Origin: Macrostomum lignano
Taxonomy: Eukaryota
DNA length: 64,000 nt
NCBI GenBank assembly: GCA_002269645.1
Contig: NIVC01000010.1
Coordinates: forward strand, 2,325,443-2,389,442
Direction: 5' to 3'
A model generated the notes under the pieces. The model did not search any database. It was not told where the DNA came from and saw only the letters and a program-made list of their open reading frames with translations. Every line of letters starts with the position of its first letter. The stretch's first letter is position 1. The translations under genes and the position numbers were made by a program. Shown here one piece after another: positions 1 through 64,000 of the stretch.

Positions 1-34
1 TCTCGGCTAGGCTCTGCTCGTGCAATTAACGCCT

Positions 35-130
35 TTGAAGGCCAACCGCCAAGGCACAGTGAAGTGTACATGTCAGACGGTAAAAAAAGTTAGTGCCGCT
101 GTACACTCCTGTGTGAGTGTGTGCCTGTGC
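35..130 (+). mobile_element. 3' body fragment of tRNA-derived SINE family 2
   Basis: Aligns by eye with 54830-54915: ccaacc..cacag..gtgtacatg..gac..gccgctgtacac(t)cctgtgtgag(t/c)gtgtg. Confidence 0.55.
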
Positions 131-278
131 GTATGACTGCGTACGTATCCGCGCGCTTGTGTGTCTGCTCAGGGGAGCCGGCGGAATGGTCAGCAATGCC
201 TCTCGTCGGTTGTGTGACAATGTCGCTTAAAGTGCGCCAGGGTGCACACAGCCCGCTGCCTGTAATTAAATTAACACG

Positions 279-1135
279 GAGAGTCAGATAGGAAGAGTCA
301 GACAGACAGGGAGAGTCAGAAAGGGTGATTCAGACAAGGGGAGTCAGACAAATAGAGTCAGACAGGAAGACTCAGACAGGGAGAGTCAGACAGGGAGAGT
401 CAGAGAAATTCGATTTATCAGACAAATAGAGTCAGACAGGGAGACTCAGACAGGGAGAGTCAGAGAAATTCGATTTGTCAGACAGGGAGAGTCAGACAGG
501 GAGAGTCAGACAGGGAGAGTCAGACAGGGAGAGTCAGACAGGGAGAGTCAGACAGGGAGAGTCAGACAGGGAGAGTCAGACAGGGAGAGTCAGACAGGGA
601 GAGTCAGACAGGGAGAGTCAGACAGGGAGAGTCAAGACAGGGAGAGTCAGACAGGGAGTGTCAGACAAGGAGAGTCAGACAAATAGAGTCAGACAGGGAG
701 AGTCAGGCAGGGAGAGTCAGACAGGGAGTGTCAGAGAAATTCGATTCGTCAGACAGGAAGAGTCAAACAGGGAGAGTCAGACAGGAAGAGTCAGACAAGG
801 AGAGTCAGACAAATAGAGTCAGACAGGGAGAGTCAAGACAGGGAGAGTCAGACAGGTAGAGTCAAGACAGGGAGAGTCAGACAGGGAGAGTCAGACAGGT
901 AGAGTCAAGACAGGGAGAGTCAGACAGGGAGAGTCAGACAGGGAGAGTCAAGACAGGGAGAGTCAGACAGGGAGAGTCAGACAAGGAGAGTCAGACAAAT
1001 AGAGTCAGACAGGGAGAGTCAAGACAGGGAGAGTCAGACAGGGAGAGTCAGACAAGGAGAGTCAGACAAATAGAGTCAGACAGGGAGAGTCAGACAGGGA
1101 GAGTCAGACAGGGAGAGTCAGACAGGGAGAGTCAG
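279..1135. repeat. 14-bp minisatellite (GGGAGAGTCAGACA)n
   Basis: Directly visible tandem array with variant units; ends ~50 bp before the putative acceptor at 1186. Confidence 0.95.
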
Positions 1136-1186
1136 CTAGTAGAACAGTCGGACTCGCCTCACCTCTCGCTTTGCTCAACCTCGCAG

Positions 1187-1602
1187 CCGCCTGTGTGTGC
1201 ACGCATTCTTCGGACCGTTGACTGACTACGCCATGACGCAGTTCATTCCGTTCGCCTACCACAGCGCCATCCCCATTCTCACCTCCGGATCTGTGCACCA
1301 TTCGTTCAGCAATAAAACTGAGACAACTTTAATTCGAGTGACTCCGTTCGGCGCGCAGGACTTCGGCCACATGATTCAGCAGTTCATGCAATCGCATCGA
1401 TGGCTGAGGGTCGCCGTCATCTTCAAATGGCCAACTCACCGACCCGAGGGTGACATACCGGAGACGAGATCCGTTTGCACCTGCATCATGGACTGGTGCA
1501 TCCGGCAGTCCAAGTCGGTTAACATCGACTGCGTATTCGAGGTTGTGGGCTCCATGACCGCTGAACAAGTTCTGCTGACTAAGGTTGGCAGCGGCAAGAG
1601 CT
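1187..1602 (+). CDS. Receptor guanylyl cyclase variable cassette A: exon encoding part of an ANF-receptor-type ectodomain; its upstream signal-peptide exon was not found in the window
   Basis: Translation VHAFFGPLTDYAMTQFIPFAYHSAIPILTSGS..LIRVTP..HRWLRVAVIF..CTCIM matches the NPR-family ectodomain pattern (vdafFGP..dY..PilT.G; RWxxvavi). Acceptor ctcgcag|1187; donor aag agc t|gtgagt (phase 1) at 1602/1603. Confidence 0.75.
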
Positions 1603-2578
1603 GTGAGTGCACTGTTGGTTGTTGTTGTAGCCTTGGTCAGATTGCCAGCACGACCAGGGAAGGTGCTGGGCTGGGTTTTGTGTCACTCGGTTCACGTTAT
1701 GGCATTTAGCGACGACGCCTAAAGGCGCTGCCAAACCGTCCCCAGCGACGAACCGGAGGTCTAACCGGGAGGTTTTCAACCGGGCTTGGGACCGGCTTTG
1801 GCGGAGTTTGCACTGTTGGTAACGGATGTTTGAATGCGCACCATTAGTTGAAGGTGTTCAGTGTGGGAAGTCTCATCTTTCGTGACTGTATGTTATCACT
1901 GGATCACACTGGGTCTCCTGAGTTCCTATAGGTTTTCTGAGTTCTAGACGCTGGGTTTATTTCTAATACATTGTTCGTACTCAAACCAATTTTTTGCGTT
2001 TCCTTGTTACTACTGCCAGTAGAAACTATCCGATATCTTTAGAGTTTTTTCTTGCTTCAGCAGAGCAAAGCCAAGAGCGAGAACGCGCAACTGGAAATTT
2101 ATTTAAGCTTGCTGACGCGGTGTAAAATTTTATTTATTTACAAATATGAAAACAGTCTCATGGTGAGTTTCCTGATTGTCATTCTTATTGCCATCACCAA
2201 GTTTATCGATAAGTTAACCGACTCTTCTAAGTTAAGACTTCGCGGAAGTCACAGACTACTCAAGCAGAAGGACTCAACTCTAACAAGTGATGTAATTCTA
2301 GCTTGTGTGGCTTGTCCGGATGTCATTTCGCAGGTTTCATCTGGTGGATTTGGCTAAACTATCATTATTTGAGACCGGTCGACAAGCGAAATTACTGGTA
2401 TTTTCCATGAAATGGATAAATTGAAAATGGAAAATCTTCACTGCTAAAAAAATCCAAGTTGCGCTGATAGAAGTCTGCTTGTTTCCTGCTTTTCAAAAGT
2501 TTTTCCCTTCTATCTTGACGAAACTGTGAGAACAACTCAAGCCAAATATAGACGTTCAGGTGGGATATTTTCAATTTA

Positions 2579-4523
2579 ATCCTCCTACTGTAGCCTTGAA
2601 CTGGGGTGCCATTGTCAGCTGAGTCCTCCTACTGTTGCCTTGAACTGGGGTGCCATTGTCAGTTGAGTCCTCCTACTGTAGCCTTGAACTGGGATGCTTT
2701 TGTCAGCTGAGTCCTCCTACTGTAGCCTTGGACTGGGGTGCTTTTGTCAGCTGAGTCCTCCTACTGTTGCCTTGAACTGGGGTGCCATTGTCAGTTGAGT
2801 CCTCCTACTGTAGCCTTGAACTGGGGTGCTTTTGTCAGCTGAGTCCTCCTACTGTAGCCTTGGACTGGGGTGCCATTGTCAGCTGAGTCCTCCTACTGTA
2901 GCCTTGAACTGGGGTGCCATTGTCAGCTGAGTCCTCCTACTGTAGCCTTGAACTGGGGTGCCATTGTCAGCTGAGTCCTCCTACTGTAGCCTTGAACTGG
3001 GGTGCCATTGTCAGCTGAGTCCTCTAGCTACTGTAGCCTTGAACTGGTGTGCCATTGTCAGCTGAGTCCTCATATTTCAATCTGGGGTGCCATTGTCAGC
3101 TGAGTCCTCATATTTCAAACTGGGGTGTCATTGTCAGCTGAGTCCTCATATTTTAAACTGCGGTGCCATTGTCAGCTGAGTCCTCATATTTCAAACTGGG
3201 GTGCCATTGTCAGCTGAGTCCTCATATTTTAAACTGCGGTGCCATTGTCAGCTGAGTCCCACTACTGTAGCCTTGAACTGGAGTTCCATTGTCAGCTGAG
3301 TCCTCTAGCTACTATAGTTTTGAACAGGGTGCCATTGTCAGTTAAGTCTCCCTACTGTAGCCTTGATCTGGGGTGCCATTGTCAGCTGAGTCCTCATATT
3401 TCAAACTGCGGTGCCATTGTCAGCTGAGTCCTCATATTTCAAACTGGGGTGTCATTGTCAGCTGAGTCCTCATATTTTGAACTGCGGTGCCATTGTCAGC
3501 TGAGTCCTCATATTTCAAACTGGGGTGCCATTGTCAGCTGAGTCCTCATATTTTAAACTGCGGTGCCATTGTCAGCTGAGTCCTCATATTTCAAACTGGG
3601 GTGCCATTGTCAGCTGAGTCCTCATATTTCAAACTGGGGTGCCATTGTCAGCTGAGTCCTCTAGCTACTATAGTTTTGAACTGGGTGCCATTGTCAGTTA
3701 AGTCTCCCTACTGTAGCCTTGATCTGGGGTGCCATTGTCATCTGAGTCCTCATATTTCAAACTGCGGTGCCATTGTCAGCTGAGTCCTCATATTTCAAAC
3801 TGCGGTGCCATTGTCAGCTGAGTCCTCATATTTTAAACTGCGGTGCCATTGTCAGCTGAGTCCTCATATTTTAAACTGCGGTGCCATTGTCAGCTGAGTC
3901 CTCATATTTTAAACTGCGGTGCCATTGTCAGCTGAGTCCTCATATTTTAAACTGCGGTGCCATTGTCAGCTGAGTCCTCATATTTTAAACTGGGGTGCCA
4001 TTGTCAGCTGAGTCCTCATATTTCAATCTGGGGTGCCATTGTCAGCTGAGTCCTCATATTTCAAACTGCGGTGCCATTGTCAGCTGAGTCCTCATATTTT
4101 AAACTGCGGTGCCATTGTCAGCTGAGTCCTCATATTTTAAACTGCGGTGCCATTGTCAGCTGAGTCCTCATATTTCAACCTGCGGTGCCATTGTCAGCTG
4201 AGTCCTCATATTTCAAACTGGGGTGCCATTGTCAGCTGAGTCCTCTAGCTACTGTAGTTTTGAACTGGGTGCCATTGTCAGTTAAGTCTCCCTACTGTAG
4301 CCTTGATCTGGGGTGCCATTGTCAGCTGAATCCTCATATTTTAAACTGCGGTGCCATTGTCAGCTGAGTCCTCATATTTTAAACTGCGGTGCCATTGTCA
4401 GCTGAGTCCTCATATTTTAAACTGCGGTGCCATTGTCAGCTGAGTCCTCATATTTTAAACTGCGGTGCCATTGTCAGCTGAGTCCTCATATTTTAAACTG
4501 CGGTGCCATTGTCAGCTGAGTCC
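2579..4523. repeat. 38/44-bp minisatellite derived from the DEG/ENaC stop-codon region, with higher-order duplications
   Basis: Proximal unit ctgagtcctcatattttaaactgcggtgccattgtcag (38 bp); distal unit ctgagtcctcctactgtagccttgaactggggtgccattgtcag (44 bp). A variant block recurs at ~3305, ~3660 and ~4245. Confidence 0.95.
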
Positions 4524-5497
4524 AGCTGTCCCGGCGACAGCCTCGATTGTCTGACCGACTTGCTCTCCGTTGACGAAGACTTCCTGTGACCGTCAGTGGA
4601 CAGCCGTCGGCAGAGCAGCTGCAGCAGCTGAAGTCCCAGATCAAGTAGCTCGACAAGCCACACAAAGGTGAGGCCGATCCACATGGATAGCAGGCCGCCA
4701 ACTTGGCTGAAAGTTGATGCCAAAGTTTGCACCGGCTTCTCCGCAATCTGTGTCACTGAGAAATCCTTTCTAGTCACTTTCAGCGTGACAAAGCTGTCGC
4801 TGATGAGGCCGAGCTGCTTCAGCAGAGAGCTGGCGTTGGCGGTGCTGTTAGGGATCAGCTGACGTACCTGCTCGTACATCTCGGCCAGCTGCCACTCCTG
4901 GCTGCTGAGCTCCGCACTCGAGTTGCTGTTCAGGTCCAGGTCCTTGTCGTTGGCCAGCTCATATTTGAAAATGTTGGCCAGCATTGACTCCCGAGGCCAC
5001 TGCGACTGGGTCGTTGCTATCTGATAGGAGAAGTGGCTGCACGGCTCTCGGCAGCCGCTGTCAAAGTTGGCAAAGGCTCCCAGCATGCCGCATCGAGTCC
5101 GGTTGATGGCGCGCAAGAGGCCGGAACTGCTGAAGTTTATCGTGTTGTCAGCGTCGAGGCTCTCGCAGACAGTCGGTTGAACCGACGAGATCGGAGCGTG
5201 CGGCAGCAGGAAGGCGAAGCTGCAGTTGCAGTCGGATTGAATTCGGCTGAGCAGGCTGAGCTTGTGGCAGGCTCTGCTGGTGTAGGCGAACAGCTTCTGA
5301 TGGTTGCGGTGCTCCTGCCGCTGCTGCTGCTGTTGTTGGTTCTGGTTCGAATTCTGAGCACTGCTCGAGTCGGTTCCCTCGGTGTTGGCGATGTTGAGGT
5401 AACTAGGCGGGTTGGGGTCGCAGTTGCCGTAGGGTGGGCCGAGTCTGGTCCAGTTCAGGGTAGCGAATGTTACTTCGGTCAGGGTGCCGGGGTACAC
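4493..5497 (-). CDS. DEG/ENaC (amiloride-sensitive sodium channel family) subunit, 3' coding exon
   Basis: RLGPPYGNC motif, Cys-rich thumb (YTSRAC..Q..CNC..C..C.EPC..Y), TM2 TFSQVGGLLSMWIGLTFVWLVELLD. Acceptor ctaac..acccag|GTG at 5498/5497 joins the upstream exon to give GFT-VYPGTLT, the family's GF.V.PG..T motif. Confidence 0.92.
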   Translation of the reverse strand: MYPGTLTEVTFATLNWTRLGPPYGNCDPNPPSYLNIANTEGTDSSSAQNSNQNQQQQQQRQEHRNHQKLFAYTSRACHKLSLLSRIQSDCNCSFAFLLPHAPISSVQPTVCESLDADNTINFSSSGLLRAINRTRCGMLGAFANFDSGCREPCSHFSYQIATTQSQWPRESMLANIFKYELANDKDLDLNSNSSAELSSQEWQLAEMYEQVRQLIPNSTANASSLLKQLGLISDSFVTLKVTRKDFSVTQIAEKPVQTLASTFSQVGGLLSMWIGLTFVWLVELLDLGLQLLQLLCRRLSTDGHRKSSSTESKSVRQSRLSPGQLDSADNGTAV

Positions 5498-5562
5498 CTG
5501 GGTGGGGGCGACGTTTGAGTTAGCCAGAAGTTAAGGTCATCGCTGGCTGTGTTTAGTAGTAT

Positions 5563-6651
5563 CTGATTTGTCTTTGAATTGATTTGTGTCTGAATTGGTT
5601 TGTGTCTGAATTGGTTTGTGTCTGGATTGATTTGTGTCTAAATTGGTTCGTGTCGGAATTGGTTTGTGTCTGAATTGGTTTGTGTCTGAATTGGTTTGTG
5701 TCTGAATTGGTTTGTGTCTGAATTGGTTTGTGTCTGAATTGGTTTGTGTCTGAATTGGTTTGTGTCTGGATTGGTTTGTGTCTGAATTGGTTTGTGTCTG
5801 AATTGGTTTGTGTCTGAATTGGTTTGTGTCTGAATTGGTTTGTGTCTGAATTGGTTTGTGTCTGAATTGATTTGTGTCTGAATTGGTTTGTGTCTGAATT
5901 GGTTTGTGTCTGAATTGATTTGTGCCTGGATTGATTTGTGTCTGAATTGATTTGTGTCTGGATTGATTTGTGTCTGAATTGATTTGTGTCTGAATTGATT
6001 TGTGTCTGAATTGATTTGTGCCTGGATTGATTTGTGTCTGAATTGATTTGTGTCTGGATTGATTTGTGTCTGAATTGATTTGTGTCTGAATTGATTTGTG
6101 TCTGAATTGATTTGTGTCTGAATTGGTTTGTGTTTGAATTGATTTGTGTCTGGATTGATTTGTGTCTGAATTGGTTTGTGTCTGAATTGATTTGTGTCTG
6201 AATTGGTTTGTGTCTGAATTGGTTTGTGTCTGAATTGGTTTGTGTCTGAATTGGTTTGTGTCTGAATTGGTTTGTGTCTGAATTGATTTGTGTCTGAATT
6301 GGTTTGTGTCTGGATTGGTTTGTGTCTGAATTGGTTTGTGTCTGAATTGGTTTGTGTCTGAATTGGTTTGTGTCTGAATTGGTTTGTGTCTGAATTGGTT
6401 TGTGTCTGAATTGATTTGTGTCTGAATTGGTTTGTGTCTGAATTGGTTTGTGTCTGAATTGGTTTGTGTCTGAATTGATTTGTGTCTGAATTGATTTGTG
6501 TCTGGATTGATTTGTGTCTGAATTGATTTGTGTCTGAATTGATTTGTGTCTGAATTGATTTGTGTCTGAATTGGTTTGTGTCTGGATTGATTTGTGTCTG
6601 AATTGGTTTGTGTCTGAATTGGTTTGTGTCTGAATTGATTTGTGTCTGGAT
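5563..6651. repeat. 16-bp minisatellite (TTTGTGTCTGAATTGG)n filling most of the DEG/ENaC intron
   Basis: Directly visible tandem array inside the inferred intron 5498-6923. Confidence 0.95.
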
Positions 6652-6923
6652 TTATGCGGTGCCATAACAAAACAGTTTTTTAAAAATATTCGGGTCAAGA
6701 ATTTTCTTTGCACTGCACCCTTAGGCAATATAAATATGAAATCATTTAATATTCATGCGTCACAATGGCAAAATTATTCCTATCTGATAATAACGCTCTC
6801 CCATAATTTGAGAACTACTCAACAGCTAATTAACTTATTCGATGGTGGTCGCATCTGCGTGGATTAGCACGAAATCCGAAATGGATGAATATTACATAGA
6901 CCCACAGCGGGCAGCCAACGTAC

Positions 6924-7876
6924 CGTAAATCCGTCTCTCTGCACATCCGGGTAGGTGCCGTTTGGGTGCAGCACCACTGTGGCCCCCCTAGTCTGGCTGC
7001 TCACGTCCATCAGTACGCAATCGGAGCAGTCAAAGTTCAACTCGTGACCGAGGAACAGCCTCAGCTCCATCTCCACCACAGCGTCATTCTCGTGCTGCCG
7101 GTCAGCCATGTATGTGTAGCAGTTCAGCCTGTTCTGATCGTACACCTGCCGCCACCAGCCCAGGTGGTCGCATCTCGGACTATTCACCGGCGGCTCCTTG
7201 CCTGAGGTAGACGACTGCACAAGCAGGTAGCAGCTCCGGATCAGATCCTCCTTGGAGTGGCCCAGCTCGTGTGGATCTGAGCCCTTCGGCAGGTTTGCAA
7301 AGTAGGCATTGAAGGACAGCAGTCCGCTGATGTAATTTCTTAGATTTCCGGCGTCGCTCTTGGATAAGTTGCCACCATTTGATGGATGCATTTGAGTCCG
7401 GCGTTTCCATGCCAACCGGAAGAAATCCCTGGGCCCCGGCCAGCCCCTCTGCCGCAGCAGCCGATGGCCCCTAAGACTAATTGGATTCTGATTACAGATC
7501 GTCACGGATGGAAACGCCGCGTCCGGTCGGATGGTGTGCACGGGCAGCTGGACTACGTCGTAACTAAAGTACAGTCGGATGATGTAGTACAGGTTGACTA
7601 GACAGGCAGACATAAGCAAGCTCACGAAGACAATCCACAGTGCCTGCAGCTGCCTGTTGGCTCTGCTGGACACGATTCGGGGAATGCCTCTGAGGCTTGT
7701 GCCGTGGCAGAAGTGCAACAGGAGGTCCTTGGCTGTTACCGAGGCTGCTCCGTCTCCGCAGTCGCCACCGCTAGCGCTGTCGCCGTCGACCGTGGCAACG
7801 AGAGGTCGCAGAGCCTGGGGACTGGTCCACAAGCGGTGACGGGTAGTGGCTGCAGTGTTGCCCGCCAGATTTGCTT
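6924..7876 (-). CDS. DEG/ENaC subunit, exon with pre-TM1, TM1 and finger region; start codon not resolved
   Basis: FCHGTSLRGIPRI, TM1 LWIVFVSLLMSACLVNLYYII, FPSVTICNQNP, G..V.LHP.GTYP. Donor ACG|gtacgt at 6924/6923. No in-frame ATG before the stop at 7880-7878; an acceptor-like gctaatccctaag ends at 7877, so a further upstream exon is implied. Confidence 0.88.
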
Positions 7877-8885
7877 CTTAGGGATTAGCGATCGACCTAA
7901 TTATGGATTATAGACGCGATAAGACTGGCTTGAGAGGTTTGCCTCCAAAGTGGCGCAGCTAAATAGATGAGCTGCTGGAGCAGATCAGCTTGGCAGCCAA
8001 TCAGAAGTCAGCTGAGAAGTGAGCTGCCTCTGCTGTGTCACTTGCTCCTCCATCGCTTCCGCTCTATCCCGTTCGATCCCTTGGGGCCGGGGCCGCCCCT
8101 TCTAGAGGACACCAGCTCGCCTTTCATCCCGGAGCAAAAACGCTTGGCGCGGGAGGTTCATTTTTTTGAATCGATGACCCTGCCGGAGCCCTTATCACGC
8201 TGGGTCTCCTCGGTTGAGAGGGCGTGGTAGAGATTCCCATTATCAGTATCTTATTGTAGATAGAATTTATGCCACGAGAATGAAGCCTCCCGATGCGTCC
8301 ATTAGAAATCCATACCATCTGATTAGCATTTAGTACTCGCCCAGTGCTTGCTCCATTTCCTCCGCTATGCCCGAATCGAAGGTGAAGCAGGCATTTTGAC
8401 TGCCATGAACTGTGTGAAAAGCAGTGCAGAATTGTTTGGCTCCTTCTATCGACCAGCAACAACTGCTGTCCTTGACCTTTCCAAAAATAATAGCTCGTAA
8501 TTGATTTATCGAACGTCTCTCTCTAGTCCTTGAACAAGACTTAATTCGTGCCTTCAAGTTTCCAGATCCTTTTAAGACAGAAGCAATGCACGAAGTACCC
8601 GATGGGGAAATGCAAAGCCTAGCATGAATATTTCATGCAGTCTTGACTACTCACTCATGAGTCTTTAGGCAATTCTGACTGATTGCCTCCATTTGTGACT
8701 CCATATTTTACTTAGCAACATCGACATCAATCGTTTCTCTTAGACTTTAGCTGGTGACTGACGTCAGTAGCTGTTCATATGTCATTGATTCTGCTTGGCC
8801 ACTTGAGGCTGAAAGTGGATCATGATAAGGCAGGAATAACGCAAGTTATAGTTATCTAGGGGATTGTAGCCTAGAGCATCCGATT

Positions 8886-9234
8886 CAGGGACGTCGCCAT
8901 GGATTTTATGGGGGGGATAAGGCTAAGAATTCAACATGTACATGTACATGACTAAATTCCTGCATTTCCATCAATTTGAGAATCGTGTTGTCAGCGCTCA
9001 TTTTGGCGCCGCAGGCACTCATTTTGGCGCCGCAGGCATTCCTTTTGGCGCCGCAGGCACTCATTTTGGCGCCGCAGGCGCTATATTTTGGCGCCCAGAA
9101 GAAAATTTTTGATTACCACAACGGGTTACAATGTGGGGTGGGGGGACAAAGCATTGGCATGTCCCCCCCCAAAGCTTTTACTGGGGGGACATGTTCCCCC
9201 CCCCCTGTCTCCCCCCGGGATGGTGACGCACCTG
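8886..9234. mobile_element. Non-autonomous TIR element (hAT-like MITE) with internal 21-bp repeats
   Basis: Ends CAGGGACGTCGCCAT and (reverse complement) CAGGTGCGTCACCAT, 12/15 match; four tcattttggcgccgcaggc units at ~8998-9095; TSD only degenerate. Confidence 0.55.
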
Positions 9235-9390
9235 GTTGGACTCACGACTGAAAGGTCGGGGTTCGATTCCCGACCCACTTGGAATAATTTGTATCCTTGA
9301 GCAAGACACTTACATGTAACTCTGTATTTCTTCAATTCACCCAGCTGTAAAATGGGTGCCAGCATTAGCTGGGGTAATTGAGGGTGTGTG
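9235..9390 (+). mobile_element. tRNA-derived SINE family 1 (CORE-like body), head interrupted
   Basis: B-box ggttcgattcc; body ccttgagcaagacactt..cacccagctgtaaaatggg resembles the CORE-SINE domain; closely matches the copy at 16219-16390. Confidence 0.7.
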
Positions 9391-9780
9391 TGGTGACATT
9401 TATTTTAGTTTTATACTTCAGAAAATTAGCGTTTTCTTTTTATTATCTTGTGTTTATCATAACTTGATCTACAAGTTTCTGAAGTTAAATTCTGCATCGA
9501 AAAATCTGTTTAAAGAAAAAACTTGCAATCAGCGCCCCTCCCCGTTTGGGGAGGTAACAAAGATTGGAATACATTTTTTCTGACCTCTTAGCAATTCTCC
9601 CGTAAGCCTTGGCATCTCAGCAATTCCCCTTGAGAAGGCTTTGAAGCTGTGAAGCAGCTGCAAACTTTGATTGCCGCGTTTCATATTTCTGTCATCTGCC
9701 TGCCGCTTAAATCGCTACTAAACTAGTCTACTTATGTTAGTAATAAGAGTGAGTCATTCAATCCCAGATTCATTCCATTT

Positions 9781-11152
9781 CCCAAGTCCAGTCTCCCAAG
9801 TCCAGTCTCCGAAATCCAGTCTCCCAAGTCCAGTCTCCCAAGTCCAGTCTCCTAAGTCCAGTCTCCCAAGTCCAGTCTCCCAAGTCCAGTCTCCCAAGTC
9901 CAGTCTCCTAAGTCCAGTCTCCCAAGTCCAGTCTCCCAAGTCCAGTCTCCCAAGTCCAGTCTCCCAAGTCCAGTCTCCCAAGTCCAGTCTCCTAAGTCCA
10001 GTCTCCCAAGTCCAGTCTCCTAAGTCCAGTCTCCCAAGTCCAGTCTCCCAAGTCCAGTCTCCCAAGTCCAGTCTCCCAAGTCCAGTCTCCCAAGTCCAGT
10101 CTCCCAAGTCCAGTCTCCCAAGTCCAGTCTCCCAAGTCCAGTCTCCCAAGTCCAGTCTCCCAAGTCCAGTCTCCCAAGTCCAGTCTCCCAAGTCCAGTCT
10201 CCCAAGTCCAGTCTCCCAAGTCCAGTCTCCCAAGTCCAGTCTCCCAAGTCCAGTCTCCCAAGTCCAGTCTCCCAAGTCCAGTCTCCCAAGTCCAGTCTCC
10301 CAAGTCCAGTCTCCCAAGTCCAGTCTCCCAAGTCCAGTCTCCCAAGTCCAGTCTCCCAAGTCCAGTCTCCCAAGTCCAGTCTCCCAAGTCCAGTCTCCCA
10401 AGTCCAGTCTCCCAAGTCCAGTCTCCCAAGTCCAGTCTCCCAAGTCCAGTCTCCCAAGTCCAGTCTCCCAAGTCCAGTCTCCCAAGTCCAGTCTCCCAAG
10501 TCCAGTCTCCCAAGTCCAGTCTCCCAAGTCCAGTCTCCCAAGTCCAGTCTCCCAAGTCCAGTCTCCCAAGTCCAGTCTCCCAAGTCCAGTCTCCCAAGTC
10601 CAGTCTCCCAAGTCCAGTCTCCCAAGTCCAGTCTCCCAAGTCCAGTCTCCCAAGTCCAGTCTCCCAAGTCCAGTCTCCCAAGTCCAGTCTCCCAAGTCCA
10701 GTCTCCCAAGTCCAGTCTCCCAAGTCCAGTCTCCCAAGTCCAGTCTCCCAAGTCCAGTCTCCCAAGTCCAGTCTCCCAAGTCCAGTCTCCCAAGTCCAGT
10801 CTCCCAAGTCCAGTCTCCCAAGTCCAGTCTCCCAAGTCCAGTCTCCCAAGTCCAGTCTCCCAAGTCCAGTCTCCCAAGTCCAGTCTCCCAAGTCCAGTCT
10901 CCCAAGTCCAGTCTCCCAAGTCCAGTCTCCCAAGTCCAGTCTCCCAAGTCCAGTCTCCCAAGTCCAGTCTCCCAAGTCCAGTCTCCCAAGTCCAGTCTCC
11001 CAAGTCCAGTCTCCCAAGTCCAGTCTCCCAAGTCCAGTCTCCCAAGTCCAGTCTCCCAAGTCCAGTCTCCCAAGTCCAGTCTCCCAAGTCCAGTCTCCCA
11101 AGTCCAGTCTCCCAAGTCCAGTCTCCCAAGTCCATTTCCTTAAGTCCAGTCT
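9781..11152. repeat. 14-bp minisatellite (CCCAAGTCCAGTCT)n, highly homogeneous
   Basis: Directly visible; about 98 nearly identical units. Confidence 0.97.
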
Positions 11153-12504
11153 CATAACTCCAGTCCCACCACTCCATTTTACGGAATCCAGTCCCTTGAA
11201 TCCAGTTTCTCGAGTATTAGCTCCCTATGTCTAGTACTCCAATCGCAAAACATCTCTCAAATCCAGGCTCTCATATCAGTTCCTAAATTCGGCCCCCTCA
11301 AGTCAGCTTCCTTCCTCAAAAGTCTACATAAGTGTCAATAACCTACTTAATCTGCTCCTCAAATGTGCTTGGAAGTTCTTTTCTAGGAAATCTACAGACG
11401 GCCTGACTTCCTTATCATCTCAAAACCATTAGTTTTGCCCGTAAGATGATGCGGTAAATTTCCTGACAGGCAGGTGAGTTTCTGGCTTAGCAAAAGGATA
11501 GTGTGAAGGCTAAGGATTGATAGCCAGAAGGTCGCAGAAGCATTTATTACTCCACCACTCTTTTCTACTGAAGTGCTGAAAGCTTACTGCGTTTAATTTG
11601 ACAGTCTCAGGTGGTGATAAAGGCGAAAAAATTATTTATTCGACTCTGAAAAAACTCCTAAACCAAGAGTAGGGCGCGTTTTAAACTCAGAAATTAGCTT
11701 CTTCTACTTGTCTTTGCTTCGTCTTTCAACGGGCATTTTGACAAACGCAACCAATAATTTGATGTTTTCGAGCGGCAATGAACTCAGCGAAATTCGTCAG
11801 CAAAATCTGACGGCAAAATGCTGAAAAGCGCGCATTGAACTAATTACAGGGCTCCTTGTTGCGAAATTATAGGATAAGTAAATATCTACATCTAATAGTC
11901 GTACAGTTTCACTATCCTTCCATATAATCTTCCTTATACTTCTATTGTGATAAACAGCTGAGTTAGAACAGAGAGGATCGGCTTTGACGCACATTCAAAT
12001 TCAACGCCATAAACAAACTACGAAGTACTGAGATTGAAATGCTTTCAGCAAGACAGTTTAGAAAAAGCTGTACACACATTTTATCAAAGCATTAAGCCAG
12101 CCATATATCAATTGTTAAGCGCATCTTTCAGATCACCACTCCCCTAGGCAACGAGATGACAAGACGGGCAGGCAAATTCGGTGTGACATCCTAACCCGCG
12201 CGTTACAGTTCTTCAAGCGAAGCACTGGCTTGGTATAGCAGCATGCATGCAGAAGCGTGTAGGAGTGCAAAAACTGAGTTGCTGAGGCGTTAGGCACGAC
12301 GGGCCCCTCATTGGCTCGGAGGCTGGCTTTTGAGGTCACACTGCGACGCGAGTGTAAGAGAAGAGAGTGCGAGGGAGATAAGGACAGAAAGAGAGGCAAC
12401 CTCAGAAGCGTCACTTTAATAAACACTGGCGAATTTTCCTACCTAAAGCCATCGAATTGTCTGACTTTTGTCACCTCAATTCAAAGACTCAGCGCACATA
12501 CCTG

Positions 12505-13312
12505 ATGCCGTTGAAATCTTCGACGCCGCTGTTCCTATGGACACCAATAGCTCTAGCCTTCGTTGCTATAGTGATGCCGTTTGAGGTCGCTTCCGCGTTC
12601 ATTCCGATCAGGGAGCCTGCCAACGTTACCGCTCTAGTGCTGGCTTCAGACTACAATACTCAACTAGAGGTGATGAGTCCGATTCAACTGCTCAAACCAG
12701 TGTTTCAAGTGGCCAAGCAGCATCAAGTGGTGCGCCGAGCACTGGCTGATCGAATCAATTTGCAAGAGGTCTACGTTGACTTCGGCTGCGAGCACAACGT
12801 GTCGCTGAAACAGATTATCAATTTAACTTGCGCCCAGAGAAGCAGCGGTAGGGAAACTTCCACTGAGCCGCGGTTCATTGTCGGAGTACCTTGTTCATAT
12901 CCGATGAACAATGTCCAGCAGTACATGCTGCAGCCTACGGATGCCGTAGTATCTACGGGAGCAATTTCTAGTAATCTGGTCAACATGAAGCAGACTATTC
13001 GTATTGGAACTACCGCCGACGAGATCTACAAAGCGTTGCGCGCTTTCATTCGGAATCTGGGCCGGTGGAGAGGGATGTTCTACGTCACGATGAACAACGT
13101 GATGACAAAGCGACGGCCGCATTACTATCTGGACTTTGTGCAGTGCAAACTCATCCAGCAGGCTCTGGATCATCATTTGAAACTCGAGCCAAGCTTCCGA
13201 TACGAGTATGTCTACGTTGACTCGCTGATCGAGGAGGGCCGGCAGAACGATTCCAGCACATCGTCGCTCTATCGGCGAATTCTGCACGAACGCGTGTCCA
13301 CCAAGTTTTCCG
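12505..13312 (+). CDS. Receptor guanylyl cyclase variable cassette B: single exon with signal peptide and divergent ANF-receptor N-terminal ectodomain (269 aa)
   Basis: ATG 12505; hydrophobic leader (LFLWTPIALAFVAIVM); family-pattern DFGC, FIVGVPCSY, VVSTGA, TIRIG, LGRWRGM, QCKLI. Donor ttt tcc g|gtaaga (phase 1). Confidence 0.72.
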
Positions 13313-14802
13313 GTAAGAATAGAAGAACCTTGGACCTGTTTTTGTGAGCCTTTTCTCTTTTGTCGCTCAGACAGAAAAGATAATAGATGGATAGATAGGA
13401 AGCGACCAATATTGGGGACAGTGCTTGGGTTCGCTATCGTGCAACATTGATTTCTTAATTTCCTGTAGCTTTCCCCCCCTACGGCTCCCGCTAAGGGGGG
13501 GGGGGTAGAGGAGCGGATGGCCCTCTGTTGAAGAGACTAGATGCCTAGGGTCGGCGTGGTGAAAGCGAGATAGAAATAGCAGCAGCGGGAAAGTACTTGG
13601 ATGAGGCCAGACGTCAAGCATAATAGAGCTCAGCTATAAAAGAAGTATTGACTTTATCAGCTCCAACAGAAGCATACATGTGCCCAAGCAATACAATAGC
13701 TATCTAGTTTATTACATTAGCAACTTGAGCACATTGCAAAGCCCGCGCGACAATGAGCTCATTGACCACCTGTTCCATTTTGCAATCCGGGGATGCTAGA
13801 GCGAAAGAATTGACTAGTTGGATGTGGAGATCGCAGCACGCAAGTATTCCCCCCGCCAGCTGGAGACTTCTGGAGACTGCAAGCCGAGATTCATTCTGTC
13901 ATTAGCAGGGTGGTGCAGTTTTTCTTGCAGCTGTTTTTGAGATTCTGCGAGCCAGTCAGCTGCATCTGTAATTACGCGTATGATGACGCACGTCAGCAAC
14001 ACAACTGACGAAATTTTTGAACGATTCCACGAGAAATTCTCAGATCAGGGGGGGGGGGCAGAGAAAAAGGCAGTATGTGTATGCAATGATTGTGGGAATT
14101 GCACTACGAGAGTAGCCAGAGATTTCCTTTCTCAGACATTGATCATTGTCAATGAATGTGATTACCGAACCAGTGGCTACCTAAGCCACTAACTAAATGT
14201 AGCAAATTGTATATAATTAATTAAATTTATATTGATTTGGATTTGGCTACTTAGTTTATTGGCTATCTTATCAGTTTGGCCAATTCAGATTGCGTACGAG
14301 TATGAGCTGTCAGAATCTCGTCAAAAATGTTGCACAGAGGCTGATCTACTTTATTGTCATTCCCCCCGCGCGACAAACAACAAGCTGCAGACCTGTTCGC
14401 CCGCTTCAGCTTATTTTTACACTAATAACTAATTTTGTATTCTACGACGAGAGTCGCAACCCAAACCTTAAACCCAAGCGCATCTAGTCAAAGATTGCGG
14501 CGATCTTGTCTTATGCACGTCTAGGCTTACTTAGACTGGTTTAATTATGTGCAAAACTATAAGTACTACTATAAAGGTAAATATGGAAAGAAGCAGTCAA
14601 TATCGATTTTTATTGGACCGCGTATTAGCCTTCATCCACTGTAAGTGGGCTGTATTGATTCAGTAAAGTCTTCTAGACCAGTCGCAAAAAAGTGCGTGAC
14701 CAGGTGGACCCCCGTGCACCTGAACGCTCGATCATCCCACAAAACTTTTCTTTACAAGACAATAAAACTTTACACCCTTGACACCACTTAAGCTCTGACA
14801 CC

Positions 14803-15605
14803 CAGTTAGACGCAACCTCTCACATCCAGTTTGACGCAACCTCTCGCATCCAGTTTGACGCAACCTCTCACATCCAGTTTGACGCAACCTCTCGCATCCA
14901 GTTTGACGCAACCTCTCGCATCCAGTTTGACGCAACCTCTCGCATCCAGTTTGACGCAATCTCTCGCATCCAGTTTGACGCAACCTCTCACATCCAGTTT
15001 GACGCAACCTCTCACATCCAGTTTGACGCAACCTCTCACATCCAGTTTGACGCAACCTCTCACATCCAGTTTGACGCAACCTCTCACATCCAGTTTGACG
15101 CAACCTCTCGCATCCAGTTTAACACAACCTCTCACATCCAGTTTGACGCAACCTCTCACATCCAGTTTGACGCAACCTCTCACATCCAGTTTGACGCAAC
15201 CTCTCACATCCAGTTTGACGCAACCTCTCACATACAGTTTGACGCAGCCTCTCACATTCAGTTTGACGCAACCTCTCACATCCAGTTTGACGCAACCTCT
15301 CACATGCAGTTTGACGCAGCCTCTCACATTCAGTTTGACGCAACCTCTCACATCCAGTTTGACGCAACCTCTCACATCCAGTTTGACGCAACCTCTCACA
15401 TCCAGTTTGACGCAACCTCTCGCATCCAGTTTGACGCAACCTCTCGCATCCAGTTTGACGCAACCTCTCACATGCAGTTTGACGCAACCTCTCACATCCA
15501 GTTTGACGCAACCTCTCACATCCAGTTTGACGCAACCTCTCACATCCAGTTTGACGCAACCTCTCACATCCAGTTTGACGCAACCTCTCACATTCAGCTT
15601 GATGC
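14803..15605. repeat. 24-bp minisatellite (GACGCAACCTCTCACATCCAGTTT)n
   Basis: Directly visible tandem array. Confidence 0.95.
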
Positions 15606-16218
15606 AACCTCGTTTTGTATAACGAGTATAATCGTTTTGTTAAAATTTTCATGTCGGACGACAAAATTTTTCCAGTTAAAAAATTTAACGACTAATTCTG
15701 TGACCTAAAAACTGCCAAACGCTTTTTTATTAGGTTCATTTCTTGCTAACCATTTGATACTGTAAGCAAAGCTAGCACAGCCATAATAATCACGGGGTCC
15801 TATTTGTTGGATAATTGCTTCAAAAAATATTGATTGCAAGTCCTCAGAAAGCGTTTACGTTTTGTTTCGGACTATAAATCTCGTTATTTGATATGTACCC
15901 TAGAATCTTGCTAAACTGTAGAAGATTTGAGCTGAGCTTGTTCCTGCTCTGTTGCTTGAAAGAGGAACCTAAAACAGAGAAATTAGCCAGAGTGTATCAG
16001 TTCAATAGCAAGCTGCGATATTCTTTGCAGTTTCTGTCTTCACAAGAACAAATTTTCTGAAACAATATGTTAATAATAATATTAAATGCTCGATTTTTAT
16101 AATTTTAGTAAATTGCTTCAACTTTTTTGTCCGTAAACTAACGTTATTTCATCACTGGGTAGCGCATCTGAGGGCTGCGTACGGCTGTTCAGTCCAAGGA
16201 CTGGGGGGGGGGGTCGCC

Positions 16219-16390
16219 ACACACACCCACAATTACCCCAGCTAATGCTGGCACCCATTTTATAGCTGGGTGAACTGAAAGCCATTATGTAGAGTTAAGT
16301 GTCTGGCTCAAGGACTCAAATTGTTTCACTGGGATCGGAAATCGAACCCCTGACCTTTAAGTCGTGAGTCCGACGCTCTAACCGCTCTAT
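16219..16390 (-). mobile_element. tRNA-derived SINE family 1, copy with intact head
   Basis: Minus strand reads tagagcggttagagcgtcggactcacgacttaaaggtcaggggttcgatttcc (A- and B-box-like), then ccttgagccagacactt..cacccagctataaaatgggtgccagcattagctggggtaattg, matching 9235-9390. Confidence 0.75.
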
Positions 16391-16818
16391 TGATTTTAGC
16401 ATATAACAAATATTATTGTAGTGAGCCACTAGAATAACTGTTAGGTGTCTCACTCTAGTCAGCAGCTTCTTTGCCCTCGCTCTGAACTTTTGTCTACCAC
16501 TGAGGGCAGATTTCCTTTTCCCCCCTGCCTGCCCCACCCCTTACTTGTAATTTTTACAGCCGCCTGGACAGCTTGGCCTGTGGCCTGCTTCTGCGTTCAG
16601 CGGTCACTGGTGGCTTCACTAGTGGCTCGCCTTTTCACCTTTACCTTGTCACATGACACTAGTCACTAGTCACATAACCAGCCGAACTCACGTGCTCCGG
16701 CACCCTTGCTTTTTATTCGGCAAACATTGACGTCAGTTGCTAAAAATAGATCTCACGTGAATTCCTCACGCTTTCCTATTTCTTCCTATAAAGTAAAAGT
16801 CCTATATTTCTTCTTTCA

Positions 16819-17175
16819 AGAGTTTCTGAGATGCCATGGCTCAAGTAGGGAGTTGCTGAGATGCCATGGCTCAAGTAGGGAGTTGCTGAGATGCCATGGC
16901 TCAAGTAGAGAGTTGCTGAGATGCCATGGCTCAAGTGAGGAGTTGCTGAGATGCCATGGCTCAAGTAGAGAGTTGGTGAGATGCCATGGCTCAATGGGGA
17001 GTTGCTGAGATGCCATGGTTCAAGTAGAGAGTTGGTGAGATGCCATGGCTCAAGTAGAGAGTTGGTGAGATGCCATGGCTCAATGGGGAGTTGCTGAGAT
17101 GCCATGGTTCAAGTAGAGAGTTGGTGAGATGCCATGGCTCAAGTAGAGAGTTTCTGAGATGCCATGGCTCAATGA
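16819..17175. repeat. 30-bp minisatellite (GAGATGCCATGGCTCAAGTAGAGAGTTGCT)n
   Basis: Directly visible, about 12 units. Confidence 0.93.
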
Positions 17176-17811
17176 GGGAAAGCTGACATCCTAAGCTGCA
17201 AGGCTTAATAGTAAGGATAGCTAAACTAAAAGCTACACAAATCTAAATATGCGAGCATATCATCAATAGTTATGTAAAAACGGCTAGTTAAGTTTCCAGT
17301 TTTCAATGTTACTCCTTTATTAGGTGACTAAGTAATGGACATTGAGATAAATAATAGTTCATTGGTATAAACGGAGTATATTTCTTTTCCAAGACACATC
17401 TTGCTGCCAAAAATGACCTTCGTAGCCATAGTTCACACAAATGGTGGCTGCTAACATTGCATATGGTATAGTATATACCATATAGCTATTTCTAGTGGTC
17501 CTTAGGAGAGAGTCGAGAGCGACAGATTGAACTATTAGACTCAAAAAAGTCTCAAGCATTGGGGGGTAGATGAGATTTCTATTTGGCAGTCAGTCCGGTC
17601 CCCCCCCCCAAGAGAGGCTGATGAATCGATTTCGTGACTGCCCACCCCTCTTCGTTACTCAATTGGTCTGGGCTTGGCTCCGAGATGAAAATTGTTGTCG
17701 CTAAGAGAGTGCAAGTTCTTGTAACTATGCAGGATTAGACATATTGTTCTGATTAGAGTTCTTAACCTATTTTTAATGTTGATAGCTATGTCACGATAGC
17801 CATATTTTATT

Positions 17812-18160
17812 GGAGTGATATTTAGTCGGAGTGACATTTGGTCGGAGTGACATTTGGTCGGAGTGACATTTGGTCGGAGTGACATTTGGTCGGAGTGACA
17901 TTTGGTCGGAGTGACATTTGGTCGGAGTGACATTTGGTCGGAGTGACATTTGGTCGGAGTGACATTTGGTCGGACTGACATTTGGTCGGAGTGACATTTG
18001 GTCGGAGTGACATTTGGTCGGAGTGACATTTGGTCGGAGTGACATTTGGTCGGAGTGACATTTGGTCGGAGTGACATTTGGTCGGAGTGACATTTGGTCG
18101 GAGTGACATTTGGTCGGAGTGACATTTGGTCGGAGTGACATTTGGTCGGAGTGAAATTTG
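17812..18160. repeat. 16-bp minisatellite (TTTGGTCGGAGTGACA)n
   Basis: Directly visible, about 21 units. Confidence 0.95.
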
Positions 18161-19470
18161 AGCTACTGTATGTCTGGTTGTGGCAATTTTTAGAGCACTA
18201 AGGAATAAACCATATTCTTCTGGAGCCTTATCAGTAGTGATATAAAACCTTCATCATAATATTGATCTCATAATTCGCTAATTTCTATTTGCTAGATGTT
18301 ACGTGACAGAAGTGATCAGAGGCGCGATTGAAGCTGAAGCTCATAGAAAAAAACTGCGAGTATAGTAGCATTGCGTCTGTCAGTCAGCTTCCTGACCTGT
18401 CCCGTGTCAACTCGATTCCCCCACCTCTGTCAGCCAAATCATCTGGCATTTATAGATATTATTGTGATTATTTAGACAATTGGGGCTACATTTGTGTATA
18501 AAAGAAGCCTGTGCTTTGATCCAATTTCCTAGCTATGCAGAGAAATGGTTAATATTACAAGATAATTTTGTAGGGCTCAGAGAATACTACGAGAATACTA
18601 TAAGGTGTACAAGCTAGAATGGCTGGTTGACACTCTCCACAAGGGTGTACAGTTTTACATAGTGTCAACTTTCGGCCACGCATGCTCCAGACGGCATGGC
18701 ATGCATTCAGATAATATTTGACAAATGTTCCAATCTTTAATTGGCATATACGAGTGCTACTATAAGTTATTAAATAAACAATTTACAAGCTTGTGCCTAG
18801 AGCGTGAGTTCACGGTTAGCGAGAAGGATTATAGCAAGATGAGGATTCCTTGTTGGTTCTTCTTTCTTCTTGCCAGCTCTCCATTCTACTGCCCGTTTTA
18901 CATGTAGCTGGCAGTTTACAATATCAAAAACATTGTACTCTAGCTTGTCCGCTTAGGTTTATATTTTTCGACCAACTTTGACGTGAAGTCAGACCATGAG
19001 AAAGTTATGCAGTTGTACATCCCTATGTGACTGGTGGAAGCTCCACGCTTGTAGCCTTTCACCTTGGTGCTATTTTGTGAACACTGTTTCATGCTAGAAG
19101 AAACCAGTTTCTTGTTAGCCCCCAATTGACTGACATTGACTTCTCCCATGTGCCTCGGTTTGTTTAGCAAGATTCTCCAGTTCATCCAAAGTTTCGCAAT
19201 ATCACCCAGCATGAGCTTTAGCCGTTATTTCTATTTGCTGCTACTGAAACCTCTTTGGATGGGATGTCTATCAATGGAGGCATCATTGAAGAGTTAATTT
19301 TCTCAAGAAGACAGTGATGTCCTTTCCAAACTAAGAATTTTTTTCAGATTTAAATTCTTTCTTTCACCTTAAGACCGAACCGTAAATGATTGACTGTCCG
19401 AGTATCTATCGAAAAAATATGTAAGATAGTAAGCGAGTAAGAGAGAGAGAGAGACTAAGTAAGGAGACTA

Positions 19471-20293
19471 GGGGCCGATTTCATGAAGCATTTCAAGCCG
19501 TTTTTGCCGTTCTTTTGGCCATAGACAACACAGGTTTAGCTTGAGCACTATCGAAGGGTCCCACTTTTATCAATGACAAGTCTACAAGTGGCCTAAGCTT
19601 TTGTCAACAGTCTACTTAGATAGAGAAACAAACACATCGCTAGCATACTGTAGCGTTCCTCTGTCCAGTGCGGATCATCAAAGAAAGAATCAACTTTCAG
19701 CCTCGTGGCATTCCGGCTTTCATCTGATCAATTTGAAGATTTGTGTCTTTCATTTTAGGCTTAACCACTAGCCTCCCATGCCTATTTTTGCTCACACCAG
19801 TTACCTCCCACAGCAGCTCTGCTGCCATAGAGTGCTCAAGCAGCAGTTTAAAAAGCTTGAGGCACGTCCATGGAGGAAAGAATAGAATTACATTAGCTCA
19901 GATTAGCACTCCATTCTATTCTTTCCTCCATGGGCACGTCTCACTCCCTGCCAACGGGCAACTCGTGGTTAAAGAGATACAGAATGAAAGGAGCCAAACA
20001 AAATAGCACTTATCATTTAAGCACTAATCATTTATAATCAAAAGCTTCATGAAAGCCCAAGAGAGTTCAAAATTCTATGGTTCAAAGCCAAAGTTTATAG
20101 CCTTGAAAGGCCTAGACCTTTGTAAGACCTAGGTCGACCCATAGACTGCGCAACTATAGGGTCCTATTTTTAAACTTGAAAAGTGGTTGCAAAATTCTCA
20201 TGAAACTGAAATCGCTGTCACTTATCACTTGTCACTTGTAATTTATTGTCAATTTGTCACTGTCACTTGTACTTGCCTCATGAACTCGGCCCC
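19471..20293. mobile_element. ~820-bp non-coding TIR element (MITE, possibly PIF/Harbinger-like)
   Basis: Left ggggccgatttcatgaagca versus reverse complement of right end ggggccgagttcatgaggca, 18/20 match; no clear TSD; no coding similarity seen inside. Confidence 0.55.
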
Positions 20294-21582
20294 ATGTACG
20301 AGTATTCCGTGAAATCTCTTTATTTTCTATTTCTGCAGACAGTGTCAAAAGATAAACTTAACGTATAACGTGAAAGTATCCAATTTTAGCTTTCCTTTGT
20401 TAAGCAAACGGAAATGCTATATTTTACTTTAACTATAAAGAGTTCACAGAAGCAACCAACTATAGCACATTGAAAAGTGCATAGTTTTTTTTTGCAAAAA
20501 ATCGCCTTCACATGCCTTCGTCTGTAAGCCTGTCTAAGAACAATGCTGTGATTTTTGTGATCTTCCTTTTGTCGGTCGGCCAATATTGAATTTCCAAATA
20601 GTAGAACAATCAAGGGGCAGATACGCTTCTAGAATTTTTAGGGTCAACAAGTGCAACTTCTAAGCTTTGTCAGACGGGAATTCCGTAGGATAAAAATATG
20701 TTCAACACGGCTCAACAAGGACTGAAAGGTTAAACGCCGTCTTTAACTTTCTGTGCCTTGAGAGAGTTGGCTCTTATGAATTTGAAATCGATTGACAAAT
20801 ATGAATTCCTGGGATCGAGGGACTTCAAGCCGCAAATTGTTCTGAAATTTTTCCTGAGCAAATGTTTTAAAAACACGCGGCTATACATGTAGCTAGATAT
20901 GGTAAAAATCAATTACTCGTAATAGAAGAAATACAAAAGACCATGCAGTACCAAAGTTAAAGCAACCTATTAATATTGTACGCGAACTCAGCCTAACACC
21001 AGCTGAGACCTCGATTTTTAATTCCAAGTTCCATCATTTATAAATGAGTGTGAAATATCGATTTTTTTCTTGTGCTCTACCGGTATTCAAAAAGCGAGAA
21101 CTACTCGTAAAATAGATTTTTTCAATGTCAACTATTCGTTTCAGTTTTAAGCAGGTTTTCTATACTAACAACTTCTAATACGAGTACAAGAGAAGTTATA
21201 TGAAATGGATGTGCAAGATTTGATAGTTTTATTAAGCTTACGGCTCAGTTCCTGTAGCTTAGTTTTTTTGCACTCATAGGGAACGAAAAACAAATTTTAA
21301 CTTGACCTCAGTTATCGCATTCATTCAGTGCTTAGCTTTAAAATGAAGATCTATGACAGTTGCGCTATTATGATGCATTTGTGAGTATGAGATCCGGCAA
21401 ACTTTTACTGGGCTTCAGACTCGAAATTCGAAAAAGCCTAAGCAAGAAAGTAAAGGAGCCTAAAAGGTTTTCATCACAATACGCCTTTAGAATGGCTTGA
21501 GTACGACTTTGAAGCATGATTTCTTTAGCACTACTCTGTGCTGCCTCTGGGCTCTTAATCTAGGTATCTATCTGCTCGTATT

Positions 21583-21992
<410 letters not shown>

Positions 21993-22747
21993 ATCTGGTC
22001 TAATTAATTTGAATCACTAAACATTCTGTACTACCTACTATCTGAGTAGCATTCCATGAAAGATGATCAGTTTTCAGTCCTTTCAAATAAAAACAGACTG
22101 AAGATCTGTCTCGAGCCGCAAGCAGGCAAAGCTGCAGGAGATTAACTCGCAAGTAGTTTTCCTTCTTTACTTTTCTATTCATGACGCAAGCAGGTGAGGG
22201 CCTCGAGCAAAGCTTTGAGGCTCCCGGCCTGCCTGGCCAAGTAGAAAATTGCGTCGCAAGAAAAGTAGACGAGAGGGGCAGCAGAGTCCCGATGTAACGA
22301 TTTGTGCAAACTCTGCCTGTCTGTCCCGCCTTACCCCCTCATTTCACACGGGTCTCATCAGCCGCCATCTGCTCACCTGCGCTTCGACAGACGGACTAGC
22401 GGCATGTTGCCTCGTCAGTGTTTTTTCCTGGGAGGATTGACCCGTCAGAGACTGAGCAGCCCTCGGGGGTGGGGGGTCGCCTCGCTTGGGCAACTTGCGC
22501 CACGCAAAAAATATGAAACAAAAGCAAAAGAAATGATGATTGCAGGCCTGACAGAGGCAATTATGGCTAAAGATGTAGAAGAAGGGATGATTAGGAAAAA
22601 TGAGGACTTGAGTAGTTAACTATGTTCACTAGATTAAGCTGTAGTTTCTACAAGTATTGATCAAATATATGGAATAACTTTTCATGGACTTGATTATTCA
22701 AACAAATCAAATAATTTAACTTCACTAATGAATTTATTACTTGTACT

Positions 22748-23695
22748 AGCATGGAAATAGAATGGATAGATAATGGAAATAGAATGAATAGATAATGGAA
22801 ATAGAATAAATATAGAAAATGGAAGAAGAGAGGATAGATCATGGAAATAGAACAGATATATCATGGAAATAGAATGTAGAGATCATGGAATAGAATGGAT
22901 AGATCATGGAAATAGAATGGATAGATCATGGAAATAGAATGTAGAGATCATGGAATAGAATGGATAGATCATGGAAATAGATTGGATAGATCATGGAAAT
23001 AGAACAGATATATCATGGAAATAGAACAGATATATCATGGAAATAGAATGTAGAGATCATGGAATAGAACAAATATATCATGGAAATAGAACAGATATAT
23101 CATGGAAATAGAATGTAGAGATCATGGAATAGAATGGATAGATCATGGAAATAGAATGGAAATATTATGGAAATAGAATGGATAGATCATGGAAATAGAA
23201 TGGATAGATCATGGAAATAGATTGGATAGATCATGGAAATACAATGGATAGATCATGGAAATAGATTGGATAGATCATGGAAATAGATTGGATAGATCAT
23301 GGAAATAGAATGGATAGATCATGGAAATAGATTGGATAGATCATGGAAATAGAATGGATAGATCATGGAAATAGATTGGATAGATCATGGAAGTAGAATG
23401 GATAGATCATGGAAATAGAATGGATAGATCATGGAAATAGAATGGAAAGATCATGGAAATAGAATGGATATGGATCATGGAAATAGAATGGATAGATCAT
23501 GGAAATAGAATGGATAGATCATGGAAATAGATTGGATAGATCATGGAAATAGAATGGAAAGATCATGGAAATAGAATGGATATGGATCATGGAAATAGAA
23601 TGGATAGATCATGGAAATAGAATGGATAGATCATGGAAATAGATTGGATAGATCATGGAAATAGAATGGATAGATCATGGAAATAGAACGGATAT
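22748..23695. repeat. 22-bp minisatellite (ATCATGGAAATAGAATGGATAG)n
   Basis: Directly visible with variant units. Confidence 0.95.
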
Positions 23696-24454
23696 CAACT
23701 TACATTAATAATAAATTAGCCAAGTTTCTAGCTAAAAGGAACCATTTCCTCGACATATATTACTTTAAGTACCTATCCATAAACCAAAAATCTAGCTAAA
23801 AAATTGCTTAAGCATTCTAACAATTTATGCCACTATTTGAAGGCCTGGCAGTTGAAATCGCTGTCAGGAGATAAGCTGCTGATAGATCAGGAAATTGAGC
23901 CGCAAGAGGAAAGATATTAAATATTGATTTTTGTCAGTAGCAAAATTCTTAGATTAAAATCTCCTCTTTTTGAACAAAAAAATCTTTCTTCACCAGCTAT
24001 TCAAAGAGATTCAAGGAACCGATTCGGCGGAAAAGTGCAACCCAGCTGGAGTCAGTATTGATCCTCACTTGATGCTGGGGTCCCCCTGCCTCCCCTATTT
24101 GACTTCCGTTTCAGATAAAATCCCCTACCTTGCATAATTGCAGCCCTGACAGATCAGTTCTGTTAGCCAGTTGATAATAAATTTTCTATCTCACCTCAAC
24201 TGTACAGGGAATTAACAGCAGGGCAGCACCCGTATTATTAGCATAGCAACCCAATCCCCATTGGTCACATACTCTGTTAGCCAATCCAGCCTTACAACAA
24301 AACCGATCAAGCGCAATACTTTGCCAACAAACCTCTAGCTAAACGTCGCGCGCCGCGTGCCCACAGGGACAAAATTTTACATGCATATTCGACAATATTG
24401 AAACTTCAAAAAACAACAAATACACTAAAATAAATACTAACAAGCAACATTGAA

Positions 24455-24804
24455 ATGCATTCTGAGCTCACGGTGGCAGTTGGAATCTTTGCAATCATGG
24501 CTGTCAATCAATTTCAATTTGCTGTCGCTATTAAGCCGAAATTTCGACTGCTAGCTTTGCTGCCGTTCAACACGACGCATCAGTTCCGGGCCGAACTCAT
24601 CCAGCCAAGTGTACCATTCGCTTTGGAGACTTTGAGAAGACTGAAACTCACTGAGCAGTTCGATTTGCAGATTAGCTTTGTGAACTCGACCTGCTCAAAT
24701 CTTGCCGCACTGCCAGCCATGGAGCACCTGTACAGAGACGCCGTTGATGGATTTGTTGGTTTAGGATGTCCTGAGAGTTCGAGTCAGATTGTGCAGTTCT
24801 CTGG
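24455..24804 (+). CDS. Receptor guanylyl cyclase variable cassette C, exon 1 (signal peptide and start of ANF-receptor domain)
   Basis: ATG 24455, hydrophobic leader, FRLLALLP..IQPSVPFAL..NSTCS..VDGFVGLGC (family pattern). Donor tct gg|gtaagt (phase 2). Confidence 0.8.
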
Positions 24805-24934
24805 GTAAGTGTATCATGTTTTCTGTATTCATGTTCTTTTAAAGCGTTTTTATTGATTTGCGCTTTTTAAAATTATTTTTAATGGCTATATTTGTTTACA
24901 TAACCTAACGTCTGAATAATAGATCTTGCGCCCT

Positions 24935-26975
24935 CTCTGCATTATAATAGATCTAGCGCTCTCTTTACATTAGATCTAGCACCCTCTCTAGATTATAATA
25001 GTTCTAGCGCCCTTCCCTACATCATATATTAGATCTATAGTGCTCTCTCTACATTATAATAGATCTAAAACGCCTTTACTACATTATTATAGATCTAAAA
25101 CGCCTTTACTACATTATAATAGATCTATAGCGCCCTTACCACATTATAATAGATCTATAGTGCTCTCCCTACATTATAATAGATCTATAGTGCTCTCCCT
25201 ACATTATAATAGATCTATAGTGCTCTCCCTATATTATAATAGATCTATAGTGCTCTCCCTACATTATAATAGATCTATAGTGCTCTCCCTACATTATAAT
25301 AGATCTATAGCGCTCTCCCTACATTATAATAGATCTATAGTGCTCTCCCTACATTATAATAGATCTATAGCGCTCTCCCTACATTATAATAGATCTATAG
25401 TGCTCTCCTTACATTATAATAGATCTATAGCGCTCTCCCTACATTATAATAGATCTAGTTCCCTACCTACATTATAATAGATCTATAGCGCTCTCCCTAC
25501 ATTATAATAGATCTATAGTGCTCTCCCTACATTATAATAGATCTATAGTGCTCTCCCTACATTATAATAGATCTATAGTGCTCTCCTTACATTATAATAG
25601 ATCTATAGTTCCCTCCCTACATAATAATAAATCTATAGCGCTCTCCCTACATTATAATAGATCTATAGCGCTCTCGCTACATTATAATAGATCTATAGCG
25701 CTCTCCCTACATTATAATAGATCTATAGCGCTCTCGCTACATTATAATAGATCTATAGTGCTCTCCCTACATTATAATAGATCTATAGCGCTCTCCCTAC
25801 ATTATAATAGATCTATAGCGCTCTCGCTACATTATAATAGATCTATAGCGCTCTCCCTACATTATAATAGATCTATAGCGCTCTCGCTACATTATAATAG
25901 ATCTATAGTGCTCTCCCTACATTATAATAGATCTATAGCGCTCTCCCTACATTATAATAGATCTATAGTGCTCTCCCTACATTATAATAGATCTATAGTG
26001 CTCTCCCTACATTATAATAGATCTATAGTGCTCTCCTTACATTATAATAGATCTATAGTTCCCTCCCTACATAATAATAAATCTATAGCGCTCTCCCTAC
26101 ATTATAATAGATCTATAGTGCTCTCCCTACATTATAATAGATCTATAGTGCTCTCCCTACATTATAATAGATCTATAGTGCCCTCCCTACATTATAATAG
26201 ATCTATAGTGCTCTCCCTACATTATAATAGATCTAGTTCCCTCCCTACATTATAATAGATCTAGTTCCCTCCCTACATTATAATAGATCTATAGCGCTCT
26301 CCCTACATTATAATAGATCTATAGTGCTCTCCTTACATTATAATAGATCTATAGTGCTCTCGCTACATTATAATAAATCTATAGTGCTCTCCCTACATTA
26401 TAATAGATCTCTAGTGCTCTCACTACATTATAATAGATCTCTAGTGCTCTCGCTACATTATAATAGATCTATAGTGCTCTCACTACGTTATAATAGATCT
26501 CTAGTGCTCTCGCTACATTATAATAGATCTATAGTGCTCTCCCTACATTATAATAGATCTATAGTGCTCTCCCTACATTATAATAGATCTATAGCGCTCT
26601 CCCTACATTATAATAGATCTATAGCGCTCTCCCTACATTATAATAGATCTATAGTTCTCTCCCTACATTATAATAGATCTATAGCGCTCTCCCTACATTA
26701 TAATAGATCTATAGCGCTCTCCCTACATTATAATAGATCTATAGCGCTCTCCCTACATTATAATAGATCTATAGTTCTCTCCCTACATTATAATAGATCT
26801 ATAGCGCTCTCCCTACATTATAATAGATCTATAGTGCTCTCCCTACATTATAATAGATCTATAGCGCTCTCGCTACATTATAATAGATCTATAGCGCTCT
26901 CGCTACATTATAATAGATCTATAGCGCTCTCGCTACATTATAATAGATCTAGTTCCCTCCCTACATTATAGTAGA
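24935..26975. repeat. 30-bp palindrome-rich minisatellite (CTACATTATAATAGATCTATAGCGCTCTCC)n
   Basis: Directly visible, roughly 65-70 units, inside the cassette C intron. Confidence 0.96.
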
Positions 26976-28310
26976 CCTAGCGCAATCCTCACACCTTTCA
27001 AACCAGATCAAGTGTCGCGCTCCGAGAACACCTACAACGAACTTAAATTAAAATTGAGCCAATATATATATAAGAACATCGAGTTGAACTTTCTAAATGC
27101 ACGTGATTCCGAATTAAGCCACAGCTAAAGTCAGTTCACAGCACAAAAACCTTGATGCCAAAAAGCTAACTGAAATTTTAGTTTACTATATCTGGACAGC
27201 ACAGCGTCATCCATTGAGCAACGCTAAATCCCTCTTTTTCAGTCCAAGCCTTTTAGCGTGCCACTCTAGTTGAAGTGCTTCGCTTAAACAATGCTTTTTA
27301 TTCTCATTTTTAACTGACGCGTCCCCAGTTGATTGTTTGTTCATCACTTCAACTCTGAATTCCACTCCGAAATTTCCACTGTTTCCTAATCGGATTTCTC
27401 CAAGAGTGACTGCTGAAGGGAGGGACAAAATAGACGGTTTGAGTAAATAATGGAAATTCGATGTAACAAAATGGGAAGATATCGGATGGGGAACTTTACT
27501 AGTTGTGCTTGATGAAGCGGGGTGGTTGATTTTGATACAGAGCTTCCCAACGACTTTCTTTTTTCAGGTAAACGCGTGTCAGTCACTTTGAAGACTTCCC
27601 TTTTCAATTTGCTTCACCTTCTCAAACCCTGACCTGCTTAAATTGTATGGCTTCTGAAAAAATATAGGGCTGCAAAAATTTCTAGCGAAACTGAACTAGA
27701 TATTAGCTACTTACAGTAGGCGGCTTGCAAAGTTTTTTATTAATTTGGAACTAACTAATATCGAGCGTACATTTATATATCAAGGAATACTCAAGTAGGA
27801 CGGGAAAGTACGTTTCTTATAAAATGTTTATGAGGCTGGTTTTGGCCGAAAACTGGTTATGAGTCTGCCTTCTATCGAAAGCAATAACAAATTTTTAAAT
27901 GAAAAAATGAAAACTTCCTAACTCCGTAGTGTATTTTTCGGCGAGAACCAGCTAGCCTCAACATTTTCTAAGAAAATTAGTATCCATTCCTACATTTACT
28001 TAAGTAGTCCTTGGTATATATACGAGTAAAAGGATGCTGTATTTCATTTGTGCGAGTGTGTTAAGAGTCGCAACCTTACCCCAAGTCATCTCTATAGTTC
28101 ATCTGCCCTCGTCTCTGCTTAATCTGCTTTCTTTCCCTTTCTGTCCAGTTCAGTCTTGTTATTTTTATCTCTCTCCCTCGCTGTCTTCTGATTGGCTATT
28201 CAATCTCGCCTCCTCGAGCTCTCTATGGCCAAAACTTTGTTAACCGTTTAGGGCTATTAACTGGTCGGGAATGTCAGAAGCTTGCTTTTTGTTTATAAAA
28301 ACACAAATAA

Positions 28311-28790
28311 TAGTCTATGGTAGACGGTATAGTCTATGGTAGACGGTATAGTCTATGGTAGACGGTAATAGTCTATGGTAGACGGTATAGTCTATGGAAG
28401 ACGGTAATAGTCTATGGTAGACGGTAATAGTCTATGGTAGACGGTATAGTCTATGGTAGACGGTATAGTCTATGGTAGACGGTATAGTCTATGGTAGACG
28501 GTATAGTCTATGGTAGACGGTAATAGTCTATGGTAGACGGTATAGTCTATGGTAGACGGTATAGTCTATGGTAGACGGTATAGTCTGGGGTAGACGGTAA
28601 TAGTCTATGGTAGACGGTATAGTCTAGGGTAGACGGTATAGTCTAGGGTAGACGGTAATAGTCTATGGTAGACGGTAATAGTCTATGGTAGACGGTATAG
28701 TCTATGGTAGACGGTAATAGTCTATGGTAGACGGCATAGTCTATGGTAGACGGCATAGTCTATGGTAGACGGTAATATATAGTCTATGGT
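28311..28790. repeat. 19/20-bp minisatellite (TAGTCTATGGTAGACGGTA)n
   Basis: Directly visible; each unit contains GTCTA-tgg-TAGAC. Confidence 0.95.
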
Positions 28791-29003
28791 CTATTGTCTA
28801 TATGGATATATACACGTATAAATTCTATAAATAGATATACATAAAAATCCAGTTGCCAGAAGCTTGCTTGGATTTAAAGCAATCTTTAACTCTTGATTTT
28901 TGGACAATCACTGTTTGCTTCTTCGATTTACTGTAAAATACTATTAAAATGTTTCTTTCCTACTGCAAGTAATAACAACTTTCTTTCGCAAAAAAAATTG
29001 CAG

Positions 29004-29347
29004 AGTAAAATGGAACAAAGCGGTGGTGAGCATCGGCTCAGTGGAATCTGTTTTTCGCGACACAACCAAAATTCAATACATCAACAATATTTTTGTTCGA
29101 GTGAGCTTCGATGGCGCGGAATTGATGGAATCTATTCTAAGAATGATATTTCTTAGAAATGGTTGGCAAAGGTTTTTCGGCTTGTTCAGTTTGAATTACG
29201 GCTACGCTAACGAAGGCTGCAACTTGCACATTATGGATTTGAATCGGATGCGCAAGGAGCTGGGCATTGAGGCCGAGTTCTTGAGCGTCAGCAGGCTTGA
29301 TCAGCTGCCGATGGCGTTTCGTAGAAAGATCGCTGCCCAGTACTCCG
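29004..29347 (+). CDS. Receptor guanylyl cyclase variable cassette C, exon 2
   Basis: Acceptor ttgcag|a is phase-compatible with 24804, giving FSGVKWNKAVVSIGS..FRD..FVRV..RNGWQRF..GC (NPR-like WN.pviS.G pattern). Donor tac tcc g|gtgagg (phase 1). Confidence 0.8.
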
Positions 29348-32300
29348 GTGAGGTGTCCGGATTTTATAGAGGCTATAATCATGCAATTGAATGAAGTATT
29401 CCTATGTGGGGCACTTTAGTTTTATAAATTAAATTAATATAATAATTATTATTATAAATAACATAAAAACTATTATATATATTACACTAGTACATTAATA
29501 AAAGTTTTTATTAATGTTATTTCTGATTAGCTCGTAAATCTAACCATTAAATCAAAAAAAGAAGTTTCCAGCATTTTTCCGGATTTATATCATCTAGACA
29601 AAAATAAAGATGTTTCGACTGAGAAATATGAATTAATATGGGAAAATATCGATTTTTACCTTGATACGATCTATATAGTAATTCTAGTTAATAATAAACG
29701 ACATAGTTTTTATTCTTTTTACTAGAATCCCTGTTACTTCAGTAGTATAGTAGAAATCTATTCGCAAAATACGCTTTCCATTAAGAAGTTAACCCTCTGA
29801 TTACAGTTAACTCAAACAGAAAACGAATCGATTTAGGAAAATGGAGCACCAGTTGTGTACTCAAGCCTTTGCCTAATTGAACAATCACGTTTCTAAGTTT
29901 CTGTAAACTAGCAGGGGCGCGTAGTACTTGGTTGAATCGGACGCAAATTAGAGCCGAAAACTTAATCAAGCGGAGATAAAAAACATATAAACCTTAGCAG
30001 GTGTTCCTCCTTAGTTTGCCTAATGAGCTGTCTAAATGAGTGCGCAGCTGGACGCGAAAGTCATTGGAGTAGGCGGTGTGTCCTTAGTTTGTTTGCACGT
30101 TTGAGATGTCCGACAATTATTCCGCTCTGAGGATGTTTTGTATTACTAGTTTCAAGTTGATAAGCTCTTTATTGACTGCTTGATTATCCACTCAATTTTG
30201 AACAGAATAGACTTGGAGTAACTTTCCATAACAAATTACCTAAGGCTCGTTCACAACGCTATCTCAAATAAGGCTAGATTTCGTGTGATCACACATCTTG
30301 TACATCAAAGATTCCTTTGTACATCGGTTTGGTGTCTGGCTCATTTGATCGCAGTGTGAATCAGCTTTTCGTCCACTCGTCTGCACTTCTACCCCCCTCT
30401 GCCTCTGTCTGTACATCATGTGGATGTGGCTAAACTTATTTTCTCTTGTCTAGGCTTTGCCTTACTCTGATTGGCTGTCATGACATCTTTCCATCAATTC
30501 TCTCTTCCAGTCTTCAACATTCTGACTCAGCCTAAAAGCAACCCTAGAAATAAATAATTTGCATAATTTTCGAGCCTTCCTATTTTGGCTGTTTAGACAG
30601 ATTTCCAACGCCCCGATACACGCAAGCGAGGGAAAGTCTTGAGAGACTCGAGAGAAAAACACAGGCTGCTCGACTCTCGAGCCTGGAAAGTCTTCAAGCT
30701 GTCAATAAAACTGATCGAAGCCGTCGAGTTCAGTCTCCGCCCTCAGCATCCTCCGTCTTCGCTTCCGCTCTCTGAGCTCCTCTGCAGCTGACTCTCTTCA
30801 TTCTTTTCTCCACACGGCAGTCAGTTGAAGGCGTGGACTTCTAGATACACCATCTGGACTGATATCCCCTGAATAATAGTCAATACAATCGTAGATAATG
30901 ACAGATATTTTAGATTCACCCCGATAAATATCTATTTTTAAAACCGCCTTTGTTACTGAGTATAATTTAGGGAATGTACAGTTAAAAAACGTTCACTTCA
31001 ACTCTGATAGGGATAGCTTCCAGTCCAGAGAGCTAGATTGTAGATCTGTAGAAGTCCTTGACTCCAGATAGAGAATGAAACTCACCCAGACTGCCTTGTG
31101 TGTGAGAGAGTGAGGCTCAACGCCAGCTGCCTACACAAGTGTGAGATGAGATGCAGAGGTCCCGTGAAACTATTTGAAGCCTGTGGCGTCAGGCTGTCTG
31201 CTTTTGTCCACATCTGCTTGCAAGTGCCAGTCAGTCAGTCCGTCAGGCTGTCAGTCTGTTTATTGTCACATTCGATGCTATCTCAGCTGCATTCATTCGC
31301 CTGCGGATTATCTAAAAGAGCAACTTGAATCTTGCAAGTTCGCATTAAGATTCTGGCCCGTACGTGGCTTATGAACTGTTCTTTGTCTTTTTGACGCAAA
31401 AATCTTTCTTAGATTTGTTTATTCTTAATGGATTTTTAAATCGCACTGACTCCTCAAAATATGGTTCGTTTGCGTCATACTTTGAGAATATATTAGAATA
31501 TATATACTCCTTATATAGGCCTCTAGGGAACTGAAGATCGGAGGATTTGATATTCTCATATTTCATGATAGGTCTGCCGCTTTTATTGACAATTCTCTTA
31601 TCTTCAACTGGAATCATAAAAAAATATTCATATATATTTGTGCTTGCCATAGCTGCTTATTCTATACCATAAAGTACTGGCATATGTATATTCTGCAGAG
31701 GAAATCCATATAGGTAGTTTTAGATCTACTCAAAATATCGGCTGAGGTAATGTCCCAGATGTTTTACTTTACACTTCTCAAATCAGCCCAGAAGGATTTA
31801 TAAAGCTCAGCTTTGTGTGGTTTTCAATAGTCTGTGTGGTTTTCAATAGCTCGTAGATTTCCTATCCTTTTTAAAAGCGTATCATCACATTAGTATAAGC
31901 ATGCACAACCCTTGTCGCATGGGAAAGCCGCGGAATTTCCACGGGCCCCAATCGAGATCGTCTGTACGAGTACACCGGGGGGGGGGCTTGCTGAAAACTC
32001 CACGAGTCGGTATAAAACTTTTGACACGTTTTCTGCTTCCAAAAGATACGTACATAGATTGCATTGACAACGTGCAGCTACGGAATGAAAGCGTCCTGAC
32101 GTCCCTGACTTGCGCCTATTAGTATTCGCTCGTCAGGGGATATCAGTCCATTAGTTCGTACATGAAATAGCCTAGGTACAATACAGCTTGCTGTGTGACA
32201 TTACTACGACAGTATACGTACTATTTGTTGCACGTTGTTGGATTATTTATCACTTACGGGGTCTAAAAAGGTTTTTTTCCAAGATTCACCTCTGTCCCCA

Positions 32301-32528
32301 TTTTCCCTTCCTTCTAACCGATACAGCAGCAGCTGCTGCAGCAGCGGCCAATCAGATTCTTCCATAGCTGTCTAGCTGGGATCTTTCCAATCGTCACTCG
32401 CCATTTAATATATGAAGGCCCACTCGCCACCTTAGCCTACTTTCTTTGCGCTGCTCAGTAGACGGTATCCCCCCTTTAGTCAGGTTATCGAAGACTACTG
32501 ACAGACGATTTAGTAGGAAAAAGTCACA

Positions 32529-32829
32529 ATGACGTCGAAAATTTCGTTGCTAATCATATTTCTGGCTGCTGTTGAATTAAGCCAGGCCCAAGCGGATGGC
32601 AAAAAGACACTTAAAATAGCCATCTTTCTGCCCGCACAACTGCACGGAGTGTCCGGAATCAGTTTGGAAGCTGTTCAACCTGTTGTCGACGTGGCTTTGA
32701 AGTCGTCCGGCTTAGATGAAATGTTGCCTGGTGTGCAAATTCAAATTATTTCTAACGACAGTCAGTGCGACTATCGGTACGCGCCCGTGATTGGACTGCT
32801 CCTACTCAAAGATATCGATCTGTTGCTAG
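32529..32829 (+). CDS. Receptor guanylyl cyclase cassette D, exon 1 (signal peptide and ANF-receptor domain start)
   Basis: MTSKISLLIIFLAAVELSQA signal peptide; LKIAIFLP..VQPVVDVAL..NDSQCD..DLLL. Donor cta g|gtgagt (phase 1). Confidence 0.85.
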
Positions 32830-33422
32830 GTGAGTACACGAGGCGTATTGATTTTATGTCTGGCTTTTATGCTGCTAGCTGTTGCTTTGGATGGACTTGT
32901 GTTCCACTGGCATATACTCGTACTCAATGGGTCTACTACTTTTGCCAGCCGAAATATGCCAGCGGGACGTTTGCCAGCTCAGTTTTGGTTACATTGGTTG
33001 CTTTGGCACCTGTTACTAAAACCTACCTAAAATCAAGAAGACGAATTGCGCTCTAGTGAGCAGTAGTTTCTTAGTAACCTGTATATTTAGTAGCAGTAGT
33101 AGGGAGCGAGGTGGCATTAGATTGTTGCTATGCCCGCAGTTTTCAAATGCAAGTACATTTAAGCCTAGAGAGGGCATAGTTGTTTAACCAATTACCGCCT
33201 GCAAACGTCCCGCTGGGCAAACGTCGGCTGGCAAACGTCCCGCTGGCAAACGTCGACTGGCAAACGTCGCTATCCCGTACTCAATTGACTTAGTGTACCT
33301 TTCTGCCCAACATAAGGGCGTCAAGTTATTTCCTATCTACGAAACGCTTCTACCGTTCTGACGTCATTTTGTCATGGTGGTTGGCATCGTACAGTACTTT
33401 CAACAATTATTTTAAATTCCAG

Positions 33423-33845
33423 GTCCATTCTGCACGTTCTGTCTCGCGGCGGTGGCTCGCTACAACCGGTACTACCTGTATCAAAAACCAATTATCACCT
33501 CTGGCGCAGCGGCTAACCTAGAAGACAAAGAGGAATATTATAACTTGATTCGAGTTGGTCCTATGAACTTCGACATTGAGAACATGCTGCTAGCCATTTT
33601 TCAGCGATACAACTGGTTGCCAAGGCAGCAGCAGAATCTATTAATAATCTACGTGCCGGATGATGAGACTCAACTTCACAAGCAGAGAGACGAGACGAGA
33701 GTGACGTTCAGCAGGCTGTTGCGCACTACGATTGAGAACCGGTTCAGCCACCAGCACAGATACATACTGAGAGTCAAGCCCTACAGTGCCACCAATAAGC
33801 ACTTTCAAAGCGAAGTATTTCGCTGCATGAGAGAGGAAGTTAGGC
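33423..33845 (+). CDS. Receptor guanylyl cyclase cassette D, exon 2
   Basis: Acceptor ttccag|gt gives GPFC..AAVARY..PIITSGA..LIRVGP..RYNW. Best phase-1 donor is agg c|gtaggt, which with 37401 yields the canonical R-L-V-V-L-C motif. Confidence 0.82.
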
Positions 33846-33986
33846 GTAGGTCAATGTCCCTTTTTTATTTGGAGCTTTCATAACGTCTTTCCGATGTGGT
33901 GGCTTTTCAATGAGCTTAGGGCACGGCGACGAACAATACTCTTCCTGGGGCCGACTTTTCACCCTTAAGTACACCCATCAGACTAT

Positions 33987-35825
33987 GACTTGACTTAGAC
34001 TTAGCTGCAGGGCTGTCCCGGAGGGGACACAGCGGGAAGGCGCGGGCGCCCATTCCGCTAGTCCCTGAACGGCCGACGCGTCGCTATGGACGGAGGGTTG
34101 GCGCCGCCCAGGGAGGTCCCCCAGTGTCGCCAGCAGCTATGGTGCTCTCTGGAAAGGAGAGTTCAGCCCTGCGGGTGGCCCGAAGGTAGCGCATGAGCTG
34201 ATTAAAGTTTTCGGGTTTGCACGCTTCAGTAATAGATGTGTGTGGCCCGAGGTAAGTGAGTCTGGCCCGCGTGAAGGCGGGACAGATGCTGACGAAATGC
34301 TCAGCGGTTTCGTCACCTGAGTTGCAGAAACTACAGGTGGCGTTGGTGGCGTTGCCCTGCAGGTACTGGTGCCTGGAGAAGCAGCCGTGACCAGAGAGGG
34401 TCATGGTGGCAGCCCGGATGTCTCTGCGCGAGAGGCGCAAGAGGAGCTTCCGGAGCTGGTGAGAGGGCTGAGGGACAGCGCCTCTGGATTGCCTGCAGTT
34501 CGTGCGGTTCGCCCAAGTCGAGCGGTGCTGAGTCCTGATCCACGCTTTGATGCGCGAGTCGATGACACAGCCAGGAATCGGGACAAGAGGTTCGGGGCCG
34601 AGAGAGGAGCCGGAGGCACCAACTTTTGCAAGGGTGTCAGCCAACTCATTTCCTCGGATCCCCACATGCCCCGGAACCCACTTAAGGGTAATTTTGTTGG
34701 CGGAACCCAACACATTGAGGAGTTTGATACAGTCAAGGACTGTAGCAGAGTTGGTGCTGCAGCCACTGATGGCGTGCAAGGCAGCTTGGCTGTCCGAATG
34801 GAAAATGATGTTCTTACCAGTAACGCCAGTGGCGAGAAGCTCTGCAGTGCAGGAGCTGATGGCCAGAACTTCATTTTGGAAAACACTGGAGTTGACCCCA
34901 GTGTATTGAGCGTGGGTAGCGATGACCCTCCCGTTCAGAAAGATTCCAACACCAAAGCCGGTGTTGGCTGACTGCTTAGAACCGTCGGTGTAGCAATGAA
35001 GCTCACCAGGGTTCCAATGGTCATTGATGTTATCGCGCGAGTCGATAGCTACGGAGTAGCGCTGTCTCAGGTTGAGCGTTGAGGCAATGCCATCGGTGAA
35101 GACGCGATTGGCCTGACACTCGTTGAGAAAGTTGAGGCACAGATCGCTATGCGGGACAAGGTTCCGCTTAGCAGGTGCTCTCATGTAAATGAATTTGACG
35201 CCGGCATCAATTAGACGCCGCGTCGTTCTAGCCGCCTCACCCCTGATGAAGAGGTCAAGAGGCGGAAGATTAAGAAAGGCCCCCATGCCAGCAAAGGGCG
35301 TGGACCTGGTGGCGTTGCAGATGAGCCTACACGCTCTGCCTTGGATCGTGTTGAGCAGGTCTGCATGGCTTTTGACCTGGGTAGCGCTAACCCAGACAAC
35401 AGAGGCGTACGTAATGGCAGGTCTAACTACGGAAGTATAGATCCACCAAAGCCGCTTTGGGGATAGACCCCAAGAAGTGCCAAGTGCTCGTCGGAGCTGG
35501 GCCAGGATGGCTGAGGCACGCTTAGCTTTTGCTTTCACGTGGAAGGACCAGTTGAGCCGGTGGTCAAGTGTGACCCCGAGACATCTGGTCTGGTGCGCGA
35601 AGGCAATATCTCTGCCGTAGAGCTGCAGAGGACGTATGTTCCAGCGTAGTCTGCTGGTAAACATAATGGCAACGGTTTTGGGCTCAGAGAGTTCCAAACC
35701 ATTGTCATTGGCCCAGGATTCTGCTTTGCGGATAAAGCTCTGCATCAGATCCCTGAGCGTGCTGGGAGACGGTCCTGCCACAATGGCCGTGACGTCATCA
35801 GCATACCCGACTTTGAAGACGGGGT
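33987..35825 (-). mobile_element. 5'-truncated non-LTR retrotransposon (RT C-terminal half, RNase H, C-terminal Cys/His motif; LOA/Lian-like)
   Basis: GYADD just upstream of ORF 34084-35781; WGLSPK..WIYT.VVRP.ITYAS; RNase H YTDGS, E, SDSQAAL, WVPGH..GNELAD; CSFC..ETAEHF..C. Exact 13-bp TSD CCCATCAGACTAT at 33974-33986 and 35826-35838; short AAGTC-repeat tail. Confidence 0.93.
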
Positions 35826-36029
35826 CCCATCAGACTATAGTTACTGAGACTATAGCACCAGCTTATAGCTCTACCCACCAGAGTCTCCGTTGAGTTCAAG
35901 GCTTGCAAACTACGAGGAACGCACTTCTCTCTATTCTTCTCAATACTTCGATCTGATCTCACTTTCTTTTATAGAATGAGTCTATAGTCTCAAGTGACCT
36001 CTAAAATATGGCTAAGATCGTGAGTATAT

Positions 36030-36695
36030 TCTCTCCTCTCCTCTCCTCTCCTCTCCTCTCCTCTCCTCTCCTCTCCTCTCCTCTCCTCTCCTCTCCTCTC
36101 CTCTCCTTTCCTCTCCTCTCCTATCCTTTCCTCTCCTCTCCTCTCCTCTCCTCTCCTCTCCTCTCCTCTCTCTCCTCTCCTCTCCTCTCCTCTCCTCTCC
36201 TCTCCTCTCCTCTCCTCTCCTCTCTCTCCTCTCCTCTCCTCTCCTCTCCTCTCCTCTCCTCTCCTCTCCTTTCCTCTCCTCTCCTCTCCTCTCCTCTCCT
36301 CTCCTCTCCTCTCCTCTCCTCTCCTCTCCTCTCCTCTCCTCTCCTCTCCTCTCCTCTCCTCTCCTCTCCTCTCCTCTCCTCTCCTCTCCTCTCCTCTCCT
36401 CTCCTCTCCTCTCCTCTCCTCTCCTCTCCTCTCCTCTCCTCTCCTCTCCTCTCCTCTCCTCTCCTCTCCTCTCCTCTCCTCTCCTCTCCTCTCCTCTCCT
36501 CTCCTCTCCTCTCCTCTCCTCTCCTCTCCTCTCCTCTCCTCTCCTCTCCTCTCCTCTCCTCTCCTCTCCTCTCCTCTCCTCTCCTCTCCTCTCCTCTCCT
36601 CTCCTCTCCTCTCCTCTCCTCTCCTCTCCTCTCCTCTCCTCTCCTCTCCTCTCCTCTCCTCTCCTCTCCTCTCCTCTCCTCTCCTCTCCTCTCCT
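36030..36695. repeat. (CTCCT)n microsatellite
   Basis: Directly visible polypyrimidine array. Confidence 0.98.
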
Positions 36696-37400
36696 GCTAG
36701 AATGATAATGCCATTACTCTGTCACCCCGAGTTGGACATGACATTTTGGGCCTTTCGAATTCATTCAATGAGTGCTAAGGGGGGCAGCTTTCTCTCCGTC
36801 AGTAACGAGCCTTAAGGCAAAAGTTCCCATTAGATGTGATTTTCTGATCCCAAAAAATCTTTCGCTAAAAATTGAAAAGCAGGAAATCTGACATCCCTTC
36901 GTGGCGTAGTGTCACTTCCGATCTTGCTCTATTTTCAATTTGCCTCGTCGCCAAAAGAGGCGACCAACACTGATATGATTTGTTTATCGGCGCCTCCTCT
37001 CCCCTCCTCTCCAAAAGTGAATCGCAAAAGTGATTTAAATAATTTATCTACATCTAGAAATCATCTTTCCTATCCTAATCAGAAGTAGAATTTTTAGCCT
37101 TTTTTTTACATTTTGATAATTAATTGGCAATCAAATTTAAAAAAAACTCTGTCGCATGCAAATCCTCAGGAAAATCGAACCCCTTCGCTTTTCATGAATT
37201 TTAATTGCATTTTATTGTAAATCGCACAATGCCACCCCAACGACACGGTCAGTGCACTCACGAGGGTGGGGATTGAGGCTGAATCCTCATATAGTAGAAC
37301 TAAGGATTAAGAGGCATTTCTTCAACCCTACTGGATTAGCATTGATTAGAACAAATTTTATTGCCTATAAACACTGATTTTTCTATCCTTTTTATTTCAG

Positions 37401-37512
37401 TTGTCGTACTCTGCGCCGACCCGGACACTGTCCGAGAGATCATGATCAAGGCTCACGAGCTGGGCTTCATCAACGGGGAGTACGTCTTCTTCAATATTGA
37501 CCTGTTCAGCAG
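37401..37512 (+). CDS. Receptor guanylyl cyclase, first constant exon
   Basis: tttatttcag|tt gtc gta ctc tgc gives VVLCADPDTVREIMIKAHELGFINGEYVFFNIDLFS, a strongly NPR-like motif. Donor ag|gtgaga (phase 2). Confidence 0.9.
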
Positions 37513-38863
37513 GTGAGAAAAGTGACAAGACTAAATGGAATTCTTTAATCATCAGCGTCTTAATCAACCATGCGAGTCTCCTTGAAATCACTGATCCCTT
37601 CATCTCAGCAGTTCACTTTTTTAGTGATCTCATTAACGGGTGCGCATTCGAGTATATAGCTGTACATTCTTTATAATCAATCTTTACTGAAGTAAAAAGC
37701 TGGAGTAGAAAAAGTACTGGATTCGTGATAGCAGACGTTTTAAAACCAACCATAGCAATAACAGCCTCCCCATTTGATACTATAAACGAGCTACTCATCA
37801 CGGAATTGGGCCTCATTTGTGCAGCGCGACCTCCCCGATGCATAAAAAAAGTAAATTCTACTCTCGCGCATCCCAGAGCTTTCACTGCAGTCTCTCTGAT
37901 TTCTGAGGATTTTGCCACGCCCCTTGTACAGAGCTGAGCTTTCAGTAGGGAGGCCTGTAGCTCTACCAAGGACCTCAATAATAGTAGGTGGAAAATGTCG
38001 TCCCAATTTGCGACTTGACTCCTTGATGAGTGGGCGTACCCATCGAATACTCTCGAGTAACTAGTTGCTACTGGCTGCTTGATTGAGCAATAAATTTCAG
38101 GAAAAGTGAAATGCCCTCAATGAGAGCGATTAGTGAGCAAAAGTAAGCTGCAAAATGAGGCCTCCAAAGATCTCTTAAAGTTGGACTGCAAAAGCTTCAT
38201 TACAGTGAGTTGCCCAATTTTTTTTCACGCGATCTGCACACTTCAATCCTGTATCATTTATCAAGTTGGCCAACCAGAGGTTAGCATTAAATTTCATAAT
38301 AGTAAAAGTACAAAATACGAGCAGCATATTAAGGTAGAATTTCTATACCTTTTCTACGTTCGAATAGTATTTTAAATGGAAAGACAGTTGCATACTTCAA
38401 ATTGGCAGTTGGTACTTAAGGCCTGTCGCATGTTCAAATGGAGCTCTATGATGGAGTTCTGCACGAAAAAGTGAGGAAAGTGGCAGGTGATAATCTTTTA
38501 TGGCAATGTCAATAGCCTATCGATCCTTTTTCCCATTACGTCAAAGGCCACGAGGCTACGGGCTCACTTTTACCTGATTTTTTTATTGAAACTTTCGGCG
38601 GAAAAATGCCTGCGTTGCGGGAGAATAAGACTTGTAACTGGTGCCTACAAAAGGATTAAGGATTTAGACTGGGCTAAATGGCCACTTTACAGTGCCGATG
38701 GAGGTTTAAATGGAGAAAGCGAATTGAATCTTTCCAAAAAAGTTAAAAACTGATTTTTTTCCAAAGACTCCCGAAAGCCGTTTCATTGTCAAATTTAGAA
38801 TCTTCAATGCTTGTTACAAAACATCGAGTTGCTTGATGTCCAAAACATTAATTTGGAACGGCT

Positions 38864-39121
38864 CTGACACAGAATTTAGCGCCTCTCTAACAGAATTTAG
38901 CGCCTCTTTGACAGAATTTAGCGCCTCTCTGACAGAATTTAGCGCCTCTCTGACAGAATTTAGCGCCTCTCTGACACAGAATTTGACGCCTCTCTGACAC
39001 AGAATTTAGCGCCTCTCTGACACAGAATTTAGCGCCTCTCTAACAGAATTTAGCGCCTCTTTGACAGAATTTAGCGCCTCTCTGACACAGAATTTAGCGC
39101 CTCTCTGACACAGAATTTAGC
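38864..39121. repeat. 21/23-bp minisatellite (GACAGAATTTAGCGCCTCTCT)n
   Basis: Directly visible, about 12 units. Confidence 0.92.
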
Positions 39122-40610
39122 CTTTGCTACTGTTGATTTTCAAAACCACAAAGCATTAGCCAACAGTTTTGTTTTGTACTCTCCCGAGCTAGTTCTGCAG
39201 AAGCCCAATGTCTTCAGCTCAGAGTCACCAGCCTCACATTACAGTCTTTGCATTTATTATTGAATTTACGTTTTCGCAGACGTCGGGCTCTCAATCGGCA
39301 AGAAAGTTGACTGCGCTGAAGGTTCCTCCCTAGCTCCGTCCCAAGCCATCCACTCTAAAAAATGCAAGCCATCAACGCAGACCGAAAAAGGACGAAAAAT
39401 TGCGACTGATTAATCGTCTGCTAGAGGCTCCCTACGTCTATCCCTCTGCCCCTCCTCAGTTTTTACTCCTCGGACCAGCAAGCCCTCCCCCTCCAGTTCC
39501 AGTTCTGTGCCTTTAACTGAAACGGAAGCGGCCGCTTCATCACAGGCCGGTACACAGGAGAGGAATAACGACATGAAGCTAAATGGGAATATAGCATACG
39601 TATACAAAATATATGTTAATCAATGTATAAGCGTATAATATATTTATGGCACAATTGCGTACGTGCATTAGCCAGGGTACCTGTGCAGAGAAAAACAGTT
39701 TTTTTACCAAATTGGTCACCAAAGCTTTCTTTTTATGGTCACTGCCGTTGATCATGCGCTTGCACGCCGAGCTGTTCTGGTCGCCGAGCTGCAGGAGTAT
39801 AGAGAGTATTAGCTAGGATAATTAAAATAGCTATTTCTAGCAATCATCATCAATAGCAAAGCGTTCTGATAATCGTGGCAAATTTCACTTTGCTAAGCCT
39901 TTCAGACGGTCTCGCACTGGCATAGCCTAGCCTACGAGTATTCACCTGCTTTATTGAATCAACACAAAGCTTTGTCATGAAAGTGACATGGCTATATTAT
40001 CGGGAAGAAGCTGAATCCAAACATTCTGCTCGTCATTAGAGTTGTTTTCTGCACGTCTTAGCTAAATTTAACAGGGCTTTTTTCAATTAAGTATTAACAA
40101 GTGACTATTGTAAGTCCATAGCAGATTAGAAGAGGAAGTTGAATAAGGGTTAAATAGTACTGCAGGAAAACTATATTTATGTAATACAAGGAAACGGCAA
40201 AATAGCACTTTTGGATGTACATGTATAAATCAACTCTACATGGTAATATACTCGTAGCCCCAACTCTACTCTGAAACACTGGATTTTTCAAACAATGTCT
40301 ACGAGCCGACTGCATTCTCTTGTCCTCACGTTAGATGATAGCCAAATTTATTAGTTTTGCGTGGGCAGGAATCGATAAGTCTGTTGACTAAGCAAAACTC
40401 GCCAATAGTATTGCTAGGAACTTGCGACACGTCAGGTATCTATGCTACGGAGAGACACTATTCCTTACTTATTTATTAAAATATTCTTTCCTACACACAG
40501 CTACTTAATAAAAAAACCTGCTCGGTCACCTTGCAGGTCTGTTTTTATCTTAGATATTTCTATATTTTTATAGGAATATTATTCCACACCCCGTAACCCC
40601 TCGAACGCAG

Positions 40611-41173
40611 CGAACGCTTGACCTCTCGACCATGGTACCGGAAGACCGACTCAAACGAAAGAAACGCCGCCGCCTCCGTGGCCTACCGAGCCCTCATGAC
40701 CATCACATTGCGCAAGCCAAATAGCACCGAATATCGCGATTTTAGCGATAAAGTCAAAGCAGCGGCTAAGCAGAATTATAGTTTCGAATATCCGGAAGAG
40801 GAGGTGAACAGTTTTGTCGGTGCATTCCATGACGCTGTACTGTTGTACGCTCTGGCCATTAATGACACCCTGGCAACGCACGGTCTTGCTGGCATCTCAA
40901 ACGGCTCGTTGATCACCTCCCGAATGAAGAGCCGCACGTTCAAAGGCATTACTGGCACGGTAAGCATCAACGCTAATGGAGATCGGAATGCCGACTACTC
41001 GTTGCTAGACATGGACAAGAACACCAAGAACTTCACCGTGGTGGCGCACTACTATGGTAACACTAAACGATACGAGCTAGTCAGTGGCAAAGTGATCGAT
41101 TGGTTCAGCAAGGACAATTTACCGCCACCAGACGTGCCCAAGTGTGGCTTTGACAATTCACGCTGCAAGAAAG
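40611..41173 (+). CDS. Receptor guanylyl cyclase constant exon (C-terminal ectodomain)
   Basis: RPWYRK..AYRALMTIT..VGAFHDAVLLYALA..TFKGITGTVSINANGDRNADYSLLD..PPPDVPKCGFD. Acceptor cgcag|c; donor g|gtgcga. Confidence 0.92.
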
Positions 41174-41359
41174 GTGCGATTAAGGAGTATTTTAGCTATA
41201 TAATACCTTTTCTCTTAGTTGTAAAGTTGAGAAACAAACCTGAAAGTTATCAATCATTTAGTGAAGTATGAATGCTTCAGGGACTGAGTTAGTTTTATAA
41301 ATACATTTGTTTTGAAAACAAACAGTTCAAAAAATCACACTCCACTGAAAAATCTTCAG

Positions 41360-42072
41360 ACCTGTCCGAGATGGCCATCTATGCTGTAATCGTTCTATTA
41401 GTGCTAATATGCGTCCTATCCGTGCTGATCGGTGTCATTTATCGGAAACTGCGCCTAGAAAGCGAGCTGCATGCCATGAACTGGCGCATCGCTTGGAGCG
41501 AGCTGGAGCCGACCGAACGACTCGCCGCGCGTCGACGCAGCATGGCTAGTCAGAGTTTGCGACTTCGCGAGCGTCCATCAGACAGCGGCGCTCAACGAAC
41601 TCAAACTTTTGGAAATCACCAACAGGAGGGCGAAGAGGCCCAGCCGCTCAACCCGACGCCGAATGAGCAGCAGCAGCAGGATGAAGATCCGGCGATCGCA
41701 CCCAAGGGTAGCGATGTAGTTAGCAGTAATGATTCTGTTGAGACGATCGCGGGGGTGCCATTGAGCCAGATTCCTGTGGCTCAGCTATTCGCTAAAACTG
41801 CCTATTACAAGGGCAATCTTGTAGCCTTAAAACAAATCTACCTGAGAAACAAGCGCCTCGAGGTGAACAACAAAATTCTAATGGAGATTAAACGGGTGAA
41901 AGATCTGGCTTCGGACAACATCGTCCGATTCATTGGAGCCTGTTTAGACTCGCCGAACGAGTGCTTGGTGACTGAATATTGCCCAAAAGGTTCGCTTCAA
42001 GACATTCTTGAAAATGATAATCTCAATTTAGATTGGATGTTCAAGTTCTCCCTGATGCTGGACATATGTCGG
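41360..42072 (+). CDS. Receptor guanylyl cyclase constant exon (TM helix, juxtamembrane region, start of kinase-homology domain)
   Basis: TM AIYAVIVLLVLICVLSVLIGVIY; RKLRLESELHAMNWRI; YKGNLVALK; NIVRFIGAC; TEYCPKGSLQDILEN. Splice phases consistent. Confidence 0.93.
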
Positions 42073-42398
42073 GTGAGTCACTATGTTTAAGAACTGCAAA
42101 ATTAATGGAAGTTAAAGAGAATTCGACAAATGCATTAAGCTAGAGTTAAAAGCTTTGACTGGATTCAGGAAGAACTGCTAATGGTTTTGAAAAACTCCTA
42201 TTATGTCTATTTTTGTAGATTTAGTGAGCATGTGATTATAGAACGTTTATAATCGTAATTTCAATAGCTATGGCACATTTTATTCACTAAACTTTGTTGA
42301 GCGTCGTAACGAATGTAACGTCGCTACATGTAACAGTATCTTTGACTTTGCTATCTAAACAGAATCAGCCTACTCTTCAACCAAATCTTATCCTTCAG

Positions 42399-42567
42399 GG
42401 CATGATCTATCTTCATCACAGCTTTGGATCTCATGGCAACCTAAAGTCGTCCAACTGTCTGGTTGACTCCAGATTCAGCCTAAAAATTGCCGACTTTGGC
42501 CTGCACTCGCTTCGAGGCAGCAAGGAGCTCAAAGAGCGGGACGATTCCGATTATTCCTCGTATAGAA
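42399..42567 (+). CDS. Receptor guanylyl cyclase constant exon (kinase-homology domain)
   Basis: [29 protein letters not shown]; HGNLKS replaces the catalytic HRD motif, as is typical of rGC pseudokinase domains. Confidence 0.93.
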
Positions 42568-45099
42568 GTGAGCAGTTGTGCATTGATGATTGATTTTTCT
42601 GGCGGAGTTGAATCAATTACAAGGATAGCTCATACACTCATAGTTAGGCTTTCTCTTAGACTCCACAGGCTCGTAAAGGATAGTACGTACCGTTTGTTGT
42701 CGATAACCGAAATATTTCCACCACATTTAGTATATGATAGGCAACTATACAGAGCTAGCCACTCATTAAAAACTACAAAACAAGCATGTATTGAGATGCT
42801 AATCAGGTTTTACATACAGCACTGCATTCGTGAGTCGTGTTTTTGCGCCTCCCCGATCACGCCTACGATATTTAGCAGAACTTCGATATACGAAGTAAAA
42901 CTACGAGTATTTTCCATAGTCTCGTCCGCTTTGTACACACAGATAGCTCGCTATAAACAGTATTAGGCAGTTTATAGTATTATAATATTTTAATATTCTA
43001 GACCTGTCTACTGGAACTTAAGAATTCCAGTCTGATTGATCATTCCCATCAAGCGACTTTAAATCACTGATGCAAAAAAGTACATGTCAACAATCAAACT
43101 GCTAGTATAGACAGAGAGCAGATACTCTCAGAGAGGTCAATTGATTGCTTCTCGCAGACTGTCTATAAGACTAGCTTAGGCCGAGCCCTGCCTGACATTC
43201 GTACGCTAATGAAGAATTCGGCGGACCGTGCAACCAGAAATGAACTGCTGCACTTTGCGAGACCAGCAGCACTTGCTGAGGCTTATGGACTGAGGCTACA
43301 ACGATCAACCTCGTTGATGAGGAATTAGCTTGGACGTTGCTAGAGAGAAACTAATCAGAAAACTGCAGAAATTTCTCAGATTCGACATTTTATTATAAAT
43401 TTTCTGACTCTAAGGGATTGATGATGGCTTTAGTCGAGAAAAGTACTTTTAAGACGGCTGTAGTGAGGGCCGAAAATACAAGCAGGTTAAAGACTCAACG
43501 ATGCAGCCATCGAAAAAGGCCAGTTTTTCTATGGCAACACAACTTTGTAAAAATTTCTACATAAGTAAAAATTTGATTGTTAATTTGATTAAAATTAGGG
43601 AAAAATTTTTTAGAAACTTAAATAGAATATGCGGTAGACATTGGATACTAGTTTTTTAAAAAATGACGCACAATTATAACAAAAATCAAGGCTTTTTGGC
43701 AGAGAAAATGCATCTAAGAAGAGACAGGAGGAACTGATTTTGGTTCCATTACTCTGTCTCATGCCAGCTTTAATTTAGCTAATAAACTCATAAAGTCACT
43801 TCGAATTCTAAGCAGACGCCGGAAACGAATATCGTGAACGCATTCTTGACAGCTTTAGCATAAATTAAATTCTCCACGTCCTTATATATGAGCAAAGTCC
43901 GCCATTTATACGTACTTTATTCACAAGTTTCGACAGAAAAAAACAAAAAGCAAACAACCCGGCACATATTGCATAGGTTCTGGCTGAAAATTTGTTTAAC
44001 TAGCATAATGTTCTGCCTTTACCCTGAGTACACTTCGAGAGCAGCTTCAAAGTTAAGAAAGTAAGCGTCCACCAACTTTGGATATGCCAATTTTCCGATG
44101 CTTTATTAGGCCAATCCTCGTGGGAGTTTGGCTGAGTTTACTCAAACTGGCCTTAAGTTGTGACCCTGTTAAAAATTGATGAGGAGTAAGGAGTTAGGGC
44201 AATTGACTCGCTTTACTGTGACAGTACACTAGGAACGATATGTATGGTGGCAGTATAATTAAGGTATTCATATTGCCTCTGATAGCATAGGGAATTGAGA
44301 AAATTGTTCTTCAAAAACTAAAAGTATTAAATGACTGATTTCTCAGGCTCTAAACACTAAAGATTTGTTTTGCCACCTCTCGCAACGTCTATAAGATTCA
44401 AAAGAATTGATCCCACTTTTGGTCAGAAAACAAAAAAATCATTTTTCTAGCATAAATCAACTTGCTCTGCTTTCTGCTTTGCAGGACAATTCTACGGTAA
44501 GGCCTGCAGTAAAGATTTAAAGTTTCCAAAAATATCTATATGACCTTCAATGGTACCCTATTCGCGTACATATATTTCGTAAATCTTTGTTTAACACGCC
44601 CCCCCTTAGGCCTTAGCTGTATATTTAAAGAGTAACAAATTTTCAACACTTTCTTCGTACCCCTCTATGCGTTACGAGCGTTCGCAAAGCATATAGTCAT
44701 GCCATAGCTAAATTAAATTTTGGCTTGTACTCGTATTTTATTTACTTTGTATATTTTATCTGTTTTTGCTTTACTTTAATTAATTTTTGCACCTGATCCT
44801 CCATACCATGCCTCGCATGTAAACCAAAATAACACCCAAAGTCAAAATAGCAATAAATTTTCTCTCCCGTGCGCCGCACTATTTTTTATTCAATTTTCTT
44901 CGTAGTCATTTAAGTATGAATAGTAAATTTTTTTATGGGAAAAAATTAACATGAACATAAAATAATCTTGTGGAGAACACATTGTCGCAGATTAGTGATA
45001 TGAACTTTTAGGCAGTTATCAACAAAGCAGTTACCAAGCATTAATTTTGCAACAATAGAATGCCAATAAGTTTTCTTTTTGCCGTCCGCACCGTCGCAG

Positions 45100-45261
45100 A
45101 CAAACTGTGGACAGCGCCCGAACTGCTGCGGAATCCGTCCACTGCGCCAGCGGAGGGCACCCGCGAGGGAGACGTGTACAGCTTCGGGATCATTGCCCAG
45201 GAGATTATCTATAGGAAGGGCGTCTTCTATATTAGCGACTACGATTTTCCTGAACCGCAGG
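45100..45261 (+). CDS. Receptor guanylyl cyclase constant exon (kinase-homology domain)
   Basis: [24 protein letters not shown]; acceptor cgcag|, donor g|gtaagt. Confidence 0.92.
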
Positions 45262-45675
45262 GTAAGTGAGGAACTCGGTTAAAGACACTAATATTAGTAG
45301 GTGTGCACGAATTTTTAAACAATCGTATAACGATGATAAAAAATCTACCCAAAAATTATTGACCTAAAATATAACGATAGTGACCATTTGAGAAATAATG
45401 CGAAATATTTAAAATATTTCTTTTAAAAGCAGTTTAGCTGCAGCAAGTTACTACGAGCTAGCTAATTCTTCTTAGTACTCGTACTTACGCCAGTATGCTT
45501 TAATCGTCATTATTCCTCTTTTTAGGAAGATTTACCTAGAGTAAATAATATCCAAAATTATTAACTTTGGCCAAGAAATTAATGGCTGCTATGAATTTTT
45601 ATTAACAAATGCTATAATTTTATGCCTAAAAATCAATATTTTTACTTCGAAATATTGAACATTTTTTCCGACCAG

Positions 45676-46142
45676 ACATCATCGAGAAGATCCGCCAGCC
45701 AGTTGGTTCGCAGCCGCCGTTTCGCCCGAGCCTCAGCCAGGAGCTGGTTGACCTGGACGGGGAGCGAGTCCAGGCCCTCCTAGGCATCGTGCGCAGCTGC
45801 TGGCACGAAGATCCGAATGCTCGGCCGAATTTTAACGCCGTCAAAAGTCGAATTAGCCGATTTAATAAGGATGCCGAATCTGGTAACATTTTAGACAACC
45901 TGCTCAAACGAATGGAGCAGTACTCTAACAATCTGGAGAGCCTTGTTGCTCGGCGAACCGACCAGTACCTGGAGGAGAAGAAGAAGGCAGAGAACTTGCT
46001 CTACTGCATGCTGCCAAAGCAGGTGGCAACCACTCTGATGAAGGGTGAATCAGTCACGGCGGAGTGGTTCGACAGTGTTACGATCTATTTCTCGGATATC
46101 TGCGGATTTACGGCGCTGTCCAGTGAGAGCACACCCATGGAG
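45676..46142 (+). CDS. Receptor guanylyl cyclase constant exon (end of KHD, coiled-coil hinge, cyclase start)
   Basis: CWHEDPNARPNF; NILDNLLKRMEQYSNNLESLV.RT..YLEEKKKAENLLY.MLP; VTIYFSDICGFT. Confidence 0.94.
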
Positions 46143-46768
46143 GTAAGCGATTAGCACTTAGCATCACTATCAACAACACACTCTGATCTGCTTTTATCGA
46201 AACTGGATCTGGGATCCTTTTCTATGCTCTTCTTCTTCCCGGGTTTACTTATTGACTTCCGGGTCCCATGCATTACTCGTATCTTGGAGTTCATCCTGTT
46301 TACTGTCCGGTGCAATATCGAACCCGCTTAGCTATCAATAGTTTACGTCATAAACCCAGAAGATCTGTCTTCTAAGTAACCTATTGTGCAGCTAATAAAA
46401 TTAAGCTTAGGCTCGTTGGCTAAACGCAAGTAGGTCGAACTTGTAGGATTAAGGCCGACACCACTAAACTTGGATTGTTCAGATTATTGCTTGGATTTTC
46501 GCTTTTGCGTTTATAAATACCTTTGTAGTCCTAAAACGATCTTCCATTATGTTTATTAGACTTTTCGGCATAGCTCAAGCCTAGGAATCTCTATTCAACG
46601 GTACATGCTGGTGTAAGTCATCCCTAATAGAGACGTTAAAAGAGTATTACTGAGAGGATTTTACACGACTTTCTTTGTAAAATTTCCTATTCTAGCTACC
46701 CTATGGTCGAGTGACGAACCTTTTCGACTACACCTAGCTATAGTAACTTTTTTCCACCTCAATCCCAG

Positions 46769-47012
46769 GTGGTGAACCTACTCAACGACTTGTACACGCT
46801 GTTTGATCGCATCATCGAGCAGTACGACTGTTACAAAGTCGAAACGATCGGCGACGCCTACATGGTCGTATCCGGCCTACCCGGCCGCAACGGCAATTTG
46901 CACGCGCGCGAGATTGCTCGGATGTCGTTGAGCTTCTTGAGGAACATATTCTCGTTTAAGATTCGGCACAAGCCCGATGCGCAACTGAAACTGCGAATTG
47001 GAGTTCACTCAG
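46769..47012 (+). CDS. Receptor guanylyl cyclase constant exon (cyclase domain)
   Basis: [37 protein letters not shown]; contains the guanine-specifying Glu. Confidence 0.95.
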
Positions 47013-47892
47013 GTGAGAAAGCTTTTCAATAATACTATGGTTTGACTTACCAAGTAGATCGGAATGGTGTTTATAACTTATATCGTGCAACCGTGGAACC
47101 GAAAAAGTTCCCTTTGAAAACAGCACTGATCTCATGAGACAAGTTAGCTGAGCTTCATGCGGCTTAGCTTAGGGGTCCCTGGGGTGCAAATATTGCGCTG
47201 CAAGTTAAGTCCACAGTCATTCATTGCACATCGTATCTACATGTAAATGTCTACATGAGAGGTGCCAAGCGCCCTCTTTTCAGGGGGCGGGCCGTGCCGC
47301 CGCCCTTAAATATTGTTCTAATGGCCGGTTTGTTATACCAAGCGTCGAATTTCCTGATTGGATGAGCTCGAATTGACTAGCTTGACTCTGATTGGCTAAG
47401 CTCCAGACTCCAAACCCTCTCCACTGGGCAACCTCTCAGACCTCAGCAAACTTGACAGGTGAGGTCATAAATAATAAAAGCCCCTGTGGTGCTAAAAGTG
47501 ACAGGTAGTTAGTTGAATCAAAGTCGACTCACACAGGTTAACCTCTAGACGTAAAGAACTTGAAAAAAGTAACCTCAAGGCGAAGTACAGTCTGTCTTAG
47601 GAAGCAGTAAAGCAGCTCCTAAATTAAATAATGCATAAATACCCAGAACTAGCCTACTATGAGTAAGAGAAGAAAATATGAAAAAAATCCGATGGGATTC
47701 TAATGATTTAAAATCTGTTTTCCTCATCAATATAACCAGCATCCAAAAATTTCCAACAATGTACAAGCCTTGTGATCATAAAAAATGCATTTGAGCTATA
47801 AATAAGCTAAAATGAGCGGTGTAAACGAGCCCAGCCTATAGTATAGAACTTTAAGTAAATCGCATGTACTTATATGTATATTCCAGTTACGT

Positions 47893-48262
47893 CAAGGGGT
47901 CGGCAAACTTTTTACCTCAAGGGTAAGATAGAGAATCTAATGCATGACTGCGGGCCATAGGAGAGGAGAGTAACAGAAAATAGAGAAGCGAGAAGATCAG
48001 AGAGATAGAAGCAAGGAGAAGCGAGGGAAGATAAGGGATAGGAGAGCAGAGAGAAGAGGAGAGGGGAAGAGAGAGAGGAGAGGAGAGAGAACAGGAGAAA
48101 AGAGAGAGGAGAGAAGGGAAAAAAGAAGTGGTTAAAAGAGAGAAAACAGCTGAGAAGAGACAAAGCTTAAGCAGGCCGGATTGCTATTGTGAAGTTCGAA
48201 TGGACCCGATAAGCCGAATCGAGTCTCGAGAGGCTTCGTGGGCCTGAGTTTGCCGACCCCTG
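47893..48262. mobile_element. hAT (Charlie-type) MITE
   Basis: TIR aggggtcggcaaact / agtttgccgacccct; identical 8-bp TSD AGTTACGT with central TA at 47885-47892 and 48263-48270; GA-rich interior. Confidence 0.88.
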
Positions 48263-48338
48263 AGTTACGTCATCATATTGAAATGCCATAATTCTTATTA
48301 TATGTACAAGCTGTAGCTCATGCCACTGACCCACTTAG

Positions 48339-48529
48339 GTCCCGTTTGCGCCGGAGTCGTCGGCTTAAAGATGCCTCGATACTGCCTATTCGGCGACACG
48401 GTGAACACGGCCTCCCGGATGGAAAGCAACGGCCTGCCGCTAAAAATTCACATTAGCTCGTTGACGTACGCCATTCTAGAAGAGATCGGCGGTTTTGTGA
48501 CAACTGAACGCGGCGAAGTTGAGATGAAG
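48339..48529 (+). CDS. Receptor guanylyl cyclase constant exon (cyclase domain)
   Basis: [46 protein letters not shown]; GC-specific Cys and catalytic Asn/Arg present. Confidence 0.95.
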
Positions 48530-49363
48530 GTTAGTGCGGAAAAATTTGCAAAGCATTTAGAGTTCTTGAAATGTGGTCCTCGGCCCTCTGTGCATTTTAT
48601 TGCAATAGTTATTCAGAGAAAGTGAATTACTACTACAGCAAGAATATCTGAGCATATTAGATCTATTTTTTCCATTTGAATTAGATGTAAGATTCAATAC
48701 ACTCTTACCATTGCATTTCCCTGGTAGCATAGAAATTCGACAAAATCACATCAACTTATTCACGTTTTTACAGGTCTTTCGAAACAAACCAGCGCTTACC
48801 GAAACGAACCTACAAAAACAAACAACATCAATTTTATTGATATTGATAGACATATTCAATTAGCGTATTGGTAGATAAAAAATAAGCAATATAAACTAAA
48901 TATCAATTCACTCAGATAAATAATTTTAACTTACATTAGATATAGCTGCATCAAGCTGCAGACGAACCTTTCGAGTTTTATTATGGAAGTGCTCGTATAA
49001 AAAATATTTTACATATCTGTATCTGTATTATACAGATATTTAGCAATAATTTTACGAGGGTATGCACATTTAGCTATTTGTACAAAATTGTGCATGCATG
49101 CGGTGCATTTAGAAAAGATGCCTTTTTGCGTTCTATTTGAAGCGACACACGCAGTGGAAACGAGCCAAGCCGAAAGACATGGTTTGCCATAAACATGTGC
49201 AGAAAACCAGAAACCATGCAATTTTGTCTAAACTGCATTCTTCTTGAGCTAACTGAAGATGCACCACGAGCAATACACTGTCATAACGCTGTCAAACAAA
49301 AACCACATAAACAAAACAGTCGAATCACAGCAAATCGGTGTCAGTATCAATGTTCATGATTTG

Positions 49364-50427
49364 CTACAACTCTTGAAAGTGAATGTCGTCCAGATTTAGG
49401 CAGCGCTGAACGTACGTCTGTGTGTAGTTCACCCACTGCAGACGCTTCGCCGCCGTCATGCTGCTCATCGCCAACTGAACCTCACGCTTCGGAGTGCGCA
49501 TCCTATGCTGATGCAGTGTGATGCCTTGCGCTGCAGCCTTTTGCCTGTCTGTCACCTGGACCTGAATGCCGTTTACATTCAGCCGTATCTTCAGGTCGGC
49601 CTTGAACGCACCACCTGCCATCTCTGCCGGGTTCAGATGAGGAAGGACGAGTAGGTTGGGAGAAAATCTGTGGTGGTGGCCGGCGTGCATCCCTGGCGCA
49701 TTTGAGTGTGCACGAGCACCATCAGAGAGAAGCGCGAATGGTGGATCCACCAGCTCGTCAACTTCAGAGACGATCATCCTAGAAAGTTTTCATTCTTGAA
49801 TCTGCCTTCGATTACCGAGAAATGCAAAAGCCCTAGTTTCTGTGAAATGGCCAGGCAGATGGTGAGGTTCTGGTCACATTGCCCCGCTCCGAGAGGCGTC
49901 CGAGAGCTGTCCAGAGGTTCACTCCAAAGTCGTCCATGAACAGAAGGTGCTCCTGGCTGCCCTCATCTACGTCGTAATGACCACCGCACATGCAATAGGC
50001 GAGCCTCCTTTGTCACCGGCGTGTTCCACTCAATGGGAACCTGACGCAAAAGCTTCAGGGGTTATCAACTGGCCATCCAGAGCGCAACTGATGGCGCTGC
50101 AGCTGATGTTCAGTTTCTCATTCTTGTCTTGCTGTAGGTGCGAATTCATCTGCGCCAGTGTTGCAGCTGGGTAGCTGGACATAAACTCTCGATCAATCTG
50201 TCCATCACTGGCTGCATAAGCTTCTTCCTTTTCTTCACTTCTTCCTTCGGCAGAGTTTCAGTTCGTCCCGTCTCCACATACGTGGCAACAATGTTTCTCA
50301 CCGACTGCTTAGCGAATCCCTGCATCCGACCAAGGGTTTTCCAGTCGTAACCGTTTTGGTTCACGATTCTCTCACGGTCTACCAAGCTGATTTTGGAATA
50401 AGTTTGGACATGGCCTCTATGTGCCAT
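49364..50427 (-). pseudogene. Decayed IS630/Tc1-mariner-type DDE transposase in the last cyclase intron
   Basis: HTH-like N-terminus (SVRNIVATYVETGR); MDDFGVNLWTAR; LSDGARAH..(RFLPTYSSFL)NPAE spread across several frames with stops. Confidence 0.7.
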
Positions 50428-50589
50428 GTCTCAATTTCTCGATCTTGTACGAGCTAGAAGCTATTCTTGGGCAGACCAATTTAAACGCAGCTCAAATTGC
50501 TTTCTGCTTTCTGCTAGGTCTTGTAGTAGCTGGCAACATGATAAATTCACCGCCAATTGGCTAAACAATGTGTTTCATAACAATTTCAG

Positions 50590-50661
50590 GGCAAGGGTCT
50601 CCAGAAAACGTACTGGTTACACGGAGAAAATGACAATATTGTTGATCCGCCAACAAACTAG
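50590..50661 (+). CDS. Receptor guanylyl cyclase terminal coding exon
   Basis: aatttcag|GKGLQKTYWLHGENDNIVDPPTN*; the canonical GKG..TYWL end. AATAAA at ~50887. Confidence 0.9.
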   Translation, partial: GKGLQKTYWLHGENDNIVDPPTN

Positions 50662-51835
50662 CTATAGGTGATATTAGAAGCAAAGCGTGAGTACAACCTG
50701 GACCAGATCGAAGCCGCATTGCTTTTGATAGCTCGTACTTCGATACTTTTGATTGTGAGTTCGCTCGTGTGTGTAAAAAATTAATTTGATTGTTTCCCTT
50801 AGTAGATGCATAAATATATTTTAGTAGTAGAAATATACTTGTGTAATGTCTAAAAGTTGTGATTTTTGTCTCGCGTTTTGATCCATTAATAAAAAAGTTG
50901 TTAACTTGTTGTGATACTAACTACGAGTTTATTGCTAAAACAATATTTTTTTCATTTAGAGGCATTTCTTGCAGATCTGCAATGCTTAACAACTGTTTTT
51001 TTCTACGCTTGACTTCAACTACAGCTGCGAGAGTGAACTGAAAGTTCTGTTAACTTTTCTAATGAGGGTTGCCCTCACATCAAATAAAAAATTTACATAT
51101 GTAGACAGCTTTTCTCAACCTATGTTTTACATATAGTTATAAATCGGCCAGGTTCTATATTTTATTCAAAACTCTTTGAAGTCTAATAGGATAAGTACAA
51201 ATGACAATTAATTTTGCTAATTTAATTTTAGCTTTATTCCAATCAGAAGATATGAGTGTCCGTTTTCTTCAAAATCTTTTTCAATTTCGTTTCTGTTTGT
51301 TTTACTTATAGGTATATAATGTATTCAGACTGTATTGACTAAAATATTTTTATGCAAGAGAACTGTTATTGTCCAAGAAAAACTGGGCATGATTTCGCGT
51401 CAAACTGCCTCTTTATGTGAATGCACACGTTTGACTCAGCTTGCCTCAAATACTAATAAACAAGTATATGTGAAACACTATTTCCGGGTTTGGTAGTTAT
51501 AATTAACAAATTACATGTACTAGAAACGATCGCAGATCTAAGAATTGAATATGTTTTCGTGTACAACCATGCTTTTAATAAATAAAGCTAATCGTTTATC
51601 AAAGCAAACATAGCTGAAACTTTTTTGTGAAATAAATTCAATTTGCGTTTTCGGTTTTCGGTTTTAAATGCGTGTATAAAAGCCTGCTCTGCTTTAAAGC
51701 GTATATAGTTTCAGTGATTTTTGTTTTGGGAAATCTTTAGCTCTGATAAAATTCATAAGTGAAACGCATTAGCAGTAGTCAAAATTGAGCTAGCGAGGCT
51801 GTGCATCTGCAGTCTTGCTCATCTCAACCACCGTA

Positions 51836-53008
51836 ATGGCTGCTGAAGCAAGCCAGGTGAATCCGTCGTATGTGGATCTACGAGTAAACGTTGGTACGTT
51901 GTGTATTTTGACATAAATCTTAAAAATTTAACTTAGCAGTGTGGCAAAGTGGCCACTGAGCTAGACTAGATTAACTACTTACATGGAAGGTGGGGGGCTT
52001 GCGCGAGAGCATATTTAGGCCATTTGATTTTTGCTTGAATTTTATGTACTGTACGTTATCGCTCGTCCTCGCGGTTACTGGTGTTCATCTGGCTTGTTTA
52101 ATAATTCCGGCTTATATATAAATACGCTTGTATACGCGTTCACTGACAATAAGTCACTCAAGTAAATCGAGATGTTCTAACTTAACTAGCAGAGTTCGCG
52201 TTAGCTACGAGTATCTCAGCAACTATGGCTACATGTACATACATGTATGTAATACTAGATATACAATACTAGACGGAATTTTGTGCATCTAGATATAGAT
52301 GGATGTGCATGCAACGAAAAATTTTTATTTGCTCAGTTCTTAATTTACATGTAATACTCGTATGTTACACTTTACAACCAGTTCTGTTCACGATTGCATC
52401 GATCTGCTCCTATTTTTTAGTTCCATACGTCCCGGGACAAACGAATGTTCAGTCACCATCAACTCGTGAGTTGACTAGTTTCCATGCGTCGATAAACAGT
52501 CACAAGTCGCAGTTGAACGATGCCCTCCCAGCTGGCTGCAAAATCAGTCGGATCGAGCCGAGCCAGTTCAGAAAGTTTGAATCGGATTTACATAGCCCTG
52601 AGACAAGCAAGTTTCTTTGCAAGTTGCAAGGATTTTCTTGCATTGCCATTCGAATTCAGGCTAACTCCGCACGAGTTTTAGATGAACTGAGAGATTCGGC
52701 TTCGAAAAAATCGGGGAATTTTTACGCCGTTATCGCTAAATTCCGACCAAACAATCAGATACAGTTTGAAGTAGCTTTCGAAAGAAAGCAATTTTTAGAA
52801 GCCCAACAACTGAATTTGCAAAATACTCCGTAAGTTGATGAATTGCGCAAACAAAACTTGCCTGCATACTTTCTGTATCCACACAGTATAACTGGGTCCC
52901 GGTCACTGTTTAACAATTTCAGGCAAGTACAAGAAGAAGCCGTGCGACCTAACGAAGTAGAGGCTAAGAAGCCTAATGCAAAGTTGTCAAGTGCCATTTC
53001 CACCAAGA
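51836..53008 (+). CDS. Putative 5' coding exons (51836-51893, 52421-52829, 52923-~53008), possibly the start of the RNF213-like gene
   Basis: ATG exon ending g|gtacgt; phase-compatible acceptor ttttttag|tt; donor cc|gtaagt; phase-compatible acceptor tttcag|g. No recognisable domain, and the link to 56329 was not established. Confidence 0.45.
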
Positions 53009-54608
53009 GTACGTCTGGCGAGATTGGGCCACGAGAAAAGGTTCTTGAATTCAGTTCGCTTAATTCTATTGTTAATAGCATTCTTAGTTGACAGGCCAAC
53101 TCTAGCCATATAGCGCGTATTGTGCATGTGTGTAGTGTGTTAACGGTATCTATACAGGGCTGAGCAAAGAGTTTATAATTGGCATCTGGGGTGGAAAGAG
53201 AAATACAGGAGAGGTAAAAGTATAACAAAAAACTTGTTTCCACTTCAGATGCTAATTATAGAACTCCTTGTCTGAGCGTGCAGCCTAGTAAAGAATGGAA
53301 GCTGAGCAAAACTCACTCGGCCCTAGCTCTAACTGCTATTGCTACACTTCACAAGAAAACACTTCACCACTCTTTAACTGAACTGAACTGAACTGACTGT
53401 ATTACGAAGTAGAAAGGTTTAGCAAACGGAATCCAAAGCTACTGTAGAATTTCGGTGACGTGATGGCCCTGAAATGTTAAAAAAATTAATCAAAGACTAC
53501 TCGAAGCACTCGAAACTATACCGACGATAACTATAAATTGCATGTATGACTTTAAATCTCGTTCATATTTTGTTAGCTACTGTAAAGGAAAAAGTAGCAT
53601 AGTCAATGAGGAATATGGATTCCCGGGCCATTCCTGCCCATTGGCCCAGCCAATAGGAGCGCATTTCACATAGTTTTCCACGGAATTCTGCGGCCGTTCC
53701 GCGGAAATTTGGACCCTTTCCACGGACCCAACTGTAGATAATACTAAGCTTAGTTGGCCTCAAACAGGCGACTGATGCTGTTACCTGCCTTGAATTAGAC
53801 TGCTGAGTGCAAAATATCCTACAAAATATGCAATTCATGTTTCTTTGAAATTCTAAATTTACTTTATTGTAGACATAGTTAAAATACAGAATATTTTCGT
53901 AGGAATTTTTTGCACTCATTACTAAAATTTACATTGCAAAAGAAGCCTTGACTTAATGAGGTCTGTAATTGTCAAGAAATTCTTAACTTTGATACACATT
54001 AACTTAAAAGCAAGCAGCTATAAAAAACTAGAATATGTCATAGTTATTAGACAAAATAATATATACTCAACAACATCGAAAAGTCGCCATCACAGAAGAT
54101 TCCGTCTGTAGTCGCCACTTTTGAGAGCAGGTAAAGTCTCTCAATCTTTGCGAGTGACGCAACTTAGCTACAAAGTATTTGAGCAATGAAGTGGAGGGAG
54201 CGGTGTGCGAGGGTTGGACGGATTAAAGCTACCCCGATCAGTTTTCTTGTATCTTTTGTTTCAGAATAATCTAAGAGAAATTGCTCACTGGCACATAAAG
54301 TGGCGAATTTTCAATGTTGCTGAGTATACATTGTTGTGTTTTATTTAAAAGAACTCATACCTGTATACTGTACTTAACTGTCAAAAGACCTTTTACACCA
54401 TCTACTATTTTGCTCCCCAGATACCAATTAACCGGACTCATATTACATTCATTTCAGCTTGCGGTATCTTCAACGGCTCAGAAGAAACCCTGTATCTCCC
54501 AAGCTGAGTATCTGAAATTGCCGGATCAAGCTAAAAGTGAATTTGTAAGTACCGTAAATTCTAATTTTCATTTTTTCTAATTTACTTTGAATATCTACTG
54601 TAGCACAG

Positions 54609-54710
54609 TGCATAAGTATAGATAAGTTTGCATAAGTATAGATAAGTTTGCATAAGTATAGATAAGTTTGCATAAGTATAGATAAGTTTGCATAAGTTTG
54701 GGATAAGTAT
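54609..54710. repeat. 20-bp minisatellite (GCATAAGTATAGATAAGTTT)n
   Basis: Directly visible, about 5 units. Confidence 0.9.
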
Positions 54711-54722
54711 AGAATCACACAA

Positions 54723-54918
54723 GGGGCATACTAGCTCCGCGGTAAACACCTGACTTCGCACCACGACCCCTGGTTCGATTATGTGCCCGGCCACATTCAT
54801 CTGGGTTTTTTGCAAGGTTTTACCCGTGAGGTCCAACCCCTAGACACAGAGAGTGTACATGCCTGACAATTAGAATTTCAGGGCCGCTGTACACCCTGTG
54901 TGAGCGTGTGAGCGCGTC
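54723..54918 (+). mobile_element. tRNA-derived SINE family 2
   Basis: A-box-like tagctccgcggt, B-box ggttcgatt at 54772; 3' body matches 35-130. Confidence 0.62.
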
Positions 54919-55412
54919 AATGAGTGGGAAGAACTCCACTTTCTAATTTTTGCGTTGGTTTTTTACCTCGGAAATTATCGATTGTATAGTAGGTTGCGGA
55001 GTTAAATAATGGCCAAAACACGAGTGCGAGTGCACGATCGAGTGCACACGAGTGCTTCGATCTGACCATTATTCAACGATACAACATACTATACAAGTGC
55101 ATTGCATAGAAAATTTCCCCAAGCACCAGTCTATTTAACACACCTTTGAGGCCAATTTAGCACACTGTTATTAAATTTGATTAGATTGGACGAGAGATGG
55201 GATGGGTGAAGTGATTGGTCACTTGGTCAAAAAGGCAGATTACGCTGGCGAGGGACTGTTGAATGGAAAATCAGATAAAATAATAAGCGAGTCTAAACTT
55301 AGTCATAAATTTTTTAATAATTTTATAGAATCCTAGCAGTATGGCTGTTCTGATCAATTGGAAAGTTCTCTGTCGGTGGAGCCGCTGAATTCTGTAATAT
55401 TGTTAGATTGTG

Positions 55413-55542
55413 CATATGGTTTTGGAGGTAGGACAATGATTAATTTTTCAAGAGTGGCGAAGTTATCTGAAGTTAGTAATTTGGGAAGTTAGGAAGCCAC
55501 TCTCGTGAAAAATTAATCATTGTCTACTTTCAAAACCATATG
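55413..55542. repeat. ~130-bp fold-back: 46-bp inverted arms around a ~37-bp spacer
   Basis: catatggttttggaggtaggacaatgattaatttttcaagagtggc versus gccactctcgtgaaaaattaatcattgtctactttcaaaaccatatg. Confidence 0.85.
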
Positions 55543-56328
55543 TAAAAGTACATCAGGTTTAATTTCATCGCAATATAAAATAAAACCAGGTTCTCAGGAA
55601 CATTTTTGCTTAGTCACTGAACACAACATTTTAGCACAGAAGGCAAGAATTCAGATTTTTAAAGTCGAAACAAGGACTACTACGAGCGTAAAGTAAAAGG
55701 ACGCAACACTCGAAATCTATGGAAAATGTTTTGAACTTTGAACTTTTCACCGAGCATACACTACGGAGAAGCATACACTACGGAGATAGGAAGTTTTCAT
55801 TTTTCAGCACAAAAATTGTTATTAATTTCGATAGGAGGTAGAGACAATGTTCATCTTTGGATATCTTGTGTCTTTCTTATAGTTCTATTGATATTCATAA
55901 AGCTTTTCGCTCAGAATCTACGTATAATTGCAATGTCCTGTCCCTAAAAACCATTAAAATGGCACGGCTCAGCTCATTAGTTTTATGAATCTATTTTGTC
56001 ATTCTTAGCTGACTGTGTGACAATATTTGTAACAGAGATGATGAAATAAATTCAAAAAACGAAAGAAACCAAAGTACAGGAATTGCACGTTAGAAAGGAA
56101 TGAACATAGAATCCTAGTTTTCTAAACGAAAAGGCTTTATAAATATCAATAAAGCTATAAGAAAGGCGCAACATATCAAAAGATGAGCACTGGGTCTGTA
56201 ACGCTGTTCTGAAAGCGAGACAAAATCCTACCTATACCTATTGTTCCTGCCGTAATCTATCTACAATTATATTTAGAAAACTCCCATGTATCTTAAGGTT
56301 CAACCCGAATCGTTTTGTTTCTTTACAG

Positions 56329-58370
56329 ACAGTCTTCGAGTTTCGGCTCTTTATCGCAGACATCGTGGGGTCTTTTATGGAAAGTTTGAAGTCCGCAGTC
56401 AAACCGGAACACATTGCTGACTTTATGAAGGCAGTTAAAGAATGTGTATATTCTGCTCGGGAAATCAAGGTGTCTTTAGTTTTATTTGACAAAGAAGCAA
56501 ATAAAAATGCAATGACAGCAGATAAAAAAATTACTGGCGCGGAGCTGTATACCCTGCCTACTTGGAAAGTTTTCATCTTGAGCTCTATGGTGGGATCCGT
56601 TACATATTTCTACCGTGTGAACTGCTCTGAACGATTGGACATTGCTCAGTATCCAACGGTGATTGCATTGACAAAACAGTACGGTCATGCAGTGTCGGAC
56701 AGGATCACCTGTTGCTTCTCATGCATCGACACCGTGATAGCGGCTATCAACAGATGCACTCAAAAAAAGAACACTGCGACTACAAACCGGGAAATTATCG
56801 AAGAAACACATCGACATCTAGAAATGGATCGTAAAGTGTATTTTGACGCATTTTTAGAAACTGATATTTTCAGAACTGTGGAAAAGGCAACGCGCTTTTG
56901 GAAAATATTCGCTTTCCATACAGTTGCCTTAGCGAACAGCCGGAGCTCCTCTTCCTTAATCGTCGGAACTGTAGCGTCCGACATTGTCGACCAGCTTTGC
57001 ATAAACATGCTGCAAAAATGGCTGATTGAAGTTTCCAAAGAAGAAAAAGTAAAACAGCAGTTGGTTACTTTCGCTAAAGAGTTCGCAGAAACTGCTTATT
57101 GTTTGCTCGTGCCTCCTTACGATATGCAAAGTAGCTTAACGCACTACGGAGAACTTTTCCTTTGCAGAGTAGCATTGACAATACAGGAAAAATTTGATCC
57201 TGGTAACAAAAACTTCTGGAAGCCGCTCGTAGCGGAGCTCTTTATGATTTTTTTAAATTCTCAGAGTAAACTTTCAAAAGACAGAAAATGTTTTCAATTT
57301 CTCGACAGGATACCTGGTTCGTTTCTATGTCTTTGCTTCGGTGCAAAATGGCTCGGTAAAGGAAGTCGACATAAAAAGTTCGTTCAAATAATTACCAGTT
57401 GTGGTATTTTCGAAAAAGGCAGATTGACCAAGTCTGAGTTCGTAAAGGCAATAATTCAAATTGAGCTACACAAATCATTAGACGCTGAAAGTCTCCTTGC
57501 GACTGCGAGTGTCGGATTTAACGATGATGGTGAAAACAGTGAATTAAAAGATTTACTAAAAGCAGTTCAAGAGCACAGAGGTACCGAAGAATGCACCAGC
57601 GCACTGCAATCCGAGCCACTTTGCGACACTTGCTTCGCAATCTGGGCCAAAAATTTCCTCTCAATCTCAATTCTCACCTCTCAGATGGAGAGTCTGCAGC
57701 GAGGTGAAAACAAGCCATTAAATGAAGTGTACGAGTTGGCAAAAAAGTTAAAAGATCAATCAATCTTGGGAGAAGACGAGATATCTGCAATCAGGAGAGC
57801 TGTGCTTCAATACATCTCCGACAATCCAAGCAAAAATTTGCAATCAATTTCGGAAAAAGAGAGCCTGCTTGGTATTCTCAACTTGGAAGGATATCTGGAT
57901 CCAGAGTACGCTACGGAACTTTTGTTCACAGCGCTTGATTCTGATAAAAACTGGGCACAAGAGGTGCTTTGCGGAGAGCCTTTCTTTGCTACGATTCTCA
58001 CTCAAATGAGACTCGTTTCCTCCGACAATGAGGATAAAATCCGAGAGATTTTCGACAAAATAATCGCACGCTATGACAAGGTCAGTAGCGAAACTTTGTG
58101 TAAATTTGCAGAAAAAACTTTGGAAGCCTGTCGTTCAACTGATTGGTTTCTTCAAGTGGCACTTGAGTCTACTCAAGCGATGCTGACAAAATCGGTCATA
58201 TCAGTTGAATTCATACGTTTTAACGTTGCCGACGTAACTACTTCTGAAGTAGCAGACATGTTTTTTGAGTCTCTAGAGCAGCGACTTTCGAATGACAGTG
58301 ACAAAGCTAAGATTTTGCGCTTCTTCAAAAGCGACGAGGTTCGAGAATTAATTGAAAAATTTCAGTCAAG
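56329..58370 (+). CDS. Large internal exon of RNF213-like gene (helical N-terminal region)
   Basis: 2-kb open frame from acceptor ctttacag| to donor ag|gtgagt, phase-2 compatible with the acceptor at 58973 that leads into the AAA+ region. Confidence 0.75.
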
Positions 58371-58973
58371 GTGAGTTTTATCTATTGTGCTATACGTTAT
58401 GCGTGATATGTGTTATATCTAATGTGTAGGTAAACTGTAAATGCATTCATGTTAAATACAATGCGTATTGTGTTCAATTAAGCAGTGGGCAGAATACATC
58501 GGTTCATAGTCGTGTCGCAGAATGCAGTAGTACATTTTATTGAAGACCCTCTGGGTGATGCACACAATGCACCCTTATATGTCGCTTGCCTTTGAAGTTT
58601 TTAAGTAAAAGGATTGTTTCAATTTTCACTTTCGATCTTTCCACAACCGCTAAGCATATTGACCAATTAGTATCTCATAGCTTTACTCAAAAGGTTACCT
58701 CAGGTTTTTGCTACGTACATGTACAAGGTTATTGTGAAATTTTTACCAGATGAGTGATATAATTTTAGCATCCCAGTGTAGTTATGATATGATAATTTAT
58801 ATAACCACACTAAATAAAAAGCTACGTGTAAGTGCGTTGTACATTGTACCATGTATCGATATGAATCAAATGTAGTTTCCGACCATTAAACATTAATTTT
58901 GTATACTTTTTGCGTTTGGTCTCTATGAATAATACGAACTACATGTACTCCTTCAACGCATTCATAATTTTAG

Positions 58974-61900
58974 GCCATTCTTCAAAATACTGTTCAAAGC
59001 TCTCGAGAGTTTAGTGCTGGACGTGAAAAAGGACCAACAGTCTCCGTGTAGCATGCTAAGCGAAATGCTACCAATGAAGCATGTCTGGGGCTGGCTTCTC
59101 AATAAAAATTGTCCTGAAGACTTAAAATCCAGCGCCCGAGACAATTCTAAAGCTACGATCGAAGGAATTGTGGACTTGAATAACCGCATTCGTGACCAAA
59201 ATTTCAGTTTGAAAGAATTTCATGAACTGGAATGCGTTTTTGATCGCTTGGAAGGCGATGCATATGGCTTGCTTGATGACCTAATATGTGCTTTTGGTCG
59301 GAATGTTGATGTCAAGACAGCCGACTCAATCAAAAGAGCTAGAGGGACTGTAGATTCTTGGAATGCAAATCTAAACGAAGTGGAAATTTTGCTTCACTTC
59401 TTGTCCCAAATATCCGAGTCGAACAGTGGCCTGAACATCACGGTTATCGATGTCGAGCCCAGGAAAAGAAAGTTTGAAGAACTAAGAGACAATTGTGACG
59501 ATAAACTATGTGCAATGGAAAAAGAAGCTCCTTTTACAAGGGTATTTTGTGTGAGATCAATAGAAAATATGGTGCGCGCAAAGACGCTTATACAGTCGTG
59601 TATTTTTAGAAGCACATTTCTAGAAGCCAATGCAGGCCTAAGCAGCGCAAAAGAAGCGCCACTCAAGCACATGTCTCTTAGCTGCACTGAAATTTTGGAG
59701 AAGCACTTGCCGCAGGCTGTGAAATCTTACGCAAAATTTTGGACATTGCTTTATCACCGTAATTCAAAGGTCGAGCAAATTGAAAGACACATTCAAGAGG
59801 GTGAAATCGACTTTGAATTAGAAATTCAAACTGCCGAGAAATTTTTAAGTACCAAAAGTGGCCCACCATTGCGAAGCAAACTCGAGATACTTAGAAGTGT
59901 TAAAGAGAGATCTGACTGGACAAGATGCCTTGAGACTCTGCACTTTTTTGCCCACAAATTTCTCGAGAAAGACACCACTACAAAACTGAATAAACGAACC
60001 GACGGCTGCGAGTTCTGCCGGACTGTGAGCAGACCGCAGAGGGACAAGGAAAGCAACGCAATGGTAATTTTTTTGCAACAGAAAGATCCCACACTTGGAG
60101 ATTACACCGAACTGTTCTACAACGACCTTGCAACAATTAGAAATATCAATCCAAACATTTGGCGTATTCTGGAAAAATTGAAAGACTGCAAGGATGTTGT
60201 TCAATTTCTATATGAACAGAAAAATTCTGATCTACAGCAGCTGCTAGACAACACAGATGACAGTGCAACTAATGACATGAGCCCGTCTGTAATAAATTCG
60301 CTTATTTCGCTACAGAACGCATTGAAACACTTTCTGCTGAATCTAACAAATCTCCCTTGTGCCACACGCAGTTTACTGGAGTCTTTGGAGCAGTCAATCA
60401 CCTATCATAGCTCATCATCAGAAGAGCCGCGACTTGACTCGTGCGCTAAGACTCTCATCGATCGCATTGATGAGTGTCAAAGCAACATAAATTCAATTAA
60501 AAAGCTGCACGCAAGTCTTGGATCTCGAGGAACTACGTCTAAAAAGCTTGCAAAAGAATTTGCGGAACAGGTTGACACCGCCGAATTTGGAATTGAAATT
60601 GACGATTGTGGTAATGTGAAATGCTGGTTCGTACATTCTGACAACATGGACCTCACTCTAACTGAATTGATCGAGCATCGGTCAAGAATACTTTTGTCGA
60701 AAAATACTCATCAAAATTCAGGTAATTCCAACCTAGAAAATGATGCTCTGCAAAGCTTTGTAACTCTAATTGACTTGCTGGAGTCTGCCTTAGAAACTCT
60801 GCAAAGACTCGTACAATCGGGTCATCCGCTATTCGAAGAAGTCACGATCCGTAAAAAAACTAGCCAGCTGCTGAATACGGTACTTTGCTAAACTCAACGG
60901 AAAGCTCTTGGGAGACCTTGCTTTCATCGCTGAGGGATGAACATCCAATTGCAAACTATGTTCTTGGTCCTAGCCTTGTGCAGTTGCTTCTGTATTTCTT
61001 CAGTCATCACGATATCCAGAGAGTGAAAAGCATTCTTTACTACATGAGAATTGATAAAAATTCCATTCAATCAATCAGCTTAGGAAAGAATACGGAATAC
61101 GACAGACTACGTGGCCTAGGTTCTCTAGACGACCAGAACGCATGTCTAACTGGAATGCTGAAACAAATGTTTTTAGAACTTGAGAAGATGAAAAAGATAA
61201 AACCGCGAAATTTAGAGCATCTCAGTAATTTAGGAAATAAAGATATGTGCATTCCAGCTGGGAAACTTGTGATCTACAAAATGCAACCCTCAGATAAGGA
61301 TTTGCTCAATACATTTCTACATGTTTGCATTAGCAGCCAAAAAGAAGCGCCTTGGATCAGCGAAATTGTCTTCTGCTCTCAGCAAACAACTTCTGAGGAA
61401 GTTGTCCTTGCCGTCAAGAGGGCTCCCGAAATTCCAGAGAGGGCCATTTTCATTCTGGACGCGCAGAACCTAAAACAGAATGTGCTGTACGCCCTTGTTT
61501 CTGAACTCAGTGAACAGACATTTTGCAAAAACAAAGGACGCGTATCCATTTTTTGCCGCGCGGCAGATTCGCATCTTCTGTTTACTGCTTTTGGCAACTG
61601 TGTCGTTAAGCCTATAGCGCCTGCTAATGAAAAACTTAACCGATTGGTTAAAGAATGCTTCAATGACGTCTTCTTCTGCTCATCTGATCGACCATCTGTT
61701 GGAAAGTCGGAAAAAATCGTGGCGCATTTGTTTAGAAGCCAAGACCGACAAGTTCAAATCCATGTTAGCGGATCCATCGACAAGGATGCACTGATCAAGA
61801 AACTTATCTCGATCGGGGCTATGGACAGCAGTGTAATCCACTTTGATATTGGAGTTATACAGAATCCAGAGTACTTAGAAGCTATTCTTTTTGAAATGTC

Positions 61901-64000
61901 CCTTTGCAACGCTATTTCTACGCCGCAATGCGTTGTTGCTTTTAGGCCGCGCAAAATTTATCTGGAAATAGCGAATACTTCAAGTGACGAGCTCTTTGAC
62001 GGATTTTCCATTTTCTCTCGACTTTCAGACTCCAAGTGCGCTTGGGAAAATGTGCAGAATATTGTCGTATCCATCGAGCCAATGTCGCATATCCAAGTTG
62101 TGTGCAAGTACCTGAAGCTTGCCAACGAAAACAAAATAGATGTACTTGAAATAAGTCCGGTTGAGGTTATCACTCGACAGAAATGCGTTAAACTTCTGAT
62201 TGACTTTTTCAGCAGACCTCTCGACGACGGAACAAAACCATCGATTTCGTTTCGTTTCTAGGGCTTGAGATTTGCATTAGAATCCTCGTGAGCAACTGAA
62301 AAGATTCACGTCAAGCCCTTACTTTAGTTTGAGAGGCATTCGTCTTATTGGAAAAACAGGAATGCGAAGCAAAATGGTAAATCTGATAATGCAATCCACG
62401 CTTCAACTGTCGCTCAAGTCTGTGTCTTCAATTAGGGCCCAGCAAACCGAGAGCCGAGAGCGCGGCAATGAACGGGAGAAATCTAGCTTAGCAGGACTGA
62501 TCTGCTGGGAGCAGTTTGCATACGTATTTCCTGTCTTCATGAACCAGGACACATCAACTGTGGAGCTAATTTTCCAAAATCATTCCGATGTAAAGCCGGA
62601 AATTATGGAACTGTTTGAGAGTGCCTCGTCAAAACAGCTTGTTGAATTTAAGCACATGGCAGAGACTACTCTGCAAGAGAAGTTGGTAAGAATTGTGGCC
62701 GATTTACCGAGGGCTGGCACGCACGATACTCGTAGCATGCCTAAAAGCTATGTGTTGACTGCGGACAACTTTTTGAAAATGATTCTAATTAATCTTCGCC
62801 TCGATGCCGATGTACCAGTGGTACTCATTGGAGAAACAGGATGCGGAAAAACCAGTCTCGTTCGCTATTTGGCTGCTGCTAAAAACTGCCAATTACGTGT
62901 GATGAACTTCCATGCTGGCATTACGGAAGCTGAAGTCAATGAGTTCATATCGAAGGCAGAAAAAGTGGCTTATAGTCTCACAAAACAGTTTGCTGAATCC
63001 TTAAACCGTGAAGGCACCGTTTTAGTGTTTTTAGATGAGGTAAACACTTGCGAGCATCTTGGATTACTCAAAGAAGTTGTCTGCCACAAGAAGCTTCAAA
63101 GTCGTCAGCTTCCCAGCAATCTGAGGTTTATTGTGGCTTGCAATCCGTACATCCTTCGAAAATGTACCGTCCAGTCGGCTGGATTTGAGATCAGAGAGCT
63201 CGACGATAAAATGGCAGGATTAGTGTATCGAGTAAACCCGCTGCCAGAATCTATGCTGGAATTAGTGTGGGACTTCGGCCGCCTGACTGAGAATGATGAG
63301 CTGGTTTATATTCGCAGAATGATAGGTGAACTATTCAGCAAAGCTTCAAAAGCTCAAATCGACAACATAGTTGCTTCACTTTCAGAGGCACAGAAATTTA
63401 TTCGGAGTCTAGATGACGTTGAGTTTACAGTCAGTTTGAGGGATATCCGGCGCTTTTGTGAATTTTTTAATTTTTTTACCAATTACTTTAGTCGAAAAGA
63501 GCTCATCGATAAAGCCAGCCAACAATCGTATGGCTCAACTCAACGCGCATGGCTTTTTGGCCTTTACATCTGCTATTACGTTAGACTCATGGATTCCACG
63601 ATGCGAAAACGCTTTCTCAGCATTCTTGAGCAATATACGGAATTGACGACCAAAGAAATGATTGAAATCTTTGAAAAGGAAGAGCTCGATTTACTCAACA
63701 GAATGACGATTCCAAGCAAGACAGCTAAGAATCTTGCTCTTCGAGAGAACGTCTTTGTTATATTCAGCTGCATATATTGTCAGATTCCTGTTTTCTTATC
63801 GGCAAGCCTGGTTGCTCAAAGTCACTGGCAATGAACATTGTGCGCAGCAATCTTAGAGGTGAAGATTCCGTCAATGAACTGTTCGACAGTTCCCTCCATT
63901 GAGATTCTTTAGCTACCAGGGCTCCGAAACCAGCACTTCGATGGCATCATCAAAGTGTTTAAAAAAGCAGAGAAAAGCAAAATGGAAGGCAAATCTAAGT
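58974..64000 (+). CDS. RNF213: RNF213/mysterin-like giant AAA+ ATPase, frameshifted as written and running off the window
   Basis: YVLTADNFLKMILI..PVVLIGETGCGKT (Walker A, ~62830); NFHAG; VFLDEVNT (Walker B); FIVACNPY; LVYRVNPLPESM..VWDFG; VSLRDIRR; LRENVF; and, after a frameshift, IGKPGCSKSL. This motif order is that of the RNF213 AAA core. Homology is to the family; orthology was not tested. Confidence 0.85.

Follow-up and report, generated by a model that had tools for sequence, protein, structure and literature searches.

A receptor guanylyl cyclase locus with four candidate alternative 5′ cassettes upstream of one constant signalling part

Introduction

Receptor guanylyl cyclases are usually viewed in terms of one gene, one ectodomain and one ligand class, with diversity arising by duplication; 27 such genes are found in C. 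elegans (PMC5225109). The 64-kb stretch of DNA analysed here, which we refer to as the window, raises the question of whether a single gene of this family can instead offer several ligand-binding parts. The original prediction had proposed that four divergent N-terminal coding units feed one set of cyclase exons, comparable to the vertebrate UGT1A locus, in which alternative first exons are spliced to the shared exons 2-5 and the variable part is the N-terminal, substrate-recognising half of the enzyme and the constant part the other half.

Results

Four N-terminal units, here called cassettes A to D, lie in tandem on the + strand at the predicted coordinates, and all of their exon ends checked out:

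1187..1602, + strand: cassette A, exon 2; no ATG, AG acceptor, phase-1 GT donor, 138 residues
12505..13312, + strand: cassette B, single exon; ATG, signal-like peptide, phase-1 GT donor
24455..24804, + strand: cassette C, exon 1; ATG, signal-like peptide, phase-2 donor
29004..29347, + strand: cassette C, exon 2; phase-2 acceptor, phase-1 GT donor, cassette profile E 8e-4
32529..32829, + strand: cassette D, exon 1; ATG, classical signal peptide, phase-1 donor, counterpart in M. lignano P0001
33423..33845, + strand: cassette D, exon 2; phase-1 acceptor, phase-1 GT donor, 56% identity to P0001

Cassettes B, C and D each have their own ATG, preceded by an in-frame stop and followed by a hydrophobic signal-like peptide. 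The phase-1 GT donor at the end of every cassette leaves one base of the split codon and joins the acceptor at 37401 in frame, giving GKS-F-VVLC, KFS-V-VVLC, QYS-V-VVLC and EVR-L-VVLC for A, B, C and D, respectively. The donor and frame predicted for cassette A hold, but the window does not contain a complete unit, only its second exon, which starts at an AG acceptor; the first exon lies upstream of the window and is present in the M. lignano protein P0002. B is the only single-exon unit: A is entered through an acceptor, and acceptors also lie inside C (29004) and D (33423). The interval between A and B harbours an unrelated gene on the opposite strand.

The constant part was rebuilt as nine exons, all with AG/GT borders:

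37401..37512, + strand: K1; 112 nt, phase-1 acceptor common to all cassettes, opens the second ANF_receptor half (VVLCADPDTVREIM...)
40611..41173, + strand: K2; remaining ectodomain to the juxtamembrane CGFD motif
41360..42072, + strand: K3; transmembrane helix, juxtamembrane region, start of the kinase-homology domain
42399..42567, + strand: K4; kinase-homology domain
45100..45261, + strand: K5; kinase-homology domain
45676..46142, + strand: K6; end of the kinase-homology domain, linker helix, start of the cyclase domain
46769..47012, + strand: K7; Guanylate_cyc domain
48339..48529, + strand: K8; Guanylate_cyc domain
50590..50661, + strand: K9; end of the cyclase domain, stop codon

As predicted, the exons for the transmembrane helix, kinase-homology domain and cyclase occur once only, at 37401-50661: the constant part and eight full-length homologues, used as tBLASTn queries, revealed no such exon within 1603-37400. 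The rebuilt products measure 1166 aa for B, 1128 for C and 1138 for D, 897 residues of which are shared, in agreement with the prediction. Pfam assigned PK_Tyr_Ser-Thr (E 7e-38) and Guanylate_cyc (E 8e-70, profile positions 2-183 of 183) to the constant part, and a single transmembrane helix, read straight from the sequence, follows CGFD (PKCGFDNSRCKK, then AIYAVIVLLVLICVLSVLIGVIY). The whole length of the ectodomain can be aligned with human NPR1 (E 2e-55); in chain 8tg9_A, the human NPR1 ectodomain, the junction between cassette and constant part corresponds to about residue 208/209.

In Pfam searches with the cassettes alone, the N-terminal portion of the ANF_receptor domain is matched by C (E 1e-10) and D (E 5e-12), A reaches 24.1 bits, slightly below the cut-off of 25.4, and B has no match, so that the ANF-receptor identity proposed for B is recovered when it is joined to the constant half or through its orthologue, but not from the cassette by itself. 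When a cassette is joined to the constant half, a single continuous ANF_receptor (PF01094) match results (E 1e-38 to 4e-48), covering profile positions 3-352 with C and D, 19-352 with B and 51-352 with A, and the score rises from 107 bits for the constant half alone to 131-165 bits. A profile built from the cassettes of other species and searched against all six-frame ORFs of the window matched exactly the six exons listed above (E 1e-21 to 8e-4) and no other ORF. Among each other, the cassettes gave no BLASTP match at E <= 1e-3.

All four cassette types have orthologues in other macrostomid flatworms, at 34-56% identity, and clear orthologues of the window cassettes were found in flatworms only; the searched collections yielded no proteins or contigs of the window species itself. 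Several of these orthologues come from Macrostomum lignano, a laboratory species for which transgenesis is established and transcriptomes have been published. Cassette A shares 46% identity over 123 aa with the A-type part of M. lignano P0002, B 34% with the cassette of P0003 (a B-type cassette is also present in M. lignano P0101), C 56% with M. lignano P0100, spanning both exons, and 51% with P0101, and D 51% with M. lignano P0001. The C-type orthologues were found by exhaustive HMMER search; a word-indexed homologue search with B alone or C alone gave no match, a limit of its sensitivity, as the other searches found the orthologues. Window B and P0003 have 87 identical residues, and 60% of these are encoded by a different codon, which shows that the protein has been conserved although silent sites diverged. 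The AlphaFold model of P0003, a natural B-type ectodomain (pLDDT 80, pTM 0.81), superposes on the human GC-A ectodomain with a TM score of 0.85 and also on NPR-C structures.

The join of D to the constant part is present in the M. lignano model P0001, and no flatworm sequence that we saw joins an A-type or C-type cassette to K1. Other M. lignano models fuse B-type with C-type sequence and A-type with D-type sequence, which is consistent with the same order of cassettes as in the window, and the C-type models P0100 and P0137 run past the donor into the intron. Misassembly or collapsed duplicates were rejected as a source of the array: the cassettes are dissimilar, each is orthologous to a different cassette elsewhere, and in M. 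lignano models, too, B precedes C and A precedes D.

A contig from the Logan assembly of SRR28338163, from a related species (L001), contains a B-type cassette, K1 and K2 joined without introns, with a 153-nt 5′ UTR ahead of the cassette and GTGAGT at the K2 donor. In the window, the introns at these two joins measure 24 kb and 3.1 kb. L001 is an RNA-like contig that might represent an assembler graph path and not one molecule. A second contig (L002, from DRR639055) includes a C-like cassette, but its end is intron-like and it is uninformative on junctions.

Upstream of the three ATGs in the window we noticed putative promoter elements:

12308..12316, - strand: NF-Y-type CCAAT box (RRCCAATSR), 197 nt upstream of the B ATG
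24258..24266, - strand: NF-Y-type CCAAT box (RRCCAATSR), 197 nt upstream of the C ATG
32346..32354, + strand: NF-Y-type CCAAT box (RRCCAATSR), 183 nt upstream of the D ATG

These three (at -197, -197 and -183) are among 14 matches to RRCCAATSR in the 64 kb, a total only mildly above chance (8 +/- 3.4 expected), and their distance to the ATGs was a post hoc observation. Their near-fixed spacing upstream of B, C and D may reflect separate promoters. An alignment of the three upstream regions revealed no common element besides the CCAAT boxes, and no good splice acceptor was found just upstream of the three ATGs. Comparing the 500 nt after each cassette donor with the 588 nt before K1, we found no Dscam-like docking and selector complementarity; the longest stretches (9-12 nt) were within the shuffled range and differed in docking position. 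A point missed in the original prediction is that transcripts starting at upstream cassettes must skip the internal acceptors at 29004 and 33423; since exon 2 of D is entered in phase 1, in-frame joining from an upstream donor would be possible. No feature enforcing this skip was found in the window.

The same layout is visible outside flatworms. In Biomphalaria glabrata, the RefSeq isoforms X1, X3 and X4 share 858 identical residues after a junction located at the same place as in the window and are only 21-25% identical before it; like L001, each isoform contains a single cassette. ANF_receptor-only ORFs are nested inside the Biomphalaria gene, which extends over 483 kb, the situation in Crassostrea is similar, and mollusc genes of this type span 157-483 kb. 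In the annelid Dimorphilus gyrociliatus, two single-exon cassettes with ATG and phase-1 donors lie upstream of a K1-like exon of 112 nt that is entered in phase 1, as is K1 in the window. The family has a common junction signature, (I/V)VVLCAxxD..R after the split codon. Many genomes annotate the gene as separate cassette-only and constant-only models, the former being ANF_receptor proteins of 230-310 aa that end exactly at the phase-1 donor, and models divided at this junction also occur in sea star, hemichordate, millipede and tardigrade. The mollusc and annelid gene layouts rest on automatic annotations, often split, and these genes, there named ‘atrial natriuretic peptide receptor 1-like’ in molluscs, have no clear orthologues of the window cassettes, although family, junction and the arrangement of several cassettes feeding one constant part are the same. 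The occurrence in other flatworms, molluscs and an annelid indicates that the layout is real and old.

Discussion

The proposal that alternative 5′ cassettes are placed on one constant module gained support from the conservation of the cassettes in macrostomids, L001, the Biomphalaria isoforms, Dimorphilus and the CCAAT boxes. Judging from the sequence, the locus, presumably from a macrostomid flatworm, is most probably a single receptor guanylyl cyclase gene of the NPR/GCY-28 type, with four alternative 5′ cassettes that have their own promoters and are cis-spliced to one constant part. Each cassette would encode the initial 230-270 residues of the ectodomain, made up of a signal peptide and approximately the N-terminal half of the ANF_receptor ligand-binding domain, and would be transcribed from its own promoter, after which its final phase-1 donor would be cis-spliced to 37401 and intervening cassette exons skipped. 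Every mRNA would then encode a complete receptor, in which one of four N-terminal halves precedes an identical second half of the ectodomain, transmembrane helix, kinase-homology domain and cyclase. As a cassette supplies approximately NPR-A residues 1-208, its choice should set ligand specificity, leaving the cGMP output unchanged. We infer mutually exclusive use, a cell-type-specific choice and different ligands for the individual cassettes.

Other readings of the locus were weighed against this one. If the cassettes are real but the route to the mRNA differs, they could be part of one long, alternatively spliced transcript starting upstream of A, or separate RNAs could be trans-spliced as in arthropod sDscam, lola and mod(mdg4). 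An intron precedes cassette A, whose start lies outside the window, the two internal acceptors are harder to square with plain cap-proximal splicing, an opposite-strand gene intervenes between A and B, and macrostomids use spliced-leader trans-splicing. Nevertheless, we regard this as unlikely, because the ATGs of B, C and D lack a good acceptor just upstream and have a CCAAT box at 183-197 nt, the 5′ UTR of L001 shows no resemblance to the spliced leader of M. lignano, and no complementary docking sequence common to the cassettes was found. Still less probable is that only D, nearest to the constant exons, is used and that A, B and C are relics of partial duplication without protein expression. 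D does score best against Pfam, its signal peptide is the most classical of the set, and its join is the one found in P0001. However, A, B and C retain open frames and right-phase splice sites, with start codons kept, and each has an open-frame orthologue despite the diverged silent sites; moreover, a B-type cassette is joined to constant exons in L001, and the boxes of B and C lie at the same distance as that of D.

The upstream cassettes could also be separate small genes for secreted half-ectodomain proteins or decoys that are never joined to the cyclase, as might be concluded from the many stand-alone annotations and from the two C-type models that continue through the donor. Yet a lone cassette covers about half of the ANF_receptor profile and is thus unlikely to fold by itself, every cassette donor is in the one phase compatible with K1 in both flatworm and annelid, the cassette-only proteins stop exactly at the donor, as read-through gene calls would, and the join is seen in L001 and in the Biomphalaria isoforms, which makes this explanation very improbable indeed.

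A single gene with alternative cassettes resembles UGT1A in having tandem, same-strand 5′ coding units, each with its own start and donor, ahead of one downstream exon set. The UGT1A units are single first exons without an acceptor, whereas A, C and D are two-exon cassettes, and UGT1A encodes a transferase, whereas the window encodes a receptor cyclase that is split amid a single Pfam ANF_receptor domain. In clustered protocadherins and chelicerate sDscam, variable exons with individual promoters are combined with constant cytoplasmic exons; as in the window, extracellular recognition varies and the signalling part is constant, but those clusters have dozens of units instead of four, and their variable part is a whole ectodomain with transmembrane helix instead of a half-domain. 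Each protocadherin variable exon is preceded by a conserved promoter element, which the CCAAT boxes at near-fixed distance resemble, and variable exons are chosen stochastically in single cells. Mammalian NPR-A, NPR-B and NPR-C have the same domain order as the window protein, but their diversity comes from separate genes, each with one ectodomain to our knowledge.

Within the receptor guanylyl cyclases, a comparable gene is the NPR-like gcy-28 of C. elegans, whose isoforms probably use different 5′ coding exons; several matches in the orthologue group of the window are called gcy-28-like. Separate promoters drive gcy-28.c, which is broadly expressed, and gcy-28.d, which is expressed in a few neurons, AIA among them (PMC9249223, PMC3842693, PMC8816384). 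The accessible literature neither states an ectodomain difference between the isoforms nor describes an array of four divergent cassettes for this gene. The kind of organization is known from UGT1A and the clustered protocadherins and, for receptor guanylyl cyclases, is visible in public annotation; we found no paper describing it for this family in the searchable literature, and it seems to be undescribed there.

One gene here offers several ectodomain halves without BLASTP similarity on a single signalling module, an arrangement kept in flatworms, molluscs and an annelid. Many automatic gene models of the family are split or truncated at this junction. Invertebrate NPR-like receptors are orphan receptors (PMC6878697). 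If different cassettes recognise different ligands, these animals have more receptors than their receptor genes suggest, trees in which one isoform represents each species can, as a result of such models, mix non-orthologous ectodomains, and ligands would have to be sought for each cassette. We tentatively suggest, as a possibility short of an expectation, that the layout of variable ectodomain and constant cyclase is ancestral to Spiralia at least and perhaps to Bilateria, and that cell types choose cassettes through their own promoters, so that one cGMP-producing receptor gene reads several unrelated ligands. If true, this would reveal an overlooked way of generating receptor diversity, and it would help to explain why the invertebrate NPR-like receptors have been difficult to place in phylogenies and to match with ligands.

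Exon structure of the locus

The claimed exons were translated and their borders inspected, and the remainder of this receptor guanylyl cyclase gene was reconstructed from open frames and AG/GT sites. The DNA is eukaryotic, with a G+C content of 43% and numerous minisatellites.

Cassettes A to D (candidate alternative 5′ coding units) and constant exons K1 to K9 (open frames with AG/GT sites)
1187-1602, plus strand, cassette A, starts directly after AG, without ATG
12505-13312, plus strand, cassette B, starts at ATG
24455-24804 + 29004-29347, plus strand, cassette C, starts at ATG
32529-32829 + 33423-33845, plus strand, cassette D, starts at ATG
37401-37512, plus strand, constant exon K1
40611-41173, plus strand, constant exon K2
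41360-42072, plus strand, constant exon K3
42399-42567, plus strand, constant exon K4
45100-45261, plus strand, constant exon K5
45676-46142, plus strand, constant exon K6
46769-47012, plus strand, constant exon K7
48339-48529, plus strand, constant exon K8
50590-50661, plus strand, constant exon K9

Translation bore out the original prediction that B, C and D each begin with their own ATG and a hydrophobic signal-like peptide, and in all three an in-frame stop precedes the ATG. All four cassettes close with a GT donor that leaves one codon base (phase 1, as claimed); because the exon at 37401, which follows a pyrimidine-rich AG, supplies the other two bases of the split codon, each cassette reads on in frame. 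The nine constant exons encode 897 shared residues, and the predicted products of 1166 (B), 1128 (C) and 1138 (D) aa reproduce the numbers given earlier (about 1130-1170 aa). For cassette A, the acceptor, donor and frame stood, but the unit is incomplete, its first exon being absent from the window though present in the M. lignano protein P0002. The cassette-internal introns lie at non-equivalent places and differ in phase: relative to a conserved GP, the intron of A falls about 8 residues earlier and that of C about 14 residues later, the intron of D lies at the G of GPFC, and B has none. The cassettes have evidently had long and independent histories.

Searched alone, C and D align with the first third of the Pfam ANF_receptor ligand-binding domain, A falls just below the cut-off and B has no Pfam match; B can be described as an ANF-receptor unit only when joined to the constant part or by way of its orthologue. 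The constant part contributes the second ANF_receptor half as well as a kinase-homology domain and an entire guanylate cyclase domain, and with its ectodomain half every cassette formed one continuous alignment over nearly the whole ANF_receptor profile, with a gain of 24-58 bits. A profile for which cassettes of other species were the sole source, run against all six-frame ORFs of the window, retrieved exactly the six claimed exons and no further cassette exon. A tBLASTn search with the constant part and eight full-length homologues found no second transmembrane, kinase or cyclase exon, in agreement with the single set predicted. Exact exon retrieval, the lack of a second constant set in this search and the continuous ANF_receptor matches thus confirm the observation of four cassettes and one constant set.

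Other features of the window
4496-7877, minus strand, unrelated DEG/ENaC-type channel gene (Pfam ASC) within the A-B intron
34087-35829, minus strand, 581-aa open frame with RNase H and a reverse-transcriptase remnant in the D-K1 intron
49367-50430, minus strand, open frames of 141 and 94 aa in the last intron
56161-63900, plus strand, second large gene downstream, four open frames of 465-737 aa, extending beyond the window end
274-1135, 3042-4523, 5567-6652, 9780-11165, 14793-15611, 16819-17179, 17812-18160, 21565-21992, 22750-23694, 24984-26979, 28308-28777, 36031-36695, 38862-39121, minisatellites

The two long open frames of the channel gene correspond to positions 1-249 and 269-454 of the ASC profile and are separated by a minisatellite with a 16-nt unit (5567-6652). 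The 581-aa frame is apparently a retroelement fragment, and the 141- and 94-aa frames, which have no Pfam match, may represent a decayed transposon. The last open frame of the downstream gene carries a dynein-related AAA_5 P-loop domain, and its other open frames have no Pfam match. Minisatellites fill the introns of the locus, with units of 4-111 nt in as many as 133 copies; they amount to about 11 kb (17% of the window) and generate long spurious open frames in every frame.

Cassette orthologues and a cassette-constant junction

At a BLASTP threshold of E <= 1e-3 the four cassettes show no match to one another, and each has its own orthologue in flatworm sequences. Cassette A is 46% identical over 123 aa to part of P0002, D is 51% identical to the M. 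lignano protein P0001, C is 56% identical to P0100/P0137 and 51% to the C-type part of P0101 (all M. lignano), and B is 34% identical to P0003, the protein of a relative's contig, with an additional B-type cassette within P0101. The top database matches of the D-type ectodomain are M. lignano proteins (58-61% identity); no closer match was present, and the window would therefore probably derive from another macrostomid. Two of the M. lignano models are composites, a B-type cassette strung to a C-type exon 1 in P0101 and an A-type strung to a D-type in P0002; they look like prediction artefacts, but the strand and order that they imply are those of the window. Conservation is much higher in the constant exons (K1 85-95%, K2 60-69%) than in the cassettes. 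Between cassette B and P0003, 60% of the identical residues are encoded by different codons; since residues remained identical while silent sites diverged, the cassette frames have been maintained, which strongly opposes an explanation of the cassettes as decaying duplicates.

The source of P0003 is the contig L001 (1677 nt, Logan assembly of run SRR28338163). Its 153-nt 5′ UTR leads to an ATG and signal peptide at the head of a B-type cassette, which continues uninterrupted into K1 and K2 across two joins that are occupied in the window by introns of 24 kb and 3.1 kb. Precisely at the K2 donor the contig enters GGTGAGTAA, and this intron-like sequence (1610-1677) brings a stop after two codons. 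Such a form would be expected of a partly spliced mRNA, if the run is RNA. In the window, read-through of K2 (41174-41275) would append 34 residues before a stop, and K2-intron retention would yield a soluble ectodomain without the transmembrane helix, possibly a decoy form. The AlphaFold model of the natural B-type ectodomain of P0003 was confident (pLDDT 80, pTM 0.81) and superposes on the human GC-A and NPR-C ectodomains with a target-normalised TM of up to 0.88, so the most divergent cassette type together with the constant half is predicted to adopt the normal fold.

Similar layouts in molluscs and an annelid

Up to eight isoforms are recorded for many of the mollusc RefSeq genes named 'atrial natriuretic peptide receptor 1-like': some are full-length (1060-1150 aa), and others, of about 830 aa, start from the first Met in the K1 equivalent. 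In Biomphalaria glabrata, X1, X3 and X4 are identical over the 858 residues past the junction and have 21-25% identity before it; a fourth full cassette is found on a UniProt fragment, and the 483 kb gene has more ANF_receptor-only ORFs inside and just upstream. One such ORF occurs in the 157 kb gene of Crassostrea virginica. Annotations made independently for molluscs and a sea star divide the gene between a cassette-only and a constant-only protein, the former terminating exactly at the donor. Two bivalve models, P0007 (Pinctada) and P0008 (Mactra), lack kinase and cyclase domains and instead end, beyond the transmembrane region, in a cysteine-rich tail that carries PF20478, the P2X7 receptor C-terminal domain; either an alternative 3′ end of this gene or fusion with a neighbour could account for it.

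For the annelid Dimorphilus gyrociliatus, whose genome is compact, the layout was checked on the DNA itself (L003).

Dimorphilus features in L003
4784-5531, cassette 1, single exon with ATG, signal-like peptide and phase-1 GT donor
8376-9072, cassette 2, single exon with ATG, signal-like peptide and phase-1 GT donor
9960-10071, K1-like exon, 112 nt, phase-1 entry, length and phase as in the window K1
16839-24204, second receptor guanylyl cyclase gene, complete, with one cassette of its own

The two cassettes are 25% identical to each other and lie 4.4 kb and 0.9 kb upstream of the 112-nt exon. The layout is therefore common to three phyla (flatworms, molluscs and annelids). The second cyclase gene lies directly downstream of the two-cassette gene, and whole-gene and cassette duplication therefore coexist there.

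Proposed mechanism

The splice junction maps to roughly residue 208/209 of the human NPR1 ectodomain (chain 8tg9_A), and the constant part begins four residues ahead of a cysteine that corresponds to the disulfide-bonded Cys213 of NPR-A. In the alignment, a cysteine occupies one common position before the junction in B, C and most of the homologous cassettes and is absent from window cassette D; this cysteine may be the Cys164 equivalent, and the disulfide would then join the variable and constant halves.

NF-Y-type CCAAT boxes (RRCCAATSR) are located at -197 (B, 12308), -197 (C, 24258) and -183 (D, 32346) from the ATG. The motif has 14 sites in 64 kb, one of which (7995) sits directly upstream of the first open frame, at the start of the channel gene on the opposite strand; by our own arithmetic, for a pattern noticed post hoc, the chance of three sites in three given 50-nt windows is ~1e-6. 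Together with the 5′ UTR of L001, these boxes would favour one promoter per cassette, resembling UGT1A and the clustered protocadherins with one promoter per variable unit. One difficulty, not considered in the original prediction, is that transcripts starting at A or B would have to skip the internal acceptors of C (29004, phase 2) and D (33423, phase 1), and no docking/selector complementarity able to enforce such skipping was found at the locus. Out-of-frame joins to 29004 would presumably be removed by nonsense-mediated decay, and joining to 33423, which keeps the frame, would leave the domain malformed. As a cassette provides roughly one half of the binding domain, and every type is conserved but unlike the others, ligand specificity differing by cassette appears plausible.

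Discussion

The prediction of alternative 5′ cassettes on one constant cyclase module is supported by the L001 join, the Biomphalaria isoforms, the Dimorphilus layout and the cassette orthologues. From the sequence evidence, the cassette system is quite probably functional at this locus; promoter choice and ligand diversification are less certain. The isoforms of C. elegans gcy-28 may differ in the ectodomain. Isoforms c and d have separate promoters and different expression (PMC9249223, PMC3842693, PMC8816384). Full-text literature searches yielded no account of alternative ectodomain cassettes for receptor guanylyl cyclases, and two relevant reviews or analyses (PMC5225109, PMC6878697) make no mention of them. 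The architecture is of a known kind and already present in public annotation, and its status as a conserved trait of the receptor family, in which it matters for ligand discovery and gene annotation, seems to have gone unnoticed so far.
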